A stretch of DNA of 64,000 nucleotides from a virus (taxonomy: Duplodnaviria > Caudoviricetes). Positions within the stretch are counted from its first letter, which is position 1. Each line of letters begins with the position of its first letter. This document shows, in pieces, positions 1 to 64,000 of the stretch. Position numbers and translations under genes: made by a program. The stretch lies in IMG/VR virus record IMGVR_UViG_3300030330_004210, positions 32,001 through 96,000 of that record; one strand, given 5' to 3'. The notes under the pieces were generated by a model that made no database searches, was not told where the DNA came from, and was given only the letters and a program-made list of their open reading frames with translations.

Positions 1-691
1 ATGTCCTAAGCTCTGCTCCGTTGAAATCAAAACTGACGAAGTAATCGTTCGTTGGTTGAATAACCTTCCTCATTTCCTTAGAGAGGGTAAGAATTGGAAA
101 ACTGTTCTTCTTTGTGGTCAAGCGACCCGTCTTTGTTCCGAAGATATTGTACTTGCAATATGGATTGACGCGCTTCAGTTTCTTGACCTGCTCTCGAACT
201 GCTCTCTTGTGCATCTGGTGTCTCATGCTAGACCAACTCAAGTTTACTTTTTGGTGACCTATCTTGTGTGCTAGCTTTGCCGTAGCCAGAAGGTGGTCGT
301 AGTTTTTTGGCTTTGGGTAATTTTCGAATACAAAGTTACAAATCTGATCCTTCATGTAACAGTAGTCAACCAAAAACCTCTCGGGCACCATATCGTAAAA
401 GCACACGTCATCCAGAGAAATTTTAGCTTCGATGATCGAACGCATATAGGCTTGAAGCCTATCGTTCACATAGTTCCAGTCGTCTCGCAAGTGGTCAGGA
501 CAAGCACGGTCCAAAGGGATCCCGCAATACAAATTAGCATATTCAACGTCATGTCCCTCCAAGTAAGCGGCGTATGACCATGTGCGGAGTTCTGCAAGCT
601 CGTTAAGTGCGTCGTCCTCGCCAAATAGTAATACTCCATCCTTGTAAACCCCCACACATTCCTGCTTGCTATCTAGAGTTTGAAAAAGCAT
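1..691 (-). CDS. Family A DNA polymerase-like protein, 5' part (runs off the left edge; not in ORF track)
   Basis: Hand translation from the ATG at 689-691 is open to base 1: MLFQTLDSKQECVGVY...YNIFGTKTGRLTTKKNSFPIL...YFVSFDFNGAELRT. TGRL and DFNGAELR resemble the PolA TGRLS motif and motif A (DYSQIELR). Confidence 0.75.
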   Translation of the reverse strand, partial: MLFQTLDSKQECVGVYKDGVLLFGEDDALNELAELRTWSYAAYLEGHDVEYANLYCGIPLDRACPDHLRDDWNYVNDRLQAYMRSIIEAKISLDDVCFYDMVPERFLVDYCYMKDQICNFVFENYPKPKNYDHLLATAKLAHKIGHQKVNLSWSSMRHQMHKRAVREQVKKLKRVNPYCKYNIFGTKTGRLTTKKNSFPILTLSKEMRKVIQPTNDYFVSFDFNGAELRT

Positions 692-698
692 TCAGCCC

Positions 699-2009
699 TC
701 AATATACGATAAGATTCTCTGATTGTGCCGCTAGTTCGACAACCTTGGTTTTTTCCTTGGAGGATAGACCGCGCTCAACAAGAGAGTCTGCGAGGCTATC
801 GTAGGCAAAAGACCTTGGCACACTCGTGAGTCCACCAAACTTATAGTTAATATACTCCATTGCCTTCTCCATGTCAACCGCTTTTTCTAAATCAATCGCA
901 TTTTTTATGATCTTGTCAAGCTCAGCCTTTTCATAATTGATGGAACTTTCCAAGTTTCTAAAAGTAATATAGAGGGAAATCCAATAGCTATTTGGATAGA
1001 TCTCATCCATAAATTCTCTAGACACTGACTCTCTTCTAACTGTCGTCGTTGTCTTACACATGCCTTTTCTTGTCTCAACAACTTCAAATCGCCTGCGTGC
1101 GGCGAAGGCATTGTAAAAGTTAAGCATGGTATTCTTCATCAACTCGATATCAAGATCGGTCGCATGATCGTAGTATTCTTCGAAAAGAGAATCCAAGCCA
1201 CTATATCCGGGGAATCTGTTGATAATATATTTTTCCATGGGAGAAGAGGTTAGGTTTGCTACAAATCTCCACGGAACATTTCTATCGATATAGAAGCCAT
1301 ATTCCTGAGCTATGTTTTTATAAAAATTAAGCCTCGGGTTATTCATAAAATCGTCTTCTTTTACAGTGTCGTCACCCGCATCTAAATTAGATATATCAAT
1401 TGCGAGACCAGTATTTAAAACAGACGCATTAGGAGTTAACATGGTATTTGACAGCGTGTAAGTTAGGCGACCATTTCCAAAATTGAACATAAAATAGTTG
1501 AAAGATGAAACAAAGTCTACAAAGTTTAATACTTTATCATAGTTCTGCTGCTTTTGCAAATATTTCTTCTCATACACCTGAAAAAACACCTTCATCTTTT
1601 CTCTGTATAGGTCGGATAAATTTTGATAACCCCTGTAAGGCTCAAAGGGTCCTATGTAGACCTCCTCTGACCCGTCCGCATTCTCTAGCGGAAGACACCC
1701 CTCGTTAATCTTGTTATCAGCCGTCTCCTTGAGATGCTGCCAAGCATCGGTCACAAAATCCAAGGCGTACAAGCCAGTGTTTCTTGATGCTTTTAAATTT
1801 CGAAGGCGATTGCGCTTTGGCAAGATTATTCTCTGTTGTGTGTCTAGTCTGCCATAATAAGAGTCGTCGTTTTGCCAAAAATCTTTTATGGCTTCATTGC
1901 CATAGACAGATCCGGGCTTTACCTCGAAGGCTTCTAGCTTATAGACTGTTCTTTCTTCAAATAAGTCTCTACTATTTTTTTTATTTGTAGCAAAAAATTT
2001 ATCTGCCAT
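699..2009 (-). CDS. Hypothetical protein (about 436 aa), last gene of the baseplate-hub operon
   Basis: Long ORF abutting the hub gene. Likely start MADKFF at 2009 after GGGGGA (track start 2030). No motif recognised. Confidence 0.6.
   Translation of the reverse strand: MADKFFATNKKNSRDLFEERTVYKLEAFEVKPGSVYGNEAIKDFWQNDDSYYGRLDTQQRIILPKRNRLRNLKASRNTGLYALDFVTDAWQHLKETADNKINEGCLPLENADGSEEVYIGPFEPYRGYQNLSDLYREKMKVFFQVYEKKYLQKQQNYDKVLNFVDFVSSFNYFMFNFGNGRLTYTLSNTMLTPNASVLNTGLAIDISNLDAGDDTVKEDDFMNNPRLNFYKNIAQEYGFYIDRNVPWRFVANLTSSPMEKYIINRFPGYSGLDSLFEEYYDHATDLDIELMKNTMLNFYNAFAARRRFEVVETRKGMCKTTTTVRRESVSREFMDEIYPNSYWISLYITFRNLESSINYEKAELDKIIKNAIDLEKAVDMEKAMEYINYKFGGLTSVPRSFAYDSLADSLVERGLSSKEKTKVVELAAQSENLIVY
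849..877 (-). promoter_or_regulatory. Sigma70-type promoter inside the upstream CDS, ahead of the PolA-like gene
   Basis: Minus strand reads TTGACA-17 nt-TATATT, about 160 nt upstream of the PolA-like start. Confidence 0.6.
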
Positions 2010-2026
2010 CTCGCGTTCCCCCAAAA

Positions 2027-4687
2027 TCAATCTTCATCGTCTTGGCATCTTCTAGTCTTACCTTGCACGCCTACACGCTCACCATAATTGGCTCCGCTGT
2101 TATCGTGTCGGGCTTCAATTCTAATCTCATAAAGACCATCTTCTAGAATTCCTTCTACAGAGATTATTATGTGATATCCGCCCAGTCCCATCAGATTAGC
2201 CACACTCCTTCCAAGGTGACTTCCCTCCTCCGTTGGTCCTGCATCAGGACTCCCGAGCCTATAAGCTGTATTTCTACTCTTGCTCAAGCCGTATGGAGTA
2301 ATCCATACATACTGACCGGGATAAAAAAACGGTGCCCCAAAAGCTCTTATATCAGCGTTATATACGTTCGATAGCTGAACAAAGGGGTCACCCCCCTTCT
2401 CAAGGTATCTACTTTCTCTAAGGTAAGGCTGGTCTGTTTTAGAAAAGTTGGCTTCCTTGAGTATACCCCTGTCCTCTCCAAACCCAAAATGATGTATGTT
2501 CAGTACTTCCCTGTTGTAGGCACGACGAGAAGTATAGCCAGCCTCAAGCATTTTTTGATGTTGAAATTTTGTTTTCTGTGTGCCCTCCATAAAAATAAAC
2601 ATGTAGTGATACATGTCACCAGTGCTCACGTCATGTCTTAGCTCTATTTTATCTTGGCTGCTTTCTAAAAATTCGTCTAAATTAATCTGAGCATCTGACC
2701 CGCTATAGCCCTGCTGCGCGGCAGCTTCTAAAATTGGATCTTGACCATTAGTTTTTGATGGAATGCTCAAAAAAGCCGTTTTAAAACCATAATTAAACCT
2801 GCTCTTCCCACCATTGTAATATACAGAATTAAGTGATCCTATTAGTAACTCCCTTACTACATCATTAATAAACTGCTGAAGGGGATAAGTGTCTCTTCTT
2901 GTTTTTACTACTTTTTTATACCAAAAATTTCGAAAAGTCGTCCAAGCAATTGGGACGTTAGCAATAGAATAAGATCCATCCGAAAATTCACAATTCCCAA
3001 GCAAAACCTTGACCCTATCTAAATCCGCTTGTGTGATCCCATCTCTCGTCCCTTCCCCTGATGGCTTTTTAGCTCTCCCGATTAAATAATCAAGCAAATC
3101 TCCAAATAAAAAATACGGCACATAATTACCCGGAACCTCTGATTCTCCGTGCCTGCCTTTAACCGTTCTGCCCGTCATCTTGCGTGGTAGATCAATAGCT
3201 TGTTCCCATTTTTGTATTCTTGCGTCTGCTTCTATTGATTCAGTGCTCCAGAGTGCCGGGTTTGCAATGCCGGTTTGGACAAATTGGTCAAAATCTATAG
3301 TCTCTTCATCGACTGTTTCTAAGGCAGGGGTGCTATCCCACAGACTGCCCCCTGTGCCACGGGAGGGCGACCACGGATCTCTACCAGTAGAATCAACTGA
3401 GTTAGGAGTGTTAGCCCAAGCATTTAACGTAACGGCACTAAAAAATTCAGAATATATCCTTTTTTTCTCTGCCATATAAAATGCCATTTTCACAAAAGAT
3501 TGACTTCTTATTTCATCAAAAAACCTGTTAAGCCTGTCTTGTATAAACTTTACCGCTTCGTGATCGCACGAATATTTAGCAGCCTCTAGATCCATTTTTA
3601 ATTGGGATACTATTTGTGGCACTGTTCCGTCAAATATTCTTGAAAGCCCTGTTTGGTCAAGCCATGCTCTCCCCGAAGGTTGCCACCCATATTCGTCAAT
3701 TATTGCATCTAGTCTCAATATATCTAACTGTGGGGAGTCAAGAATAGCTCCCAACCTTGCTCTGTAGTTAAGCTCTAGAGAAAATGTACCGTCTTGCCCA
3801 AAGGAAAAATCATGATCTATCAAAGTCAGAAAAAAAGCCTGACTACAATTTCTAATAGCCTCCTTCTGCTCAAAAGATAGAGTGCTGTTTCCGCTTGGCA
3901 CAGCCCACCCAACCACTACTTTAATCTCAAACTCTATTGGTCCTAAATATTCATTGCGCTGAGGAGCGGCGACAAAATCTGTAACCATGCCTTGGTATTC
4001 TAAAGCTTCAGAAGTTTGCCGCCGTTCATCGTTAACAATTTCTGTTGCATAAGCTGCTGTTCTCCGTGCAATTGGTGAAGTAGTCCCCACGGGCGGCGGC
4101 GTATTTCCTTGCGCCATCAGCTTCCTAGACCTTTCAAACAAATCTAGAAAAGAATATTTTGTTTCGCCATCGGGTGCAAAGCGGTCGCGAAGAAGCTCCG
4201 AGAAGTTTTGGAAATAAAGCGTCAACTTTGCTTGAATATCATTTCGAACAGTGGCAGGGTTTGATCCAACATATTTATATTGGAAATTTTTGATTCCAAC
4301 TCCTTGATCTGTGGTGTCACTTAATAATATGTCTGTGTTGATCTTGCTCGGGATCACAAACTCTATCTCCTTCCCCAAGGAGCCATCTTTATTGTATAGC
4401 TGTTTATAAATTCTTATTTGCGGCACCAGTTGAGATATCTGGTCTGGTGTTAAATCCATAAACTCAAAAGCTCCCGGCACCCATGTTAACTTGTTCATCA
4501 TGGCTGTATCGTTAACCTTTTTACCATATTTCTGTGCCTGTAGTGTCAGCCAGTGTTTTGGATTATACGGTACTATGTTTGCTGCATAAAGTGAGGAATA
4601 TACTTTTACAAGCAGTGCTTGCTCAATGGCAAACTGTGCTGAAGCTTCAGCTTGGTTGAAAAGAGTAGTCGCTGGTTTTCCAGACAT
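2027..4687 (-). CDS. Putative baseplate hub protein (gp27/gpD-like position)
   Basis: 886 aa, following tape measure, tube initiator and LysM genes. The C-terminus YNADIRAFGAPFFYPGQYVWI...GGYHIIISVEG resembles the hub end motif (G.P...PG...G.Y.I..V). Confidence 0.55.
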   Translation of the reverse strand: MSGKPATTLFNQAEASAQFAIEQALLVKVYSSLYAANIVPYNPKHWLTLQAQKYGKKVNDTAMMNKLTWVPGAFEFMDLTPDQISQLVPQIRIYKQLYNKDGSLGKEIEFVIPSKINTDILLSDTTDQGVGIKNFQYKYVGSNPATVRNDIQAKLTLYFQNFSELLRDRFAPDGETKYSFLDLFERSRKLMAQGNTPPPVGTTSPIARRTAAYATEIVNDERRQTSEALEYQGMVTDFVAAPQRNEYLGPIEFEIKVVVGWAVPSGNSTLSFEQKEAIRNCSQAFFLTLIDHDFSFGQDGTFSLELNYRARLGAILDSPQLDILRLDAIIDEYGWQPSGRAWLDQTGLSRIFDGTVPQIVSQLKMDLEAAKYSCDHEAVKFIQDRLNRFFDEIRSQSFVKMAFYMAEKKRIYSEFFSAVTLNAWANTPNSVDSTGRDPWSPSRGTGGSLWDSTPALETVDEETIDFDQFVQTGIANPALWSTESIEADARIQKWEQAIDLPRKMTGRTVKGRHGESEVPGNYVPYFLFGDLLDYLIGRAKKPSGEGTRDGITQADLDRVKVLLGNCEFSDGSYSIANVPIAWTTFRNFWYKKVVKTRRDTYPLQQFINDVVRELLIGSLNSVYYNGGKSRFNYGFKTAFLSIPSKTNGQDPILEAAAQQGYSGSDAQINLDEFLESSQDKIELRHDVSTGDMYHYMFIFMEGTQKTKFQHQKMLEAGYTSRRAYNREVLNIHHFGFGEDRGILKEANFSKTDQPYLRESRYLEKGGDPFVQLSNVYNADIRAFGAPFFYPGQYVWITPYGLSKSRNTAYRLGSPDAGPTEEGSHLGRSVANLMGLGGYHIIISVEGILEDGLYEIRIEARHDNSGANYGERVGVQGKTRRCQDDED

Positions 4688-4690
4688 TTA

Positions 4691-5029
4691 CTATATCTCC
4701 ATAAACTCTAAGATACGCTCTAGGGGCATTGGGATACGAATAGTGTCACCCACCTTTGCGAGAGCATCTGTTGGCTTTCTATTATACCAAGCAAGAACCC
4801 ACCAATACCTTGGGTCTCCATAATAAACCTCTGCTAGTTTCTGAAACGAGTCGCCGATCTTCCAAATATGCTTTTCTCTCATTAGTTGCGAACGCATTTC
4901 TGGTGTTATGTTTGGAAGCTCTGGGGTTGTGTATTGAACGACCCTTTTAACACCACGGTCTTCAAGGACATTTTCATAAAGTTCTTCTTGGTTTGTCCTT
5001 CGTGCTCGTCTTTGGTATCTTTGTGGCAT
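4691..5029 (-). CDS. LysM-domain baseplate wedge protein (gp53/gpX-like)
   Basis: HIWKIGDSFQKLAEVYYGDPRYWWVLAWYN...VGDTIRIP is a typical phage LysM signature. Confidence 0.85.
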   Translation of the reverse strand: MPQRYQRRARRTNQEELYENVLEDRGVKRVVQYTTPELPNITPEMRSQLMREKHIWKIGDSFQKLAEVYYGDPRYWWVLAWYNRKPTDALAKVGDTIRIPMPLERILEFMEI

Positions 5030-5985
5030 TATTCTACTACCTCAGATTCATCAGCTTGTGCGTCTGGGTTATCATCGCCTTGAGCCAGATTGTTGATTCC
5101 AAGAGATGCGTCACCAATTGCTGAAAATCTAGCCGTATCGGGGTTATTTTGAAAATCTCCTCCACCTGTGAAGAAATTATCCTGATCAGTTCCACTAGGT
5201 ATCTGATATGGAAAGAAGCCGTCATTTGCTTTATCAATCCACTCTTTATCGTCACCCCAGCCAAGTTGTCTTTCGTGAAGAACGGTAAAGTCACAGCTTA
5301 ACTTTATAACTTTTGGAGCAATTGACGGCTCAAATCCGGCTCCAACAAACTCCATGTAACTCTCGGGTGCAGAAAATGGATCTGCACCGGATGGTAACCC
5401 CGGAGCGCGAAGCCCACCATCAAAAAAGCCAGCTTCTATATCAGGCGCAAAGGACATACCACCCAAGTAGCCCAAAAGACCATTCTCGACAAGGCTGTCA
5501 CCTCTGCTTCTAGCTATCATGTTTGCAAATTTCATTCTAATGATTGGTGCTTGTGAGATAGAGTTTGCATTATCGTTCATTGAGTAATTTGGGTATAAGA
5601 ACTTTAAAAGACCTTGGCACTTGACCAAGTTCATGTATCCTGAATTGTACGAGTCAGCGGGTATGTCCCATCCAACACTTATCCTTCTGCCTGTTCTCTG
5701 AAATGTTGGAATAGGGTCCATCCTACCGTACACATTTTCTTCGTTCCATTCTGATGTGAACTGGTCGGAGAAGTCTGTTACAAAAGCCATAAAGTATGTT
5801 GTTTTCCCACTTGGAACGTGAAGAAAGCCTAATTGCGTTGCGCTACCCCTACTTGAATAACTAAGGGCTGGGTCTTGATAAGCTGGAGTTGTTCCGAAGT
5901 TAAAGACGCCTTGCGCTCCCGTTTCCTCTTTCGGGACACCAAGTGCTTCCTCTTCTTTGCTTTTCTTCTTGCCAAACAAGCCCAT
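5029..5985 (-). CDS. Tail tube initiator / baseplate tube protein (gp48/gp54/P2 gpU-like)
   Basis: FSDQFTSEWNEENVYGRMDPIPTFQRTGRRISVGW tube-like motif; sits between tape measure and LysM genes. Confidence 0.65.
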   Translation of the reverse strand: MGLFGKKKSKEEEALGVPKEETGAQGVFNFGTTPAYQDPALSYSSRGSATQLGFLHVPSGKTTYFMAFVTDFSDQFTSEWNEENVYGRMDPIPTFQRTGRRISVGWDIPADSYNSGYMNLVKCQGLLKFLYPNYSMNDNANSISQAPIIRMKFANMIARSRGDSLVENGLLGYLGGMSFAPDIEAGFFDGGLRAPGLPSGADPFSAPESYMEFVGAGFEPSIAPKVIKLSCDFTVLHERQLGWGDDKEWIDKANDGFFPYQIPSGTDQDNFFTGGGDFQNNPDTARFSAIGDASLGINNLAQGDDNPDAQADESEVVE

Positions 5986-6029
5986 AAGTCTTTTCTCCTG
6001 TTATAAATAGGGGAATACACAAGTTTTAA

Positions 6030-8405
6030 CTACAGCCTACCTCTAGGTGTTTTTGCGCCGGGTGTAACGTCGCCTATCTTAATATAGCGACTATCACCCT
6101 CTTTCTGAACAATCGCTTTAAGGAATTCGCTTACTTCTCCCTCGATTCTAACATTGACATTGGTGGTGCCACCATCGTCACCGCCGCCGCCAACAGCAGC
6201 AGCAGTGGCAGCGAATACCGCAGCCGCAGGCGTCATACCAACAGCAGCGGTTGCCGTCATGGCTGTGGTGTAGGTTACCATCTTTGGAATGCTTAGGTTC
6301 TCAAAGATCTCTCCAATAATCATAAGGTCGTCTGCCGTGTTAGCTAGATCACCAATTGATGAGATGAGCATAGCCATGCCTGCTGCTGCAACGCCGATTC
6401 CTGCCCCTATCAGGGCAACAGCACCGCCAATTGATAGTATAACACCTATAGCCGCTCCAGTCAGTGCTGCTTGAGGACCTGCGACAAGCCCAATAAGCAT
6501 TGATATAAAGACGCCAAAAGCGACACTAAACGCAACAATTCCAGCCGTTGCTGCAAGTAGTTGCTCACCGGAGAGATCTGCGAATGCTTTAACAAATTGT
6601 GCCATGCCAAGAGCAGCTATGGAAATGCCTCCTCCAATTAACAATATAGCGCCACCAATAGCCATTAGTGATGGACCAGCACCTTTGGAATTTTCAGACA
6701 TTTCTTTTACGACATCACCAAACTTTTCAATTGATTCGTCCGACATGTTGTCAAGAGTTTCAGATAGTTTTTCTAGGCTCTCCCCTACGCTCTTAATTGG
6801 GGAGACAACAGTTTCGATGCCTTTTCTCACCAGCTTAAATGTTACAACCGAAGTAATCGCAAAAACTGCAAGGGTTGACAACATTGTGCCAGTTGGTCCA
6901 AGAAATTCGGCGATTTCCTGCATAATGTTTAGTGCGCCAGTAGCTACCTCGATTAAAGGTCTAAAGTTAGCCGTAAACGCAAGTCTTGTTGCCTCTAACT
7001 CATCTGCAAAGCTTTGTGTAAACTCTGTTGCTTCTTTCAGTTCTTCTAGCTGTTTTGCAGTTGCGGCTGAAGCTCCACCAAGACCGTCCATCTCCCCACT
7101 CATGAGAGCGGCAAGCTGACCAGCATCCTCAAGACCAGCAGCCGCAGCGACTGCACGCCTCATAGCCGGGTTCATGTCCTCAAAAGATAGACCCGCATCC
7201 AAAACAGCATTTCTAACTTCTTGCAGTGCTGCTGCTGGGTCTTCCAAGCTAAGGGTAACCATATCAATTGTGTTAAGGAAAGGACCGCCAAGAAGCGCAT
7301 TAAGCTTTCCTACATTGTCCGCTGCGCCCTCGAAAGTTGTAAACTGTTCTGTAATCGAGAGCAGGCTCTGCAACTCAATGCCAGTTTTCTTTGCTGCCTC
7401 ACGAAGATCTATAAAGGCATCGACCGCATTCTCTCCAAAGGAAGCAAAACTTGCCCCAGCGGCTGAAAAGTCTGCTGCCATTTGCTGGGGTGCGACACCC
7501 ATTGCCTGTGCTGCCGTAAGAAGTCTTCGGGATGTCTCTTCAGCCTCAAAGGCATTCATGTTGAGACTTGTGGTCATAATCTGTAGGTTTTGCGCGGATA
7601 CATCCGAGCTTACGCCCAACTCATTTAGCACAGAGACGGTGCCAGCAATAGCAGATTGCTGTGAAGCAGACATATCTGTAAACTTGGAAGTGGTCGTGAT
7701 TAAATTCTGATATGCCTCGAAGGCTTCCTCGACACTTACACCGGCATCCTGATTCGCCCGGACAGTTTTCATAATGGCGTCGTCGTATTTTTCGCCCATC
7801 CCCGTGGCTCTAGCGAAGCTAGCGGCTTGCTCGTCTATTGCTACACCAAGAGCAAACGAAGAGAGAATATAAGCCGCCATCATGTTCTCGTTGAGAGCCA
7901 TAACGTTTGTTGCCATTTGGCTAACAGTCATCTGCTCCTGAAGCTTGCCTACAACATCGGAAATGCCACCCGAGAGGGAACCAGCTTTTACGGTCGCCGC
8001 AGCCAAAGAGCCACCAAAAGTATCCATAAAATCTACGTTTCCGCCGACTATGGGTATCATGCCTGATAGTTGGATGGCTAGATTTTCTGCCGCATTGGCT
8101 ACCTTCTCTTCTTTCTCTTGAAGTTCAGTTAGTGCGTCACCATAAGCCTTGGACTTTCTAGTGGCTTTAGCAAGCTCTTTTCGGAGTTCGACTATTTTCT
8201 CAACGTTGCCGCTTGATGCTTCCTCAAATGCTATGGCTGCTTTCAGGGCTGCTTCTTGGGCATCGGCATAATTCGCTAACGTTTCAGCAGAAGCTTTGCG
8301 TTCATCGTTAAGGTTTTTTTCGTCCTCAACTAGCTGCTTTAGCCGTTCGGCTAGCTGCTCGCTTACTTCTTTTTGTCTTTCTAGCCTATCTAATCTATCA
8401 GACAT
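6030..8405 (-). CDS. Tail tape measure protein
   Basis: 791 aa, Ala/Gly-rich and helical, with an N-terminal coiled coil and C-terminal hydrophobic segments; canonical position after the chaperone genes. Confidence 0.8.
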   Translation of the reverse strand: MSDRLDRLERQKEVSEQLAERLKQLVEDEKNLNDERKASAETLANYADAQEAALKAAIAFEEASSGNVEKIVELRKELAKATRKSKAYGDALTELQEKEEKVANAAENLAIQLSGMIPIVGGNVDFMDTFGGSLAAATVKAGSLSGGISDVVGKLQEQMTVSQMATNVMALNENMMAAYILSSFALGVAIDEQAASFARATGMGEKYDDAIMKTVRANQDAGVSVEEAFEAYQNLITTTSKFTDMSASQQSAIAGTVSVLNELGVSSDVSAQNLQIMTTSLNMNAFEAEETSRRLLTAAQAMGVAPQQMAADFSAAGASFASFGENAVDAFIDLREAAKKTGIELQSLLSITEQFTTFEGAADNVGKLNALLGGPFLNTIDMVTLSLEDPAAALQEVRNAVLDAGLSFEDMNPAMRRAVAAAAGLEDAGQLAALMSGEMDGLGGASAATAKQLEELKEATEFTQSFADELEATRLAFTANFRPLIEVATGALNIMQEIAEFLGPTGTMLSTLAVFAITSVVTFKLVRKGIETVVSPIKSVGESLEKLSETLDNMSDESIEKFGDVVKEMSENSKGAGPSLMAIGGAILLIGGGISIAALGMAQFVKAFADLSGEQLLAATAGIVAFSVAFGVFISMLIGLVAGPQAALTGAAIGVILSIGGAVALIGAGIGVAAAGMAMLISSIGDLANTADDLMIIGEIFENLSIPKMVTYTTAMTATAAVGMTPAAAVFAATAAAVGGGGDDGGTTNVNVRIEGEVSEFLKAIVQKEGDSRYIKIGDVTPGAKTPRGRL

Positions 8406-8417
8406 TTACAGGGTTTC

Positions 8418-8768
8418 CTATTTGAACGGCCACTTAATGCCCGTAGTCCTTTCAAAAGCCTTAACAGCTTTGTTAAGCTTTGCCTTGTTGGAGGTGACCT
8501 TTGGATCGTCAAGTCCATGCTTTCTGACGGCTTCAATGTATTTCTTCTCGCCACCAAGAGCTTTGGCAAAAGCACTAACCTCTGCCCTTGTGCCTCGCAC
8601 CTTTATTGTAGTGGGGGCAAAAAAAGACTTCCCGCCCTGACCAAATATTCTATTCAGGATTAACTTGACCGAGTTACCGAAAGCTGCCAAAAAGGACTCA
8701 TTAAGTTGATTATTCCTCAATTCAGCAAAATCTACAACAATATTGTCTAGCTTGTCTTCATTCAGCAT
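8418..8768 (-). CDS. Hypothetical protein (116 aa)
   Basis: SD AAGGAG upstream, own late-type motif, two LNE motifs near the N-terminus. Confidence 0.7.
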   Translation of the reverse strand: MLNEDKLDNIVVDFAELRNNQLNESFLAAFGNSVKLILNRIFGQGGKSFFAPTTIKVRGTRAEVSAFAKALGGEKKYIEAVRKHGLDDPKVTSNKAKLNKAVKAFERTTGIKWPFK

Positions 8769-8800
8769 TTATAAGTCTCTCCTTCTAAGCCCCTCACCAT

Positions 8801-8810
8801 ATAAATAGTT
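8801..8810 (-). promoter_or_regulatory. Putative late promoter motif (AACTATTTAT)
   Basis: One of about 12 intergenic ACTAWTTA-type copies upstream of structural genes. Confidence 0.6.
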
Positions 8811-8814
8811 CGCC

Positions 8815-8848
8815 AACAAAGAAAGGTCGAAGCTTTCGCATTCGACCC
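8815..8848 (-). terminator. Rho-independent terminator after the chaperone genes
   Basis: Minus strand GGTCGAA(T)GC-GAAA-GCTTCGACC followed by TTTCTTTGTT. Confidence 0.7.
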
Positions 8849-9070
8849 TTACCTTGGGGGTGGTGATGGAGGCGATCCTCCACCTTTACTTTTCCCGGTT
8901 GCCTTTTCCATCTGTTCTTGTTCGTTTTTAAGCTGTTTTTCAAGCCTTTTCAAGAACCAGTAGCGAATCTGAACCGGAAGATTGTAAGCTTCGTAAAAAC
9001 TCCAGCCGCCATGGTACTTAAGCAAGAAAAACTGCTCATATACGCTCTCAATGTATTTATCACTGAGTCC
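8849..9070 (-). CDS. gp51-like hub/tail assembly chaperone domain, probably expressed as a frameshift extension of the upstream gene
   Basis: Frame GLSDKYIESVYEQFFLLKYHGGWSFYEAYNLPVQIRYWFLKRLEKQ...PPPR*. No ATG before the conserved part; the frame opens at the T7 run. Confidence 0.7.
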   Translation of the reverse strand, partial: GLSDKYIESVYEQFFLLKYHGGWSFYEAYNLPVQIRYWFLKRLEKQLKNEQEQMEKATGKSKGGGSPPSPPPR

Positions 9071-9911
9071 AAAAAAATTTGGCTGTCAAGGGCACCGCCA
9101 TTTCGGTTTCCGCACCGCATGACGAACAAACAAACTCTTGAGTAAGGTCTATATTCGGCATAACTTTGCGATATGCCTGACGAAGATACCTAGTATCTCT
9201 TGCTGGGGCGTTGGTAATGAACGATTCCCTGTATGCGCCATCCGTATTTCCGTTAACGGACACAATAAGACGACGCAACTGGTCGGTTGTGGACGTAGAG
9301 GGCAGCTTTTTAGCCTTTCTGTTGGCTGCAAGCTGTGTTAGATACTTCTCATCCACCCCATACATAGGTCTCATCTCTACCTGTGCTTTTAAAGACGGCG
9401 TTGTGATGACAAAAGTATTATTTTCTGTCTTCTCAATGTTAAAATCGCCATAATCCTGACCATCTTGAATTGTTGCCTTCTCTAAATCAAAAGTATATTC
9501 AGTGCGAGCACCACAAGAAGGGCAGCTAACGCCCACCTCATAGTCATTACCATACCCACTGATGCGGGCTGCAATGATGATAGCGTTCTTATCGCCAACA
9601 GCAAGCTCTTCTACCTTAATTCTCTTATCCAGAATGACACTTTGGATCATTCTGTCAATTGCAATGCCCTTCTTTAAAAGAGCCTCGGACGTTAGGATGT
9701 CCTCTTCCTTCGCTGTCATAAAGCGAATCTCGATTTGCTCACACCCGTGAAGAGGATGACCCTCTGGATACAGAGTACCCTTTGAGGGAAGATCCACAAA
9801 GGTTGTCGGCGTGGAGAAAGCCATCGCCGGGTTGGGTGGAGCTTCGCCAATTGGGGCATTCGACACTTGCGTGTGTGGAGCGCCCAAGCGATCTCCGTTA
9901 TTTCTAGCCAT
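9060..9911 (-). CDS. Baseplate hub / tail assembly chaperone (T4 gp26-like)
   Basis: VDLPSKG..YP, IRFMTAKEEDIL, two CxxC pairs (CPSC, CSSC), FFW C-terminus; directly follows the tail tube gene. Confidence 0.8.
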   Translation of the reverse strand: MARNNGDRLGAPHTQVSNAPIGEAPPNPAMAFSTPTTFVDLPSKGTLYPEGHPLHGCEQIEIRFMTAKEEDILTSEALLKKGIAIDRMIQSVILDKRIKVEELAVGDKNAIIIAARISGYGNDYEVGVSCPSCGARTEYTFDLEKATIQDGQDYGDFNIEKTENNTFVITTPSLKAQVEMRPMYGVDEKYLTQLAANRKAKKLPSTSTTDQLRRLIVSVNGNTDGAYRESFITNAPARDTRYLRQAYRKVMPNIDLTQEFVCSSCGAETEMAVPLTAKFFWTQ

Positions 9912-9940
9912 TTACACCTCTAGTAAAAATTTATATTCTC

Positions 9941-10552
9941 TTATGGAGTGGTGGTTCCCGGCTTGAAGTAAGTATCCTCTTCAAGCGTCGTGTTGGTTCC
10001 AACAATCTCATTAGTAATTGGACCGACAGGAGAGCCGTCAGGAACTTCAAGATAAGCCCAGTCGTATCGAACAGAAAGCTCAATTGAGGACATATCATCA
10101 CTGTCATAAGCAAGATCAGAGAACTTAGCTCCAGTAAGGAAAGCATTCCAAAGAGTCCAAGTCTCAATCGGCTCGTTGAGAGAATCGACCTGTTGTATCT
10201 TCAAACCACCGAGCGCCGAAACAGCAGCCGCCTTCGAAGTAGTTGTACCGTAGGAAGCAGCCGTAAGGAGAGATGGGTCATAGCCAGAAGCCTTAACAAT
10301 CGCCAAAGTAGAGTTTGCTGCATCTGGGCTAACGGGATCAACCAACGTAAGGGTAATCTCACTCCACTCTGTACGGGTGGGGTAGTAGAACGTGTGGTTA
10401 AGGAACTTATGCTCCGTGGTGCCAATCGTAAAACTGGGCTTCGTAACGCTCTTAGCGTACCACTGTGCGCCGTTCTCCATGGTCCCTATAGTAATTAGAA
10501 ACCTATATGCTCTCTTCGGATCTTGTAATGTTGCGTCTGTCCAGAAACCCAT
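9941..10552 (-). CDS. gp19: Tail tube protein (gp19-like)
   Basis: DPKRAYRF, WSEITLTLVD, ETWTLWNAF, LAYDSDD...IELSVRYDWA; follows the sheath gene. Confidence 0.85.
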   Translation of the reverse strand: MGFWTDATLQDPKRAYRFLITIGTMENGAQWYAKSVTKPSFTIGTTEHKFLNHTFYYPTRTEWSEITLTLVDPVSPDAANSTLAIVKASGYDPSLLTAASYGTTTSKAAAVSALGGLKIQQVDSLNEPIETWTLWNAFLTGAKFSDLAYDSDDMSSIELSVRYDWAYLEVPDGSPVGPITNEIVGTNTTLEEDTYFKPGTTTP

Positions 10553-10584
10553 TGTTTGTATTCTCCCTTATGTATTAAATAGTC

Positions 10585-10611
10585 GGGGTAAAGTAAATTA
10601 CCCCTTTTTTT
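10585..10611 (+). terminator. Hairpin plus T7 tract, oriented against the genes
   Basis: GGGGTAA-AGTAAA-TTACCCC followed by TTTTTTT on the + strand, between sheath and tube genes. Confidence 0.45.
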
Positions 10612-13600
10612 CTAGTCCGTGAACGCTGCTCCGGTTCTAGTAATGTTGAAGTCGATAGCAATAAACTCGATTGCTCTAGCAGGCTTGAGGAAGATCTTAG
10701 CATACAGGATGTTGCGATCAACCAAATCCGGCGTTGTTGTCGTCTCGTCAAGAACAACTCTGAACTCTGTAAGACCCATTCTCGCCTTAACGCTTGCAAG
10801 AAGCGGCTCGGCTTGACTTGTGAAACGCTGCCATGTGGCAGGAACGTTCTGATCAAACAGAATGCCAGATGCAATTCTTGAAATCTCTTTCTTAATGAAG
10901 ATCATCAAGCGACGAACATTAACTCTGTCAAGAGCGCTCGGAGTAACCTGAAGAGTCTTCTGACCGAAGATCACAATACCCTCGCTTGGGAACGTAGCAA
11001 TCGGATTAATGTTAGCCTCGTAGAGCTTATCACGATCCGCTGCGGTTAGTCTCTCGGTTACCGCAGTCACCGGAATACCAGCGGCTCCATTCTTGCTCAG
11101 ACCGCCTCTGTTAAACCCTGCGGGAGCAAACCAGACTTCCGAAGCACGCTCGGAGCTAGCCATGGTGCCGATAGCAGCCACCGAAGGTGGAGCCCAAAGG
11201 AACTGACCAGTAACCGTGTCTCGAATCTGAACCCAAGGATAGTAAGCACAGCCATAGCTTGAATTGATCTGTCGATCTCTAAGAGCCGTCACAACCCCAT
11301 CAAGAGATGTTGCTGTAGCACGGCTCTTGAAATCGTTAGCATTTTCAGTGAACGGAAGGTAAATGCCTCGGAGATCGATAACACCAAGAGCATCACCACG
11401 ATCTTCGCAGACGTTAAGTACCTTCTGTGTAAGATTCTCATTCACAACACCGGGAACACTAAGCATGTTCATCTCAACAAACTCGGGATCCTTAACAGTG
11501 TTGATCGCCTTAGCAATCGTGTTGAAGGCATAGTTATTTACCTCTGTCTGCGTGGTGGTCTGCGTGAGAACGCCATCGCGGAAAGGATCCTTCTCGATAA
11601 TATTAAACCCATCGTACCCTCCGAACAGAGGAGAGGTGAATCTATTAAGACCGGAATCCAGAACTGCCTTATAGGAAGCAGATGTCACAGAATCGCCAAC
11701 GGTAACAGTATTGTCCCTACTGACACCAGAGCGCGAGCCCGACATCCAATAGCAGTCTTCGAGCTTGCCACCGGGAACAACAAGGTCGTCCAAGGTAAAG
11801 ATCCACGAATACTCTGCATTGGTAGGTGGACCTGTAAGCGAGCCGAAGCGGCTGGCTTCATCATAGGGAAGACCCCGAAGATAATCACGATAACCCATAT
11901 CAAACGTTGTAGAGGTTCTTCCGTTATCATAGTAGTTGGTCTGAAGACCCCAGTACGAGGACTTGGGATCAGAAGATCCATGATCAGAAGCCGAAAGTCT
12001 TGTAAGGGTCGATGGGAAGAACACGGAGCCCGTAAACTTACACCCGCCATCATCAGCACCTAAGATACTTGTCTGGATAGCAGTTGCGTTTGTAGCATCC
12101 ACGGTAGCCCCAAGCAGAAGCGGCTGACCAGCATAAGTGCCCGCACAAGAACCCGACCCCTCAAGGAACGAATAAGAGGCTGCGTCGCCGGTATCGTAGA
12201 ATACCTCCTCTGTAAGCAGTGTTTGACCAGCGTCTCCAAGAAGAGGCATAAAGTTATTTTTCGATTGGGCGGCGTTACCGGTTCCTGAAAGAATAGTCAA
12301 GCCCGGAGGACGCGGAGGTCCAAAGACGCCAAACGGCAGCAACTCAGCAGGAGCAGAGTTTAGATCTGGATTCATTTCAATACGGATAATCTCAGACCTG
12401 TTGGCAAACTCTCCGTACTCTCGTGTACGAGAATCATTGTAGTCCCACTCCACATAGCGGTCTCCAATCATTCTAGCGACATAGTTTGCAGACTGTGGGT
12501 CTAAGTTGCACTCGGAGAATCTTTCAATGATAACAGGTTTGGCATCAGAGTCGTTAGCAGCACGAACCACAACGGTGAACGAACCATAAGAACTAAAGTT
12601 ATTTGTAGCGGCTCTAATGTCCTGAATAGAAATCTTGAACTGCTCCTGAATTGCCTCGCCTCCGTCTCTACCGTGGAAACGGAAGAGCTTGGTCATGCTT
12701 CGAGCATCGTAAGAGGCATTGCCTGCGCCCCCAACCGAAGTAAGGTCTTGCGAGAAGAACCAGCCAGTTCTTGGGTTGATTGCACTCTGCTGACGGTCGT
12801 GAAACCCTGTGGTACCGGCAGTAGCTAGTGCTGTTGAGCCAGAGTTAACAGCCGCGATAAAGCCGTACACCTTACCGGGGGACGTACTTCCAAGCTTTTC
12901 AAACAAGTAAGACTCGTAAGTCTCGCCCAGCCAATAGGTGCCTTCGCCATCACTTAACGTTGAAGCATTGGTGATAGGACTTGTGTAGCCTTGGTCGGAG
13001 TTATTGACCAAAGTAGGGTTGGTGTTAAAGACTTTCCTAATGTAACGGTCACTGTTACGATTAAAGTTAAATTCGGTCTTCATGACACGCTGACCTGTCG
13101 AGTTCACCACCTCGGCAGTAAACGTTGCATTAGAGTCAGACTCAAGAACGATGCAGGTACCAGAGACATTAATCGGGTCAGCATCATATGTGGCACCGCG
13201 AGCACCACCAGAAAGAATAATTGTGGAGCCACTGTTGCAATACCAGATCGCAGCCAAAGAGCCAGATCCCATGTCGCCGGTCGCCTTGCTACCAGATGGG
13301 AGAACAAACAAGCCGTATGCACCGCCGTTAAGGTAGCGGCTTCCAATTCCTCCAACAGGGTTAGGAGAAACAGCATTATTGTCCGCTTGGTCTCCAAAGG
13401 AGTTCTTGGTAGTCCAGCCCGCTACGGCTTGGCTATTAGTGGTGTCAGCGCTCGGGTTTGCTTCACCCAAGGTACGAACAAAAGTAACGGGTCCGACTTG
13501 TGCATCAAGATACGCCTGTGTAGCATAGCCAGCATAGGTAGGACCTGCGATGTTTCCTTCTCGGAAATAATCGCCACCACCGCCGCCAGCCTCGGGGGGT

Positions 13601-13782
13601 CCGAACACATCCACAAACTCGCTAAAAGACTGAACCGTGTAGGGTCTATTAGCTGGTCCCTTCCGAGCACGCCCAATAAAAACAGGACCCACTTCGGGCG
13701 CAACCGCTGGTAACTGAGAGTTATCGATCTCTCTCAAGAAAATACCGGGCGAAACAAACTTAAATTTTCTTACATCTGACAT
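10612..13782 (-). CDS. gp18: Contractile tail sheath protein with large insertions
   Basis: N-terminal FVSPGIFLREID; C-terminal YYPWV, WFAPAGFNRG, LYEANINPIATFP, GQKTLQ, DRVNVRRL, KPARAIEFIAIDF. Confidence 0.95.
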   Translation of the reverse strand: MSDVRKFKFVSPGIFLREIDNSQLPAVAPEVGPVFIGRARKGPANRPYTVQSFSEFVDVFGPPEAGGGGGDYFREGNIAGPTYAGYATQAYLDAQVGPVTFVRTLGEANPSADTTNSQAVAGWTTKNSFGDQADNNAVSPNPVGGIGSRYLNGGAYGLFVLPSGSKATGDMGSGSLAAIWYCNSGSTIILSGGARGATYDADPINVSGTCIVLESDSNATFTAEVVNSTGQRVMKTEFNFNRNSDRYIRKVFNTNPTLVNNSDQGYTSPITNASTLSDGEGTYWLGETYESYLFEKLGSTSPGKVYGFIAAVNSGSTALATAGTTGFHDRQQSAINPRTGWFFSQDLTSVGGAGNASYDARSMTKLFRFHGRDGGEAIQEQFKISIQDIRAATNNFSSYGSFTVVVRAANDSDAKPVIIERFSECNLDPQSANYVARMIGDRYVEWDYNDSRTREYGEFANRSEIIRIEMNPDLNSAPAELLPFGVFGPPRPPGLTILSGTGNAAQSKNNFMPLLGDAGQTLLTEEVFYDTGDAASYSFLEGSGSCAGTYAGQPLLLGATVDATNATAIQTSILGADDGGCKFTGSVFFPSTLTRLSASDHGSSDPKSSYWGLQTNYYDNGRTSTTFDMGYRDYLRGLPYDEASRFGSLTGPPTNAEYSWIFTLDDLVVPGGKLEDCYWMSGSRSGVSRDNTVTVGDSVTSASYKAVLDSGLNRFTSPLFGGYDGFNIIEKDPFRDGVLTQTTTQTEVNNYAFNTIAKAINTVKDPEFVEMNMLSVPGVVNENLTQKVLNVCEDRGDALGVIDLRGIYLPFTENANDFKSRATATSLDGVVTALRDRQINSSYGCAYYPWVQIRDTVTGQFLWAPPSVAAIGTMASSERASEVWFAPAGFNRGGLSKNGAAGIPVTAVTERLTAADRDKLYEANINPIATFPSEGIVIFGQKTLQVTPSALDRVNVRRLMIFIKKEISRIASGILFDQNVPATWQRFTSQAEPLLASVKARMGLTEFRVVLDETTTTPDLVDRNILYAKIFLKPARAIEFIAIDFNITRTGAAFTD

Positions 13783-13858
13783 TACTTCTGGTCTCCTTTA
13801 GAACTGCAAAGATTCCAAGTTTCGTAAGTAAATAGTATATCATAAACCGAATCTCTCT

Positions 13859-14725
13859 TTAGTCTCTATAAAATCCTTTCTTTAAATACTCATTGATATC
13901 CCCGTAAATTACATGCTCGCGAGGTATTCTAACCTCAACAGCATTTTCTCTTGTAGTGACACGGGGTCGCTCATCATTTTTGCCCTTACCGATTAAGTAT
14001 CCAAGCACTTTGATATCAACTGTATTCAAGTAATAGCGACTGTCGTCGCCCATATTAACTGCATTGCTATTGTCACTAATATCATTTTGGATAAAACCTT
14101 CGAAGCGATGCCCATCCCTTTCCATAAAAAAGTTATTAATCTGACCTGTTTCGGTTAGCAAAGGCTGTATAATTTCGTTCATCTGCTGTAGGTATTCCGT
14201 TCTGATGGACAGAGTGTAGGATCCGACCACATATACAGGTATGGGGAATGTCTTTGTTTCGTAGACCACCTTCTTATTGTTAAAAGGAAAAGTCTCTTGA
14301 TTAAAGCGCCTCTTAGCTGTTGCATTTGCAAACTTAGACGTTTTAGTTTGTTCTATCCTTCTAGAGACAGTCAGGGTTCTTGCCCCACCCTTTGGATCAT
14401 TTGCATTTGCAATGTGTGCCCAAGCAACACCCTTCATCGCTGGGTCCTTTTGAAAGCCGTTTCTGTGCAAGGTTATCATGGGCAAAATAATTCGACTACT
14501 ACCATCTCGGATGTCTCGATCTGATTTTACTTGCCAGCTTCTTTCTCCACTGACCCATCTAATCTTTACCTTCTCCCACCCTTTGTTTGTGGTCGCAAAA
14601 GGGTCCACAGTTTCATTTATCCAATCATAGAAGGCATAATCAATCGTCTCTATGGTTGACGGCATTAGCGTCATTTCACGGACTTTATCGTTATCTTTAC
14701 CAACTATTGTTTCATCACTCGGCAT
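13859..14725 (-). CDS. Tail terminator / sheath stabiliser (gp15-like)
   Basis: ILPMITLHR, PIPVYVVGSYTLSI, QQMNEIIQ; position between neck and sheath genes. Confidence 0.65.
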   Translation of the reverse strand: MPSDETIVGKDNDKVREMTLMPSTIETIDYAFYDWINETVDPFATTNKGWEKVKIRWVSGERSWQVKSDRDIRDGSSRIILPMITLHRNGFQKDPAMKGVAWAHIANANDPKGGARTLTVSRRIEQTKTSKFANATAKRRFNQETFPFNNKKVVYETKTFPIPVYVVGSYTLSIRTEYLQQMNEIIQPLLTETGQINNFFMERDGHRFEGFIQNDISDNSNAVNMGDDSRYYLNTVDIKVLGYLIGKGKNDERPRVTTRENAVEVRIPREHVIYGDINEYLKKGFYRD

Positions 14726-15206
14726 TGAAAGTCCCCTCTCTGACGGCTGTGCAGCGTGCAGCGATCTCCATTCTATTGTCTATCTGACCGAAAAGGCGCG
14801 ATTCAGACAACTGAACGATCTCATAGTAAATATCTCCGTAAAGAACGAAATCGCCTTGTCTAACAAATAAATCTTGATCTTCTGTTAATCGGCGTCGATG
14901 AAAATGAACTGTAATATTGGCATCGAAATCTATACCGACGTTATCTGTGTATACAGTTTGATAATCTATCATCTCAACAAGAGCCATAACACGAATGGGA
15001 GGCAGGAAAGTTTTAACTATAGCCTCTCCATAAAGGTCATGAAAGTTAGTCCTGTCTACATCAATGGGGTAGTAAACAATCTTTTGCCCTATGACCTTCT
15101 CAATTAGCTCGTCGTTTACCTGCTTGACAAGATCTCTTTCCTTCTTGCCGGTAAACAAAGGAGGCGGGGGAGAATCTGGTTGTGACCATTTGTTTTTAGT
15201 AGACAT
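14715..15206 (-). CDS. Neck / head closure protein (gp14-like)
   Basis: ELIEKVIGQKIVYY, DLYGEA, GDFVLYGDIYYEI; synteny. Confidence 0.7.
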   Translation of the reverse strand: MSTKNKWSQPDSPPPPLFTGKKERDLVKQVNDELIEKVIGQKIVYYPIDVDRTNFHDLYGEAIVKTFLPPIRVMALVEMIDYQTVYTDNVGIDFDANITVHFHRRRLTEDQDLFVRQGDFVLYGDIYYEIVQLSESRLFGQIDNRMEIAARCTAVREGTFNAE

Positions 15207-15212
15207 CCTTTA

Positions 15213-16490
15213 TCACCCCTGATAGATAAACAACGGAACATACTTGTTTGTAGTGTTCACGCTCGTCATAAGTGCCGCCTCTTGCTCCGCAATCTTAGCG
15301 TAGGTCATTTCATCAAGCACGGTCTTTAGCTCCTCACGCAAAGTCTGTTGTTCATCTTTTGCTTGTGAAAGAAGATCCGAACCATTCAGATTTACAGATT
15401 CTCCGGGTATCGGAATAGTCGCAAACTTGCTCCTGACCTGACCGAGTGTTTCTTTTGTTAGTGCTAATGCAAATCTGCGGATCCACTGTTTGCCAATCGC
15501 GTTTATAGAATCATAAGGAATGTTTGTAAACGGCAGCGTATTCATGTTGTTGATGCCATCAACTCCCGTCTCTTGGATGTCTTGATCATCCCAAGCGTTT
15601 TCTTGGTTATCAATAGTAAAATTAACCCACAACTTATTAACGATATCTGCGTCTGGTTCTGGATATATGCGGATATTATTGTTATGTATTTCGTAAGAGT
15701 AGTGAGACAATCTAGTATATAGATGATCTTCATAAGCCATGGCTTGCATTTTATTTTGCCAAACGGGAACTATTTCAAAGGTAGAGTCATCGGTATATTG
15801 ACCATAACCATAAATAGAGCCGTTACCAACAACATTAAGACCGCCATAGTATCCAAAGAACCTCCACATTGACTGTGGAGTCTTATAAAATACTCTCTCT
15901 ATGGTAATCCTCTTGTTGCCAACCTGTAAAGCATATGGATAACCCGAGTCTGAAACGGCAGCGGAGCTTGAAATTAAACTTTGTAAATCATAGTCCTGAA
16001 CACCCGTTTCCAAGTCAATAGAAGCAGAGTAATAGGGCTTTGTTCCGCCAAAACCAGCATACTGGGCAGTTGCTGGACCAACACGCTTTGGGTACCTTAA
16101 ATCAAACTTAGGATATTTTAGCTCAATCTGACTACCGCTAAGTGTATCGCCACCCTTCATTACACCGTTATGATCAAAACTGGCTGTTGCTTGCCCAAGC
16201 ACATCGCCAAGAATGTTTTTAGCCTGATGGGTGTTAACGATATATGAATATTCCAAGCAAGCTTCTTCGTAATTAGCATACACTGAACCGGAGGTAACCT
16301 CAATGTCCAAGATGTCGCCACCAAGCTTTTGATATGTGTACGCCACTTGATCAGCAGCCCCAGACAAGAAATCAAAAGAGCCCGTATACATGCCCAGCGG
16401 ACATGCTGAAGATACGTCAGTTGTTGAGCCTGTAGCCGGGAGAACAACTGAACTTTGCTGACTCACTGGATTTAACTTGGGTATAGCCAT
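15213..16490 (-). CDS. Neck / head-tail adaptor protein (gp13-like)
   Basis: KLGGDILDIEV; C-terminal WIRRFALALTKETLGQVRSKF...PGESVNLNGSDL matches the gp13 pattern. Confidence 0.75.
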   Translation of the reverse strand: MAIPKLNPVSQQSSVVLPATGSTTDVSSACPLGMYTGSFDFLSGAADQVAYTYQKLGGDILDIEVTSGSVYANYEEACLEYSYIVNTHQAKNILGDVLGQATASFDHNGVMKGGDTLSGSQIELKYPKFDLRYPKRVGPATAQYAGFGGTKPYYSASIDLETGVQDYDLQSLISSSAAVSDSGYPYALQVGNKRITIERVFYKTPQSMWRFFGYYGGLNVVGNGSIYGYGQYTDDSTFEIVPVWQNKMQAMAYEDHLYTRLSHYSYEIHNNNIRIYPEPDADIVNKLWVNFTIDNQENAWDDQDIQETGVDGINNMNTLPFTNIPYDSINAIGKQWIRRFALALTKETLGQVRSKFATIPIPGESVNLNGSDLLSQAKDEQQTLREELKTVLDEMTYAKIAEQEAALMTSVNTTNKYVPLFIYQG

Positions 16491-16540
16491 ACATGGTTCC
16501 TCCTATCATAGTAAATAGTCAGCCATATAACAAAAGAGCG

Positions 16541-16804
16541 CTACTTCTTGGAAGTTGTCTTTTTGGCTCTGGTGGTTGTGGTTTTGCGCTTAGGTGCTGC
16601 TTTTGTTTTAGGCTTTGCCTTTGCTTTAGGCTTGGGGGCAATCTCCTCTTCAACAGCATCTAAGACTGGGGTCTCTGCCTCCTCAACAACAGGAGCCATC
16701 TCGTCTGCCACCTGCTGGTTAGAAAGCGCTGCCATTGCAGGGTGGTTTGCAAACTTTGTCCCAAACTTTTGTGGCTTAGCTATCATTCTTCTTTTCTTAC
16801 CCAT
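16541..16804 (-). CDS. Small protein with a Lys/Ala/Thr-rich, histone-like C-terminus
   Basis: 87 aa with SD AGGAG; tail PKPKAKAKPKTKAAPKRKTTTTRAKKTTSKK. Confidence 0.65.
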   Translation of the reverse strand: MGKKRRMIAKPQKFGTKFANHPAMAALSNQQVADEMAPVVEEAETPVLDAVEEEIAPKPKAKAKPKTKAAPKRKTTTTRAKKTTSKK

Positions 16805-16851
16805 GTTTATCTCCTATTGGTCTAAGTTGGATATTATAAATAGTTCTTCTT

Positions 16852-16889
16852 AAAACAAAAAGCCCTCGTCATCCGAAGACAACGAGGGC
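16852..16889 (-). terminator. Rho-independent terminator after the major capsid gene
   Basis: GCCCTCGTTGTC-TTCG-GATGACGAGGGC followed by TTTTTGTTTT on the minus strand. Confidence 0.85.
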
Positions 16890-16913
16890 GTAATGTTTGC
16901 TAGGCGTTAGCTA

Positions 16914-18719
16914 TCAGCTACCGGACTCACCAAGGAGACCGCGACAGATAACCAGACCGTACATATCAGGGCGCACCATCTTCTTGGCGTACCGAGTCAT
17001 GACACCCTTGCGGGGCACGAAGTCCTCGACACCGAAGATAGTCGGCGTGACCTGAAGTGGGACATACGGAGCGTAGACATAGCCCGACTCAAGGAAGCTA
17101 CCACCCTTACGACCAATCAGAAGCACGTTCCGTGGGAAGTAAGGATCGACGTACACGTCGAACTTCTTAGAGAGCGAACCAACGTTCACTGCACCGATAG
17201 TACCTCTGTCCTGATCATGCGTGACCGAAGCGCGGAAGCCGCTAGTGAACTCAAGGATGTTAGCAACCTCGGGCGATGTCACCACGAAGTTAGCGCCACC
17301 CCGGAGAGTCTTGCGGTGAATCTGAGCGGACACATCATTGATGGTCTCAATCAGAGTCTCGTACCACTCGGAAACCGTACCGGTGAAGTCAGGAGCAGCC
17401 GCAGATGCACCAATCTCAGCACCAGTTGTGCGGTTCACGAACAGACCCGGCGAACGCGACCAGTAGAATGTACCGGCAGTAGCACCCTTGATAAGATCCT
17501 CAAGGATCTCACGGTCAATCTCAAGAGCAATCTGCTCGGAGAGGATGCTCGTAAGCTCGACCTCGGCATCAAGGTTGTGGTAGGCGTTAAGGTCTTGCCC
17601 TAACTCCGGAGTCCACTTCGCCTTGAGCTTCTTGGTGATCGCCGTCACACTGACACTATCCACCTTGATATCAATCTCGGGGATCGTCTCGGTGTCCTCA
17701 AGACCCCAAGTAGTGGTTGCACGAACAGCACCAAGTGCCTCGTCCGAACCAGCAGTCGGCGTGCCATTGAAGTTATCAACGATTGGGAAATCGTAGGTCT
17801 TAGCCAACGAGGCGGTAAGAAGACCCAAGAGGCTCTTCGAAAGGTTTGCGCCCGATGCGCCACCATTGTCAAGAACCGATGAACCAGTCGCCTCGTACAC
17901 CATGGTAATCTTGTAGCCAGACTGACCCGGAGCATTGTCGCCAGTTGAACCAGACGAAACCTGTGTAAGACGACGCACAAGACGACCCGGCGACTGAGCG
18001 CCCATGTCGGTTGCAATCGCAACAAGATCCTGCGTGTTGAACTGAGTCAAGTCCGTAGACCCGGTGGTCTCGACAACGACAACAGCAGAGCCGTCAAGAT
18101 CTGGATCGTAACGGGTCAGCTTGTTAAGCGTATCGATATCTGCCTGCGAGAGCGGGAAGCTACCAGCACCAGCAGCCGCACCGATAGTGCCAGAAGCAAC
18201 GACCACAAAAGTATTTGTGATAGCCGCAGAGCCAGTGGCAGACGTAAAGCCGTTGTTAAGGTTGTAGGGTCCAACATCAGCGTTATCACCCGTAAGCGAG
18301 ACGCCACCTGTTAGCTCCTGACCAACGACGCCCTGACCATAGATCGAGTCGCCATCAGTTTGACCGAGACGAGTATCCCCGAACGTGAAGTCAAGGAAAA
18401 AGATCAGACCAGACGGCAAGCTCATGGGCTGCACGCTGACCAGATCGTTAGCAATAAGACCGCCAAAGACGCGACGAACGATTGGGAAAGCCACCGCCGC
18501 GAAGCCCTCAACGTCGCCAGCCGCCATAGACGAACCAGCGGCTTCCTTGAGAAGCTGCTTAGCCTGATTTTCCAGCAAACGAGCCATCGTATGCTTGGTA
18601 CGGTCATTGCCGAGACCTTCCAGAAGTCCTGTCCGCTCCCACTTGGAGAGAAGAGCAGCACCTTCCGAACGGAGGTCTCTATTAACAATACCTTCTGTTA
18701 ATTTCTCTAAAATAGACAT
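16914..18719 (-). CDS. gp23: Major capsid protein (T4 gp23-like)
   Basis: VSVQPMSLPSGLIFFLDF, KLKAKWTPELGQDL, EIDREI, YAPYVPL, PRKGVMTRY; strong SD AGGAGG. Confidence 0.97.
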   Translation of the reverse strand: MSILEKLTEGIVNRDLRSEGAALLSKWERTGLLEGLGNDRTKHTMARLLENQAKQLLKEAAGSSMAAGDVEGFAAVAFPIVRRVFGGLIANDLVSVQPMSLPSGLIFFLDFTFGDTRLGQTDGDSIYGQGVVGQELTGGVSLTGDNADVGPYNLNNGFTSATGSAAITNTFVVVASGTIGAAAGAGSFPLSQADIDTLNKLTRYDPDLDGSAVVVVETTGSTDLTQFNTQDLVAIATDMGAQSPGRLVRRLTQVSSGSTGDNAPGQSGYKITMVYEATGSSVLDNGGASGANLSKSLLGLLTASLAKTYDFPIVDNFNGTPTAGSDEALGAVRATTTWGLEDTETIPEIDIKVDSVSVTAITKKLKAKWTPELGQDLNAYHNLDAEVELTSILSEQIALEIDREILEDLIKGATAGTFYWSRSPGLFVNRTTGAEIGASAAAPDFTGTVSEWYETLIETINDVSAQIHRKTLRGGANFVVTSPEVANILEFTSGFRASVTHDQDRGTIGAVNVGSLSKKFDVYVDPYFPRNVLLIGRKGGSFLESGYVYAPYVPLQVTPTIFGVEDFVPRKGVMTRYAKKMVRPDMYGLVICRGLLGESGS

Positions 18720-18735
18720 TTTAAGTCCTCCTTTT

Positions 18736-19812
18736 TTATTTATTAGTTATGCCTGCTAGTCTTTGCATACGCTGAACCGCAGACGTATCAGCACTGCTTG
18801 ACGACTCTCTACGAGCCATCAAAGGAGAAGTCCGATTGATTGCTTCACTCAGTGATTTTGGCGTCCTCTTGGAGGAAGTGCCCACTGCGTTTTGGAGCGT
18901 TTCAAAAACGATCTTCGCCTCGTTTACAGAACGAGATTCTGAAATAGCTTCGGCAATCTTACTCTTTTGCCGCTCATTCAGGGAGTCACTATTCAGTACA
19001 CGATTCGTGTAAAATAATCTAGCATTTGTAAGATTCACTTCTTCAAGTTTATCTTTTAAGCTAGAAACTGTGTTAGCAAGTCTCTTGTTCATAGTCCTTG
19101 TGCCCTCATTGCTTTCGCTTAACTGGGCGTAGTCCTTTTTGATATTACTAAGAGCTTGCTTTAAAACTTTGATTTCTTCCTGTGCTTCGGTGGACGCGAG
19201 GCGTGCCAACTCAAGCTCAGCATTAAAATTCATGATAGATTCGGGAGTACCAGCCCAGCCACTCTTTTGTGGCTTGATGTCTACAACCAATTCTTCAAGG
19301 AGTGCATCGATATTTTCTTCAGTAAGTTCGATCTCCTCTTCCATTTTCTCTTCTTTGTCAGGGCACTTACATTCCTTACCCTTACCTTTACACTCTGGAC
19401 ACCTTTCCTCTTCCAGAGCCTCTTCTTCAAGAGCTTCCAAGATAGCTTCTGTCAACTCTAGCTCTGGCTCCTCTGGTGCGGCTTCAACTTCCTGACCAAT
19501 ATCCATGGTATCGCCCATAGGCTCTGATGCCATCAGAGCATTAAGCTCGTCAAAGTCAACCTCGATCTTCTCATCATCATCAGGACACGGGCAAAGCTTC
19601 ACGCCTTCAGCAGCAGCAAGGGAAGGCATATCGCCTTCTTCCTCTTCTGGATCTTCCATGTCCATAAGATCGTCTTCCTGCTCAAGCAAAGAAGAAACAG
19701 CGTCCCGCACCTCTGGGGCATACTTCTCAAGAATTGAACTTTCTGCACTCTTAAGAGCGGCTTCCTTTAATGCTGTTGCGTCTATAATCGCTTGTTCTAA
19801 TAATGTTGACAT
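18736..19812 (-). CDS. Prohead core scaffold protein (gp22-like)
   Basis: Acidic coiled coil with many LxE motifs, directly upstream of the capsid gene; ends RMQRLAGI. Confidence 0.75.
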   Translation of the reverse strand: MSTLLEQAIIDATALKEAALKSAESSILEKYAPEVRDAVSSLLEQEDDLMDMEDPEEEEGDMPSLAAAEGVKLCPCPDDDEKIEVDFDELNALMASEPMGDTMDIGQEVEAAPEEPELELTEAILEALEEEALEEERCPECKGKGKECKCPDKEEKMEEEIELTEENIDALLEELVVDIKPQKSGWAGTPESIMNFNAELELARLASTEAQEEIKVLKQALSNIKKDYAQLSESNEGTRTMNKRLANTVSSLKDKLEEVNLTNARLFYTNRVLNSDSLNERQKSKIAEAISESRSVNEAKIVFETLQNAVGTSSKRTPKSLSEAINRTSPLMARRESSSSADTSAVQRMQRLAGITNK

Positions 19813-19903
19813 ATATAATTTTCTCCAGAAGAAGATTCTTTTTCACAAGTAAGTAGTATCTAAAAATTAGAAATCACCGAATTAACATCAATGTTTTTAG
19901 CTG

Positions 19904-20152
19904 TTAACCGTTGCTTTCGCTGTCACGCAGCTTTTTTAGAACTCTCTCACGCTGTTGGCGCTTTTTCCTACGCTTAACAGAGGGCTTTTCATAATAGCGC
20001 CTTTCTCTAAGCTCATCTAGGATGCCTGATTTTTTAAACTTTCTCAGAAATCTTTTTATTAATCTATCTGGATGCTCGTTCTTCTTTGGTGTCACAGTGA
20101 CATGCGATGGCTTGTTGCCCTTTGGCATGTACTTTCTATCTCGGTATGACAT
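19904..20152 (-). CDS. rpsU: Ribosomal protein bS21
   Basis: VTVTPKKNEHPDRLIKRFLRKFKKSGILDELRERRYYEKPSVKRRKK is the bS21 signature. Confidence 0.92.
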   Translation of the reverse strand: MSYRDRKYMPKGNKPSHVTVTPKKNEHPDRLIKRFLRKFKKSGILDELRERRYYEKPSVKRRKKRQQRERVLKKLRDSESNG

Positions 20153-20164
20153 TACACTTCCTTA

Positions 20165-20869
20165 TTAAAATCTTGCAAATCCATTTCTACTAGAGGTAAT
20201 TACGTTACCACTACCAAAGCCGCCACCGGCAGACATGCGGCTATCAGCTACCTTGTATTCAATAACAAGCTTGGGTCTCTCGGAGGCAGTTCCGTAAGTC
20301 GGACTGCGATATATAGCCCGGTTGGTGCTGGTTGGGTCCACATCTTGTACATCGTGATAAGCTCTAGCCATTAGATAAAGATCTGCTCTTCTTCTTATCT
20401 TTGCTTCTAACCAGCGAAGTAGTTTGCCGCTCTTGATAGTAAATGTAAGCTCGCCAGTCCCTGTCACATCAAAAATGTCAGAGGACACATTGGGCAAGTA
20501 ATTATCATAGTCGCGGGTATTGGGATTAAATCCAGCGCTTTTAGCGTTCAAAGCAAAAAATTTAAACTTTGTCCCATTCGTGTCTCCACCCCCTCGGTTA
20601 GAAAAAGTCAGCTTTATCTGCGCTGTTCTAAGCTTCAAGAATTGAGCTTTTTTAGGGATGTTACTCTCTGCTAAATCAAAATACATAAATCCACGACGAT
20701 TTGTGAAAGTGCCGCCTTGTTTCCTAGCCTGAAACATGCTGTCAGTTGCACCGGAATCAAAAATCGAATCTGCTTGGCTCGCTCCAATAACTGTCGTCCA
20801 GTCACTGTCTTGTTTAGTGAGGGCAGCAAAAGACGAATCGCCAGCAGGCGTGAAAGTATTAATTGGCAT
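20165..20869 (-). CDS. Putative virion protein, DNRLRE-like beta domain
   Basis: RRGFMYFDL...AQIKL...RPKLVIEY pattern. Confidence 0.45.
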   Translation of the reverse strand: MPINTFTPAGDSSFAALTKQDSDWTTVIGASQADSIFDSGATDSMFQARKQGGTFTNRRGFMYFDLAESNIPKKAQFLKLRTAQIKLTFSNRGGGDTNGTKFKFFALNAKSAGFNPNTRDYDNYLPNVSSDIFDVTGTGELTFTIKSGKLLRWLEAKIRRRADLYLMARAYHDVQDVDPTSTNRAIYRSPTYGTASERPKLVIEYKVADSRMSAGGGFGSGNVITSSRNGFARF

Positions 20870-21315
20870 CAGTCAGTTGGTCCAACGCCTTCAACATGCT
20901 CCCAACCCTCTGACAAGTGTGCAGCTTCAATCTGTGTAAGACCTGCAATAACGGTTGCCTTGCCAATAGTATTTGAAGCTCCGTTGCCATCATTCATAAG
21001 GTAGACACGCGTCACCCTGAAATCTGCGGTATAAGAGGCAGATGGCTCCAGCGTCACATAGTTGTGTGCAGGTCCCAGTCCACCAGAAGCAAACGCGAAG
21101 CGCATATCTGACATGTTTGCGTCTGAAACTGCTTCGTTGCCGTCGTGTCGAATGGTAACAAACTTGGTGACCTTTGGAAACTTAACCTCAAAAGCAAGAG
21201 CCATATTTGTTCCAGACGCTGGAACGTCACATGAAGCCGTGATAAACGGTCTTGCACTTGCCTGATAAGAACCAACGTTGTTAAAACCAACACCGTATTT
21301 TTCAAAAACTGACAT
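20869..21315 (-). CDS. Putative head decoration / virion protein
   Basis: 148 aa beta-rich, in the head module, with its own late motif and SD. Confidence 0.5.
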   Translation of the reverse strand: MSVFEKYGVGFNNVGSYQASARPFITASCDVPASGTNMALAFEVKFPKVTKFVTIRHDGNEAVSDANMSDMRFAFASGGLGPAHNYVTLEPSASYTADFRVTRVYLMNDGNGASNTIGKATVIAGLTQIEAAHLSEGWEHVEGVGPTD

Positions 21316-21344
21316 TTTTATCCTCTTCTCCTATTAATTAGTTC

Positions 21345-21752
21345 TTAGCCCATAAAAGCTTTCCATTTTTTACCGCCCAAAGCAACAATGCCTGAAATAT
21401 CTACGCCGGGATCAGATGGGTCTGTGTCGCCTAGCGGGCTCGTTAGTTCAGGCGACCTGTCAGGTGATGCGGGTGTCGTACCCTCGAACAGGTCAATACC
21501 GCCATATGCTTCCTTTCCGATTGCATCTAAGAGCTTTTGCTTGTGTTCCCTTAAAGCCTCATTCTTGCTTGGCTGCTGTTGTGCTGGCTTTGCAAACACA
21601 GGAGGTGCGACTTCTTCTTTTATAACAGTTGTGCCCATGCCTCTTACAACCTCTGACACAACAGAGGAAAGAATGCCCTCTTCGTAAAGGCACTCTTTGA
21701 TACACTCTTTAACCATTGGCTTCAAGAGCCTCTTTAACTCTGACTTCTTCAC
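21345..21752 (-). CDS. Hypothetical prohead-associated protein
   Basis: N-terminus MKKSELKRLLKPMVKECIKE with IKE-type motifs. Confidence 0.6.
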   Translation of the reverse strand: MKKSELKRLLKPMVKECIKECLYEEGILSSVVSEVVRGMGTTVIKEEVAPPVFAKPAQQQPSKNEALREHKQKLLDAIGKEAYGGIDLFEGTTPASPDRSPELTSPLGDTDPSDPGVDISGIVALGGKKWKAFMG

Positions 21753-21760
21753 GTCTGCTC

Positions 21761-23887
21761 CTACTTGATTAGTTTCTCAACAAGTTTATTAAACTTATCC
21801 TCGCTAGCATTGGAGCGAATCTCCTGAATAGCGTCCGAGTATGTCTCGGTTACACCCCCAACTACTCTAGGCGGTCTCTGTGACGCTCGACCTCTCTGTC
21901 GCTGGCGAGCTTTCTTGCCAAGGCTGGTTCTACTTCCAGAAGCGCCCTGAGTGGTTCTCTTTTTACTTTTGCTCGCCTTCTTATCGGGGCTTCCCTTTGC
22001 TGCTTCGCCAACAACAACATTATATTTTCGAAGCATCTCGATAGCCTCTTTGATGCTCAAGCCTCTCATGCCAGTGCCACCGCCGCCCTTACGAGCAATG
22101 GCTACAAATGCCTGCTCTGGGGTAAGAGGTTTATTTCCATTAGCCTTAACTGCTGCAATTGCCTTGCGTAAAACACGAGAAACAAAGTGATTAAACTTGG
22201 CTCCTCTCGCCATAGCATCCAGATCATTCTGAATCGAGCGATCAAAAACATAATAAAACACTGGCTTAGTTCTTGCCCCGCTCTTCAGCCTTCTACGACG
22301 ACCAGCGGTCCTAATAGCAGACCTCAAGTCTTTCACACGCTTGCCTCTGCCAAACTCTCTTTCAAAACTGTCGGTGTCGTCAAGATCGTTATCTTGCTCA
22401 AACAAAGCCGTGAACGCTTCGCTTTCTTGAAGATCGCGACCCATCACGGCGCTCTTCTCAAGAGCCTTGAGAGCATCCTCTGCTCTCTGCCTATTACCTT
22501 GCTTTTTAAGATAGTTAGCCTTGAGCTTGTATACCTTGACATCATCATCATCAAAACGAACCAGAACAGGAACTTCAAAATCAACAGGCGGCTCAACAGG
22601 CGGCTTCTGATTGTCATCTTCTTGGTCTGCACCTGTATCGTCCAGATAATCCAAACTTTGCAAGAGATCATTAAGAACTTGTGCTCTCGAAGATTTCAAA
22701 CCTTTCATGCGAAGCGCTTTAACGCCAACTGCTCCAGCAAGCAACGAAATGCCAAGGGGAGCCAAGTAGGGGGCAACAACTGCCCCAAACTTACCAGCAG
22801 CCGTAGTGGCTACAGCCGTCTTGGCTGCTCCGGTGGCGATTGGCTTCAGCGCTCTAATGACCACCTCTTTGCCCAGCTTTAACCCAAGCGCTCCGGGCTC
22901 GGCTCCAAACATCTCACCCAAGGTACCCGCACCCGATGAGGTTGCTGTGTTCCATGCGTCCATAAAAGCCGATGGATCACCTGAAAGTTGTGAAAGCTCG
23001 CCCGCATCTATGCCTGCCGCGCTCATTTCTTTAAACATTATTTGCGGGTCAACATCGGGGGCAAAGTGACTTGCGTCTCCATGCATGATGCGACCTAGCA
23101 TCTGTGTAATACCCTCTCCGGGTTCGGGCGACAGTTTTCCAACAACTTCTGTTTGCATGTCGTCAATTGGGAGATCACCTTGAATAACTCTAGTTGTAAT
23201 CTTCTTAAACCACTCTGACTCCACCAAGAACTTGCCGAGAATTGTAGCGGCTCCAATAGCAGCAAGTATGGCTGGCAACTTATTGGACTTGAGCCCCTTG
23301 ATAACTGCCGACTTTTTATCAGAAGCCATAGGACCCTCTTCCTTTTCGTCCTGCTGCTCTCTGATTATTGCCTCAAAGATTAAATCGTCCTGATCTCTGT
23401 CCACGTCTTCAGAGAAATGCTTATATACATCGGCTAACTCATAATCAAGAAACTTCTTAACAATCAACCGAAGCTGCTCAATTAACTCATTGGCAACAAC
23501 AGCGCTCATTTGCTTGCTCTCAACAGCTTTTTTTAAGGACTCGTAGAAAGCGCCGATCTCCATTGTCTGCTCAAGAAACTCATATTTATCCTCTTGGTTT
23601 GGATACCCAGCCTTCTTAAAATCTCCATTGAGCCTGTCGATCAGTGTTTTAGATTCTTTGGATGCTACCTTTTGCAGCTTCTGCATCGCCTGAACATACT
23701 GCTGCTCAGCGCCTTCTGCTCTCTTTTTGCGACCTCGAATCTTGCCGCCCTTTTCCCAAGTTCCAAGTGTCTTGGCAGCAAAATTCTTCATCTTGCTCCA
23801 GATGCCTTCTTGCAGCATTTGTTCACTAAGAATTGCTCTGGCTTCTTCCTCGACTATCTTCTTTAAGTTATCTTTGTTAGCTGACAT
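21761..23887 (-). CDS. Putative internal head / ejection protein with hydrophobic segments
   Basis: Likely start MSANKD at 23887 after GGGAG; clusters of [LIF]xE motifs, two hydrophobic stretches, very basic C-terminal third. Confidence 0.55.
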   Translation of the reverse strand: MSANKDNLKKIVEEEARAILSEQMLQEGIWSKMKNFAAKTLGTWEKGGKIRGRKKRAEGAEQQYVQAMQKLQKVASKESKTLIDRLNGDFKKAGYPNQEDKYEFLEQTMEIGAFYESLKKAVESKQMSAVVANELIEQLRLIVKKFLDYELADVYKHFSEDVDRDQDDLIFEAIIREQQDEKEEGPMASDKKSAVIKGLKSNKLPAILAAIGAATILGKFLVESEWFKKITTRVIQGDLPIDDMQTEVVGKLSPEPGEGITQMLGRIMHGDASHFAPDVDPQIMFKEMSAAGIDAGELSQLSGDPSAFMDAWNTATSSGAGTLGEMFGAEPGALGLKLGKEVVIRALKPIATGAAKTAVATTAAGKFGAVVAPYLAPLGISLLAGAVGVKALRMKGLKSSRAQVLNDLLQSLDYLDDTGADQEDDNQKPPVEPPVDFEVPVLVRFDDDDVKVYKLKANYLKKQGNRQRAEDALKALEKSAVMGRDLQESEAFTALFEQDNDLDDTDSFEREFGRGKRVKDLRSAIRTAGRRRRLKSGARTKPVFYYVFDRSIQNDLDAMARGAKFNHFVSRVLRKAIAAVKANGNKPLTPEQAFVAIARKGGGGTGMRGLSIKEAIEMLRKYNVVVGEAAKGSPDKKASKSKKRTTQGASGSRTSLGKKARQRQRGRASQRPPRVVGGVTETYSDAIQEIRSNASEDKFNKLVEKLIK

Positions 23888-23922
23888 ATATAAGTCTCCC
23901 AAGCCAGTGTGTTGGCTCCTAT

Positions 23923-24528
23923 TTAAAAATCGCCTATGATATCGTTTAGCTTTCTGTTAATACGATCTGCTTTTGTAAATACATTTGGCTGCTTCTTTGA
24001 CTCTTGCAGAGACATAAAAGCATTTGGTGTTGAAGGCTCCGACACAAAGTCAAAGCATATAAGTTGCAGGTCCTCTTGAACAACAGCATGCCCCCTTGAT
24101 TCATCAAGCGACCCAAGAGCCCTTGAAGAAATACCAAGCTTGCAACCGTCTTTAACGAGTGACTGTAGAATCTTTCCAGATGGCGTGTTAAGCACCTTTA
24201 CCTTGCCCATGACGGCTGGACCATCCCACCAAACGTCAGTAACCATGTGAGAAGCATTCTTAAGATTAATCACCGAATCATCTGGGTGGTCTAGCTCTCC
24301 CAGTGCTCGGTTTTCTCTAACAAGCTTTTCGTAGTTTTTCATCTCTCTTTCGAGGATCTTTTTTGGGTAGACGCGACCATTACCATTCTGGACCTCTGCC
24401 TCTTGCAGTTTTCCAGAAAGTATCATGCCGCCATTTGCCACATACCTCTTCTCATCTTCTGTTAAGAGGTCTTGACAAACGCCGCCTTCACATAGTTCAT
24501 AGTATTCTCGTAAAAGTTGTTTAGCCAT
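23923..24528 (-). CDS. gp21: Prohead core protease (gp21-like)
   Basis: NGNGRVYP, ALGELDHP, ASHMV, TPSGKI, LGISSRALGS, DFVSEPSTPNA. Confidence 0.95.
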   Translation of the reverse strand: MAKQLLREYYELCEGGVCQDLLTEDEKRYVANGGMILSGKLQEAEVQNGNGRVYPKKILEREMKNYEKLVRENRALGELDHPDDSVINLKNASHMVTDVWWDGPAVMGKVKVLNTPSGKILQSLVKDGCKLGISSRALGSLDESRGHAVVQEDLQLICFDFVSEPSTPNAFMSLQESKKQPNVFTKADRINRKLNDIIGDF

Positions 24529-24545
24529 ATTTAGTTCCTATAGAG

Positions 24546-24562
24546 CGGGCGCTACCCGCCCG
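24546..24562 (-). other. GC-rich stem-loop between the Cys-Cys peptide and the protease gene
   Basis: CGGGCG-GGTAG-CGCCCG, a perfect 6-bp stem with no U tract. Confidence 0.65.
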
Positions 24563-24564
24563 AG

Positions 24565-24639
24565 CTATGCTCCCTTGCAACAACGCGCAACAGGGCGAAG
24601 GTACCAGCTTCTCTTAGAGATAATTTTAGTGCGTGTCAT
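24565..24639 (-). CDS. 24-aa basic peptide MTRTKIISKRSWYLRPVARCCKGA (not in ORF track)
   Basis: GGAGG SD 7 nt before the ATG; overlaps the stop of the upstream gene and fills the intergenic gap. Confidence 0.6.
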   Translation of the reverse strand: MTRTKIISKRSWYLRPVARCCKGA

Positions 24640-24952
24640 TTTGTGCCTCCAGTTTTTGAATTTTAATGCCGCAATCACCAAACAACATGTTTAAGATGTA
24701 TGATGTTCCCGAACTCAAGCACCCCAAAATAAAATAATTTACAAGGGTGTGTTCAAAAGTAAATAGTTCCGTGCAATCGTTTATCCCACACAAAAACGCA
24801 CCAACCCAAAAGCCCATGCACATTGGACAATTGAATAGTTCGCCAAAGCCACCAAGCCACTCTTTTGTGGGTCTAATCTTATTAAAGATGGAGCCATAAA
24901 CAATAAGCTGCGTCATACCATACGCAGCCAAGATAAAATACAATAATTCCAT
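24626..24952 (-). CDS. Small membrane protein with CxxC (DUF1360-like)
   Basis: Three hydrophobic segments; GELFNCPMCMGFWVG matches the DUF1360-type G.L..CP.C...W pattern. Confidence 0.7.
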   Translation of the reverse strand: MELLYFILAAYGMTQLIVYGSIFNKIRPTKEWLGGFGELFNCPMCMGFWVGAFLCGINDCTELFTFEHTLVNYFILGCLSSGTSYILNMLFGDCGIKIQKLEAQNDTH

Positions 24953-24962
24953 GATTGCCTCT

Positions 24963-25520
24963 CTATAACATATAACTTAAGAAGTATGGACTAACTCTGC
25001 CATAACCGGGTCGGATACCGCCCTTCTCTGCGGCTTGAGGGACCTCTCCAAGCTCTGTTGAGTCAGCGGAGCTTGGATCTAAGAACTCGTCCTCTTCCAT
25101 CTTGTTGTATTTCTCTATGTACTCGAAGTAGGGTCTTTCATCATCTATAAAGTTAGAAACATTTAGAACAACCAAGGGCAGAAAATTATCTTGCTCTGCC
25201 CCAACAAGAAGCGCCTCCATTGACCCATAACTATTGCCGCCACGAATTGAATCCGGGTCTATGATTCCCTTCTTTCTAAGGTACTTAAAAAGTCGGTCCT
25301 GCGTGTCATATACCAAGTCGTTCTGGATTTCTTTAGGGAAAGCGACAATCTTTTTCTTTTGTGGCATAATCACCACATCAACATCATTGTGGTCAGAAAT
25401 TATTAAATTTCCATCCATCGTTTTCCTTATGTCTAACGACATAGTTATTGGTGGTGCTTTTGGCTCTTCGCTAGCCCGTGGAGCATCCTCTGCTTTACCA
25501 ATTTTAATGTTGATAGCCAT
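24963..25520 (-). CDS. Hypothetical protein (185 aa), head module
   Basis: Full ORF coupled by TAATG to the upstream gene. Confidence 0.7.
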   Translation of the reverse strand: MAINIKIGKAEDAPRASEEPKAPPITMSLDIRKTMDGNLIISDHNDVDVVIMPQKKKIVAFPKEIQNDLVYDTQDRLFKYLRKKGIIDPDSIRGGNSYGSMEALLVGAEQDNFLPLVVLNVSNFIDDERPYFEYIEKYNKMEEDEFLDPSSADSTELGEVPQAAEKGGIRPGYGRVSPYFLSYML

Positions 25521-26338
25521 TAACTATTTAACTCCAAAACCAAGTCTTGAATCTTTAGAAGGCTCTGAATCATGTTGGTATCGATCTCTTTCTTGGAGTA
25601 TGCTCTTAGCTCACTCAAGACCCTTTCAGTATTTCGCTTCATTGTGACGTCTTCTGAGATTTCACGAGTGCTAAGGCTATTTTCTACTTCCTCTTTTAGC
25701 CTTCCTATCTCTTCATTTAGATAAATCTTAAGATCTAATCCGTTATCTGAAAACGATGAGATATACTTGGATAACAACGTTTTTTGCTGCTCCGAAAGAG
25801 TGCCAGAATACTTTTCGTTAAACTTGGAGACAAATGTTTTATAAGTGAGGCTATCAATTGGTTTCATTTTGCTCTCTTCTTTAGCCTCTGGCTCGGAACT
25901 TAAGTAGTCAACGATCTTGCCTTCAAGGAGCACCCTCTCCTTAACAGGCGTATCAGAATTAAAAAGCTGTGCTAACGTTGCCAAATCTTTATAGTTTGGA
26001 ACGAAGTTTGAAAAGACTGCCTTTTTGTATTCCTGATTCATATCGCGAATAAGATCCGACTGCTCTTTGAAGACATCACCATCCAATATATACTTTCTTT
26101 GTGCCTTTACTTCAAAAATGAGTTTTTCGGCTATGATCTTGTCTAAGCTCCTTGTCTCAAGTATCGCCTTGTAAAGCTGCAACTCCTCATACAGAGCGGA
26201 GCCCTTTTTAAAGTGCTTGGCAATAATCTTTCTTGTTCTGGCTTGCGTCTTAAGATCGCCACGAACAACTGCCTTTGTCATTTCAGCAATTAAAGCCTCA
26301 AACAAAAAAGCGGTATTTCTTTTCTTATTGTGCCTCAT
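25520..26338 (-). CDS. Hypothetical protein (272 aa), portal-adjacent
   Basis: Helical protein beginning MRHNKKRNTAFLFEAL; overlaps the portal stop. Confidence 0.7.
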   Translation of the reverse strand: MRHNKKRNTAFLFEALIAEMTKAVVRGDLKTQARTRKIIAKHFKKGSALYEELQLYKAILETRSLDKIIAEKLIFEVKAQRKYILDGDVFKEQSDLIRDMNQEYKKAVFSNFVPNYKDLATLAQLFNSDTPVKERVLLEGKIVDYLSSEPEAKEESKMKPIDSLTYKTFVSKFNEKYSGTLSEQQKTLLSKYISSFSDNGLDLKIYLNEEIGRLKEEVENSLSTREISEDVTMKRNTERVLSELRAYSKKEIDTNMIQSLLKIQDLVLELNS

Positions 26339-28319
26339 CTTTTGTTTCCTTTGTCCCTAATCCCTCAATCAACTTTTCAATCTCATAGTTTGTTTGAAAT
26401 ATCATATGCTCATCAAGGATTTGCCTCTTTTCATAATTAGAGCGCTGGTCCTCCATTTGCATATTTCTTAGCTGATTCATACCAGTAGAACCAAAGCCTC
26501 CGGGGAACATTGTTCTGGTACTAGTTTCTTTTGAGATGGTGCTTCTCATGTTTCTTGTTCGTGGACCAGCATCTTTTCGCTTGTCGCGCTTAGCAGGCGT
26601 GTATCTCTTGCCCTTGGCACCGGGCGTTATATACGAGCCGTCCTCTTCAATGTCTCTCTTCGCTGGGGGCTCTGCCAAAAGAACACTACCCTCGTCACCA
26701 CCGGCTGGAGCAGTATCTGCTGCTGGTGCCGGGGTGTCACCACCGCCTCCAAGATCTGCACCACCTTCATCGCCCCCACCAAGATCGCCGAGATCTCCTA
26801 AGCCACCGCCTGCATCATCGCCGCCTGCTGGGGTGGCGGTTGCGGAAAGGCTGGCTTCAGCCTCACCGGCTGCTTCTGCGGCTGCATTGATTTGAGCATC
26901 ATACTTCTTATCATAGAAAAGTTCTCTTTGGTTTCTAACAAACTCTTCCTCTGACATGTTGAACAAGTGCTCGCATACCCAACGACGACTAAAATAGCCT
27001 TCTGTTGCATTTGCTGCAATATCAAATTTTGTCTTCCAATGTTCAAGCTCCTGAAGCTCTGCGAGCTTAGACGGGTTGTTTAGGTAAAGACTAAAGTTTA
27101 GGAGATCGTCTCCACGAAAACCAAGAGTGTATAAGTGGATAATGCCAATCTTTTCAAGCTCTGAAATGACGGCTCTTTGTAATCTCTGGATTGTTCTGGC
27201 AAATCTAATATCTTTTTGTGCGAGTGTTGTTTTGTCTTCCGTTTTTTCGTCACCCTGCGTAAGGTAAGAGGCGGGTATCTTCAGGGCAGAAAACAACTTA
27301 TCTCTTAAATACTTAACGTCATCAATATCTCCTGTGTTCTGACCACCCGCCAAGCTTTCCACCTTTGACGAAGTGTCGCCGCGAACAGGAATAAAGTAAT
27401 CTTCTTCAACGCTCATGGGGTTATACCGAAGATCAACACGACCCGTATCAGGGCTCACCAACTGATTTCTCTTCATAGATGTCATAACTTTCTGCATGTA
27501 TTGTTCGACATCGGTTGGCGGGATATTACCAACATCAACGTAGAAGACTCTTCTTTCTGGAGCGCGGACGACCCGGTAAGCCATCATGGCGTCTTCCATC
27601 AAAATAAGTTGACGCCAGATACGACGAGCCGCTTCAAGGACTGAAGTTCCGTAAGGAGTATACTTATCGTTGCCTAAAATTCTAAAGTGACCAACTTGCC
27701 AATTCTCAAACGTCATAGCGGCTGAGTTCCACTGGAACTGCACATAGTTTGGATTGGTTTTATCTTCGCCCTCTAGCCTTTCAACCTCGGCAGATGGCAA
27801 CCCAATGACTGTCTTGATGCCTATCTTTTCGTCTATATCAAGGTATAAAAAGAAGTCACCATACTTGCACATTGTACGACACCAGCCAAAAAGGTTGTAC
27901 TCAATGTTTAGAATGTTCTGGTATAGAGTCGATAACACAGCCTTTATTTCGGCATTGGGACACTTAATTGTAAGCATCGGCTGAAGAGATGAATGCGTGG
28001 TCATCTCATCAGCATAGATATCTAGCGCAGAAGCGATCTCTGGCGTGTACTCCATCTGATCAAAGTCGGTGTACCTTTCTGACCTTCTCTGGTTTGCCAT
28101 TGCCGAACTGTTGATCTGGGCAAATGGATTATATCCCGACCTTTTGAACTGTTGACCAGAAGCGCTCTTAAATTTAGTAGAAAAATAATCTAACTGGGAC
28201 CGCTTATAATCTCTCGTCATCTGCGAGCGATAGTTTGTAATTGGTCCAGAGAAGAGGCGAGTCAATCTCCTAAAAAGTGTTGACTCTGCGTTTCTTGGAT
28301 TTCTTGTCTGGTCAGCCAT
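26325..28319 (-). CDS. gp20: Portal protein (gp20-like)
   Basis: LMEDAMMAYRVVRAPERRVFYVDVGNIP, EDYFIP, DIDDVKY, ALKIP. Confidence 0.95.
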   Translation of the reverse strand: MADQTRNPRNAESTLFRRLTRLFSGPITNYRSQMTRDYKRSQLDYFSTKFKSASGQQFKRSGYNPFAQINSSAMANQRRSERYTDFDQMEYTPEIASALDIYADEMTTHSSLQPMLTIKCPNAEIKAVLSTLYQNILNIEYNLFGWCRTMCKYGDFFLYLDIDEKIGIKTVIGLPSAEVERLEGEDKTNPNYVQFQWNSAAMTFENWQVGHFRILGNDKYTPYGTSVLEAARRIWRQLILMEDAMMAYRVVRAPERRVFYVDVGNIPPTDVEQYMQKVMTSMKRNQLVSPDTGRVDLRYNPMSVEEDYFIPVRGDTSSKVESLAGGQNTGDIDDVKYLRDKLFSALKIPASYLTQGDEKTEDKTTLAQKDIRFARTIQRLQRAVISELEKIGIIHLYTLGFRGDDLLNFSLYLNNPSKLAELQELEHWKTKFDIAANATEGYFSRRWVCEHLFNMSEEEFVRNQRELFYDKKYDAQINAAAEAAGEAEASLSATATPAGGDDAGGGLGDLGDLGGGDEGGADLGGGGDTPAPAADTAPAGGDEGSVLLAEPPAKRDIEEDGSYITPGAKGKRYTPAKRDKRKDAGPRTRNMRSTISKETSTRTMFPGGFGSTGMNQLRNMQMEDQRSNYEKRQILDEHMIFQTNYEIEKLIEGLGTKETKDEAQ

Positions 28320-28322
28320 TTA

Positions 28323-29906
28323 TCACCCCTTTAAAAGCCATGAATATTGTTGATACTCACTCATCTGTTTTGCCGCCTTTTGTTCGTAATCCCGATCATA
28401 TCCTTTTTGTCCGGGTATTTGTGTGCTCATCTTGGTTGTGGACATTATCATGGAATCTAAAAAAGCCTTTTGATAGTTCATTTTTCTCTGGTTAATTGTT
28501 AGGGCAGTGTCCCTTACCCAACAGCCTATTGCCAAAGACATAACTAGGTCGTCGTGGTATGTTCTCATTGCTTGTGGTTTGCCGTTGTTCCATATAAAAG
28601 TTGTAAGTTCGTTATGTAGGCGACTAGAATACACATTAATTAGTTTATTTCTGATGAATTCCTCCAACTTTGCAACAATTAAAGGTCGCGTTTTAGATGA
28701 GGTGGTAAACCCAGCAATAACATTCTTCATGCCATCAGCGACACCAGACTCAACATAATCGTGAGTGCCCTTCACAGAATAATACAAATTTGGATATTGC
28801 AAATCTTCAAGCTTTTCACATACAGAAATACCAATGCCTACATTTTCTACAACCATAAGTGCGCCTCCGTATTCGCACCCCACTTGGTTGAGTATATTAG
28901 CATACATATCCAAGCTTGGCTTTCCTTGGTATTCAGCAACAATTTCCATTGTCTCTAGTTTAAATGTCTGGAAAACAGAGAAGTCTGCTCCGTCACCGCG
29001 AGCCACATCAGCAACAACCATATATGTGTTGTCTTCTCGATACTCTTCCCATATCCAATAATTTCTGTCAAAGCCGGTTCTGTGTTTTGGCTCTCGTATA
29101 TTACTTCTTATTAACTCTAGATCGTCAGAGTGAATTACTGTTTCTCCAGACGTATTAAAGTTACACTCTAGCTCTTGAGCAATTTGCCGACGAGACATGT
29201 TTTTGGTCTCTTTCTCAAACCATGCCTGATCTCTCTCTGGGTGGACATCCCACGGCAAATTAATTGGCTTAAAGTCGTTATCTTCCAGTTCTGCTTCAGT
29301 GTAAGTTTTGTGAAACCAGTTACCTACACCATTAGGGGTAGATAAGGCAATACAGCGACCACCCGTAGAAAGCGTAGGATACAAGCCTGTCCACAGTTCT
29401 TCAAGACCCTCAACGTGTGCTGCCTCATCAATAACAAGAAGCGACAAAGCCTCTGAACGACCTGCGTCGCCAGAGGTAGATGTTGCCTTTATTTGTGACC
29501 CGTTAGACAATTCAAAGCTTGTCCTATTGTCTACAGATATCTCTGTGATGCGAATCCAAGGTGGCAAGTTTCTCATGATTGCCTTAACCTTTTTGACCAA
29601 GTTTGCTGCCGTGCTGAACTTAGTAGCCATTACAAGGATGTTCTTGTCCTTGTGAAATAGCATCATCCAAACAACATAAGCCGCAACAATTGTTGAAATA
29701 CCTAGCTGCCTAGCTTTTAGTATAACTGTGAAACGATGATCGTTGAAATCTTTTAATAAATCATCCTGATAATCAAAAGTCTTAAAGGGAATCGAGCCCT
29801 TAAGTGGGTGAGATATCTTGCAATAATTATTAATGAAGTAGCTCGGGTCTTTGCCCGACTTAAATATCTCTTTGACTATCTCTTTCTTTGATAACTCATG
29901 AACCAT
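28323..29906 (-). CDS. terL: Terminase large subunit (gp17-like)
   Basis: LKARQLGIST (Walker A region), LLVIDEAAH (Walker B), STPNG, QELEC, VADVARG.G.DFS, HDDLVMS. Confidence 0.97.
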   Translation of the reverse strand: MVHELSKKEIVKEIFKSGKDPSYFINNYCKISHPLKGSIPFKTFDYQDDLLKDFNDHRFTVILKARQLGISTIVAAYVVWMMLFHKDKNILVMATKFSTAANLVKKVKAIMRNLPPWIRITEISVDNRTSFELSNGSQIKATSTSGDAGRSEALSLLVIDEAAHVEGLEELWTGLYPTLSTGGRCIALSTPNGVGNWFHKTYTEAELEDNDFKPINLPWDVHPERDQAWFEKETKNMSRRQIAQELECNFNTSGETVIHSDDLELIRSNIREPKHRTGFDRNYWIWEEYREDNTYMVVADVARGDGADFSVFQTFKLETMEIVAEYQGKPSLDMYANILNQVGCEYGGALMVVENVGIGISVCEKLEDLQYPNLYYSVKGTHDYVESGVADGMKNVIAGFTTSSKTRPLIVAKLEEFIRNKLINVYSSRLHNELTTFIWNNGKPQAMRTYHDDLVMSLAIGCWVRDTALTINQRKMNYQKAFLDSMIMSTTKMSTQIPGQKGYDRDYEQKAAKQMSEYQQYSWLLKG

Positions 29907-30444
29907 TGTTCACTTTGCGCGAGTCGTTCTCTGGTCGCTTGCCCTGAAACCCGCCCTGATCCAAAAACTTTTGAAATCCGTCTTGCAAGTCTCCCGAGCT
30001 AGGCTCTAAAATCTCTTTTACATCTGCCAAGCCTGCGATGACGTACTTCTTGTGAGCCTGAACAAAAGTTCGGACACGACTTGTATTTTGCACTATAGCC
30101 TTGATCTCACCATCTGCTTTCAGAGAAACGCTTTCCCCCGTTATCTTTCTGTATTGCTTTTTTAGGTAAGAAACAATATCTTCAATTGTCTGGTCAAGCT
30201 CCGACTCAAAACCGCCCTTGTAAACGTCCTTAAGTTTGATCTCAGCCTGATAATTAACAATCATATGTGGTCCACTGAACGTCACCTTGAAGCCATCCAA
30301 AGTTCGCGAATCATAAACAGGATGCCCCTCTTCTCTCTTTAGACCAATCTCAATCGGATTACCCTCATCGTCAAGAGCGCCGTCATAAGCATTTGCTGCT
30401 GCTTGTGCGAGACCTCTCACGATTTTTAACGATTCTGCTGACAT
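29896..30444 (-). CDS. Hypothetical protein (182 aa)
   Basis: ORF with SD AGGAG, overlapping the terminase start. Confidence 0.7.
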   Translation of the reverse strand: MSAESLKIVRGLAQAAANAYDGALDDEGNPIEIGLKREEGHPVYDSRTLDGFKVTFSGPHMIVNYQAEIKLKDVYKGGFESELDQTIEDIVSYLKKQYRKITGESVSLKADGEIKAIVQNTSRVRTFVQAHKKYVIAGLADVKEILEPSSGDLQDGFQKFLDQGGFQGKRPENDSRKVNNGS

Positions 30445-30836
30445 TTAGTTTTCTCCTTCGTGGGTCTCCACCCAGTCTCCCACCGCTCTTCTCTATCTTC
30501 GACCCAACGAACGTAGCAACTTTTACAACATTCGAATTTGGTCATGTACACATCATCTTGTATACTAAAAGAATAAGAATCACATACTGGGCATTTTCTA
30601 TTATGTTCTCTAGTAAGTAGTTTTTTATTAACAAAAACGCCATCGACTTCTATCTTCTCATGCTTTTCCTGAAATCGGTCTTCTTTTTCTAGCATTTTTT
30701 GGAGTTGCTTTTTGTATTCTTCTTCTTTTTCGTCATCCCAGTTAGCACGGGGATTCTGTATCGCATCATAGCCATACTTCTTGGAGATTGCTTTTTCAAC
30801 CCTAGCAACATAATTTGGGTCTTTGTATTTTTTCAT
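30426..30836 (-). CDS. Hypothetical Zn-finger protein
   Basis: CPVC...CCKSC and a WETGWRP C-terminal motif. Confidence 0.65.
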   Translation of the reverse strand: MKKYKDPNYVARVEKAISKKYGYDAIQNPRANWDDEKEEEYKKQLQKMLEKEDRFQEKHEKIEVDGVFVNKKLLTREHNRKCPVCDSYSFSIQDDVYMTKFECCKSCYVRWVEDREERWETGWRPTKEKTKCQQNR

Positions 30837-31270
30837 TTTCCTATAGCCTGATCAATTGCATAAGCGGAGCCAATACCTATCGCGATACCGGCAGCGACAC
30901 TTCCAACAATAATTGCGGGAATGTTCTTTTTTCTATCTTTTTTAATGATAGCTCTGAGTTCCTCCAATTCGTTATTTTTTGCTGCCAGTTGCTCATCAAA
31001 ACGAATCTGGCTCTCTTCCAATGAAATCTGTATATTGCTAATGTTTAGTTGGCATGTCTCTTTCCATTTTGCCTGCTCAAACTCTAAGCGCTTTTGAAAC
31101 TCAATTTGTGTAAACTGCTTCCAAGTTAGAATCTCAGCCGTAGCAATATCATTAAAACATGTCGCTTCAAATGGAACAGTGCCGCCTCTCGGCACGAGTG
31201 TAAACTGTGGCGTGTCTTGCGCCATAGCTGGCAGACTTAAGCCAAGAAGAAGCAAGGCTCTACTCAACAT
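30833..31270 (-). CDS. Exported coiled-coil protein with C-terminal membrane anchor (spanin-like)
   Basis: Likely start MLSRALLLLGLSLPAMA-QD (SPase I-type site), coiled coil, C-terminal TM IPAIIVGSVAAGIAIGIGSAYAI. Confidence 0.5.
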   Translation of the reverse strand: MLSRALLLLGLSLPAMAQDTPQFTLVPRGGTVPFEATCFNDIATAEILTWKQFTQIEFQKRLEFEQAKWKETCQLNISNIQISLEESQIRFDEQLAAKNNELEELRAIIKKDRKKNIPAIIVGSVAAGIAIGIGSAYAIDQAIGK

Positions 31271-31631
31271 ACTCAAACCCAAAAGCATTTTCTATTTCTT
31301 CAACTAGAGCATCAGGATTACTGTGTCTAATTTCTGTTAGTTCGGCTACTCTCGTTGCCTTTTGCTCTTCGACGCTTTCTCGAAACTCTAAATACTCTTT
31401 TTGGATCTCGTCCATTTTTGCTTGGTATTCATGAAGAGCCTGCTCTTTTCTCTCAAGTTCCCTTTGGTGGCTTTCGTTTAAAGCTTCTAGCTGAGCTTCA
31501 TAGCTTATCACAGCACTGTCATATGCTTTTATCAGGGATCTATGATCTTGGGACCAAGCGACGGAGACACCAATCACCATTACGATGATCAGTGCCTCGC
31601 GCCAATACTTAGCAAAAAAACGTCGTATCAT
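31260..31631 (-). CDS. i-spanin-like protein
   Basis: N-terminal TM followed by a coiled coil; directly after the holin-like gene. Confidence 0.55.
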   Translation of the reverse strand: MIRRFFAKYWREALIIVMVIGVSVAWSQDHRSLIKAYDSAVISYEAQLEALNESHQRELERKEQALHEYQAKMDEIQKEYLEFRESVEEQKATRVAELTEIRHSNPDALVEEIENAFGFEYVE

Positions 31632-31822
31632 GCGCCCTTCAGCTTAACAACAGCGTCAATGACTGCTTGACCGCCAAGATACAGGGACGAGATAACAACC
31701 CAATCTCCGCTAGTAAGAAATCCTCCTGCTGCTAGTCCCGTGGCTGTTGCCCAGACTAAAAGCTTTCGCGATACTACCTTCTCTAAAGCCTTATCGACTG
31801 CTCCTTTAATTGCCATCTTCAT
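31628..31822 (-). CDS. Holin-like small membrane protein
   Basis: 64 aa, SRKLLVW motif, two hydrophobic segments, MKM possible dual start. Confidence 0.6.
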   Translation of the reverse strand: MKMAIKGAVDKALEKVVSRKLLVWATATGLAAGGFLTSGDWVVISSLYLGGQAVIDAVVKLKGA

Positions 31823-31835
31823 TTTACCTCCAATG

Positions 31836-32000
31836 TTAATTTTTCTTTTTATCTTTCTTTGGTTCTTCCGCTGGTTGCGGATTAGTAAGAGTCAGCACTG
31901 CATGATGAATCGCACTTGCCTCCTCCAAACTATACGCTCCTCGCTTTTGTGCTATCGCCACTGCATTGACGAGAGACTGCAAAGCTTGTTCTTGTGTCAT
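31836..32000 (-). CDS. 54-aa hypothetical protein (not in ORF track)
   Basis: MTQEQALQSLVNAVAIAQKRGAYSLEEASAIHHAVLTLTNPQPAEEPKKDKKKN; SD AAGGAG and an ACTAATTA motif upstream. Confidence 0.75.
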   Translation of the reverse strand: MTQEQALQSLVNAVAIAQKRGAYSLEEASAIHHAVLTLTNPQPAEEPKKDKKKN

Positions 32001-32022
32001 GTTCGCTCCTTACATAATTAGT

Positions 32023-35000
32023 CTACTGATGGATAAAAGCATATCCATCAATCTTGTCGATTGTTATCTGTGTATCCACGCAATCTTTTAGCGAGTCAAG
32101 GTGAGTAATTAGCAGCACCGTCTTAAAGTAGGACTTGACTACATCTAGGATTCTTACAAAACCTTCCATATTATCAGCATCAAGCGCAGTACCCGGCTCA
32201 TCAAGAATAAAAATGTCACCCTTTGGAAGGCTAGAGACAGATAGCAGCGCCAATCTGATAGCCATGGCAGCAATGGTCTTCTCCGCTCCAGAGCCCATTT
32301 CTAATGGTCTCGGATCATGGCTGGGGTGCTTAATAAAGATGTTTAGTCTCTTTCCATCATCTTCAAAGAAGATTTCAAAATCAACTATGTTTGCGAGGAC
32401 CTTAGCAACCTCTTCATTGATCGCCGGAAGCCTTTTTTTGATAACATCGTATGCAATGCCATTGTTGTGCATACACCGCATAAATAAATCATATGCTGAA
32501 TACTCCTGCCTTAGCTCTTCAAGCTCTGCTTGTAAACTAACAAGCGTGTTTAGTTTCTCTTCGTAAGATCCATGAACCTTATACAAATTCATAATCTTAC
32601 CCTGACATTCATCAAGCTGCCCCTGAAGCTTGCTTAGGGTAGCCTCTCTGCTCTTCTTCTCTTCCAGAAAACCTTCTAAATTCTCTATCGCCTCTTTATT
32701 ATCTTGATACTCTTCTTTCTGCGAATGCAAGGAACTAAGTTCTCTTTCAAGGTTTTCTATGTTGTTTTTGCCTTGCTCGATAAGTAGATTCAGCTTAAGG
32801 ATTCGCTCTGATAAATTTACTTTTCTTTGTACCAGTTCGTTGAACTTATCTATAGTCTCTTTTGCACCGTCTGGATCAAGTTTTTGAATGTCTTCGTTCA
32901 AGACACGCAAGTCTTCATCTTTTTCTGGCTTGTCCAAAAGTGCTTGCTCTGCCTCGTGCAGACACTTGCAGCCCTTCAAAAATCCGGGGTCATCTAAAGT
33001 AGATATCTTCTTTTCGATTAATTGCAGTTCTCTCTCTAGAGCCTTTATCTTGTGAGAGACTTCTGTCGCTTCTTCTTTTCTACTTCTAATTTCATCAATA
33101 TCAAAGCTGTCAAGGAAGCCAGCAATCTTATTTAGAACTCCTGTCTTTTCCTCTAGCTCTGACACCTGTGTCCGTAGAGAATCATTTGTATTTTCCAGTT
33201 CAGTGGTCTTGTTCTGTATGCTGGTCAAGACCTTTCTGATATCTACGAGATCAACCGGGGTAGAATCAATCTTGTGCTCGATCTCGGCTAGTTCCTTCCT
33301 AGCAGTCTTGATATCTCCCTTTAAGCTTTCGCACGTTGCCTGCTGCTCTTCTAGCTGACCTTCACTGTCGTCAAAGATCTTTTGAGCTTCTGATATTTCA
33401 TCGTTAAAGTCTCTGCCCTCTAGCCTTTTGATAGCGCCCTTAAGATCGGAAGCGTCATTCTTAGCAAACCTAAACTTCTTCTCAAAGATCTCAAGGTCTA
33501 GGAACTTAGCAAAGATTTCCTTTCTTTTAGTGGAGCCCTCCTTCAAGAACGAAAGTGCATCTAACTGCGAAGACATGGAGGAGAAAAGAAAGTCGTCAAG
33601 CGAACCAAATACCTTGCGAATATTCTTATCCGTTTCATTTCTAGTGAGCCCATTCATACTGGTAGTTTCATCTGTAATCTGATCATAGCAAGAAAAGTCA
33701 ATATTAGTTTTAGCCTCCACAGTTTCGTTTCCGTGAAGCTTCTTAATATACTTCTCCGACCTTCTATCAATTGTGTATACCTTGTCGCCTATCTTTACAC
33801 GGACTAGTCCACAGCCTTCTTCCTTGTTTTGGTTAATGATGTTAAGGTTCTTTCTCTCGTTCTTTGAGGTAGAGTTCCAAATCGTGTACAACATACTATC
33901 AATTACAGAGGACTTACCAGAATAGTTCTTTCCAAAGATTCCGACGATGCCTGTAAGCTTTGCAAAATCAATCTTATTTCCAGAACCGTAATTAAAAAGG
34001 TTATCCCAAGAGGCGTCCTGTAAACTCCAGTTGACATTCCTAGCTACTTCTTCGTGCTCCTCCGCTACCTTGTTATACTTCAGATTAAGCTCGTACACCT
34101 TCTGTAGTGTATCATCGGAGACTTCAAAATCTTTTAGGTACTCCGAGATTAATCTTTCCTGCACTGTGATGTCTCGAAGATTCTCTTGCTTTATCTCTTG
34201 TGCGAGCTTACTAACGTCGCCTCGCTGCCCTGCTGCCCGATTCAAGAAGGTGATCGCTTCGGGCTTGTAGCGATGCTTAGCAGCCTCCAGAGCACGACGC
34301 ATCTTAACAAGTGGCAAATTATTATTTGACACAATCCTCAATCGAGCGCCAAGAGGCACCTCGATATCATTAGGGATTTTGCCAGCTTTGGTTAGCTCAA
34401 TAGTTACAAACGGCTTGGGGTTTAGAAGCTTGACGTGCTTGCATGTAAACTCATCCTTACCTTGAATGTCCCAGATAAGATATCCCTTGTCATTAGATTC
34501 CCCATGATTTTGCTGAACTGTAGAGCCACAATATCTAACCCTACCCTCCATGTCGATAATCTGGTTTGTCTTGTGAATGTCCCCCAAGAAAGCAAAGTCG
34601 TGATTTCTAAAGATCTCCGGGGTGTGATCACCGTGCTCCATTACCCAGCCAGTATCCGTCTCTACGCCAGAGATTGATCCATGGTACAGCGCGATGTTTA
34701 CCTTATCGTCGTCTGACGGGGTGACCCAATTTTCTTCATCGAATACAGATAGCACATTCAAGCAAAAGCCGCCCTCAAGATCGACTTCGCCTGACTGCTT
34801 AAGGAGATGAAGGTTTGGTAGGTCAAGCGCTTCAGCGATTGGCGTCAGAGCATCTTGACGATTGCTGTTCTTTAGGTTGCCATCGTGGTTTCCTAAAATA
34901 ATATATGTTGGTGCGATGGACGCCAAGTTGCGAAAAAAGTCAGAACACAACTCAACAAACTCAGGAGAAATCTGTGTCTTTGTGTGAGCGATGTCGCCAC

Positions 35001-35124
35001 AGTGGACAATATAGTCAACTTGTTCATCTTTTAAAGTTTCGTATAACTTCTCAAATACTGCACGGTATTCTTTCTGATACTTCAGGTTTCGGATATGGGT
35101 ATCCGCGATATGAGCAAACTTCAA
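32023..35124 (-). CDS. Mre11-Rad50 (SbcD-SbcC / gp47-gp46) fusion nuclease-ATPase
   Basis: Phosphoesterase motifs DTH, GD, GNHD, HG, GDIH; Walker A GKNYSGKS; coiled coil; signature GSGAE; Walker B ILDEP; H-loop ITH, all in one ORF. Confidence 0.93.
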   Translation of the reverse strand: MKFAHIADTHIRNLKYQKEYRAVFEKLYETLKDEQVDYIVHCGDIAHTKTQISPEFVELCSDFFRNLASIAPTYIILGNHDGNLKNSNRQDALTPIAEALDLPNLHLLKQSGEVDLEGGFCLNVLSVFDEENWVTPSDDDKVNIALYHGSISGVETDTGWVMEHGDHTPEIFRNHDFAFLGDIHKTNQIIDMEGRVRYCGSTVQQNHGESNDKGYLIWDIQGKDEFTCKHVKLLNPKPFVTIELTKAGKIPNDIEVPLGARLRIVSNNNLPLVKMRRALEAAKHRYKPEAITFLNRAAGQRGDVSKLAQEIKQENLRDITVQERLISEYLKDFEVSDDTLQKVYELNLKYNKVAEEHEEVARNVNWSLQDASWDNLFNYGSGNKIDFAKLTGIVGIFGKNYSGKSSVIDSMLYTIWNSTSKNERKNLNIINQNKEEGCGLVRVKIGDKVYTIDRRSEKYIKKLHGNETVEAKTNIDFSCYDQITDETTSMNGLTRNETDKNIRKVFGSLDDFLFSSMSSQLDALSFLKEGSTKRKEIFAKFLDLEIFEKKFRFAKNDASDLKGAIKRLEGRDFNDEISEAQKIFDDSEGQLEEQQATCESLKGDIKTARKELAEIEHKIDSTPVDLVDIRKVLTSIQNKTTELENTNDSLRTQVSELEEKTGVLNKIAGFLDSFDIDEIRSRKEEATEVSHKIKALERELQLIEKKISTLDDPGFLKGCKCLHEAEQALLDKPEKDEDLRVLNEDIQKLDPDGAKETIDKFNELVQRKVNLSERILKLNLLIEQGKNNIENLERELSSLHSQKEEYQDNKEAIENLEGFLEEKKSREATLSKLQGQLDECQGKIMNLYKVHGSYEEKLNTLVSLQAELEELRQEYSAYDLFMRCMHNNGIAYDVIKKRLPAINEEVAKVLANIVDFEIFFEDDGKRLNIFIKHPSHDPRPLEMGSGAEKTIAAMAIRLALLSVSSLPKGDIFILDEPGTALDADNMEGFVRILDVVKSYFKTVLLITHLDSLKDCVDTQITIDKIDGYAFIHQ

Positions 35125-35149
35125 GTAAACCTCTCTTAGTTCTCTAATA

Positions 35150-35177
35150 AATGTAACACGTTATTTCAGATAGTCAA
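35150..35177 (-). promoter_or_regulatory. Sigma70-type promoter for the Mre11-Rad50 fusion
   Basis: TTGACT-16 nt-TACATT with a TG extended -10. Confidence 0.5.
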
Positions 35178-35190
35178 GTACAAACCTTAA

Positions 35191-36123
35191 CTAAATTGAT
35201 GCTAGCCTCTGCCACAAATGATTCTCTGAAGTCATAAAGACTGCGTTTGTCTTTCTCTCCTCATATTTAGAATCTGGCATTTCAGCTATGTCTTCGTATC
35301 CCGAAGTGTCGATCTTGGACACATCCACACCGTAAGACATGAGACTCTGAATTATTCTGTCTGCTTTATCGTTAGCGTCAGCGTCTAAAGCCAAGAACAC
35401 CTTAGCTCCGCTGGCAACAATGGCTCTAAATAACTTGCCTCCGTCTCGCAAGGTTGAGCCAAGAATAGGAATACCGTTACCAGCCTTGATGGCATCAAAT
35501 ACGCCCTCTACAATAATAATATCCTCATGCCAATCGACATAAAGGTCGTTAAAAACAATGTCCTTGCTCACGGGGGGATTCTTATATTTCTGCCAATCGT
35601 CTCCAATGGACCGAGCTACAAAGTAGTTTACAAAACCGTCCTTGTTAAAGGAGGGAACGATTACCCTGTTCTTGTATTCTCCTTCTGTGCAGTATCCGAT
35701 CTTCCACTTAATAATGTCCTCTTTGCTGACGCCCCTGCGAGATAGATAGCTCAAGAAAGGCTTGGCTGATCTTGGCAGATCCTTGTTAGCCAGAGAGCGA
35801 AACTCGGGCGGGAGCGATAGAATTGTCTCGGCATCTTCTTCAGCCTTCTCGCCAAACAAGTTTTCAAAACCACCAAGATCAACCTTCCCTACAATGTCTT
35901 GCCATTCACGAAAATGCGTTAGGGAGCCAAAGCGCCTGATGACTCTGCCAACATTTCTGCCTCGCTTGTCGCAGACCCAGCACTTATAGTAATTCTTCTC
36001 GATGTTTACAGAAAACTTGCGTTTGTGATGTCGGCAATACGGACATGTGAAAAGAAGCTCATCCCCACGCTCAAAAGCGTGCCCAAGAGTGTTCTTTAAG
36101 ATTCTAACCTTTTCACTTCGCAT
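35191..36123 (-). CDS. DNA primase (Zn-binding plus TOPRIM)
   Basis: CPYC...CWVC, RVIVP, VEGVFDA, LALDAD. Confidence 0.9.
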   Translation of the reverse strand: MRSEKVRILKNTLGHAFERGDELLFTCPYCRHHKRKFSVNIEKNYYKCWVCDKRGRNVGRVIRRFGSLTHFREWQDIVGKVDLGGFENLFGEKAEEDAETILSLPPEFRSLANKDLPRSAKPFLSYLSRRGVSKEDIIKWKIGYCTEGEYKNRVIVPSFNKDGFVNYFVARSIGDDWQKYKNPPVSKDIVFNDLYVDWHEDIIIVEGVFDAIKAGNGIPILGSTLRDGGKLFRAIVASGAKVFLALDADANDKADRIIQSLMSYGVDVSKIDTSGYEDIAEMPDSKYEERKTNAVFMTSENHLWQRLASI

Positions 36124-36629
36124 ATCGCCCCCGCTTTTGCAATCACAATTGAATCAGCCATGTCATAAGACTCTGGCTTTGGATTTCCATGACGTGTATA
36201 TTCTATCACGAAACCCGGCTGGTTGTCAAGTAAATATTTTAAGACAACAGGTTTTGCTTTTTCTCCTCTGGGGATTTTGATGCCACAGAGCTTTCGAGCA
36301 CTTGTCGCCGCGATGTATTCTGGCTTAATCTGAAATAAATCGTAAACAAGCCATGACACAATACCATTAAACCGAGACAAGCTTGATAGAGTTTTAGCAG
36401 ATGAGAAACCTGAACGGAACGTCTGGAGCGACTGTTCAATATAAACGTGTTTAATCTTTCCACCGTATTGGTTGTGTATCTCTGTAACACCTTTGCTTAC
36501 CGCCTCTGCTTTATCAAAAAAATCTTTATGTTTTCTAGTATCCCAAGCGCCGTATTCAATCACGTTGCCCTTAAAGTCAGCAACGGTCCAGCCCGTGATG
36601 CTCGTAGATATGTCCAATCCAAGGATCAC
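36096..36629 (-). CDS. RuvC-like Holliday junction resolvase
   Basis: ILGLDISTSITG, VYIEQ, DMADSIVIA acidic tetrad. Confidence 0.85.
   Translation of the reverse strand: MILGLDISTSITGWTVADFKGNVIEYGAWDTRKHKDFFDKAEAVSKGVTEIHNQYGGKIKHVYIEQSLQTFRSGFSSAKTLSSLSRFNGIVSWLVYDLFQIKPEYIAATSARKLCGIKIPRGEKAKPVVLKYLLDNQPGFVIEYTRHGNPKPESYDMADSIVIAKAGAICEVKRLES
36200..36229 (-). promoter_or_regulatory. Sigma70-type promoter inside the resolvase gene, ahead of primase
   Basis: TTGACA-18 nt-TAGAAT with a TG extended -10, about 75 nt before the primase start. Confidence 0.55.
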
Positions 36630-37399
36630 TACCGCCTCATCTGTTGCATTTGTCGCCGCATTTCTTGAGCTTTTTCAGCCCTCTCTGGGCTCCATTTGCC
36701 GACAAATTGCCCACTCTCCATATCGCCCTCATAGTCAACAGATAAGCCATGCATGGTGACGCTTCCATCTGAATCCGCTTTTACCAAACCCTGCTTGACT
36801 AGTTCCTTGGTTAGACCCATTTTGGCGTCGTTTCTAGCATATAGGTCTTCGGAACCCTGATCGGTGCTAACCCTAAACTCGTAGTCTCCTGTCTCGGCGT
36901 TTTGTTGAAAGCCTTCTAACGCAGCCTGTGCTGGCGTATCGTCTGCGTCTTTATCTTTCTTCTTGAGTAAGTCTTTGACGCCTTTTTCAATTTTGCCGTC
37001 TTTGCCAAACGTGTCCTTAAGACCCTTGTCTATCTTTCCGCCCTTGCCAAAAATATCTTTAACGGCTTTACCAACTGGCAACTTCATTGTTGCGGCTGCA
37101 TCGCTAGCATCCACTTGCTGGGCTGCAACAGGCAGATCTGGTGCGGTCATCTGATCAGCAGCCATTGCTATGCCCGGAGCAAGAGCGTTGGTTGCAATAG
37201 CGGCAACGAGCGCAGCAGTCACCACAGGTTTGCCAAACTTTTTAACAAGAGACTTCATACCAGATAATATATCCTCTTTTGTACCCTCTGTCAAGAGCCC
37301 ATTGTAACTTTCTAAAATATAAGCTAATGCTTCGTCGTACTGCTCGTCTACGGTGTTGTAGTCTCTCCAGTTTTCCATAATCAACTTCATATCGCTCAT
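36629..37399 (-). CDS. Putative internal head protein with an internal signal-like segment
   Basis: MSDMKLIMENW leader, ILE and LTE motifs, hydrophobic VVTAALVAAIATNALAPGIAMA, 14-aa tandem repeat. Confidence 0.55.
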   Translation of the reverse strand: MSDMKLIMENWRDYNTVDEQYDEALAYILESYNGLLTEGTKEDILSGMKSLVKKFGKPVVTAALVAAIATNALAPGIAMAADQMTAPDLPVAAQQVDASDAAATMKLPVGKAVKDIFGKGGKIDKGLKDTFGKDGKIEKGVKDLLKKKDKDADDTPAQAALEGFQQNAETGDYEFRVSTDQGSEDLYARNDAKMGLTKELVKQGLVKADSDGSVTMHGLSVDYEGDMESGQFVGKWSPERAEKAQEMRRQMQQMRR

Positions 37400-37400
37400 C

Positions 37401-38639
37401 TTAAAAATCCACCTTTAGTTTAAAAGTAAAGTCGCGCTCTTCTGTTTTCTTGACCGGAGTTGCTAAGTTAGCTATCCCAATCATGTTTCTGTTCTCATCA
37501 TAAATGGCTACTCTAGTGATATATGTCTCTTTATCAAAGCTTGCTGTTGGCGAAGAGAAAGAGGAGCTTACGACATTCTTTATCTTTAGTGGCGCTTCTT
37601 TGTAGAGCATTGATCCAGTTTGAGGGTTAGCGATTGAAGCACTCTGCTCCCACTCAAGATATGTGGGGTTGCCAGAATAATTAAGCTCGCCCTTGTTAGC
37701 GTGTGCTAGCATTGTCATGGTAGGAACCTCTTGGGTGCCCTCGAAACTTAACACATAACTTGAAGATGGTATAATAGCGTTTGCTGTTGTGGAAACCCCA
37801 TCGTTGGCACCAACACCAAAATACAACCACGAGGGCTTCTTTTTGTTGGTTGCATCGTTAATATAATCGCGTGTAACCGTAGAAAAGTCCCAACTCCCTG
37901 TGAGGAGTAGGAAGCCCTCTTTATAAAGAACCACACCGGCAACAGACCCGGAGCCATTTGCCTGTGCGTGAGCGGACCCACTTACCTGTATTAGCTCTCC
38001 ATTGCGTGCTTTATCTTGCGCCTCGGCAACAAGAGTTCCTGAAATGTAAAACTGTAGCTTAACGGAACCCTTTTTAATCTCCGAGCCATAGAAGATTGAA
38101 GGAATGGAGATAAGATTTAAAGCCTGTGTATCCTTGTTCCATTGTTCGGTGCCACGATTAGAAGTGTAAGAATAGTGATTGCTCATATATTTATAGCTAT
38201 TGAGCGTATTTTTAAGCGCAACTATTTCTTTTCTTGTAGCATTCTCTATGGAACTGGACCTTATTATGCTTGCAGACAAGGGATAGCTGCCACTCAAAAC
38301 ATCCCCATAAGAGAAATCAGAGTTATACTGTGCTGTCGATATTGTCTTAAAGGCAGTTGTGCTACCCTGCTTAGTTACATACGGGTAGATTAACGCTTTG
38401 TCCTCTACATTGTCTGTTCCTATCAGCCTACCCGTAGCTTCTTCGAGTCGGTCCACGTTTAGTTCGTAAAGACTGACGTTGCCGGGAGCAACATTGGGGA
38501 CGTACTTGTAGAAGCTGCCAGATTCTTCAGACCGGTTATTTAAGAATACTTGTCCATCGTATATTACAAACTCGGTCTTGGGATGGGTCTTAAGAACGTT
38601 AAAAAACTTGTCTGATTCTTTAAACTCATACAGAGGCAT
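37401..38639 (-). CDS. Baseplate / fibre-attachment structural protein (paralogue of 38651-39754)
   Basis: Shared EIKKGS, NYS.NPTY and YIT.V..Y.....A.L..P.KK motifs. Confidence 0.6.
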   Translation of the reverse strand: MPLYEFKESDKFFNVLKTHPKTEFVIYDGQVFLNNRSEESGSFYKYVPNVAPGNVSLYELNVDRLEEATGRLIGTDNVEDKALIYPYVTKQGSTTAFKTISTAQYNSDFSYGDVLSGSYPLSASIIRSSSIENATRKEIVALKNTLNSYKYMSNHYSYTSNRGTEQWNKDTQALNLISIPSIFYGSEIKKGSVKLQFYISGTLVAEAQDKARNGELIQVSGSAHAQANGSGSVAGVVLYKEGFLLLTGSWDFSTVTRDYINDATNKKKPSWLYFGVGANDGVSTTANAIIPSSSYVLSFEGTQEVPTMTMLAHANKGELNYSGNPTYLEWEQSASIANPQTGSMLYKEAPLKIKNVVSSSFSSPTASFDKETYITRVAIYDENRNMIGIANLATPVKKTEERDFTFKLKVDF

Positions 38640-38650
38640 CTGGACCTCCT

Positions 38651-39754
38651 TTAGTAATCGAGTCGGACGCGCAAAGTCAACTCGTTTGTAGGAGTCTTTT
38701 TGAGAGGTTCAGACAACTTTGCAACAGCAAGCAATTCATTGTCTGCCGAATATAGACCAACTGACGTAATATACGAGACCGGCATATCGCTACTCTTATT
38801 TTTCACCACAAGCTTACTAGAGTTTAGATAAGTTGGATTAGAAGAATAGTTGTATTCATTGTGCGATGCCCGACAGAAATAAATTGTTGAGTTTAGCTCT
38901 GTAGTGTTGTTGAAGGAGAGTGTTTTAATGGTGTTTCTTACACCATCACACGCCCCCGAAATAGAACCGGCAACACCCGTCATATAGCACTCATAACTAG
39001 AAGAGTTGGTATGAATATCTGAAGTTGCTGTCGTGGAGTAAGAGCCAGATCCGGGTGGTCCGAACAGACCTTTTCCAGTAGCCGCTTCGTTTAAGTCGCC
39101 ACCATAGACGGAGCCAGTTATTACTGCAATGCCAGCTTGGTAATAGATAAGCCCAACTTGCGATCCTGTAGTGCTAAATAAGAATCCATACTCTCCCGCT
39201 GGAGAATTTACTCGGTAGTCGGTCAGGGAGCCCGTGTCATTGATTGTTAGTTGCTCCACGGTATGCGAGCGAACAGGAATCTCAGCGCCTGTCAACAGTG
39301 TCATCGAGAAAGAGCCTTTCTTAATTTCGTCCTTATTAAGAAGGCGAGCAAAATTAATGAAGAAAACCTCTTTCATTTTGGTGCCGCCAGAAAGATCACC
39401 ATCTTTATCAAAATTGCGAATCGCTCCTGTCTCGTCATATCCAACAAGCATTTGTGCCATTTGATTATAAATGTTTATCTTTTTAGCCTGCTGCGCTTCC
39501 GTGTTCGGTGCCGACTTGGACAAAGAAGAGTTTGAGGCAAAGCCAACTGTGATATCAAAAATATGGTTTGCCGAAGAACTTAAGAAAGGGTAGTCAAAAA
39601 CACTCTGGAACATACCGTGAGCATAGTTCTTAATGTTTGCTTCGGCTGTGTAGGTCCCAGAAAGGATGGTGCCTGTAATAGGCACAGCCTCATGTAGGAG
39701 CGTGCGCGTTGTCGCGACATCATTGTTCATAAAATTCTTGAATATAGTAGCCAT
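38651..39754 (-). CDS. Baseplate / fibre-attachment structural protein
   Basis: C-terminus YITSVGLYSADNELLAVAKLSEPLKK resembles the end of tail-collar-fibre domains. Confidence 0.6.
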   Translation of the reverse strand: MATIFKNFMNNDVATTRTLLHEAVPITGTILSGTYTAEANIKNYAHGMFQSVFDYPFLSSSANHIFDITVGFASNSSLSKSAPNTEAQQAKKINIYNQMAQMLVGYDETGAIRNFDKDGDLSGGTKMKEVFFINFARLLNKDEIKKGSFSMTLLTGAEIPVRSHTVEQLTINDTGSLTDYRVNSPAGEYGFLFSTTGSQVGLIYYQAGIAVITGSVYGGDLNEAATGKGLFGPPGSGSYSTTATSDIHTNSSSYECYMTGVAGSISGACDGVRNTIKTLSFNNTTELNSTIYFCRASHNEYNYSSNPTYLNSSKLVVKNKSSDMPVSYITSVGLYSADNELLAVAKLSEPLKKTPTNELTLRVRLDY

Positions 39755-39776
39755 TATTTATCCTCTTGATTTAGAA

Positions 39777-40706
39777 TCACGACTTATACTTTACAAATCG
39801 AACTGGAACATCGACCCTATAGCCAGTCGTAGCCCCTGTCACCCTAATTGTAGTATCAATATAGTAATAGGTAACCGTAGTTCCGCTCGTAATGCTAAAC
39901 TCAGAACCAAGCTCTGTGAACAAGAACGTGCTAGAATTAAGGTCGATGGAAGCGTTAACCTTAAATTTCAGTGTCGTGCCTCTTGGTCCAGAAATTGACT
40001 CTGTTGCAGACGCCGCCGAGCCTGCATTGTTGTTTGTAACAAACTGGTTATCTGTGCCGAGCGACAAATAGTAAGAAGCGATGTTGTCATCATCAACAAA
40101 AGAAACAGCAGCGCTAGTTCCCGTTGTAGACACCAAGCTTCCAAGCCTGTTGTCCATCTCAACAATATACTGCGTCTCTACAAGATCAGCGTCTAAAACA
40201 TTGTCTGCTGAAATGGCTGTGGTATCTAGACCTTGATCAAGGCGAACAAATGAGCCGCCATCCAACGTGGCACCCATAATCCACCCATCGCCAAGATTTT
40301 GACCAGTAATGGAAGAATCGCCGTTACCAACATATTTCTCAGTATCACTATCAACCGCTATACCAAAATAAGCACCTGTGTACATTGCATTGCCAGCATT
40401 GAGTGTGTTCAATTCAATAACTGGAAGATAGAGCAAGTTTGTTCTAGAAATCGACAACAGCTTTGACTTCATCGAAGACGCATTGTTAGTGAACGCTTCA
40501 AGAACAGGCGTTTGAAGTATCTCTAGGTCGTAATATGCAGATCCACTTGTGTGGTTTTTATCGTAGTTTCCATAGTCAATTTCGTCGTCCGAAAAAGCAA
40601 ACTTTGCAATTTTGAAACTACCATCACCGCGTGCTAAACGCATCCTGCCTGTATCTGTTAAGACAGCATCTAAGATGATGTCTCCTGAATTATCTAAGAA
40701 AGCCAT
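39777..40706 (-). CDS. Baseplate / fibre-attachment structural protein
   Basis: N-terminus DAVLTDTGRMRLARG...KIAKFAFSDDEIDY resembles the start of tail-collar-fibre domains. Confidence 0.55.
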   Translation of the reverse strand: MAFLDNSGDIILDAVLTDTGRMRLARGDGSFKIAKFAFSDDEIDYGNYDKNHTSGSAYYDLEILQTPVLEAFTNNASSMKSKLLSISRTNLLYLPVIELNTLNAGNAMYTGAYFGIAVDSDTEKYVGNGDSSITGQNLGDGWIMGATLDGGSFVRLDQGLDTTAISADNVLDADLVETQYIVEMDNRLGSLVSTTGTSAAVSFVDDDNIASYYLSLGTDNQFVTNNNAGSAASATESISGPRGTTLKFKVNASIDLNSSTFLFTELGSEFSITSGTTVTYYYIDTTIRVTGATTGYRVDVPVRFVKYKS

Positions 40707-40763
40707 TGTCTATCCCTTCTCCTATAAATAGTGTTTAATATAATTAGTTTCCCTTTTATCTTT

Positions 40764-43598
40764 CTACCCCAGCAACTCTAACGTTTCGGGCTCAGAGGCA
40801 ACTGTTTTTCTTAAGTGTTTTTCTTCCGAGGTTACCTCGTGTCGTCTCTTGTAAGTGACGTTTAAATCAATCTTTCTGCCAGTGGACTTAGAAATAAATC
40901 TTACTTTAAATTTCTTACCCCACAAGCTTTCATCCTCAACTCCCAGTGCATACGACCTCACCTCAAGTGCCGATTCGGCATCTTCTAGGTTTGATTTTGC
41001 GGCATTAAACAAGCCCTGCGTTACTCGTGGCACAATATGCACATATCGTTTTGCTTGTCGCACTGGATCATATGGCTCTGGTATTTCCTCCAGATCTATA
41101 ATGTTGGTTATCATGTATACAGCCCCGTCATTATCAACTAGCTGTATTTCATAAACTTTTGTAGGATTCGACCTATTGCCATGTACATCAACCGTTCTAA
41201 AGGTGTAGTAATACTTTTGATTTGGAAGAACATCATCAACCATGGAAGCTGACGACGCCCTCTCAAACGACTCCGCTTCAATCTGTGTCGTGAGATAGGC
41301 TCGTTGGTTGTTCGCAAAATCTGAATATTTTTCTGGTCTGACTGAAAGTCTCAAAACCTCAAATGCACTGGCATTATCATCTGAACGATATGTAATCTTA
41401 TCTGTCGGGCTTAAAAACTTGTCGCGCCTTATATCGTTTATGAGCTTTCTATCTGACTGGTAAATTGGTATTGGATACATCTCTTGCTCACCAACAGTTG
41501 AATTGAGCCAGATCAAAGCCTTGCCGTTCTCGCCTCTATATGGCACTATATTAACATCGGGCGGCAACGGAGGAGAGTCCACCATTCTACCCGTATGCGT
41601 AAAAAATGGGACTTCGACCAACTTAACAGATGGATAACTTATCGCGTCCAGACACGCTTTGTACTGGTGCCTGATTGGCAACTGCTGTATCTGGGCTGGC
41701 ACGCTTATGCTGTCAATCTGTCCAACCCTATAGCTCTTAACAACATTGAGCACAGATCTTGATAAAACTGCAAAGTCAAAGCCATACTCGTTAGCAATAT
41801 ATCTGATTACCTCGGCAAAGTATAGGAAATTTTTAAGTGAAACAAACTGACCCGAGTAGAGATAGACTGTAACAATTCCCATTGCTGTATTTGTAATTTG
41901 TGTTGTATCAACGCCTAGAACAGCTAAAGTCTCAACAAGACGCTGCGCGTCTTTTATAGCCAACTCAACATCTATAACAGGATCATCTAGAATTACCGCA
42001 CCATGTAGCTCGGGCATCTGCACATCTGGGCATGTTTGTGTGTATTCTGGCTCTTGTGGGGGTGCCATGTTCCACTGTAAATAAGTATACTCCGACCCAA
42101 TAACTAACTGATAAGCAAAAACACGATATGTGTAAGTGCTATTATACTTAACCTGTGTATCTACAAGATTTATAACGTCTATGTTGTTGGAATTTGGGAA
42201 CCAATAGTTCTGAATTGGCTGGCTATTTTCTGGTCTTCCTTTATATTTGGCTACTCTGTAAACAACTGTTTCTGTGTGGCACGGCTTACCCTCGATTATC
42301 TCTTCAATTGAGCGAGTCTTGTCCTTAACAATATCTCTTAGTTTGCCAGAAAATATTAACAAACTCAAAGCTTGAGAAAGATTGTTCTGCTGAACTCCAG
42401 AGCTTATATAGACAGATCGCGTGTTCGGTCCAACAAAAGTTTGATCTGCATATACGGGTGGAATAAGACCCTGCATATATCTCTTCCACCACACCATAAG
42501 ATCTAGGTGTTTAAAGTTTCCAATTTGTGATGTAACACCGCCGTTCTTATCAGCGAAGTAAGATAGATTTTGCTTTGTGACATAAAAGTTTGTTGTTCCG
42601 CCACCCATAAGGCTTAGAAGAGAGGCATTCATTCCCCCACATCCAGCAGCAACGTGCCTTTGCAAAGAGGTTGACAGGCTTGCGTCTTCAAGTATTTGTG
42701 CCACTTCTGTTACACTATCTGTCGAAAACTTAACTTCGACAAACATAGGGAAGGACTCTTTCATAGTGGTATCAGAAATTAAATCTAAATTCTCAAATGG
42801 AACAATGAAGTTTTTGAATCTAAGGTAAAAGTCCTTCATAAACCTTGCTTTAGCTTTTTTGTAGGCATACGACACAAGGTGAAAATATGATGGAGAGTCT
42901 GCACCGGTAAAGACTGACTCATACGCTTGCGCTTTTCTTCTAACTGTACTTCTTATTTGAGCCTTCTGCTTTTCAATTCGACCTTGAAGAGTCTTTAGGT
43001 TACGCATATTTCTAGATATATCATCTGATATAAAGGCGTAGAGATTCGGGAGGTATTCCTCTCGAATAGAAACAATTGACTCTTCGTATTCAGAATTATT
43101 GTAGTTGTATTTAAAGTCTACATCAACAAACCCAAGACCCGATACATCTCCTATTTTTTTACGCTCTAACTGGTTGAATGGCGTGTCAATTCTAAAAGAA
43201 TAATCACTAAGCCTTCCGGCTTGTAGTGGTGCAAGCCCATACAAGAGGGTAAGCCAATCTTCGTAGTTTCCTCCTTGCTGACCCCACCACTCTTCATCCC
43301 CAACAAAGCATATTCTCTGTTGTTTTGAGGCAAACGGCGGGTCGCGGAGCAATCTCGTTGTCACCTTGTCATAAGATATTTTTAGATGATTGTTGGTTTC
43401 AAAATTTTCAAGAGCACCCGGAACACCGTATTTTAGATCTCCAATAGAGGCGACCCAATGCTTTCCTATTGTCTCTCTAAAAGTATCAGACATCTTATAC
43501 TGCACCATAGCAGCGGCGGCTCTAGATCTCCTGACCGCCTGACTCGTGGGTCTTAATATATCAATAAAGACATATGTGTTTTTCTTACTAGATTGCAT
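40764..43598 (-). CDS. Large virion-associated protein with FN3-like segments
   Basis: DTQVKYNSTYTYRVFAY and PNQKYYYTFRTVDVHGNRS are FN3-type tyrosine-corner strands. Confidence 0.55.
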   Translation of the reverse strand: MQSSKKNTYVFIDILRPTSQAVRRSRAAAAMVQYKMSDTFRETIGKHWVASIGDLKYGVPGALENFETNNHLKISYDKVTTRLLRDPPFASKQQRICFVGDEEWWGQQGGNYEDWLTLLYGLAPLQAGRLSDYSFRIDTPFNQLERKKIGDVSGLGFVDVDFKYNYNNSEYEESIVSIREEYLPNLYAFISDDISRNMRNLKTLQGRIEKQKAQIRSTVRRKAQAYESVFTGADSPSYFHLVSYAYKKAKARFMKDFYLRFKNFIVPFENLDLISDTTMKESFPMFVEVKFSTDSVTEVAQILEDASLSTSLQRHVAAGCGGMNASLLSLMGGGTTNFYVTKQNLSYFADKNGGVTSQIGNFKHLDLMVWWKRYMQGLIPPVYADQTFVGPNTRSVYISSGVQQNNLSQALSLLIFSGKLRDIVKDKTRSIEEIIEGKPCHTETVVYRVAKYKGRPENSQPIQNYWFPNSNNIDVINLVDTQVKYNSTYTYRVFAYQLVIGSEYTYLQWNMAPPQEPEYTQTCPDVQMPELHGAVILDDPVIDVELAIKDAQRLVETLAVLGVDTTQITNTAMGIVTVYLYSGQFVSLKNFLYFAEVIRYIANEYGFDFAVLSRSVLNVVKSYRVGQIDSISVPAQIQQLPIRHQYKACLDAISYPSVKLVEVPFFTHTGRMVDSPPLPPDVNIVPYRGENGKALIWLNSTVGEQEMYPIPIYQSDRKLINDIRRDKFLSPTDKITYRSDDNASAFEVLRLSVRPEKYSDFANNQRAYLTTQIEAESFERASSASMVDDVLPNQKYYYTFRTVDVHGNRSNPTKVYEIQLVDNDGAVYMITNIIDLEEIPEPYDPVRQAKRYVHIVPRVTQGLFNAAKSNLEDAESALEVRSYALGVEDESLWGKKFKVRFISKSTGRKIDLNVTYKRRHEVTSEEKHLRKTVASEPETLELLG

Positions 43599-46500
43599 TA
43601 ATAGCCTCCACCGCCGCCGCTGGATCGACCACCCCCGCTAGTGCCAGTAGTTCTAGTAGGGGCTCTAGGAGTGCTCGCCCTTTCAGGCGATGCGTATGAC
43701 ATTGTTGGTTGCGCTGAAGGTGTCGCCATCTCTGAAGATGTGCCCTCCTGCACTCTAGGTGATGACTCGCTCGCTTTTCCATAAACCTTCTCAACATACT
43801 CGGGTATAAAATCTTTGACTTGCTCGGTTTCTGCTCCAGAAGAAGGTGGCTTTGAGCCATTCGTCTGCATGCCAGTTGGCTGACTCTCGTACTTCTCTAC
43901 TGTATCCGCAACAACTGCCCCAAGAACAGCGTCAATCATAGAGACATAATCGTAGTCGTCGGTTGGTGTTGTTTTCAAGAAGTCCTCATCTTTTGACTCT
44001 TCGTAAGTGTCATCCTGCTTAGTATTTAAAATAAACTCGGGAGGCGCTAAAACTAGAATAGGAATGTCTGCTGGAGCCTCGTCTTGTTCCTGCTCTGGAA
44101 CGGTCTCTCTTCGAGCTTGTTCAGGCTGGCGATTTGGTGGTAAAGCTATTGTACAAACACCCTGTGCCTCGTCTAGTAGCAAATCAAATATATTTTCCAT
44201 CTCGTTTTGATCTGGCAAATTCTTATTAGGCTCTGTAACATCGCCCGAAGAGTTTTTTGACCTTGCTTGATTTAATATTGTCTTGAGAGCCGACCTTGGA
44301 ACGTATGCATATTTTCTACTTATGTCTACGCCACTTTGCAAAAGCGCATCATAAACACTTTGCACACCTCTTCTACGACGCGCTCTTCTGCGCGACACCC
44401 TTGTAGCTACTGCTTCATCAGAGGCAATGTGAAAATATTGATTGTAAATTGGCATGCCAGAGAACTTAGACTGACCCACGCCATAGATATCATCATAATA
44501 GTTTGTCATCTTGCACAAAATTGTTTTCCTGCTTGTACGAAGCGCAGCCATGACACCATACGTCAAAGGCTTCCATACCGGGTAACTAACTTGAGAGCCC
44601 TCGGTTGTAGCCCTCTGGTAGCCACTCAGATACTCAACCTTACTAATTACCTGATAATTTAACATAAACATTAAAGAAGTTTTATAACTTTTAGCTACAT
44701 CATAATTTTGCTCAAACCAGTTGTTCTTTGAAACGTCCGCATTGCTTGAAAAGAAAAGCGATTTAATTTGGTTGGGTATCTGCCTTACTCTCTCTACCTG
44801 AAGCTCGTCGGGTGGTTGGATATACTTATCAAAAACAGCACATTCGTCGCCAGCCAAATCAAAACAAGCTATTGACAGTTGGTTTTCCATAGCATCGTCA
44901 ATACTGAAAAAAGATGCCATGCCCAGTAACCCCGCAGTTGATGTCGAGCCCTCTAAGGTAGACTCCTTTACATCCCCTTCGGAAAATAAACTTTTTTCCC
45001 CTAAAACATTTGACGCACCATCTAAGCCGCTTATAAGCCCACCAAATGTTGTTCCCATCGTCACCCCTTGAGAGCCTAAGAAACTAGTGTCTGTGGGCGT
45101 ATTTTTGCCTGCCAACATTGCCAACGCAGAGATGCCAAACTTTGTATACCTCTCAATATTCGTAGAAATATCCGAGTTACTAATCAAGTTTAAAAATCCA
45201 TCACTCCCTGCGTAAGCGACTGCGGGAGTTAGGTATGTTGCCCCATACGAAACAACATCTCCAAACTCTGGAGTTGGGACGACACCACTATCTCCTATAG
45301 GCGACATTCTGCTAGACCCGTTAACAAAATATTTATTGTTTTCCTTTTCTAGTCTAGACAGGTAATCTGCTACCGTAATTGTGAAAGGACCGGAGTAGTC
45401 GTTCCTATTTGGAATGCCCAAATAGTTTATACCATATTTTTGGTCCACGTCAGCATCATATATCCCTGTAAACGAGTGCGTATCTGTTAGAACAAATTTT
45501 TCATAAGAAGAACTCTTCCCTGATTTTTCAGAGACATCTACAGAAACCCTCTTCTTGTCCCCAAGGAGGCTGACTAAGATATCTTCCATTTTCTGCATCA
45601 ACTTCAAGACAGCAGATACACCTTCCGGTGTGCCAGTTTGAGGATTAGACAAGCCATATAGTTTTTCGTATATGGTCCTCACTCTAGTAGTGCTTATTTC
45701 GTTGTAAAGCATTTCTATCAAAGAACATAGCCTAGCTGGAGCTTGAACCCAAGGGTATTTAGAGGCGTCCTCATCTAACAAATCATAGTGTCTTTTTAGA
45801 CCAGATGTGAAAGACTTGTTCTTATCGTCGTAGTAATCAGGAGTCGAACAGAGATTATTATACAACTCAAAAGCTGACTTAGCTTTTGAAAACGATGCGA
45901 AATGATCGTTCAAATAATTAACAGAACCGTCCTTAACTTTTAGCTCCAGAGAATACTGATATAAGCCATCAGTTTTCTCACTTACACTATTGTCTGTTAC
46001 AGAAAAGGTTCGAGTGCCAGAAGAGTTTTCAAGATCAATTTCTCTAATTGACCCGTTGTCACTCTTAATGCTCGCTAAAATTCCACGAACATCAGATGAT
46101 TCCACAATAAGCACAGGCGTCTCCCTTGTGTTAAGAAAAGCGTTTTCTCTAAAGGGCGCTCCCTTAACTGGAGAATTGATATTATTGAACGACAAAGAGT
46201 CGTCAACTCGATTTCGATACACCTTTAATGAGGTTATGCCAGATTGTTGCATGACTTCAATCTGTCTCTGCTGATCAAGTAGCGCACTAAACAATTTTCC
46301 GTACTCGCTACCCTGCTTAAAAAACTCTTGCTGATCAAATGAAAAAGTGAAGGAGCATCTTCTTTTTTCTCCAACCAAGTCACTACTAATGAAGGCTTCT
46401 GAAAAGTAAGAGATACTCTCTGGTACCTTGATTTGAGTAGCGCTGGTTTTATCACCTATCCTATCAATAATTGACTCTAGCGGCTTTAAATTAATCTCTT

Positions 46501-47371
46501 TTTCTAGGGGACTGTCAATATCTCGAAAATCTTGGACCTTAGAGTTTGTTACTGTTTCTCGTGTTAATATGGGGTGAGGAGCGTTAACGTGTCGCTCGCC
46601 CGCCATCCACACGCCATTGTGCTGATGCACGGCTCCGGTCCACAACTTGCCCTCTGGTGTGTAAAAGATGTATGCCTGCGAAACAACTTGTCCACCCTGT
46701 ATAACCACTTCCGAAGCGATACTTTTTGAAACAACGCCCTGCTTCTTATTGTAGCCATACATATTCAAATTGTAATCAGCTATCATTTCCTGAATGTCAA
46801 AGAAGCAAAAAGCGAAGTAAGACAGGTGCTGTGGCGAATCCTCCGGTAAAAAGAATTTTGCTTCGTATGGTATGTCTGCAACGAGCCCTCTTCCAGAAGC
46901 GGGAGTCGAATAAAATTCATCTATGTTGCTATAATACTTATCAAGTGATATAACCCTTTCATCATAAAACGGGGTTTTTTTGCCATTTTTTAAGGCTGTT
47001 AAGTCTCCTCGACGCAGGCGGCTAGACAACCTATTGCTCGTGCTTTGAATAACTTTTAAGTGCATATACTTTAAAAGCTGTGCGTCGTAAAACCACGAAC
47101 TTAGTGAACTGCTTTCAATCATATCCTTTACAATCAAATCGACTGTAATGTAGCAGCCGTTTCTATTTTGTTGAGTCCTGCCCTGCCTGTACTCCACTAC
47201 GCCCTGAATGTCCTCTCTTGATATATAATCCACAATATGAGGGTTGTCTGACTTTTCAGGGGGCACAGAGTTATTTTCTATTGTAACCTTGTCAATAGAG
47301 ACCAAGGGCATCAAGCGCTGTTCGTATGTGCCATTTCCGAAAATTCCTTCGTAATCTAAAGCCTGATACAT
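43598..47371 (-). CDS. Large virion-associated protein (1257 aa)
   Basis: Uninterrupted ORF in the baseplate block; His-cluster motif and low-complexity C-terminus. Confidence 0.55.
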   Translation of the reverse strand: MYQALDYEGIFGNGTYEQRLMPLVSIDKVTIENNSVPPEKSDNPHIVDYISREDIQGVVEYRQGRTQQNRNGCYITVDLIVKDMIESSSLSSWFYDAQLLKYMHLKVIQSTSNRLSSRLRRGDLTALKNGKKTPFYDERVISLDKYYSNIDEFYSTPASGRGLVADIPYEAKFFLPEDSPQHLSYFAFCFFDIQEMIADYNLNMYGYNKKQGVVSKSIASEVVIQGGQVVSQAYIFYTPEGKLWTGAVHQHNGVWMAGERHVNAPHPILTRETVTNSKVQDFRDIDSPLEKEINLKPLESIIDRIGDKTSATQIKVPESISYFSEAFISSDLVGEKRRCSFTFSFDQQEFFKQGSEYGKLFSALLDQQRQIEVMQQSGITSLKVYRNRVDDSLSFNNINSPVKGAPFRENAFLNTRETPVLIVESSDVRGILASIKSDNGSIREIDLENSSGTRTFSVTDNSVSEKTDGLYQYSLELKVKDGSVNYLNDHFASFSKAKSAFELYNNLCSTPDYYDDKNKSFTSGLKRHYDLLDEDASKYPWVQAPARLCSLIEMLYNEISTTRVRTIYEKLYGLSNPQTGTPEGVSAVLKLMQKMEDILVSLLGDKKRVSVDVSEKSGKSSSYEKFVLTDTHSFTGIYDADVDQKYGINYLGIPNRNDYSGPFTITVADYLSRLEKENNKYFVNGSSRMSPIGDSGVVPTPEFGDVVSYGATYLTPAVAYAGSDGFLNLISNSDISTNIERYTKFGISALAMLAGKNTPTDTSFLGSQGVTMGTTFGGLISGLDGASNVLGEKSLFSEGDVKESTLEGSTSTAGLLGMASFFSIDDAMENQLSIACFDLAGDECAVFDKYIQPPDELQVERVRQIPNQIKSLFFSSNADVSKNNWFEQNYDVAKSYKTSLMFMLNYQVISKVEYLSGYQRATTEGSQVSYPVWKPLTYGVMAALRTSRKTILCKMTNYYDDIYGVGQSKFSGMPIYNQYFHIASDEAVATRVSRRRARRRRGVQSVYDALLQSGVDISRKYAYVPRSALKTILNQARSKNSSGDVTEPNKNLPDQNEMENIFDLLLDEAQGVCTIALPPNRQPEQARRETVPEQEQDEAPADIPILVLAPPEFILNTKQDDTYEESKDEDFLKTTPTDDYDYVSMIDAVLGAVVADTVEKYESQPTGMQTNGSKPPSSGAETEQVKDFIPEYVEKVYGKASESSPRVQEGTSSEMATPSAQPTMSYASPERASTPRAPTRTTGTSGGGRSSGGGGGY

Positions 47372-47372
47372 G

Positions 47373-48491
47373 TTAACTCACTCCCAAAGAGTTTCCAGAG
47401 CCATCGGGACTCTGCACTTCACATTTGCTGTCAGAGTCGGGCTCCTCGACGCCACTATAAAGATTGGCTGTGGAAGAGTAAGATGGAATGTCTGGGCATT
47501 CGAACTCTGTATCAACAAGGATGCCCTTGGCTTTAAGCTCACTTATCGCTTTACACATGGTAAGATCGCCTATTTCATTATCTACAAAAATGTCAAAGAA
47601 ATACTCTACATAGCTTGGATCCAAGTCAGAGTTCACGCCTTCATCATCAACCAGTATGCCATCAACAATTGGCTGGCTCTTTTTCTTAAACTTCATTGGG
47701 ATTAGCTCATCTCTTGTAGAGCCGTTTGCCAAAGTTTCTGTCTTAACCTCATACACTTCAATATCAAAGTTTTCCATTTTGTATGGAGCGTTCTCTTCGA
47801 GAAGGTCCAATAGAATGTAATCTGCTTCTACCTCGACAAACGTACCATCATCAAATATGCCTTCCCTCAAAACAGGCTCTGATTCGATTGGCTGATATAT
47901 GCCTCCCGGCACCAAGATACCGTCCTCATCAAAGACAGGCTCGGCGTCGGCACCCTCTGGCTGGGGCGGCTTAAGTTCTGTGCTTCTTATTTTTGTTTTG
48001 TATGTAATTGATGCGTCTATCTGCGGCGTGCGACGAGATGCATGACTGCCCGTGTAGGCAAAAGACCAGTTAAGCATTTCGTTATGATAAAACTTCATAT
48101 TCCATTGTGGTGCCTCTTCGGATGACAGATCAGATGTCCCTAGCGGCGAATATAAAGCCCCATAATTCTTATCTACAGTTGAGGGGAACCTTATTTTTTG
48201 ATCCTCTCTAAGGTGTGGTCTGTCGTCGATAAAAGCATTGTATCTTGTTATCTGCTCGCCTCTGCCCTCAAAGGAGTGCTGTGTTCTTAAGCTTGGCGTT
48301 TCGCTTTGTATTCTTGTCTCATTATCATTCTGAGAACTTGAGAAAGCTGCATACCTTGTATCGTATATAACGCCATTATCATAAAAAGAGTAATACTTCG
48401 GATTAAACTTGCCCACGGAGAGCAGGTATTCTCCATATTTAGTAAGCTCTATATCGATTACATCTTGCTTTTGGTCAAAAAAGGTTGCCAT
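47373..48491 (-). CDS. Structural protein, N-terminal paralogue of 39777-40706
   Basis: FFD...IDIELTKYGEYLLSVGKF...YSFYDNGVIYD. Confidence 0.55.
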   Translation of the reverse strand: MATFFDQKQDVIDIELTKYGEYLLSVGKFNPKYYSFYDNGVIYDTRYAAFSSSQNDNETRIQSETPSLRTQHSFEGRGEQITRYNAFIDDRPHLREDQKIRFPSTVDKNYGALYSPLGTSDLSSEEAPQWNMKFYHNEMLNWSFAYTGSHASRRTPQIDASITYKTKIRSTELKPPQPEGADAEPVFDEDGILVPGGIYQPIESEPVLREGIFDDGTFVEVEADYILLDLLEENAPYKMENFDIEVYEVKTETLANGSTRDELIPMKFKKKSQPIVDGILVDDEGVNSDLDPSYVEYFFDIFVDNEIGDLTMCKAISELKAKGILVDTEFECPDIPSYSSTANLYSGVEEPDSDSKCEVQSPDGSGNSLGVS

Positions 48492-48538
48492 TATATTAAT
48501 TAGAATCCTGCTCTGTTTTCAGCGATGTTTTATGCTGA

Positions 48539-51500
48539 CTAGTCGGAGTCACCACTTTCAAAAGATGCTGCTTGCTCTGCTGTCATCTCCGGTAGATAAC
48601 CCTCATTCGGAACTTCTGGCGGGTCTTCGAATGCTATCTCGCTTTCAAGATTTGCGAACTCAACAAGTGAGAAGAAGTCATACGGCCAGTTATATGAATA
48701 TTTAACATCCTCAAGCGAAGCTGGCTCGCCACCCATAGAGAATTCAAAACCAACACTAGGATCGGTGCCTACACTAACAAGCCTCTTGCTATAGTAATCG
48801 ATGTTTGCTTTTTGCTTCACCTTGAATACCATCCATTGTAGCTCTTCCTGTACTGCGCGACCAGTTTCTGCACCTACATTGCCCATAAGCTCGTTTACAA
48901 GCAGAGGGTGGCTTATCGTGCTTTCAGAAAACTCTATCTTTGTGCCAGCTTTTGGAGGTAAGTTTTGCCAAATGTAAGACAAGTCCTCTTTATCAAAAGT
49001 GTGACTAAACTCAAAGAAATACATTGCAACGGGGTCTACAGAATCTGGAAAATCCAAGAAGTTAAACGGAGGAGGAATAACATATTTCTTCATCATTTCT
49101 ATCTGTGTAGCGATAGAATCTCCATAATCTAATATAGGATTACCAAAAACAGGGTCTGGAAGAAGAGCCCTATCAATTGTGGCTCGTTCTATTTGCAAGA
49201 AGCTTCTCTCTCCACCCTCTACAACAAATGGTATAGCAACAATTGCTTCACTTACTGTGTGTCCTTCTTTAACGTTACCAAGCCTTGTCTTCGTGCTTGA
49301 GAACTTTAACTTATCAATAAGACTCTCATACCCGCCTTGTGCAGCAACTTCTGTTTTATAATAATTGTCAGCAACATCGCCAGTAGAGATTCCAACCCTA
49401 TTTTTTGACCACTGCAAAGGTATGTCAGTTAACTCCATAAAAATACCTTCGTCTGGGGAAGCTGGCGGCAGACCGAACTGGTGCCACATACCTCTGGGTA
49501 CCGTTTCTTTGCCGTTTGTTGGAATTGTTAGATTTCCATCTGCCTCCGTGATTGGTCTAAGGGCACCAGATGTGGGCGTAAAGTTGAACATTGGGGTTTC
49601 AAATTTTGGCTCGATAACCCAAACAGGCTCATTTGACGCAGGGTCATCACTAATTAAAACCGGTCTCTTTGATACAGGATCGTATTCTATTGAATTGACC
49701 TGTGCTTGACCGAGAATATTTAAGGATGCTGTAAGTTGCATAGCATACTGCTTCACAGCCCCTCTATCATAGGGCTTTGTCAAATCATTATTGGCTGAGG
49801 GGGCTGCATAAGTCCACTGGGTGTTATCTATTCTCCAATGGCTAATTTTTGCTTTTTCTTGAATATCGGCAAGTGTATGCGTCTCAAGCTCAGCTTTGAA
49901 TATAATATCACACCAACCCTCGCCATCATAATAAGGTGGCGTGTAAGCAGGATTATACCCCTCCAGAGGATCTGCTTTTTTGGATCCAATATTAACTGGA
50001 GATGCTGTATCAAATCTTCTACCAGCCAATGGCGGTCCAAACGCTGATGGGCGGCTATACATGGTGAATGTTTCTCTTAGTCCATCGCTTTGCTCCGCAG
50101 GCAAAACCTGTGGGAATGGGTAATTTCTTCTACTATTAGAGGTTGACGAATCGTTATATGTTCTTGGCTGATTAAAGCTCTTACGCAGTTTGATTCTCAT
50201 GGCATATACTTTACCGGGCTCAAAGCTTCCAAATTCACCTTCTTTAGCAGAGATAAAAGAAGACATCTGACCATTTGGCATAAACATGTTAATAGATTCT
50301 GCAAAGAAGTTGCTAGCCATCATGGAATAAAGTGGGTCTCCCTGACCACTCCAAGAGGCAGTAAGGTTCATTGACGCACTGGGGTGGGGCTCCATGTCTA
50401 CAAATGTTTCGTTAGCTATATATTCAAGAGGACTAACAATAGCCTCAAAGGGGACTCGCTTATCAAACCCTACGGCATTCTCTGATGCCCCTCTGCCTTT
50501 GTTATCAACCGAAGTGGGGCGTCCGACAAAGAAAAGCTCTCCAGCACTAGCTTGGCTTCCACTATTGTTGACCACCTCATAAGAGCCGGTGTACATTCCA
50601 AAATCAACAGCTATACCAGATTTAATTGTATTGTACATGATTCCGGGTGCAAACAAGGGCTGCAAAATTGGTCTAATAGCGGCTTTTGGATAGCTTGATG
50701 CCTCAGAGGCGAAGCCATCGATCCCTCCATCGACATCTATGTATTGACCAAATGATTTAGAAAACTGTGTGGCTATATCTATAGTTCTCTGTGCAGGGTA
50801 GAATCCATCGTAAGGGAGAAACTTTTTAATTGCTTTGCACTTAAGGGTAATTTTTGCTGGCTTTTTGAAATCTGTGTGGTCGTCATAAATTGCCTCAAAA
50901 TGCTTCATGAAATCAGAGTTAGAGAACGTGCTGTAGAATCCTTCTTCTGCGCTTGAAGATGGGAGGCTCCCAGAAGCACCATATATCTCAAACAGTTGGT
51001 CGTTCTCAACTAACGGATCCTGTGTGATTCCATACAACTCCATGTGCTTGCTTATTCTAAACTCGGGTATTATAGAATAATTTTGGTTCTGCAAAATAGC
51101 TTCGCTCATATTCTTTTCATAATCGGGCTCAATTGGGTATCTTATATCTGATTCAAAAGACTTGACAAAAGCCTTAATTTCATTTCCGTTTTCGTCTTTA
51201 ACAGTCTTCTGTTCAGTTTTGATGCGACCAGCGAGATCGGCAGCTTGCCACAGTGCTGTTCCACCGAAAATTGCTATATCGCCCTGTCTTCTAGAGGCAT
51301 CAACCGTGTTTGCAACGCCTCCTGTCTGTGGATTGTCAAGCAAGACAGGAACAGTTGAAGCTGTGGAGAAAAGCATATGCTTTCTTGCATACAATACCGA
51401 TGCAGTGATAAAGGCTTTTGATCCATTGTGAACTTGTAGGTAGTCGTTTTGTAATTCGCCTGCTGCGCTGTCATCGGCGGTTGAGGCTACCTTGATTGTG

Positions 51501-54500
51501 CCTGCTTCAAAAACTTGAGATGCATCCATAGCCCACGCACTTTGAGTTAATTGGTTAAATAATCCGGGGTATGGGGCTCCCATACTACTGCTCTTTTCGG
51601 AGCCCAGCGTGGTTCTTGCAGATCGCGTCGTATCCCAGAACTTAACTTTAAAGTTTTCTCTTTCCCTAACCTTCTCCAAGCTTGCGTTATATGCGGCAGG
51701 ATAGACGCACTGCTTGTACCGGAGCGAGAAGAAGTTTTTAACTGGCGTCGTGTCTGATCCAAGCGCACCATCCAAATAAGTTTTCTTGAGAGTGTCGTAA
51801 GAGGTGTGAATCTTTCGGTCGTCAATGGTCCCAATCGTCAAATCATCTAGACCTCTATTGGAGAACCTTGCTAACTGATTAGCATAGGTGGCATCAAGCA
51901 CCAGCGTTCGCTCTGCGGAGCCATCTTCAACACCCAAGACAAAACGCAATGGCTTTGAGGAGTAATCAACAGAGGGCTCTTCAAAACTTTGTAGGTCTGC
52001 AAATCTATCTTTCACTCGACCGACACCAAGAATTAGCCTTGCACTACCCGGAGTTGGGTTGATTGTTATGGTGTTATTCTTTCGGTAGTATCGAACAAGT
52101 TTGTTTTCGGCTGTTCTTGTCTGCTTCCAAGAGGGGTAACCATAATAGCCGTTACGGTAGATGTTTAGGTCATGGAAGACAGATGCGGTGACAGCGCGGG
52201 TATTCAATACGTTTTGTATAAAAGATTCAGTATTAGCCGCATTGTTAGGCATTGTATCTATGTCTCCATAATTGACATAGAACCCAACCGGGGTTGTCGT
52301 TTTGTATCCCAAGGTTGCTTCGGATGCTGAAAGAGGCTCAACAATGTTTGCGTTTAAGTGTGTTACTTGATGAAAAGACGTAGCAAAGCCGCCTCCAAAT
52401 AGATAATCTGCACCGTATCTTCGGATGCCGGAACCATGCAGGTAGCTAACAACATCAGAAGATGAAACAAAGTCAATTGATGAATGGATGCCAGAAGAGT
52501 TAGAATATATGCCCTCTGGGTGTCCATGACCATACGCTAAGCTTTGAACAAGAGATGCCGTTATCCAAGCATAGCTTGTTTCCATTCTTGGAATTTCGTG
52601 ATTAACAAACCCATTATCAAAATTGCTTGCCGTATAAATATCTGCCGTATCCCACACCCTTGTTGGACCTGTTGAGCCAGTTAGCTCTGGTCGCAAAAGT
52701 GTATTTCTATTAACCTTATGGTAGCTTCCCGTTAGCGACGGTGCCATAAGGGGGTCTACGGCTGTCATGGTGGAGCCACTGTAAAGACCAAACTGCCTTG
52801 CGTGGTTTACAAGGAGCGTTCTGTTCAGTGGCGTTCTGACCGTTGTGTTACGGAAGGGCAGAGCATTGTATGGCGAGAACTCGGCAGATTCAAAGTCAAG
52901 ACCGAAGCCGCCATTTGCATCGCCTGCGGTGTCAGGACCACCGGGTGCAGAGAATCTTTGCACAAACACATGCTCATGCTTGCCTCGCTGGGGTCTAGTG
53001 GTGCCAACGACTTGGCGTACAAAAGGCATAGAAGTTGGGCTAACCGTCGCCTTGCTAAACCCACCCTGCTCTGTAAGAGCAGCGTTGTTGATGCTTCGCC
53101 CAGATGTTTGAACAATATCATAGAAGTTCTCGAAGTTTCCGATGTTGGACCTTAGTGTACCAGAGATGAACTCTGTTGGGGTGGGTCCGATTGGTGTTCC
53201 TGTGCCAGCAGGCAGTGTGGTCTTGTAAGCGCCAATATCACTTGCTGTCATCTGAATGTTTCGGATGTTTACAGGTCTCTTGGCTGCTTCGTCGCGTGTA
53301 TAGACAGCGGCGGCAGGCAGGCTCCCATCAGAGGACTTTGGTGCCGTGAGGCTTAAGGAGTTATCAGTATTCACCAAGAGCTTAAACCCTTCGGCACGTT
53401 TTGCGCCACTGCTAGATCCTGTTGTGGCTGGGTCATGGACAAGATCTTGGTGTCTCCACTGATTTCCGCCAACATACTTCTCGGTAAATGGTCCCTGCAT
53501 TGGAACTTCCATATCGTTGCCGATAATATCGTGATGCATGTTGGAAATACCACCCGAAACAACGTCGGTCAATTTCCTGCCACTGTTTACAGAAGTGTTT
53601 TGATACCCTGTTTGCACCGAAGAACTATAGACGCTAAAGGGGGAATAAATGTCTCCCACTCCTATATCCTCATAGGGACCGCCTAATACGATAGAGCTAT
53701 TATCAGTTGCAAATGCATAACTGACTTTTTTCTTGTTTATCTCTGGCGGGATAATAGCGTCATCACAATCTTTACCATAATCTGGAGAGCCGGGTCCAAT
53801 GACCATAAACTCGTTTTTTGGATGGACAGCCAATGTCCTTATCTGAGGAGTTATAAATCCATAACGCTTGCGTTGTGAATAATCTGGTCCGCCGTGATAG
53901 AGCGGGCTCTCGTCAGGGATAAGGTTATAAATCTCATCAAACCTTCTGAGGGCATATGTTGAGCCTTGGTATGTGTTGGTTGGCAGGGTTCGTGTTGAGT
54001 TTGCAAGTGTTGGACCGGGAGAGCCTGTTCTGTAGGTCTCTATGATCTCTCGCTGTGATTCCCTATCTGTGTTGACGCTTGCTACTGAAGAAGAGATTAA
54101 TGAAGTTGTTCTCTCGGCGCGCTCCTTCCACCACATACAATTTTCTGCTTCGTCATCAAGACCAAGTGGGGCGTGACCGTGCTCCCAATCATACTTAAGC
54201 TCTGTGATTCCTCGGACAGCAGCCTCTGGGTCTGTGACCTTCATTTCAAGTGTCGGGAACTTACTCCAGTATTTGTTTCTCTCAAGAACATGGCTCTCGA
54301 CCATCGTCCTAACACCATCAGAGAAGTCAGCCGTGGCAGGCACAAGCTGCTGAAGCATCACGGAAAGCGAGTTGTCAATCCACTTGTAGTAATCGACATA
54401 CTTGTCGAGATCAGGAGTGTTGCCTATCTTTTCAAAGAAAAGCTCTCTAAGCTTTCCAAGCTCTTTGTAATCTTGACGGTATCGATTTTTCGGGTCACCA

Positions 54501-57500
54501 ATAAGCTCGTTGAACGCAACAACAGAGCCAAAGAAGTTCATAATTTCTTGGGTGATTGTTGCATACATGCTCTTCTCAAAAGAGAAGTAGTAATTTACAG
54601 GTCGGCTATCTCTTGTGAACTGCTGCTCATCTTGTAGTGTTAGAATGTTTACCGTATCCTGTGCGCTAATACTCTCTGGGGCGTTCTGGCGCTCAGCACT
54701 AACATACATTCTATCCACAACACCAGTTGTGGAAGTTCTCATGCTATAGGCACGACCCGGATATTGGTAGGCTACTGTCTTGGAGAATTGTGGATTATTT
54801 TCATTATCGTGATATCTTCCGAAATTATCTATAGATCCCGATGAGCTATCGAGAACCAAAAACTCTCCACTCGAATCAGAGCCAGTAACGTTTTCAAAAT
54901 TCCAGTTGAAGGCGAGGGTTGCAAACTTAGGCACGATTGTGCCAGTCAGAGCAGACTGCAACAAGTACGCGCTTTCATATGGTCTTAACGACCCAAAGTT
55001 TTTTGGATCCCTTGCGTGAGCCCGAATAGCCGCATCTTCAACATAACTTTCCCAGTGCCGAAGCGAGGAAGCCTTAACGTCAGACCTTTCCACAATCGAG
55101 CCAGTCCAATTTGTGCGCTGGGCTCCCATGTAGTATCTTCTATCTGAAGTTAGATATTGTGTATTAGATATTGCAGAAGAAGTCAGATAAAGCTCGTGCT
55201 TTAAGACACCGCCCTCATAGTTTACGCCATACAACTCAAGAATTGTATATGTGTCATCGATATCAAAATCTGTAGCACTACCAGCATCAGACCCTGATAC
55301 TACATCCGACATTGGTCTCTTAGCATTCTTTGTTCTTACTGCAAAATTCCACTTCTCGTTATCGTAAAGATTTGGATACACACTCGATGTAAGGTAAAAA
55401 TCAGGCGTAGAATTCCTATGTGACTTAAATACAAAATATGCATCTGGAGAGTCTGCTTCTAATCTTACGGCATACAAGCCCCAAGCTGCATCATTTGCTA
55501 CTGCCGCCTGAACATAACAGTCATCATCGGCTTGAGTCTTAAGGACGTGTGTTCCTGCGATAGAAGCGGATAAGAAATCAGACTCATAATAAACTACAGA
55601 GGCTCTATCAGTTGCCTTCTTGGGAAACACAACTTCTACTTCAGCAGTAGTTGATAAATACTCATTAACCGTGCCAGACACAAAAGTAACATTACTTGCA
55701 TTTACGTTTGAACTTTGTGACTGTTGTGTAACAACGCCCGCGAAACTATCAGGATAGTTAAAGTCTACATATTTTTTGCGAACAACTGCTGGGTCGTAGT
55801 TATCTCTGATTTTGTATTCGGTATTATTTGCATACAGGTTAAGGGCGACAACATTGTCATCAACGCCGTAGCATCGAATTAAGTTTCTAAACGACTTTAA
55901 GCTTCCCTTGGATTTGTAGATATAAACTAGGTTATTGTAAATATTCTTATAAATTCTATCCTTAATACCACCTATTTCAAGCTCGAAGTTTCGAACTTCA
56001 TCCCTGCTCATAATTTGAGATAGGATCTCTGCGTCTGCAAAAATCTCTGGTGCCTGCATGCCGTAATTGGCAACAAGCCTATTTGCTACTGGGAGTGGTT
56101 TGTTTGAACCAGAAACATAGTCATTATCTTTCAGATTTGGAAGCTCCTCCATCTGCAAATGGAGCGAATCCATGTAGCTCGTCATTATCTGCACCAACTG
56201 CTTTAACGTGCCGGGATCCTCATCCTGCATCCAGCCGGGTACCCTATTGTATAGGGTTGAGTTGCTTGTATAATCATAGACACTTCCAGACTCCACCAAT
56301 GTTGTCTTTGCATCAGTGACAAGAGTGTTATCAATTCTAATAATCGGATCTTCAAATTCAGATACTGCTGCCGATGCTGATACTATGGCAGACCCGGTGT
56401 TTCTAGCTGTTGAGCCGGGATAACCTGTCCAGACGCCATTTGATATACGACCGCTATAATCAAGAACAATTGAGTCCGTGGAGCTTGTTCCTGTAATGCC
56501 CTCATTAAACTTGTAATACACACCCAGTTCTGTGTTGGCTATGTCTGTATTTGCACCGCCTCGGACCTGTGTAAAGTAGTTAAGTCCGATCTCCTCTCCG
56601 TTTCTGGCTGTCTTCCAATATCTAAATTCATCCAAAGAAGCTTCTAGACCGCCATATCCCTTATATGTCGTGCTAGGATATACATGTGCTTGGAAAGCGT
56701 TACCAGATGGAGTCGTCTGGAGAGCGCCCAAGTGGGCTACAAGCGAGCCTGTAACTTCGTTAAAGTTTCCTATATCTCCAGAACTAACCTCTTCTATGAA
56801 TGATCCACTACGATATAGTCTTGCCTTAAGGGTGTTGTCGGCTGAACTGGACTGGAAAGTGAAAGCAAAGTGCTCCCAGTTGCCCTCTATGGATGAGGTG
56901 GTAAGCGAAGCCCCTAGCCTAGCATCCCAAACTGTTGAGCCAGACGCGAGATGTATTCCGAACGGCTGGGCTCCTGAATCTCCATGTCCACTAGCGCTCA
57001 AAAATAACAGCAGACGACCGTATTGTGAGCGATCACTAGTTGTTCCTCCGCTTGTGCTACCAGTGATCTCTCCGTTCCAAAGATCAAAGATAGCAGTCTT
57101 GTTTATGTTATCTGTGTTACTTGTCTGCCACGAATCTTTTTTCAGCCAAAATTCAACCGTGACACCATCTTCAAGATTGTAACGAAGGTTAGAGAGTCTA
57201 CTGCCTTTCCTATCTCCCGCCACCTCTCTAGTTGTGTCATATATGTTTGTATCATAGTAGTTTGCACCTGTAAACTGCGTAGCCATTGAGCCAGATGCCA
57301 TCCCGCCAGACGCAGTGTGCGGACCACCCTTGATGGTAATGTATTCTTTTGCGGCGGTTGGAACCGCCTTCCACCCGCTGATACCAGCAGTAGGCGTATA
57401 TCCTCCTGCATGAATCGTAGCAAATCCTGTAGTTCTTGGATATTCATTTTCTAGGATGTACAGGTCAAGGTATGAAGAGCTATTGAGATATTCGGTTATC

Positions 57501-57754
57501 TCTGCTTCAGAGCCATCATATGGATAGTCGGCTAAAACTCTGTCAAATGCATCTTCATAATATTTTTCGGCTGATCCGAAGCGAACAAAGTTGTTTGGAT
57601 CGCTATAATCAAGCTGCGGAATAAAGCGGTGTCGCTCTTCTTTCTGGGCGGCGATATTTCTAGAAGACTCTACCTTCTTTGAAGCCTCGCGAACATCAGA
57701 AGTTTTGAGAATCTTATATGGCTTTCCTTTGTCGAATAAGTCTCTGCTTCCCAT
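48539..57754 (-). CDS. Giant baseplate wedge / receptor-binding protein (gp7/gpI-like core with LamG domains)
   Basis: 3071 aa; LamG-type TVEFW, WEHFAFT, LDEFRYW, YYKFNEG; wedge motif IYKSKGSLKSFRNL; located downstream of gp6. Confidence 0.65.
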   Translation of the reverse strand: MGSRDLFDKGKPYKILKTSDVREASKKVESSRNIAAQKEERHRFIPQLDYSDPNNFVRFGSAEKYYEDAFDRVLADYPYDGSEAEITEYLNSSSYLDLYILENEYPRTTGFATIHAGGYTPTAGISGWKAVPTAAKEYITIKGGPHTASGGMASGSMATQFTGANYYDTNIYDTTREVAGDRKGSRLSNLRYNLEDGVTVEFWLKKDSWQTSNTDNINKTAIFDLWNGEITGSTSGGTTSDRSQYGRLLLFLSASGHGDSGAQPFGIHLASGSTVWDARLGASLTTSSIEGNWEHFAFTFQSSSADNTLKARLYRSGSFIEEVSSGDIGNFNEVTGSLVAHLGALQTTPSGNAFQAHVYPSTTYKGYGGLEASLDEFRYWKTARNGEEIGLNYFTQVRGGANTDIANTELGVYYKFNEGITGTSSTDSIVLDYSGRISNGVWTGYPGSTARNTGSAIVSASAAVSEFEDPIIRIDNTLVTDAKTTLVESGSVYDYTSNSTLYNRVPGWMQDEDPGTLKQLVQIMTSYMDSLHLQMEELPNLKDNDYVSGSNKPLPVANRLVANYGMQAPEIFADAEILSQIMSRDEVRNFELEIGGIKDRIYKNIYNNLVYIYKSKGSLKSFRNLIRCYGVDDNVVALNLYANNTEYKIRDNYDPAVVRKKYVDFNYPDSFAGVVTQQSQSSNVNASNVTFVSGTVNEYLSTTAEVEVVFPKKATDRASVVYYESDFLSASIAGTHVLKTQADDDCYVQAAVANDAAWGLYAVRLEADSPDAYFVFKSHRNSTPDFYLTSSVYPNLYDNEKWNFAVRTKNAKRPMSDVVSGSDAGSATDFDIDDTYTILELYGVNYEGGVLKHELYLTSSAISNTQYLTSDRRYYMGAQRTNWTGSIVERSDVKASSLRHWESYVEDAAIRAHARDPKNFGSLRPYESAYLLQSALTGTIVPKFATLAFNWNFENVTGSDSSGEFLVLDSSSGSIDNFGRYHDNENNPQFSKTVAYQYPGRAYSMRTSTTGVVDRMYVSAERQNAPESISAQDTVNILTLQDEQQFTRDSRPVNYYFSFEKSMYATITQEIMNFFGSVVAFNELIGDPKNRYRQDYKELGKLRELFFEKIGNTPDLDKYVDYYKWIDNSLSVMLQQLVPATADFSDGVRTMVESHVLERNKYWSKFPTLEMKVTDPEAAVRGITELKYDWEHGHAPLGLDDEAENCMWWKERAERTTSLISSSVASVNTDRESQREIIETYRTGSPGPTLANSTRTLPTNTYQGSTYALRRFDEIYNLIPDESPLYHGGPDYSQRKRYGFITPQIRTLAVHPKNEFMVIGPGSPDYGKDCDDAIIPPEINKKKVSYAFATDNSSIVLGGPYEDIGVGDIYSPFSVYSSSVQTGYQNTSVNSGRKLTDVVSGGISNMHHDIIGNDMEVPMQGPFTEKYVGGNQWRHQDLVHDPATTGSSSGAKRAEGFKLLVNTDNSLSLTAPKSSDGSLPAAAVYTRDEAAKRPVNIRNIQMTASDIGAYKTTLPAGTGTPIGPTPTEFISGTLRSNIGNFENFYDIVQTSGRSINNAALTEQGGFSKATVSPTSMPFVRQVVGTTRPQRGKHEHVFVQRFSAPGGPDTAGDANGGFGLDFESAEFSPYNALPFRNTTVRTPLNRTLLVNHARQFGLYSGSTMTAVDPLMAPSLTGSYHKVNRNTLLRPELTGSTGPTRVWDTADIYTASNFDNGFVNHEIPRMETSYAWITASLVQSLAYGHGHPEGIYSNSSGIHSSIDFVSSSDVVSYLHGSGIRRYGADYLFGGGFATSFHQVTHLNANIVEPLSASEATLGYKTTTPVGFYVNYGDIDTMPNNAANTESFIQNVLNTRAVTASVFHDLNIYRNGYYGYPSWKQTRTAENKLVRYYRKNNTITINPTPGSARLILGVGRVKDRFADLQSFEEPSVDYSSKPLRFVLGVEDGSAERTLVLDATYANQLARFSNRGLDDLTIGTIDDRKIHTSYDTLKKTYLDGALGSDTTPVKNFFSLRYKQCVYPAAYNASLEKVRERENFKVKFWDTTRSARTTLGSEKSSSMGAPYPGLFNQLTQSAWAMDASQVFEAGTIKVASTADDSAAGELQNDYLQVHNGSKAFITASVLYARKHMLFSTASTVPVLLDNPQTGGVANTVDASRRQGDIAIFGGTALWQAADLAGRIKTEQKTVKDENGNEIKAFVKSFESDIRYPIEPDYEKNMSEAILQNQNYSIIPEFRISKHMELYGITQDPLVENDQLFEIYGASGSLPSSSAEEGFYSTFSNSDFMKHFEAIYDDHTDFKKPAKITLKCKAIKKFLPYDGFYPAQRTIDIATQFSKSFGQYIDVDGGIDGFASEASSYPKAAIRPILQPLFAPGIMYNTIKSGIAVDFGMYTGSYEVVNNSGSQASAGELFFVGRPTSVDNKGRGASENAVGFDKRVPFEAIVSPLEYIANETFVDMEPHPSASMNLTASWSGQGDPLYSMMASNFFAESINMFMPNGQMSSFISAKEGEFGSFEPGKVYAMRIKLRKSFNQPRTYNDSSTSNSRRNYPFPQVLPAEQSDGLRETFTMYSRPSAFGPPLAGRRFDTASPVNIGSKKADPLEGYNPAYTPPYYDGEGWCDIIFKAELETHTLADIQEKAKISHWRIDNTQWTYAAPSANNDLTKPYDRGAVKQYAMQLTASLNILGQAQVNSIEYDPVSKRPVLISDDPASNEPVWVIEPKFETPMFNFTPTSGALRPITEADGNLTIPTNGKETVPRGMWHQFGLPPASPDEGIFMELTDIPLQWSKNRVGISTGDVADNYYKTEVAAQGGYESLIDKLKFSSTKTRLGNVKEGHTVSEAIVAIPFVVEGGERSFLQIERATIDRALLPDPVFGNPILDYGDSIATQIEMMKKYVIPPPFNFLDFPDSVDPVAMYFFEFSHTFDKEDLSYIWQNLPPKAGTKIEFSESTISHPLLVNELMGNVGAETGRAVQEELQWMVFKVKQKANIDYYSKRLVSVGTDPSVGFEFSMGGEPASLEDVKYSYNWPYDFFSLVEFANLESEIAFEDPPEVPNEGYLPEMTAEQAASFESGDSD

Positions 57755-57762
57755 CTTCTTAC

Positions 57763-59367
57763 CTATGTTTGCTGATCTTGGACGCGGAATTTAAACACAT
57801 CTGACTGCTCTACCCAAGATCCGATAGCGCCATTGTAAAATGTAAATTTCATTCCATAAGAGTAGTCAGACTCTAACAAGCTCATGTCAAGATCAAAATA
57901 ATTTCCACTCACATCAAACGAAAGTTGGGTTGCTGCATCGCTTCCCGTGTTATAAGGGATGACCTCCAAATCGTCAACCACTCTGTACACCATGTAAGAT
58001 GCGCTTTCTATAATCTCGTTCTCTACATCTGCCGTTGCTCTAGTATAAATAGTCGGGTTCCACTCTTTTTGGCGTGCATATAATCTAAAACGCGCGGTCT
58101 CTTTTCTGGTATATATCGGTCTTAAGTTGGTAACTGCTAAGGCGTACTGCGTGCTTGGATTTATGTCTGACGAATCTAAGGAATACGGCGTGATTGAGCC
58201 GGTGTGGAACCTCTTTCTATAATGGTTACCATCATCTATGGTCCCACTAGACCAAACATCATACAGTGTCTCAATTGGTGTTGCAGCCGAGGTGATTGCA
58301 ACAGAGCAAGTGTAAATTCCTGTCGCGAAGTGACCGCCCGTTGCGAATGTTTCTGCCGTTACAGAAACACCGCCGCCGATGCTCAACTCTAAGCGAGAAC
58401 CAGAGGGCGCTGTATCATCTACGTTTCCAGAAAAGAAGCTCACCATAATAGAGCCTGTGCTTCCAACCTCGGGGATGTCCCTCAATTGACCCCTTACATA
58501 ATTATAAAGGAAAAGGGTATTGAGGTTATCTTCGCCCGGAGCTAACGAACTACTGTAATAGAAGTTGCCGCGATCATCTTTGTCTGCCGAGTCCCATCGT
58601 GCTTCGATAACGGGTCTTTTAAAGAAAAATTCTGAGCTTCTGCTAAAAAACTTTTTAGTATAAAATGAATCGAGAGCACCTGAAGGATTGGGCACTGCAA
58701 AAGTGGCGGTGTCTTCGTTGAAAGCCTCTTGGGTTCCAGTTAATTTTAGGATTAAACCATAATTTGTCAAAGATCCTAAGACGTTTCCATTGTCATTCGC
58801 CCACATCTCAACAAGCGGTGTTATGTCTGCTTCAAGATCTTCTGTGCCTTCTTCAAAGTATATTTTATACATATTTTTGCCAAGGACGCCACCATCATTA
58901 TCCTCTACAAAATCACCGCCTTTATGCTGCCAAGAGCCTGTGAGCCCCCCTCCTAACCAAGTCGAGCCAGCCTTACCATGAGTTAAGTCTGTGTACTGCT
59001 CCATGTCTAAGCCTGTGCCTTCTTCCCAGCTTCTGGTCAGGGCATGAGCCATCAAATACATCTGTTTTGGAACCGTTTGAGAGTGTGGAGCATTGAACAT
59101 CTTGAGATAAAAGCTTACGCTTCCGCTTAATGGTATCACACTTGCACTACGATCAGTCTGAATATCGCTGACGGGGAAATTTATAATTGCTCGACTTAAT
59201 TCGCTAGACAAGCCAGCGGTTGAACCAGATGCCTGCCCTCTAATAGAAAATACTTCTAAAACATCGGCTGCACCCATATTGGCACCTGTTCCTCTGGTGC
59301 TCAAGTCGGCTTTAAATGCATTGGTTATGGTATTGTCAGCATCAGCATTATATCTCTTGATAGCCAT
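57763..59367 (-). CDS. Baseplate-associated structural protein, DNRLRE-like N-terminal domain
   Basis: SRAIINF, LTRSWEEGTG, NYGLILK, FFSR...RPVIEARWD. Confidence 0.55.
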   Translation of the reverse strand: MAIKRYNADADNTITNAFKADLSTRGTGANMGAADVLEVFSIRGQASGSTAGLSSELSRAIINFPVSDIQTDRSASVIPLSGSVSFYLKMFNAPHSQTVPKQMYLMAHALTRSWEEGTGLDMEQYTDLTHGKAGSTWLGGGLTGSWQHKGGDFVEDNDGGVLGKNMYKIYFEEGTEDLEADITPLVEMWANDNGNVLGSLTNYGLILKLTGTQEAFNEDTATFAVPNPSGALDSFYTKKFFSRSSEFFFKRPVIEARWDSADKDDRGNFYYSSSLAPGEDNLNTLFLYNYVRGQLRDIPEVGSTGSIMVSFFSGNVDDTAPSGSRLELSIGGGVSVTAETFATGGHFATGIYTCSVAITSAATPIETLYDVWSSGTIDDGNHYRKRFHTGSITPYSLDSSDINPSTQYALAVTNLRPIYTRKETARFRLYARQKEWNPTIYTRATADVENEIIESASYMVYRVVDDLEVIPYNTGSDAATQLSFDVSGNYFDLDMSLLESDYSYGMKFTFYNGAIGSWVEQSDVFKFRVQDQQT

Positions 59368-61151
59368 TACTTAATTGACCCCCTAATATCTGTTCTAGGA
59401 TACTTAAGCTCCATACACACATTTTGAGGGACATTTAAGTATCTACCATCTGCCGACATATTTGGCTTAAACGGATATGTGGAATCAGAGTAAAGACCGC
59501 CCTCTTTGTTTTCAAACGCAACCTCGTATGTGTCAACTACGCCATCAAGCTTGTTTAGCAAGCTATACACATCTGTCACATACAGGGATTCTCCAAAATA
59601 TCGTGGCTGGCTATAGAATTGCGAAATGGCTCGGGTGCAGCTTTCTAGAACTTCAAACTTGTTAAAATCTGGATCTGCAATGATCGCAAACTTCACACCG
59701 AAATTTACAATCCTACCATCTATAATGTCAACCGTATCGTGAATCATCTTTGAGCGCCCAAGCCAAACTTTAAGATTTTCTTTTAGTGGCACCGAGGCTT
59801 GCGTCAGAGTTCCGTTTTGATTTTCTGACAACACATACATATTCAGATTTCTCTTGAAAGAATCGCTGTCCTTCATCACGCCACATCTCTTTATCGAACC
59901 AAACTTCGGCGGCATCGAGTACGCCATGCTCTCATAATCCAACTTGGTAACCGCCCTGTTTTGTGTTGCAAAGTGATCAATAGCTCTTCTCCTGATTTCA
60001 TCAGAGGACGGATCAGAGATCCCGCCAACAATAGGCTCAGGATTATTACATTCAATCGAAGCCACAACATCATTTCTGGTCGATAGAGATATTTTTGAAA
60101 GATCACTAAACTCGGTGACCGGTCTTGTAACAGTTCTTACAGTTTGTGCAGCAGAGTTCACGTTATTGACTGTATTTACTCTGTATGTGATAGTCAGCGT
60201 TGTATTGCCGGGTGCAACACCAAACTTATCTGTATCCAACAATTTAGATGGATCAAAAGACTTATCTTCAACAAAATCTCTGCCTGTCATGCTTAATACA
60301 AGATTTGTTGGATCTGCAACGGAGTCCGACGTGATCTCGGAGTCAGAACCAAAACCAAACTGCAAATAAACCCTAGTGCCATCTTGTTCCACAACAAAGC
60401 GCCTTGGCACAGAAACCGGCTTTAGTGTAGACGCTAAATTACTCTCGTGGTTGGCGATCTCTTTGTAAATAACATTTTGCGAAAGGTAATCAACCTCAAC
60501 ATACTCGTGACCTTGGGCGTCAACAACCGAAACGATCTCCGATACCCTACGATTGTCAAGAAAAACTCTTCTAAATCTCTGAAAAGATCCAATTGTTTTT
60601 CTCTCAACAATAAATCTGCCTGATACAACCTTTCCTGATGCCTTAACAGCATAGCTGGTCGGGACGCCAGTTGTCTCATTTACTCTGGCTGCTACAACTG
60701 CATTTGAATTGTCTGCGAAGTCAATATTTTCTGCAAGCAGATAGGCTGCTCCAGAAGTGGAGTTAATTTCTGTGCCGACCTTAAGTATAGGAAGGTAGCT
60801 TGTGTCAGGTCCAAGACCACTAGTGTTCGCCGGGACTGTTATAAAGAAGTCGCAAATACCAGTGGAAGCCGGGGTTCCCCTAAACTTATAGCCCATCTGC
60901 TTAGAGTGGCGAATGATATTTTTTCTTTCTGTCGCTGTGTCGAAAAAGGATTCGTTAGCTTGATAGTCAAGATAAAAAGATAAGTTATCGCCGACATATG
61001 AAACCATATCCAGCATAAGCGCACCGAAAGAAGCTTGGTTAAAATCTCTAAACGTCTCTGGATAATATCTTTTTGCGTACTGGACCAACTCATCCTTGAT
61101 GGAGTCAAAGTCTCTCGCCGTATAGTTGATAGGTGTCTTTCTTTTTGCCAT
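59367..61151 (-). CDS. gp6: Baseplate wedge protein (gp6 / baseplate J-like)
   Basis: NYTARDFDSIK, LSFYLDYQANESF, LQFGFG, QNRAVTKLDY. Confidence 0.9.
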   Translation of the reverse strand: MAKRKTPINYTARDFDSIKDELVQYAKRYYPETFRDFNQASFGALMLDMVSYVGDNLSFYLDYQANESFFDTATERKNIIRHSKQMGYKFRGTPASTGICDFFITVPANTSGLGPDTSYLPILKVGTEINSTSGAAYLLAENIDFADNSNAVVAARVNETTGVPTSYAVKASGKVVSGRFIVERKTIGSFQRFRRVFLDNRRVSEIVSVVDAQGHEYVEVDYLSQNVIYKEIANHESNLASTLKPVSVPRRFVVEQDGTRVYLQFGFGSDSEITSDSVADPTNLVLSMTGRDFVEDKSFDPSKLLDTDKFGVAPGNTTLTITYRVNTVNNVNSAAQTVRTVTRPVTEFSDLSKISLSTRNDVVASIECNNPEPIVGGISDPSSDEIRRRAIDHFATQNRAVTKLDYESMAYSMPPKFGSIKRCGVMKDSDSFKRNLNMYVLSENQNGTLTQASVPLKENLKVWLGRSKMIHDTVDIIDGRIVNFGVKFAIIADPDFNKFEVLESCTRAISQFYSQPRYFGESLYVTDVYSLLNKLDGVVDTYEVAFENKEGGLYSDSTYPFKPNMSADGRYLNVPQNVCMELKYPRTDIRGSIK

Positions 61152-61205
61152 TTATAAACTACCTCTGTTTGTAATTAGTTGATTAGCTAGAATTCGTCAT
61201 TCCCG

Positions 61206-61607
61206 CTAAGCAGAAAAGGGCAATGTTAAGACGGCTCCGATATTTAGTGGAACAATCTGATACTTTATCTCTATTGATAAAAAGTTGTCCGACATCGAAG
61301 AGCCAACCAAAGCTGTGCCATCTCCGTTAAAATTCACTTCACGAATGTTTATATATGGTATGTAGCGTGCCACTTGCTGTCTGATTCTAGATTCAATATC
61401 ACTTAGCGTCGCCGGGGTGTATTGCCAGAATAGATAATTTCTTATGCCCACGCCAAACTTGTTGTCCATAATCCTTTCGCCGGGTGAAGTTAAAACAAGA
61501 TTTTTTAAATTCTGAGATGCCACGGACTCCATTGTTTTCAAGAGAGCATAAGGACCATCTTCTGTAGTGGTATGTAGGGGCAACGCTGCTCCGTATCCTA
61601 TAGCCAT
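61206..61607 (-). CDS. gp25: Baseplate wedge / sheath initiator (gp25-like)
   Basis: QNLKNLVLTSPGERIMDNKFGVGIRNYLF. Confidence 0.92.
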   Translation of the reverse strand: MAIGYGAALPLHTTTEDGPYALLKTMESVASQNLKNLVLTSPGERIMDNKFGVGIRNYLFWQYTPATLSDIESRIRQQVARYIPYINIREVNFNGDGTALVGSSMSDNFLSIEIKYQIVPLNIGAVLTLPFSA

Positions 61608-61623
61608 TTTTTATATTCTCCTT

Positions 61624-64000
61624 TTACAAACAAAGTTTTCCGTTCTTGTCAGTCGGCTTTCTAATCTTTCTTCGCCACCTAAACCACCTAATCCCCGGAT
61701 TATTATTTGGTTTTGGCTTTTTCTGTCTTGTAATTTCTTGTTTACGAGTTTTACTTTCCTCATCTTCATAAGTAGGGTCGTTAGAGTGATAAAAGCGCAT
61801 GAAAGCTCTTTTTGTTTCTCTCTTGCTTTTCTCAAAGCTCTCTTGATTCCAAGATCTAAACCCAGAATTAAAACCAATCCATTTTCCGCCATCTTGAACC
61901 CAGCCATCTTGAACCCATCCGATTGATGGCAGGAAGTTGTTTATAGTGTATATGGCGAGGCATGAAATCATTTTCTTGGTTGGAATAGCATGCTTGAACA
62001 TTACCTCAAACTCTCCAGATCTGCCTATCTCATCAAGTAAGCACTGCTGGTTATCCTCGACAACAGTATCAATAGTATTGATAAACTCTTGTAAGGTTTG
62101 GGACAAGTCCAGTTCCATTTCGGCTGATGCTATAGGCACCATATACATATAGTCATTGTCTGGCTCATAAAGCGAGTCTGAATCATACTCATCCCGATTA
62201 ACAGGCACCTTAAGTGTCTTATTCAGCAGTCCAATATCCTCCAAGCCCTCTGTGGCTTGCTCAAAATCTAAAAGGAAACTGGTAACATTGTCGTCACCTC
62301 CCCATTCTGCATCCCCTCTTTTAGAGGCAGAAGATGCAAAGACTAGTCGGAAACCAAGTCTTCCTCCAGAAAAACTTTCTGACATTGGCAACGGCAACTT
62401 ATCGCCCTGACCAAATGCCCAATCATTAAATGCGTCGATACTAACAACACCCTTTAGATGATCATCAATATCTGCTGGGTAATCTTCAAAAGAAATATAC
62501 TTCTCTAACCTAAAGGGGTGATTGCCTATTCCACTCTTGTCTGTTCCGCCTAAATAAGGGTAAACGGTATTTTCATGTCTAGCAATCAAGTCTTGCTCAT
62601 AGACATTAGATTCTTCCTCTAAACCATTCCAAACATCTGGAATGCCCGACTCAACAGACCCACGGATAAACGCCGGGGAGTTAAAAAGTATAGAATGAAT
62701 GTTGGCAACCGGGGCTCCATCAGGATAGACATTTTCTCCGAATTGCTTGAACATAGCCTTTATCTCTTTCAACACAAAATGGCTTAACAGAGTTCTTATT
62801 CCTGCTGTCCACTCTCCTCTTTCTTCTAAATCGAGCGCTTCTTGGACAATTTCGCCAAGCTCTCTGTTGTAGACGGCTTTAGCAAAGCCTCCCCTGACCC
62901 TGATTTGATTATCTAGCTGGTAAGAGTTTAGGTTGTTTAGCGCATCTTGTTCATCACTTGTTGGCTCTATCATCCCAAGATCTACTTGTCTTCCATACAT
63001 TTGAACAACTTGCTCCATAAAGAAGTGATAGAACTTTTTGGATGGCAGACCCCAAACACCCAGCTTGGCTAAATCATTATCCATGTAACTTATAATATAA
63101 GTCGAAAGAATCTCGTCATAACAGTCCTCTCCATAAACAGAGAAGATAGCCGTTCCCCGCAACATTGCTTCGATTATATAGATCCTTATCATCGCGATCA
63201 TTGTAGAGTCAACGCCAGCAGCACCGCCTCGATTAAAGATAGCGTTGAACGGTTGCGGGTCCGCACAGTGAGCACCCGGTCTCATAAAGAGTCGTTTGTC
63301 ATCTTCATACTTGTTCATCAGGTCGCTATACACGTCTTTTAGATCTTCAAACTTACAAATTGGCTCTCTTGGCTCAGAGCCATCCAGAGGATCACATCCA
63401 TCAGGATCAGGAACAAGCCGGTCTGTCATACCAAGCCACCCATTTCTTTCTGGGTTTCTCTCAAACCAAGGCGGATTCTTAAAAGTTCCCCCAAACCTAT
63501 TTAATATTTCTCCCTGTATAATTGGTCCCATATCTTCGGCGGGATCTGTTGCCTCTCCATAGCTTGCCTCAACTTGTTCTTCATCAACTGTTTTTCTAAA
63601 GTATTCTCTGTTGTTGTTGAAAAAGGTTCTATCTAGCTCTTCGCCACCCATGAAAACTTTTTCTACTTGCTGGCTCGTATCGTAACCAAACTGAAAAGAG
63701 TTTGGCGCAGGATCTAAAGTTTTATCTTTGTTGCTTGCCATAAGAAGTGTAAACTTTCTCATGTAAACATCACATAGATAGCCCCACTGATTTTGCAAGA
63801 CTTCTTCTAAATCCCCAACATTTGAAGCACCGTAATCTTTTAGCTTACCAGAAATAAGATGACTAAATAGCCTTGTTGGCAGACCCTTGTCCCCAACTTG
63901 CGGCTCAGGGATATCTAATGAATCTATTACGGCTGCTGCTTCGTCTGATATATTTGCTTTAACTGTGTAATTTGCTATTAATTCTTCATCATTGCCCTCA
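61624..64000 (-). CDS. Large hypothetical virion protein, 3' part (the frame is open to the window edge)
   Basis: The track ORF begins at TTG 63798, but no in-frame stop occurs up to 64000; more than 790 aa. Confidence 0.7.
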   Translation of the reverse strand, partial: EGNDEELIANYTVKANISDEAAAVIDSLDIPEPQVGDKGLPTRLFSHLISGKLKDYGASNVGDLEEVLQNQWGYLCDVYMRKFTLLMASNKDKTLDPAPNSFQFGYDTSQQVEKVFMGGEELDRTFFNNNREYFRKTVDEEQVEASYGEATDPAEDMGPIIQGEILNRFGGTFKNPPWFERNPERNGWLGMTDRLVPDPDGCDPLDGSEPREPICKFEDLKDVYSDLMNKYEDDKRLFMRPGAHCADPQPFNAIFNRGGAAGVDSTMIAMIRIYIIEAMLRGTAIFSVYGEDCYDEILSTYIISYMDNDLAKLGVWGLPSKKFYHFFMEQVVQMYGRQVDLGMIEPTSDEQDALNNLNSYQLDNQIRVRGGFAKAVYNRELGEIVQEALDLEERGEWTAGIRTLLSHFVLKEIKAMFKQFGENVYPDGAPVANIHSILFNSPAFIRGSVESGIPDVWNGLEEESNVYEQDLIARHENTVYPYLGGTDKSGIGNHPFRLEKYISFEDYPADIDDHLKGVVSIDAFNDWAFGQGDKLPLPMSESFSGGRLGFRLVFASSASKRGDAEWGGDDNVTSFLLDFEQATEGLEDIGLLNKTLKVPVNRDEYDSDSLYEPDNDYMYMVPIASAEMELDLSQTLQEFINTIDTVVEDNQQCLLDEIGRSGEFEVMFKHAIPTKKMISCLAIYTINNFLPSIGWVQDGWVQDGGKWIGFNSGFRSWNQESFEKSKRETKRAFMRFYHSNDPTYEDEESKTRKQEITRQKKPKPNNNPGIRWFRWRRKIRKPTDKNGKLCL

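Follow-up and report, generated by a model that had tools for sequence, protein, structure and literature searches.

We found that a short tripeptide, [ST][GA][ST], is over-represented three- to sixfold in eight structural proteins of an uncultured marine T4-like phage, and we propose, with a probability of roughly 45%, that it marks the acceptor sites of a cytoplasmic O-glycosylation system encoded by the phage. Judged from sequence, these sites are plausibly where the phage sugar-coats its own particle. The window that we analyzed, 64,000 nucleotides in all, comes from a 111-kb contig (G000; CheckV completeness, 61%). Pooled over the eight proteins, 100 sites were observed against 32.7 expected from per-protein shuffling (Poisson P = 3e-21). 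The remaining contig proteins carried 63 sites against 60.5 expected, and the non-virion proteins do not avoid the motif, a point against the glycosylation proposal. This enrichment had been claimed in a first-pass annotation of the sequence, and it survived every composition control that we applied (shuffles, blocks, and permuted patterns). The earlier hand count of 10 sites in the 412-aa protein was exact, and our recount agreed that the 1033-aa Mre11-Rad50 fusion and the 527-aa terminase contain none.

The carriers lie in a T4-like virion module, in which homologues of the capsid, sheath, neck, wedge, portal, and prohead protease proteins occupy one late gene array (assignments are from Pfam and PHROG matches, tblastn, and pairwise alignments to T4 proteins). 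All virion genes whose coordinates are given here are on the minus strand. The 1056-aa tail sheath (10612..13782; phrog_23 tail sheath; Pfam Phage_sheath_1C, residues 767-1051) has 12 sites against 5.9 expected, every one inside residues 163-823; only residues 9-73 and 863-1056 can be aligned to T4 gp18. In the gp13-like neck or head-tail adaptor protein (425 aa; 15213..16490; phrog_211, residues 232-394), all six sites (1.4 expected) fall between residues 20 and 155, and the part alignable to T4 gp13 is residues 331-388. The gp23-like major capsid protein (601 aa; 16914..18719; identified by tblastn to annotated T4-like capsid genes) has nine sites against 3.5 expected, with seven in residues 160-302, one at 446, and one formed by a C-terminal SGS. 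Residues 21-114 and 348-577 align to T4 gp23, and the intervening block does not. In these three proteins the motif is restricted to lineage-specific parts outside the T4-alignable ones, the capsid site at 446 apart. The orthologues show the excess too, with mean counts of 12.3 versus 5.3 expected for the sheath (n = 27), 5.1 versus 1.7 for the neck protein (n = 64), and 6.7 versus 2.8 for the capsid (n = 80).

The other five carriers are less easily assigned. A 148-aa protein encoded between the portal and prohead protease genes (20869..21315), with no family match in Pfam or PHROG, has 3 sites against 0.8 expected (orthologue mean, 3.9 versus 1.2; n = 8). The densest case is a 412-aa baseplate-region virion protein (37401..38639), with 10 sites against 2.0 expected. 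Its homologues average 8.4 versus 2.1 (n = 120), with sites 200, 230, 247, and 365 retained in >80% of them, and its AF2 model (m7b61b828af8d; pLDDT 68.6) gave no PDB fold match. A 367-aa protein (38651..39754) has 7 sites against 2.6 expected, and its orthologues in L001-L006 and G001 have 6 to 8 against 1.8 to 3.1. A giant 3071-aa protein of the baseplate region (48539..57754), without a sequence match in Pfam, PHROG, or PDB, has 41 sites against 13.4 expected (P = 1e-9), including runs at 16-17-residue spacing (e.g., residues 1659-1732). Finally, a 534-aa protein (57763..59367; AF2 model mf7c6be6003e8, pLDDT 72.9), whose gene adjoins that of the gp6-like wedge, has 12 sites against 3.1 expected; its homologues average 12.3 versus 3.6 (n = 120), and sites 81, 389, 455, and 474 are retained in 86-99% of them. 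The first-pass annotation described the carriers as unrelated folds. At the sequence level this holds: the 412- and 534-aa families show no profile similarity (hhalign probability, 1%), and the only paralogous pair among the carriers is the 367-aa protein with the 412-aa protein (C-terminal half; blastp, 27% identity across 208 residues, E = 5e-11).

Could the excess be a chance or compositional artifact of proteins rich in Ser, Thr, and Gly? The carriers do contain more S, T, G, and A than the enzymes, and some control phages show diffuse ratios of up to ∼1.6. Taken by itself, this genome gives significance after Bonferroni correction for just three carriers, the 3071-, 412-, and 534-aa proteins, together with the neck protein for [ST][GA]S; the sheath, capsid, 367-aa, and 148-aa proteins reach nominal significance only. 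Even so, we give this explanation almost no credence. The pooled excess is measured against shuffles of each protein, and it persists unchanged when residues are shuffled within blocks of 10, 20, or 40, which excludes local composition as its source. The permuted patterns [ST][ST][GA] and [GA][ST][ST] reach just 1.1 to 1.3 times expectation. Hundreds of orthologues replicate the excess, and the motif is retained in up to 120 relatives; replication covers 8 to 80 orthologues for the sheath, capsid, and 148-aa proteins and a few close relatives for the 367-aa protein. The 100 sites are encoded by 87 distinct 9-mers; thus, the signal lies at the protein level and is not a DNA word.

The enrichment is specific. 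Among all 8000 tripeptides, the two most over-represented are SGS (28 versus 4.7 expected) and TGS (25 versus 4.3). In the pattern xG[ST], enrichment before G is seen for S or T only; N and D are not enriched there, a result that speaks against a generic turn signal. Across conserved alignment columns, S and T interchange freely at position 1, position 2 is G, A, or S, position 3 is almost invariably Ser, and an aromatic or aliphatic residue occupies position 4. The motif can thus be refined to hydrophobic-[ST]-[GAS]-S-hydrophobic. Its core, [ST][GAS]S-hydrophobic, occurs 53 times in the eight carriers against 8.7 expected and 13 times against 16.9 in the genome's other 28.8 kaa. The N-glycosylation sequon N-x-[ST] is not enriched (62 versus 62.9).

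Several virion proteins do not share the enrichment. The 203-aa tail tube (9941..10552; 81% identical to its G001 orthologue and adjoining the sheath gene) has no site against 1.6 expected, although Ser and Thr make up 23% of it, and its orthologues average 0.5 versus 0.7 (n = 28). Two large proteins of the module, of 944 and 1257 aa (40764..47371; no family match), have 1 site versus 1.9 and 4 versus 4.5, respectively, and rank with the proteins that diverge most from G000 to G001 (53% and 38% identity). There is likewise no enrichment in the 594-aa gp6-like baseplate wedge subunit (59367..61151; phrog_219, phrog_10646, and phrog_6 baseplate wedge; 1 site versus 1.9), the portal (2 versus 1.4), a 372-aa protein (1 versus 0.9), or a 2329-aa protein (5 versus 4.2), and the count in a 309-aa protein (4 versus 2.3) is not significant. 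Because the tube and the largest, fastest-evolving of these virion proteins are without the motif excess, it does not describe a general surface coat. The earlier wording, which called the motif virion-wide and the carriers outer proteins, was therefore overstated; the 148-aa gene occupies the position of a T4 prohead-core gene, which leaves the label "outer" unproven for its product.

A serious rival explanation, although one that we consider somewhat less likely, is structural. The motif might reflect the alternating in/out pattern of surface beta-strands or strand ends, with peripheral beta-rich domains favoring it for packing or hydration and the glycosyltransferase cassette described below serving something else. 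In such a geometry, the two hydroxyls would face the solvent, and the small residue and the two hydrophobic residues would face the core. The strong conservation of the hydrophobic flanks fits this explanation. So do the many sites that abut predicted strands and the two-residue hairpin turn made by SGT200 in the AF2 model of the 412-aa protein. Distances between sites are in excess at 6-10, 15-19, and 20-24 residues and, like the 16-17-residue run of the 3071-aa protein, resemble those of beta-meanders or solenoids. New occurrences of the motif arise at the same rate as permuted, neutral control patterns, and the excess lies entirely in retained sites, a pattern that a structural role would also give. 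Motif residues are conserved no more than other S, T, and G residues (0.61 versus 0.57-0.67). However, the physics of strands is universal, yet the beta-rich virion proteins of T4 have no excess of [ST][GA][ST] (27 versus 31.5 expected), and 18 T4 virion proteins hold just 2 copies of [ST][GAS]S-hydrophobic against 5.9 expected. The usual turn formers, N and D, are not enriched around Gly. The 22 sites that fall in two moderately confident AF2 models occupy the starts and ends of strands, hairpins, coil, and the ends of helices, with no single predicted context and a distribution indistinguishable from background. A regular beta-solenoid Thr/Ser ladder (TxT type) would place the motif at a fixed period and in one recurring position; the sites show an excess of 15-24-residue spacings and one 16-17-residue run, together with these mixed contexts. 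Moreover, the carrier families are unrelated, and the excess is limited to a subset of proteins in lineages that have one enzyme cassette in common.

The preferred reading, that the motif is an O-glycosylation acceptor, calls for enzymes. The first-pass annotation saw no modifying enzyme in the window and suggested a search of the rest of the genome for glycosyltransferases. Just outside the window, at the contig end (104.4-111.2 kb of G000), lies an NDP-sugar pathway comprising an RmlA-like nucleotidyltransferase, a 4,6-dehydratase, a ketoisomerase-like cupin, a DegT aminotransferase, a GNAT acetyltransferase, a sugar C-methyltransferase, and a HAD phosphatase/mutase. No glycosyltransferase gene is present on the contig, which is 61% complete and ends inside this cluster. 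The relative G001, which is syntenic with G000 throughout, continues into a GT2 (530 aa) and two GT4 (414 and 421 aa) glycosyltransferases, and G002 carries the same GT2-GT4-GT4 trio; by synteny, the corresponding genes of G000 would be located just past its contig end. The cassette order nuclease-GT4-GT4-GT2 recurs in Flavobacterium phage immuto and in Microcystis phage Mel-JY01. In these two phages, as in G001 and G002, GT4a and GT4b lie side by side; both retain the EX7E motif in all four lineages, and none of the transferases has a membrane segment. The nuclease gene precedes the GT pair in all lineages, so a DNA-directed function would fit too, and the substrate of the transferases could be a different one. 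The complete Mel-JY01 and RM378 genomes lack the ThyA/hydroxymethylase family, which makes it less likely that the conserved role is glycosylation of hydroxymethyl-pyrimidine DNA, and hosts from three phyla favor a phage-borne target.

The distribution of the transferases follows that of the motif. In a tblastn search of 50,697 phage records, the GT4 pair was found in immuto and Mel-JY01 only, and GT4a without GT4b was found in RM378 and LR756508. The remaining matches were a partial GT4a in MT835496 and distant (∼25%) GT4b homologues in Streptomyces phages. In this collection, GT4 homologues above ∼28% identity are limited to a few lineages, and these show the motif too. A Poisson P of <5e-3 is reached by 29 of 582 proteins in GT4a-bearing genomes and by none of 182 in the controls (T4, S-SSM7, Rhizobium RHph_I1_18, LR756511, and Samisti12; samples of 31-50 kb), a comparison based on about nine lineages that are not phylogenetically independent and on controls some of which have diffuse ratios of 1.2-1.6 (S-SSM7) or noisy small counts.

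The data demand a reader that is specific to the lineage and recognizes a short word, fixed position by position, in proteins of unrelated families; they do not specify which reader. The word might instead direct phosphorylation, acylation, or ester cross-linking of Ser/Thr, or the binding of a factor in assembly, for which the GroEL, Hsp20, or ClpP of the phage itself would be examples; the contig does encode Cpn60, HSP20, and a Clp protease. We regard this as improbable. Chaperones and Clp respond to signals that are hydrophobic or lie at a terminus rather than to small polar tripeptides. The Pfam matches listed for all contig proteins (in one batch, 25 of 43 families) included neither a kinase nor another family of protein-modifying enzymes, and the glycosyltransferases are the only lineage-restricted enzymes found to track the motif.

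Under the glycosylation reading, the soluble GT4-GT4 pair and the GT2 would act in the cytoplasm late in infection, using an unusual NDP-sugar from the adjoining pathway and joining it to the Ser hydroxyl of the motif. The sites would be the lineage-specific peripheral parts of the capsid, neck, and sheath and a subset of the baseplate proteins, and the result would be a glycan-bearing particle surface. The enrichment, its specificity, conservation, and distribution among proteins, the sugar pathway, and the lineage-restricted transferases are observed; that protein is the transferase substrate, which residue is modified, and what the glycan does (shielding or stability) are inferred from them. 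The earlier suggestion of convergent selection for a recognition site is partly supported, by the specificity of the motif, its mixed contexts, its lack of enrichment in T4 virion proteins, its placement, and the lineage-restricted transferases, but without the terms virion-wide and outer. More broadly, and still more tentatively, a widespread aquatic T4-like clade may use the sequon hydrophobic-[ST]-[GAS]-S-hydrophobic, read by conserved soluble GT4-GT4-GT2 enzymes, to place unusual deoxy-amino sugars made by the phage on head, neck, sheath, and baseplate, which would be the first sequon-directed general protein O-glycosylation in a bacterial virus. The clade has hosts among Bacteroidota, Cyanobacteria, and Rhodothermota and marine metagenomic relatives in the thousands.

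To our knowledge, glycosylated phage particles are documented in very few cases, and we know of no phage with a short sequon across many structural proteins. If the motif is a sugar-attachment mark, an abundant marine phage group would have a glycan coat that could influence adsorption, stability, grazing and digestion, and recognition by host defenses, and the sequon with its three-enzyme module would be a compact cytoplasmic glycosylation tool. If its role is structural instead, the peripheral domains of these virions would still follow a building rule that is strikingly specific to the lineage. Three members, immuto, Mel-JY01, and Rhodothermus phage RM378, are in culture, so the claim can be tested directly.

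The proposed system can be compared with several known ones. In a phmmer search of all PDB chains, GT4a matched chlorovirus B736L, BshA, PimB-type enzymes, and TreT, and GT4b had no match. The best of these, B736L (NY-2A; PDB 3oy2; E = 1e-6), is a soluble virus-encoded GT4, although the match covers the generic GT4 C-terminal domain only. Chloroviruses, like these phages, encode their own sugar and transferase set; their host is eukaryotic, and the Vp54 glycans are mainly N-linked at atypical sites. The adjacent GT-B-fold gene pair recalls GtfA/GtfB, the tandem cytoplasmic O-GlcNAc transferase that modifies Ser in S-A-S and S-x-S contexts of Gram-positive serine-rich-repeat adhesins. The GtfB partner, however, is not catalytic, whereas EX7E is intact in both phage GT4s; the adhesin substrates are long low-complexity repeats, whereas the phage motifs are dispersed and single, and the same phmmer search detected no homology to GtfA/GtfB. 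The autotransporter heptosyltransferases AAH and TibC also O-glycosylate many regularly spaced Ser/Thr residues in the cytoplasm, recognizing a strand-loop-strand element on the AIDA-I/TibA beta-helices. Their substrates are one repeat family and their sugar is heptose, whereas the phage enzymes belong to a different family and the carriers are unrelated proteins. General O-glycosylation in Bacteroidota likewise uses a three-residue sequon, D-[ST]-[AILVMT], across many proteins, and one phage relative infects Flavobacterium; that system is periplasmic, whereas virions assemble in the cytoplasm, and its sequon is not enriched in the eight carriers (26 versus 25.4).

A close precedent is the O-glycosylation of mycobacteriophage virions by phage-encoded glycosyltransferases, with glycans reported at the C termini of the subunits that form the capsid and the tail tube (Freeman et al. 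2023, Cell Host Microbe 31:1216, via PMC12619734). There, as in the system proposed here, enzymes of the phage would modify its own structural proteins while these are still in the cytoplasm. In contrast to those C-terminal sites, our tube has no sites, and in the capsid most lie internally (residues 160-302), only one SGS being C-terminal. The candidate sites reported here instead number in the dozens, as short internal motifs spread over capsid, neck, sheath, and baseplate proteins, and they occur in marine T4-like myoviruses with hosts in other phyla.

In the 64-kb window every gene is on the minus strand, and together they form the late gene module of a myovirus distantly related to T4; the window spans bases 32001-96000 of a linear viral contig of 111,256 bases (61% complete by CheckV). 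The module encodes the tube, the sheath (Phage_sheath_1C, phrog_23), a gp13-like neck protein (phrog_211), a gp23-like capsid protein, the prohead protease (Peptidase_S77), the portal (Portal_T4), the terminase, an Mre11-Rad50 fusion, wedge proteins resembling gp25 and gp6, and a number of very large proteins that matched no family. Among cultured phages, Flavobacterium phage immuto, Microcystis phage Mel-JY01, and Rhodothermus phage RM378 have the most similar capsid protein (37-49% identity). A small ORF at 19904-20152, flanked by the prohead protease and the scaffold, occupies the place annotated as ribosomal protein S21 in Mel-JY01. Many late genes are preceded, 12-56 bases upstream, by ACTAWTTA on the coding strand, a candidate late promoter (window genes at 5985, 8768, 10552, 13782, 16490, 19812, 21315, 40706, 48491, and 61151; 38 copies on the coding strand of the contig versus 11 on the opposite strand). 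Elsewhere on the contig, bases 1-20000 (locus L012) encode a GroEL-type chaperonin, Hsp20, ClpP, thioredoxin, IMP dehydrogenase/GMP reductase, a UvdE UV-endonuclease, a PolIII-alpha-type polymerase, and a Mom-family protein.

Can composition account for the abundance of the tripeptide [ST][GA][ST] in the virion proteins of this phage? We counted the motif in every ORF and took shuffles of the same protein as reference. The eight carriers named by the first-pass annotation held 100 sites where 32.7 were expected (Poisson P 3e-21), compared with 63 versus 60.5 in the remaining proteins of the contig. Observed and expected counts were 12 and 5.9 for the sheath, 6 and 1.4 for the neck, 9 and 3.5 for the capsid, 3 and 0.8 for the 148-aa protein, 7 and 2.6 for the 367-aa protein, 41 and 13.4 for the 3071-aa protein, and 12 and 3.1 for the 534-aa protein; the 412-aa protein, for which 10 sites against roughly 2 had been counted by hand, gave 10 and 2.0. 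The excess was unchanged when residues were shuffled within blocks of 10, 20, or 40, so it does not stem from local patches rich in Ser, Thr, and Gly, and the permuted patterns [ST][ST][GA] and [GA][ST][ST] reached only 1.1- to 1.3-fold. These controls rule out a composition artefact, and chance is excluded. SGS (28/4.7) and TGS (25/4.3) were the two most over-represented of all tripeptides. The 100 sites are encoded by 87 distinct 9-mers, which rules out a DNA-level word and points to selection at the protein level. An order-specific index per whole genome failed to separate groups, because its signal was too dilute and the overlapping word GST confounded it.

With Bonferroni correction in this genome alone, the survivors were only the 3071-, 412-, and 534-aa proteins, plus the neck for [ST][GA]S. 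The excess of the weaker carriers recurred in their orthologues (80 related viral contigs for most), with means of 12.3/5.3 for the sheath (n = 27), 5.1/1.7 for the neck (n = 64), 6.7/2.8 for the capsid (n = 80), and 3.9/1.2 for the 148-aa protein (n = 8); that of the 367-aa protein recurred only in a few close relatives. Orthologues of the tube, tail-completion, hub, portal-side, and terminase proteins were at or below expectation. A capsid-alignment search for broader relatives brought up close clade members only, which provide replication and no contrast.

The position-specific preferences sharpened the definition of the motif. On the N-terminal side of Gly, only S and T were enriched, N and D were not, and 80% of sites had Ser at position 3. 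Metagenomic homologues, many of them from marine surveys, number >4,800 for each of the 412- and 534-aa proteins. In alignment columns with the motif in ≥30% of homologues of the 412 and 534 families, S and T were interchangeable at position 1, position 2 was G, A, or S, and position 3 was nearly always Ser; the residue after the motif was a conserved aromatic or aliphatic one, and that before it was often hydrophobic. The refined pattern [ST][GAS]S-hydrophobic occurred 53 times versus 8.7 expected in the eight carriers, 13 versus 16.9 in the other 28.8 kaa of the genome, and 2 versus 5.9 across 18 T4 virion proteins, ratios that are descriptive because the pattern was refined on those very families. 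The known sequons D-[ST]-[AILVMT], N-x-[ST], and SGxG were not enriched. The observation of motif enrichment is confirmed and sharpened.

The motif had been described as virion-wide, and this part of the description did not hold: the tube (0/1.6), the portal, the gp6-like wedge, and the 372-, 944-, 1257-, and 2329-aa proteins were at expectation. The 1257- and 2329-aa proteins are the least conserved with respect to the syntenic relative (38% and 47%); low conservation is common among receptor-binding proteins. In the three carriers alignable with T4, the sites avoid the core shared with T4. Capsid sites fall mainly at residues 160-302, between gp23-alignable blocks 21-114 and 348-577. In the sheath, residues 9-73 and 863-1056 align with gp18 and the sites are at 163-823; in the neck, residues 331-388 align with gp13 and the sites are at 20-155. 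By analogy with published T4 structures, these non-core parts would face outward. The label "outer" is doubtful for the 148-aa protein, whose gene sits at the position of a T4 prohead-core gene. The capsid protein (16914-18719) ends in GESGS, a copy of the motif at its extreme C-terminus.

Could the sites descend from a shared repeat or domain? All-against-all blastp of the virion proteins found the 412- and 367-aa proteins as the sole paralogous pair, and hhalign of the 412 and 534 family profiles gave a probability of 1%. These results rule out a common domain as source and bear out, at the sequence level, the earlier view that the motif is dispersed among unrelated proteins. The 412-, 534-, and 3071-aa proteins had no matches in Pfam, PHROG, and PDB sequence searches, and Foldseek with the 412-aa model returned none below E 0.08. 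In AlphaFold models of the 412-aa (pLDDT 68.6) and 534-aa (pLDDT 72.9) proteins, 22 sites lay at strand starts or ends, inside strands, in one tight hairpin, in coil, and at helix ends, a distribution no different from background. Site spacings of 6-10 and 15-24 residues were over-represented, which fits a beta-rich architecture. A structural rule peculiar to this lineage is a credible alternative explanation of the motif, though we consider it less likely than the acceptor reading proposed below. In the 412 and 534 families, the whole excess resided in columns common to many sequences, and rare, presumably young occurrences were as frequent as those of permuted control patterns, which rules out ongoing gain of sites. 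Motif sites appear at a neutral rate and are then kept.

The first-pass annotation had seen no modifying enzyme in the window. Pfam and PHROG scans of the contig proteins had no glycosyltransferase among the matches listed; just outside the window lies an NDP-sugar pathway. The cluster (genome 104454-111224, equivalent to window 72454-79224; L014:10855-17625) is transcriptionally upstream of the 2329-aa gene and the baseplate genes and encodes a 4,6-dehydratase, a cupin, an NTP-transferase, a HAD hydrolase, a sugar C-methyltransferase (Methyltransf_14), a DegT aminotransferase, and a GNAT cut by the contig end. The set appears to resemble acetamido-dideoxyhexose pathways. The DegT match is confined to a 202-aa ORF, and the next ORF (290 aa) matched nothing, which may mean that the aminotransferase is split or carries a fusion partner.

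A related uncultured contig, IMGVR_UViG_3300025133_000045 (G001; 99.8 kb), is syntenic with ours gene by gene (38-93% identity) and continues past its end with 260-aa and 332-aa genes, followed by a GT2 (530 aa) and two GT4 transferases (414 and 421 aa), the cassette (72404-77273; L017:12405-17274) being preceded by a nuclease-like gene. A second related contig has the same GT2-GT4-GT4 trio plus a UDP-GlcNAc 2-epimerase, and the first GT4 (GT4a) is present in two more clade contigs spanning the region. The EX7E catalytic motif is intact in both GT4s, and none of the cassette's transferases has a membrane segment. The top solved-structure sequence match of GT4a, chlorovirus transferase B736L, covers the generic GT4 domain only. 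ACTAWTTA also occurs upstream of the tightly packed array leading into the G001 cassette, a weak hint that this candidate promoter may drive late expression. Further on in G001 (89826-93021), past the region shared with our contig, proteins of 486, 96, and 478 aa had 11/5.6, 4/0.4, and 11/4.5 sites; the missing part of our genome thus probably holds more motif-rich virion proteins.

The first-pass annotation had looked to transferase and motif occurring together in relatives, and they did, in lineages that are few and mutually related. In tblastn searches of 50,697 phage records, the adjacent GT4 pair was found only in immuto phages and Mel-JY01, and GT4a alone in RM378 and uncultured LR756508; other GT4 matches were a partial one in MT835496 and 25%-identity ones in Streptomyces phages only, and GT2 had no match. 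The order nuclease-GT4-GT4-GT2 is identical in immuto (MW353176, 47964-52985) and Mel-JY01 (PP395634, 81375-86972), with downstream sugar genes that differ by lineage (G001, immuto, Mel-JY01). Structural proteins of immuto were enriched in SGT (27/7.4) and SGS (21/5.5), and Mel-JY01 in TGS (8/1.2); whole-genome totals were 304/168 in immuto, 307/140 in Mel-JY01, and 103/61 in RM378. In GT4a-bearing genomes, 29 of 582 proteins reached Poisson P < 5e-3, versus 0 of 182 in controls (Fisher P 5e-4), which were 31-50 kb samples of T4, S-SSM7, Rhizobium RHph_I1_18, LR756511, and Samisti12. LR756511 has a capsid as close as that of Mel-JY01, yet neither enzyme nor motif; Streptomyces phage Samisti12 has a distant homologue of the second GT4 and no enrichment. 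T4 rules out the motif as a general property of T4-like virions, and S-SSM7, RHph_I1_18, and LR756511 largely do so. S-SSM7 showed a diffuse 1.55-fold ratio over structural and nonstructural proteins (NC_015287.1, 107899-149215: 41 versus 26; UvsW 4/0.7, gp14 10/4.1), so the baseline is not exactly 1 in every phage, and the extended motif gave noisy ratios (0.4-2.7) in controls. An 805-aa protein of Mel-JY01 (PP395634.1, 635-3052), probably a low-complexity fibre or coat protein, had 114 sites versus 34 expected, exceeding every other protein seen. RM378 has a UDP-galactopyranose mutase-like gene (NC_004735.1, 112985-114136) in the virion gene region, ∼2 kb from the 412-aa homologue.

What might the transferases modify? 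Hosts from three phyla speak for a target common to the phages and against an envelope glycan particular to one host. In the complete immuto and Mel-JY01 genomes, the cassettes as annotated contain no flippase, polymerase, or priming transferase. Glycosylation of hydroxymethyl-pyrimidines requires a ThyA/hydroxymethylase-family enzyme. Of these phages, only immuto has this family: it was missing from our contig, from G001, and from Mel-JY01 and RM378, whose genomes are complete. We tentatively propose, with a probability of about 0.45, that the motif is a putative acceptor at which phage-encoded enzymes would O-glycosylate certain virion proteins, conditional on the chemistry. Another kind of reader of the motif appears improbable. 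Our literature search found no description of the motif, nor of glycosylation in immuto or Mel-JY01. In mycobacteriophages, virion glycans are reported to be C-terminal on the capsid and tube proteins (PMC12619734), an arrangement from which the one here differs.

Follow-up and report, generated by a model that had tools for sequence, protein, structure and literature searches.

The window analysed here is a stretch of 64,000 nucleotides from a 111-kb IMG/VR virus record whose completeness is estimated at 61%. All genes in the window lie on the minus strand, and those surrounding the micropeptide gene described below form a head module of the T4 type. Read 5' to 3' on that strand, the block consists of genes encoding the large terminase (28323-29906), a gp20-type portal (26325-28319), two unassigned proteins of 272 aa (25520-26338) and 185 aa (24963-25520), a DUF1360-like membrane protein of 108 aa with three predicted transmembrane helices (24626-24952), the micropeptide (24565-24639), a gp21-type prohead serine protease of 201 aa (23923-24528), and an unassigned protein of 713 aa (21761-23902). 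A search for a T4 late-promoter motif near the element found none within the head block. Homologous contigs fall in MAG bins of many unrelated taxa, which provides no information on the host.

The micropeptide gene comprises 24 codons and a stop, running from an ATG at 24637-24639 to a TAG at 24565-24567, with its two Cys codons at 24577-24582. A Shine-Dalgarno (SD) sequence, GGAGG (24646-24650), is read in the sequence 6 nt 5' of the ATG, and the ORF overlaps the membrane protein gene by 14 nt in a different frame. The original prediction, made from the letters of this stretch, had described a membrane protein with a CPMC motif and a 24-aa peptide led by an SD and ending in RPVARCCKGA, and both are found on the minus strand as described. 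It had also reported a stem-loop, CGGGCG-GGTAG-CGCCCG, which is indeed present at 24546-24562, with 17 nt between it and the protease ATG, but the register that relatives conserve is shifted by 3 nt. The conserved core consists of GCGGG (24555-24559), a UAGCG loop (24550-24554), and CCCGC (24545-24549). The hairpin spans 24543-24561 when two optional outer pairs are counted, and it starts 3 nt 3' of the peptide stop. An SD-like AGGAA (24535-24539), likewise read from the sequence, lies 6 nt 5' of the protease ATG (24526-24528), which places it 5 nt past the conserved stem and 3 nt past its optional outer pairs.

The micropeptide gene

The status of the ORF as a gene was assessed from its relatives. 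At least 599 stretches in IMG/VR are relatives of the membrane protein, and at least 599 of the protease; 160 loci were fetched, 152 of them with both genes, which gave 125 unique loci with the window included. Each of the 125 unique loci has a single occurrence of the motif [PEG]-V-x-x-C-[CK]-x(1,2)-G-x, located in all of them between the membrane protein and protease genes. With the addition of loci retrieved through a DNA pattern that describes this motif, the set provides 216 distinct nucleotide versions of the gene. Since the loci come from related phages, these counts do not represent independent events.

Across the 216 versions, the W, P, V, C, and G codons of the 13-codon core have an entropy of approximately 0-0.3 bits at their first and second positions and of approximately 1.8 bits at the third. 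All four Val codons are in use (98/54/46/18), as are those for Gly (76/74/34/32) and Pro. This codon pattern indicates that purifying selection acts on the translated peptide and that synonymous divergence is saturated. Conservation of the peptide and hairpin had been set as a test capable of refuting the original prediction, and it is passed decisively, by the peptide in all 125 loci with a codon periodicity of the coding type and by the hairpin through the covariation described below.

Every version has an in-frame start codon (213 ATG and 3 GTG), and an SD-like motif lies 5' of the start in 209 of the 216. Counted from the start codon to the G-S end, nearly all versions encode 16-26 aa, most often 21-22 aa, and the version in the window encodes 24 aa. 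The core of the micropeptide reads W-x-L-Q-P-V-R-R-C-C-K-G-S, or has C-K-N-G-C at its end; with the alternatives included, it becomes W-x-[LI]-[QR]-P-V-[RA]-x-C-C-[KSG]-G-[SA], with C-K-[KN]-G-C as the variant. Exactly two Cys residues are present in 214 of the 216 versions. The peptide is basic, with a mean net charge of +4.3, no acidic residues in 75% of versions, and a conserved Trp. When extra genes are inserted on the membrane-gene side, on the protease side, or on both, the micropeptide gene still has an SD and ATG of its own. The frame in which it is read relative to the membrane protein gene varies, with 87, 15, and 1 loci distributed over the three offsets.

The micropeptide has no match in Pfam, in PHROGs, or in 50,697 GenBank phages, and no paper on the motif was found in the literature searched. 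Neither the membrane protein nor the DNA of the locus has a match in the same 50,697 GenBank phages. Only one called homologue of the micropeptide exists among 5.8 billion proteins, which indicates that gene callers miss it. Comparison of its versions demonstrates that the 24-codon ORF is a genuine, never-annotated gene, with translation predicted to start from its own SD and ATG. The gene is part of the prohead gene block in a large clade of uncultured marine T4-like myoviruses, and the family it represents is new to public annotation and to the literature searched. Hundreds of marine T4-like phage contigs carry this near-invariant gene, which is too short for the callers, and the best-studied kind of virus assembly module still hides conserved components.

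The hairpin and the rival explanations

Taken by itself, the hairpin in the window is within chance expectation, with one match against 0.36 expected and at least one match in 30 of 100 shuffles, and local folding of the 161-nt region is no better than that of shuffled sequences (z = 0.64). The significance of the peptide and hairpin comes from the comparison with relatives and not from the window by itself. In a gap-free alignment of 83 sequences, the stem always lies at the same distance from the first Cys codon, with no insertions or deletions. In the conserved hairpin, a 5-bp GCGGG/CCCGC stem encloses a loop of 5 nt that begins with a conserved U, ends with a conserved G, and mostly reads UAGCG, UUGCG, or UAACG. 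The five core pairs are paired in 96-100% of the 83 sequences, and sliding the 3' partner as a control reduces this value to 34-58%. Changes on both sides of the stem occur at three core pairs, where GC is replaced by AU, CG, and UA, and the observed covariation score was reached by none of 500 shuffles, so that the covariation in relatives for which the original prediction had suggested looking is present. A larger set of sequences contributes further stem variants (GCCGG/CCGGC, GCCGC/GCGGC, and GGGGG/CCCCC). The non-Watson-Crick pairs in the stem include 17 G-U versus 2 A-C, an excess which indicates that it is the sense-strand RNA that folds.

The hairpin occurs at its fixed offset in 139 of the 216 versions (64%) and is absent from the other 77 (36%), and is therefore dispensable. 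In the versions without a hairpin, CT and then the start codon ATG of the following gene typically come straight after the peptide stop, in the form TAGCTATG or TGACTATG. In 20 loci that have another gene ahead of the protease the hairpin is still directly 3' of the peptide, which argues that it belongs to the 3' end of the peptide gene and not to the protease. The proposal that the hairpin tunes translation of the protease is consequently unsupported as stated, since the hairpin stays behind the peptide also where another gene separates it from the protease.

A stop codon (TAG, TGA, or TAA) is located 3-5 nt before the stem in 76 of the 139 hairpin-bearing versions, and the base after the micropeptide stop is C in most versions. 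In the other 63 the ORF extends across the stem, which then encodes x-R-V-A-P-A..., and ends in a short tail of 8-33 residues that is not conserved. The stem variants alter the amino acids encoded there radically while pairing is kept, which indicates that the stem is conserved as RNA and not as protein. An SD-like motif starts 1-6 nt past the stem in 73 of the 139. The alignments establish the element as a conserved and covarying sense-strand RNA stem-loop attached to the 3' end of the micropeptide gene.

A T-rich tail (5 or more T within the adjoining 8 nt) follows the stem in only 30 of the 139 hairpin-bearing versions, and 78% lack a U-tract, which makes termination doubtful in most versions, the window included. 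The tail of the hairpin in the window, CTCTATAGG, is not T-rich, and the hairpin is not among the calls of a terminator scan. Two terminator classes were considered for the window and rejected: an intrinsic (Rho-independent) terminator, as the U-tract is missing, and a generic repeated terminator, as the hairpin is found once in 64 kb. The hairpin may instead be an intercistronic mRNA element that acts as a partial terminator or attenuator or as a stabiliser of late head mRNA. A ribosome at the stop 3-5 nt upstream, or one reading through, would have to melt the 5-bp stem, so that folding of the hairpin would be coupled to translation of the micropeptide gene.

A model in which the micropeptide works as a protein has as its main rival a cis-acting ORF that serves as a leader or arrest peptide, which is possible but rather unlikely. 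In such a case, the position of the ribosome at the conserved C-terminal codons, whether determined by the tandem Cys codons or by arrest of the nascent chain, would decide if the hairpin folds, and folding would determine how strongly the head genes downstream are transcribed or translated, in the manner of pyrBI, trpL, or TnaC. A cis-acting leader fits both the concentration of conservation in the last 13 codons, with an N-terminus and length that vary, and the tight stop-CT-ATG junctions of the hairpin-less versions, where the stop is 2 nt before the next ATG, but amino-acid selection is strong on every core residue, beyond the Cys codons, and the Cys pair can be split (C-K-N-G-C). The fixed spacing from stop to stem is as expected for a leader, whereas the downstream gene, which is not always that of the protease, is not. 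Passage of the ORF through the stem in the 63 versions noted above is compatible with ribosome-dependent folding, but the non-conserved tails which result are evidently tolerated. Finally, the T-rich tails of the 30 versions mentioned would suit attenuation, but the great majority of hairpins have no U-tract, more than a third of versions have no hairpin, and just a single hairpin is stable in the 161-nt region, with no alternative antiterminator fold. The mutually exclusive terminator and antiterminator folds of a leader-peptide transcription attenuator were not found.

Considerably less probable is a peptide-RNA pair, similar to lambda N and boxB, in which the basic, Trp-containing peptide binds its own hairpin and thereby autoregulates or antiterminates late transcription. 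The charge and the conserved Trp of the peptide are suitable for such a role, as is its physical linkage at a fixed distance to the hairpin, but the peptide is kept in the 36% of versions that lack the hairpin and the invariant Cys pair is given no role. The 5-bp stem with a 5-nt loop bearing conserved U and G at its ends offers a conceivable binding site; the loop (UAGCG or UUGCG), however, is not GNRA-like, and the hairpin occurs just once in the window and so provides no set of target sites.

The original prediction had read the geometry of the Cys codons and hairpin as that of a bacterial SECIS element and had suggested that relatives may encode selenocysteine (Sec) here. The hairpin would then direct insertion of Sec at one of the Cys positions to give a C-terminal Cys-Sec redox tail. 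Vicinal C-terminal Cys-Cys and Cys-Sec tails are known redox centers in thioredoxin reductase and MerA. As in bacterial SECIS elements of the fdhF type, the hairpin lies a couple of dozen nt 3' of the candidate codons, in or just past the ORF, but no UGA, bulged U, Rfam match, or Sec machinery was found here. The window reads TGT TGC and, as the prediction had acknowledged, contains no in-frame UGA; its stem is a perfect, unbulged helix of 5-7 bp; and a search of Rfam (E <= 10) over 24300-24800 returned nothing but a chance miRNA match. The window contains no tRNA genes, and no tRNA-Sec is present in the 111-kb record.

IMG/VR was scanned with degenerate patterns for TGA at the first Cys codon, for TGA at the second, and for Cys-Cys as a control. 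The control found at least 120 stretches, and all 80 loci examined carry homologues of the membrane protein or protease. TGA at the first Cys codon gave 10 matches in IMG/VR, all to one unrelated, stop-riddled repeat and none to a true homologue. TGA at the second Cys codon gave one true homologue, L174, in which the micropeptide gene is tandemly duplicated. The first copy (...PVRRC-TGA-KGS-TAG) is led by an SD and lacks the hairpin, while the second has an intact Cys-Cys pair and the hairpin, with the protease behind it. A TGA scan of 241 million metagenome records gave 100 stretches, and the only true homologues among the loci checked were L382, which is the L174 contig, and a close relative, L361, with the same duplicate layout. 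TGA is therefore never found at the first Cys codon in true homologues and is found at the second in one lineage only. In this lineage the SD-led copy with TGT-TGA where other versions have two Cys codons is otherwise intact, but it is a duplicate without a hairpin beside one which has both the Cys-Cys pair and the hairpin, and is most simply read as a redundant copy that has suffered a nonsense change. Cys codons occupy both positions in more than 200 distinct versions. Since no tRNA-Sec is present in the record and 36% of versions have both Cys codons but no hairpin, the SECIS idea is refuted for the window and is very unlikely for the family, and insertion of Sec can be given hardly any weight as an explanation of the locus. 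The locus is instead a clean negative example against calling SECIS elements by geometry alone.

Recoding that fuses the peptide with a neighbor, by a frameshift from the membrane protein or by a frameshift, hop, or read-through into the protease (as in T4 gene 60), would agree with a conserved basic nascent peptide that precedes a stable stem just 3' of a stop usually followed by C, but it is next to impossible given the inconsistent frame offset to the membrane protein gene, a distance to the protease ATG that varies from -8 to +48 nt along with its frame, and the lack of a conserved slippery heptamer owing to saturation of third positions. The varying frames and distances exclude a frameshift that joins the neighbors. 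A bypass of the T4 gene 60 type was rejected because the take-off codon matches protease codon 2 in just 1 of 58 loci (permutation p = 0.76), and programmed read-through because all three stops are used, a sense codon is found at that position in 31% of versions, and the tails are variable and non-conserved. No fused forms of 78-2000 aa were found among the 5.8 billion proteins, and there is no recoding at the micropeptide locus.

Cysteine pairs on neighboring gene products

In addition to the micropeptide, the membrane protein and the protease each have a conserved pair of Cys residues. The membrane protein scores 26.7 bits against the Pfam family PF07098 (DUF1360), for which the gathering cut-off is 21, in a match that covers 25 residues around CPMC (residues 32-56 against model positions 49-73 of 102). 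It also matches phrog_781 weakly, and its neighbors in the atlas are viral DUF1360 clusters. CPMC, encoded in the window by codons 42-45 (24818-24829), is present in all 100 distinct homologues of the membrane protein. An AF2 model of the protein (pLDDT 85.8) has helices at residues 2-24, 43-59, and 70-90 and has no structural match in the PDB. The mean number of Lys and Arg residues is 3.95 in loop 1 versus 0.15 in loop 2, a bias which, by the positive-inside rule, places CPMC at the cytoplasmic end of the second transmembrane helix.

The protease matches Peptidase_S77 in Pfam (E = 1.3e-32) and the head maturation protease of PHROGs (E = 7e-54), and it aligns with the structure of T4 gp21 (PDB 5JBL, E = 2.4e-21), although the HMMER alignment extends only over residues 23-179. 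Its N-terminal segment reads LLRE-YYEL-C13-EGGV-C18-QDLLTE, with C13 encoded at 24490-24492 and C18 at 24475-24477. This C-x4-C motif is found in all 96 distinct protease N-termini from peptide-bearing loci, C13 and C18 are invariant in the protease alignment (A3), and the motif is retained down to 55% protease identity. In the AF2 model of the protease, residues 4-12 form a strand and the Cys loop follows directly after it. Among the 50,697 GenBank phages, the nearest cultured relatives, Microcystis phage Mel-JY01 (for which IMG/VR contributes a further 12 relatives), Flavobacterium phage immuto, and S-RIM2, have proteases that are 43-45% identical. Micropeptide, CPMC protein, and protease C-x4-C motif are jointly missing from all of these phages, including the 12 relatives of Mel-JY01. 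What is new here comprises the clade-specific protease motif that co-occurs with the micropeptide, the placement of CPMC on the cytoplasmic side, the TGA-bearing duplicate, and the test for a bypass of the gene 60 type.

The joint presence or absence of the three Cys features may reflect one ancestral gain in one clade, a possible single event that makes their co-occurrence weak as independent evidence. The spacing of the micropeptide Cys residues (CC versus CxxxC) and the type of protease motif do not covary beyond phylogeny. Genes can be inserted between the micropeptide gene and either of its neighbors, an observation that goes against a tight link.

From the Cys pairs we infer a function for the micropeptide as a protein on the cytoplasmic side. 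The micropeptide Cys pair would join the CPMC of the membrane protein, the C-x4-C of the protease, or both, through a shared metal ion (a zinc 'clasp') or a thiol link. A zinc clasp has its prerequisites in place at the sequence level only, in that each of the three neighboring gene products bears an invariant Cys pair and each pair is predicted to be cytoplasmic. As all three pairs face the reducing cytoplasm, a metal site or thiol link is expected rather than a disulfide. The explanation as a whole, a real micropeptide gene with a 3' hairpin whose product acts as a cytoplasmic-side protein in a Cys-pair link, has a probability of about 0.6. It agrees in part with the original prediction, where the description of a thiol or membrane-anchoring module for head assembly appears plausible and is favored indirectly by the third conserved Cys pair, that of the protease.

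How such a link might work can be suggested tentatively. The micropeptide could bridge or cap CPMC, the protease Cys loop that adjoins the inhibitory N-terminal strand, or both, and the protease zymogen would thereby be tethered or latched at the membrane-bound site where T4-type proheads are initiated. That a shared metal or thiol site tethers or latches the zymogen at the membrane in this way is possible, though the odds are against it. It is less likely still that the three Cys pairs together constitute an intermolecular metal or thiol latch which holds the zymogen at the membrane-bound assembly site and times its activation. If the three pairs do interact, they would offer a testable handle on how prohead proteases stay silent and on positioning at the membrane. 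A true latch would be a new control principle for head maturation of the T4 type, and one carried by an unannotated gene of 16-26 aa.

Comparison with known systems

Several known systems resemble the micropeptide locus in part. Like trpL, the pyrBI leader, and TnaC, the micropeptide gene is a short, SD-led ORF with tandem identical codons near its end, a conserved C-terminal part, and a hairpin right past the stop. It differs from them in that most of its hairpins have no U-tract and no alternative fold is available, the hairpin is dispensable, all core residues are conserved as amino acids, and the downstream gene varies.

The Cys-Cys pair of the micropeptide, 3 residues from a flexible C-terminus, is reminiscent of the vicinal tails of MerA (...CCAG) and thioredoxin reductase (...GCUG/SCCS). 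In contrast to those flavoenzymes, however, the tail here belongs to a free peptide of 16-26 aa. That some versions have CxxxC and some have read-through tails indicates, moreover, that the exact C-terminal geometry is not required in the micropeptide.

As a very short gene in the portal-to-protease block that callers have missed, the micropeptide gene is also comparable to phage smORFs and to the genes for T4 gp67 and gp68. The latter proteins, of 80 aa and 141 aa respectively, are much longer than the micropeptide, which is defined by its invariant Cys pair and is unrelated to any entry in Pfam, PHROGs, or the GenBank phages. A gp21-type [LI]xE cleavage site is present in the micropeptide in only 7 of the 216 versions.

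In T4, proheads start on the inner membrane at the gp20 portal complex, which needs gp40, and the N-terminal region of gp21 blocks the active site of the protease until self-cleavage occurs (PMC9958956). The arrangement described here is similar in that a small membrane protein and a protease zymogen are encoded with the portal, and in the AF2 model the LLRE strand at residues 4-12 of the protease resembles the autoinhibitory segment QLLIE of gp21 (PMC9958956). The membrane protein here is DUF1360-like, however, and is not gp40. The T4 system has no counterpart of the Cys pairs or of the micropeptide, whose roles in initiation or latching are putative.

The nearest analogy for a link between Cys pairs is the zinc clasp between CD4 or CD8 and Lck (PMC12198760), in which two Cys residues of a short cytoplasmic, membrane-proximal segment and two of a second chain share one zinc ion. 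In the phage locus, the candidates for such positions would be the CC/CxxxC of the micropeptide, the CPMC of the membrane protein, and the C-x4-C of the protease, a comparison that is to be read purely as an analogy.

Variation within and duplication of the micro-gene

Among the 216 distinct nucleotide versions of the 24-codon micro-gene, a coupled substitution occurs within the encoded two-cysteine peptide, where Gln pairs with the form L-Q-P-V-R while in the form L-R-P-V-A, which is that of the window's peptide, Arg has moved three residues upstream. The charge of the peptide is unchanged by this swap, as would be expected were both positions to contact one common partner.

The micro-gene is duplicated in tandem in L174 (positions 296-450, minus strand) and likewise in the related loci L361 and L382, the last of which lies on the same contig as L174. 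Copy 1 has TGT-TGA at the position of the Cys-Cys pair and lacks the small RNA hairpin that follows the gene, and copy 2 is intact and has the hairpin. When two related contigs bearing the duplication were compared, similarity looked higher in the region of copy 1 than in that of copy 2.

Genes inserted before the protease and cysteines of the protease

Genes are inserted between the micro-gene and the prohead protease gene in L111, L118, L122, L129, L130, L132, L135 and L155. These begin directly at the stop-CT-ATG junction typical of hairpin-less versions, or at a near variant of it, and their products have similar N-termini (MKITxSQLKQII...) which recall the N-terminal LKKIVEEE of the 713-aa protein in the window. 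The inserted genes may encode additional prohead-core proteins.

The protease itself has an N-terminal C-x4-C motif (ELCEGGVC; codons 13-18, window 24475-24492, minus strand) that is invariant in the peptide-bearing relatives (96 of 96) and is flanked by LRE and LTE, both of which match the [LI]xE cleavage pattern of T4 gp21. The motif is absent from the proteases of Mel-JY01-like phages, immuto and S-RIM2. A further invariant cysteine, C158 in the protease core (LICFDFVSEPS; codon at window 24055-24057, minus strand), is present in all 46 aligned relatives.

Homologous contigs and the proteins preceding the membrane protein

Homologous phage contigs (L413, L416, L427, L430, L436, L463, L472, L477, L487 and L512) are binned into marine metagenome-assembled genomes from a wide range of unrelated taxa, among them Pelagibacter TMED166, Flavobacteriaceae, Legionellales, Acidiferrobacteraceae and even Altiarchaeales. 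These placements are probably binning artefacts which do not indicate the host. L477 retains the peptide, the hairpin and the CPMC motif even though the identity of its membrane protein has dropped to 36%.

Proteins of 272 and 185 aa are encoded between the portal and membrane proteins (window 24963-26338, minus strand). Neither had a match in Pfam or PHROG at E <= 0.01, and at the equivalent place the cultured relatives possess hypothetical genes whose sizes are roughly comparable.
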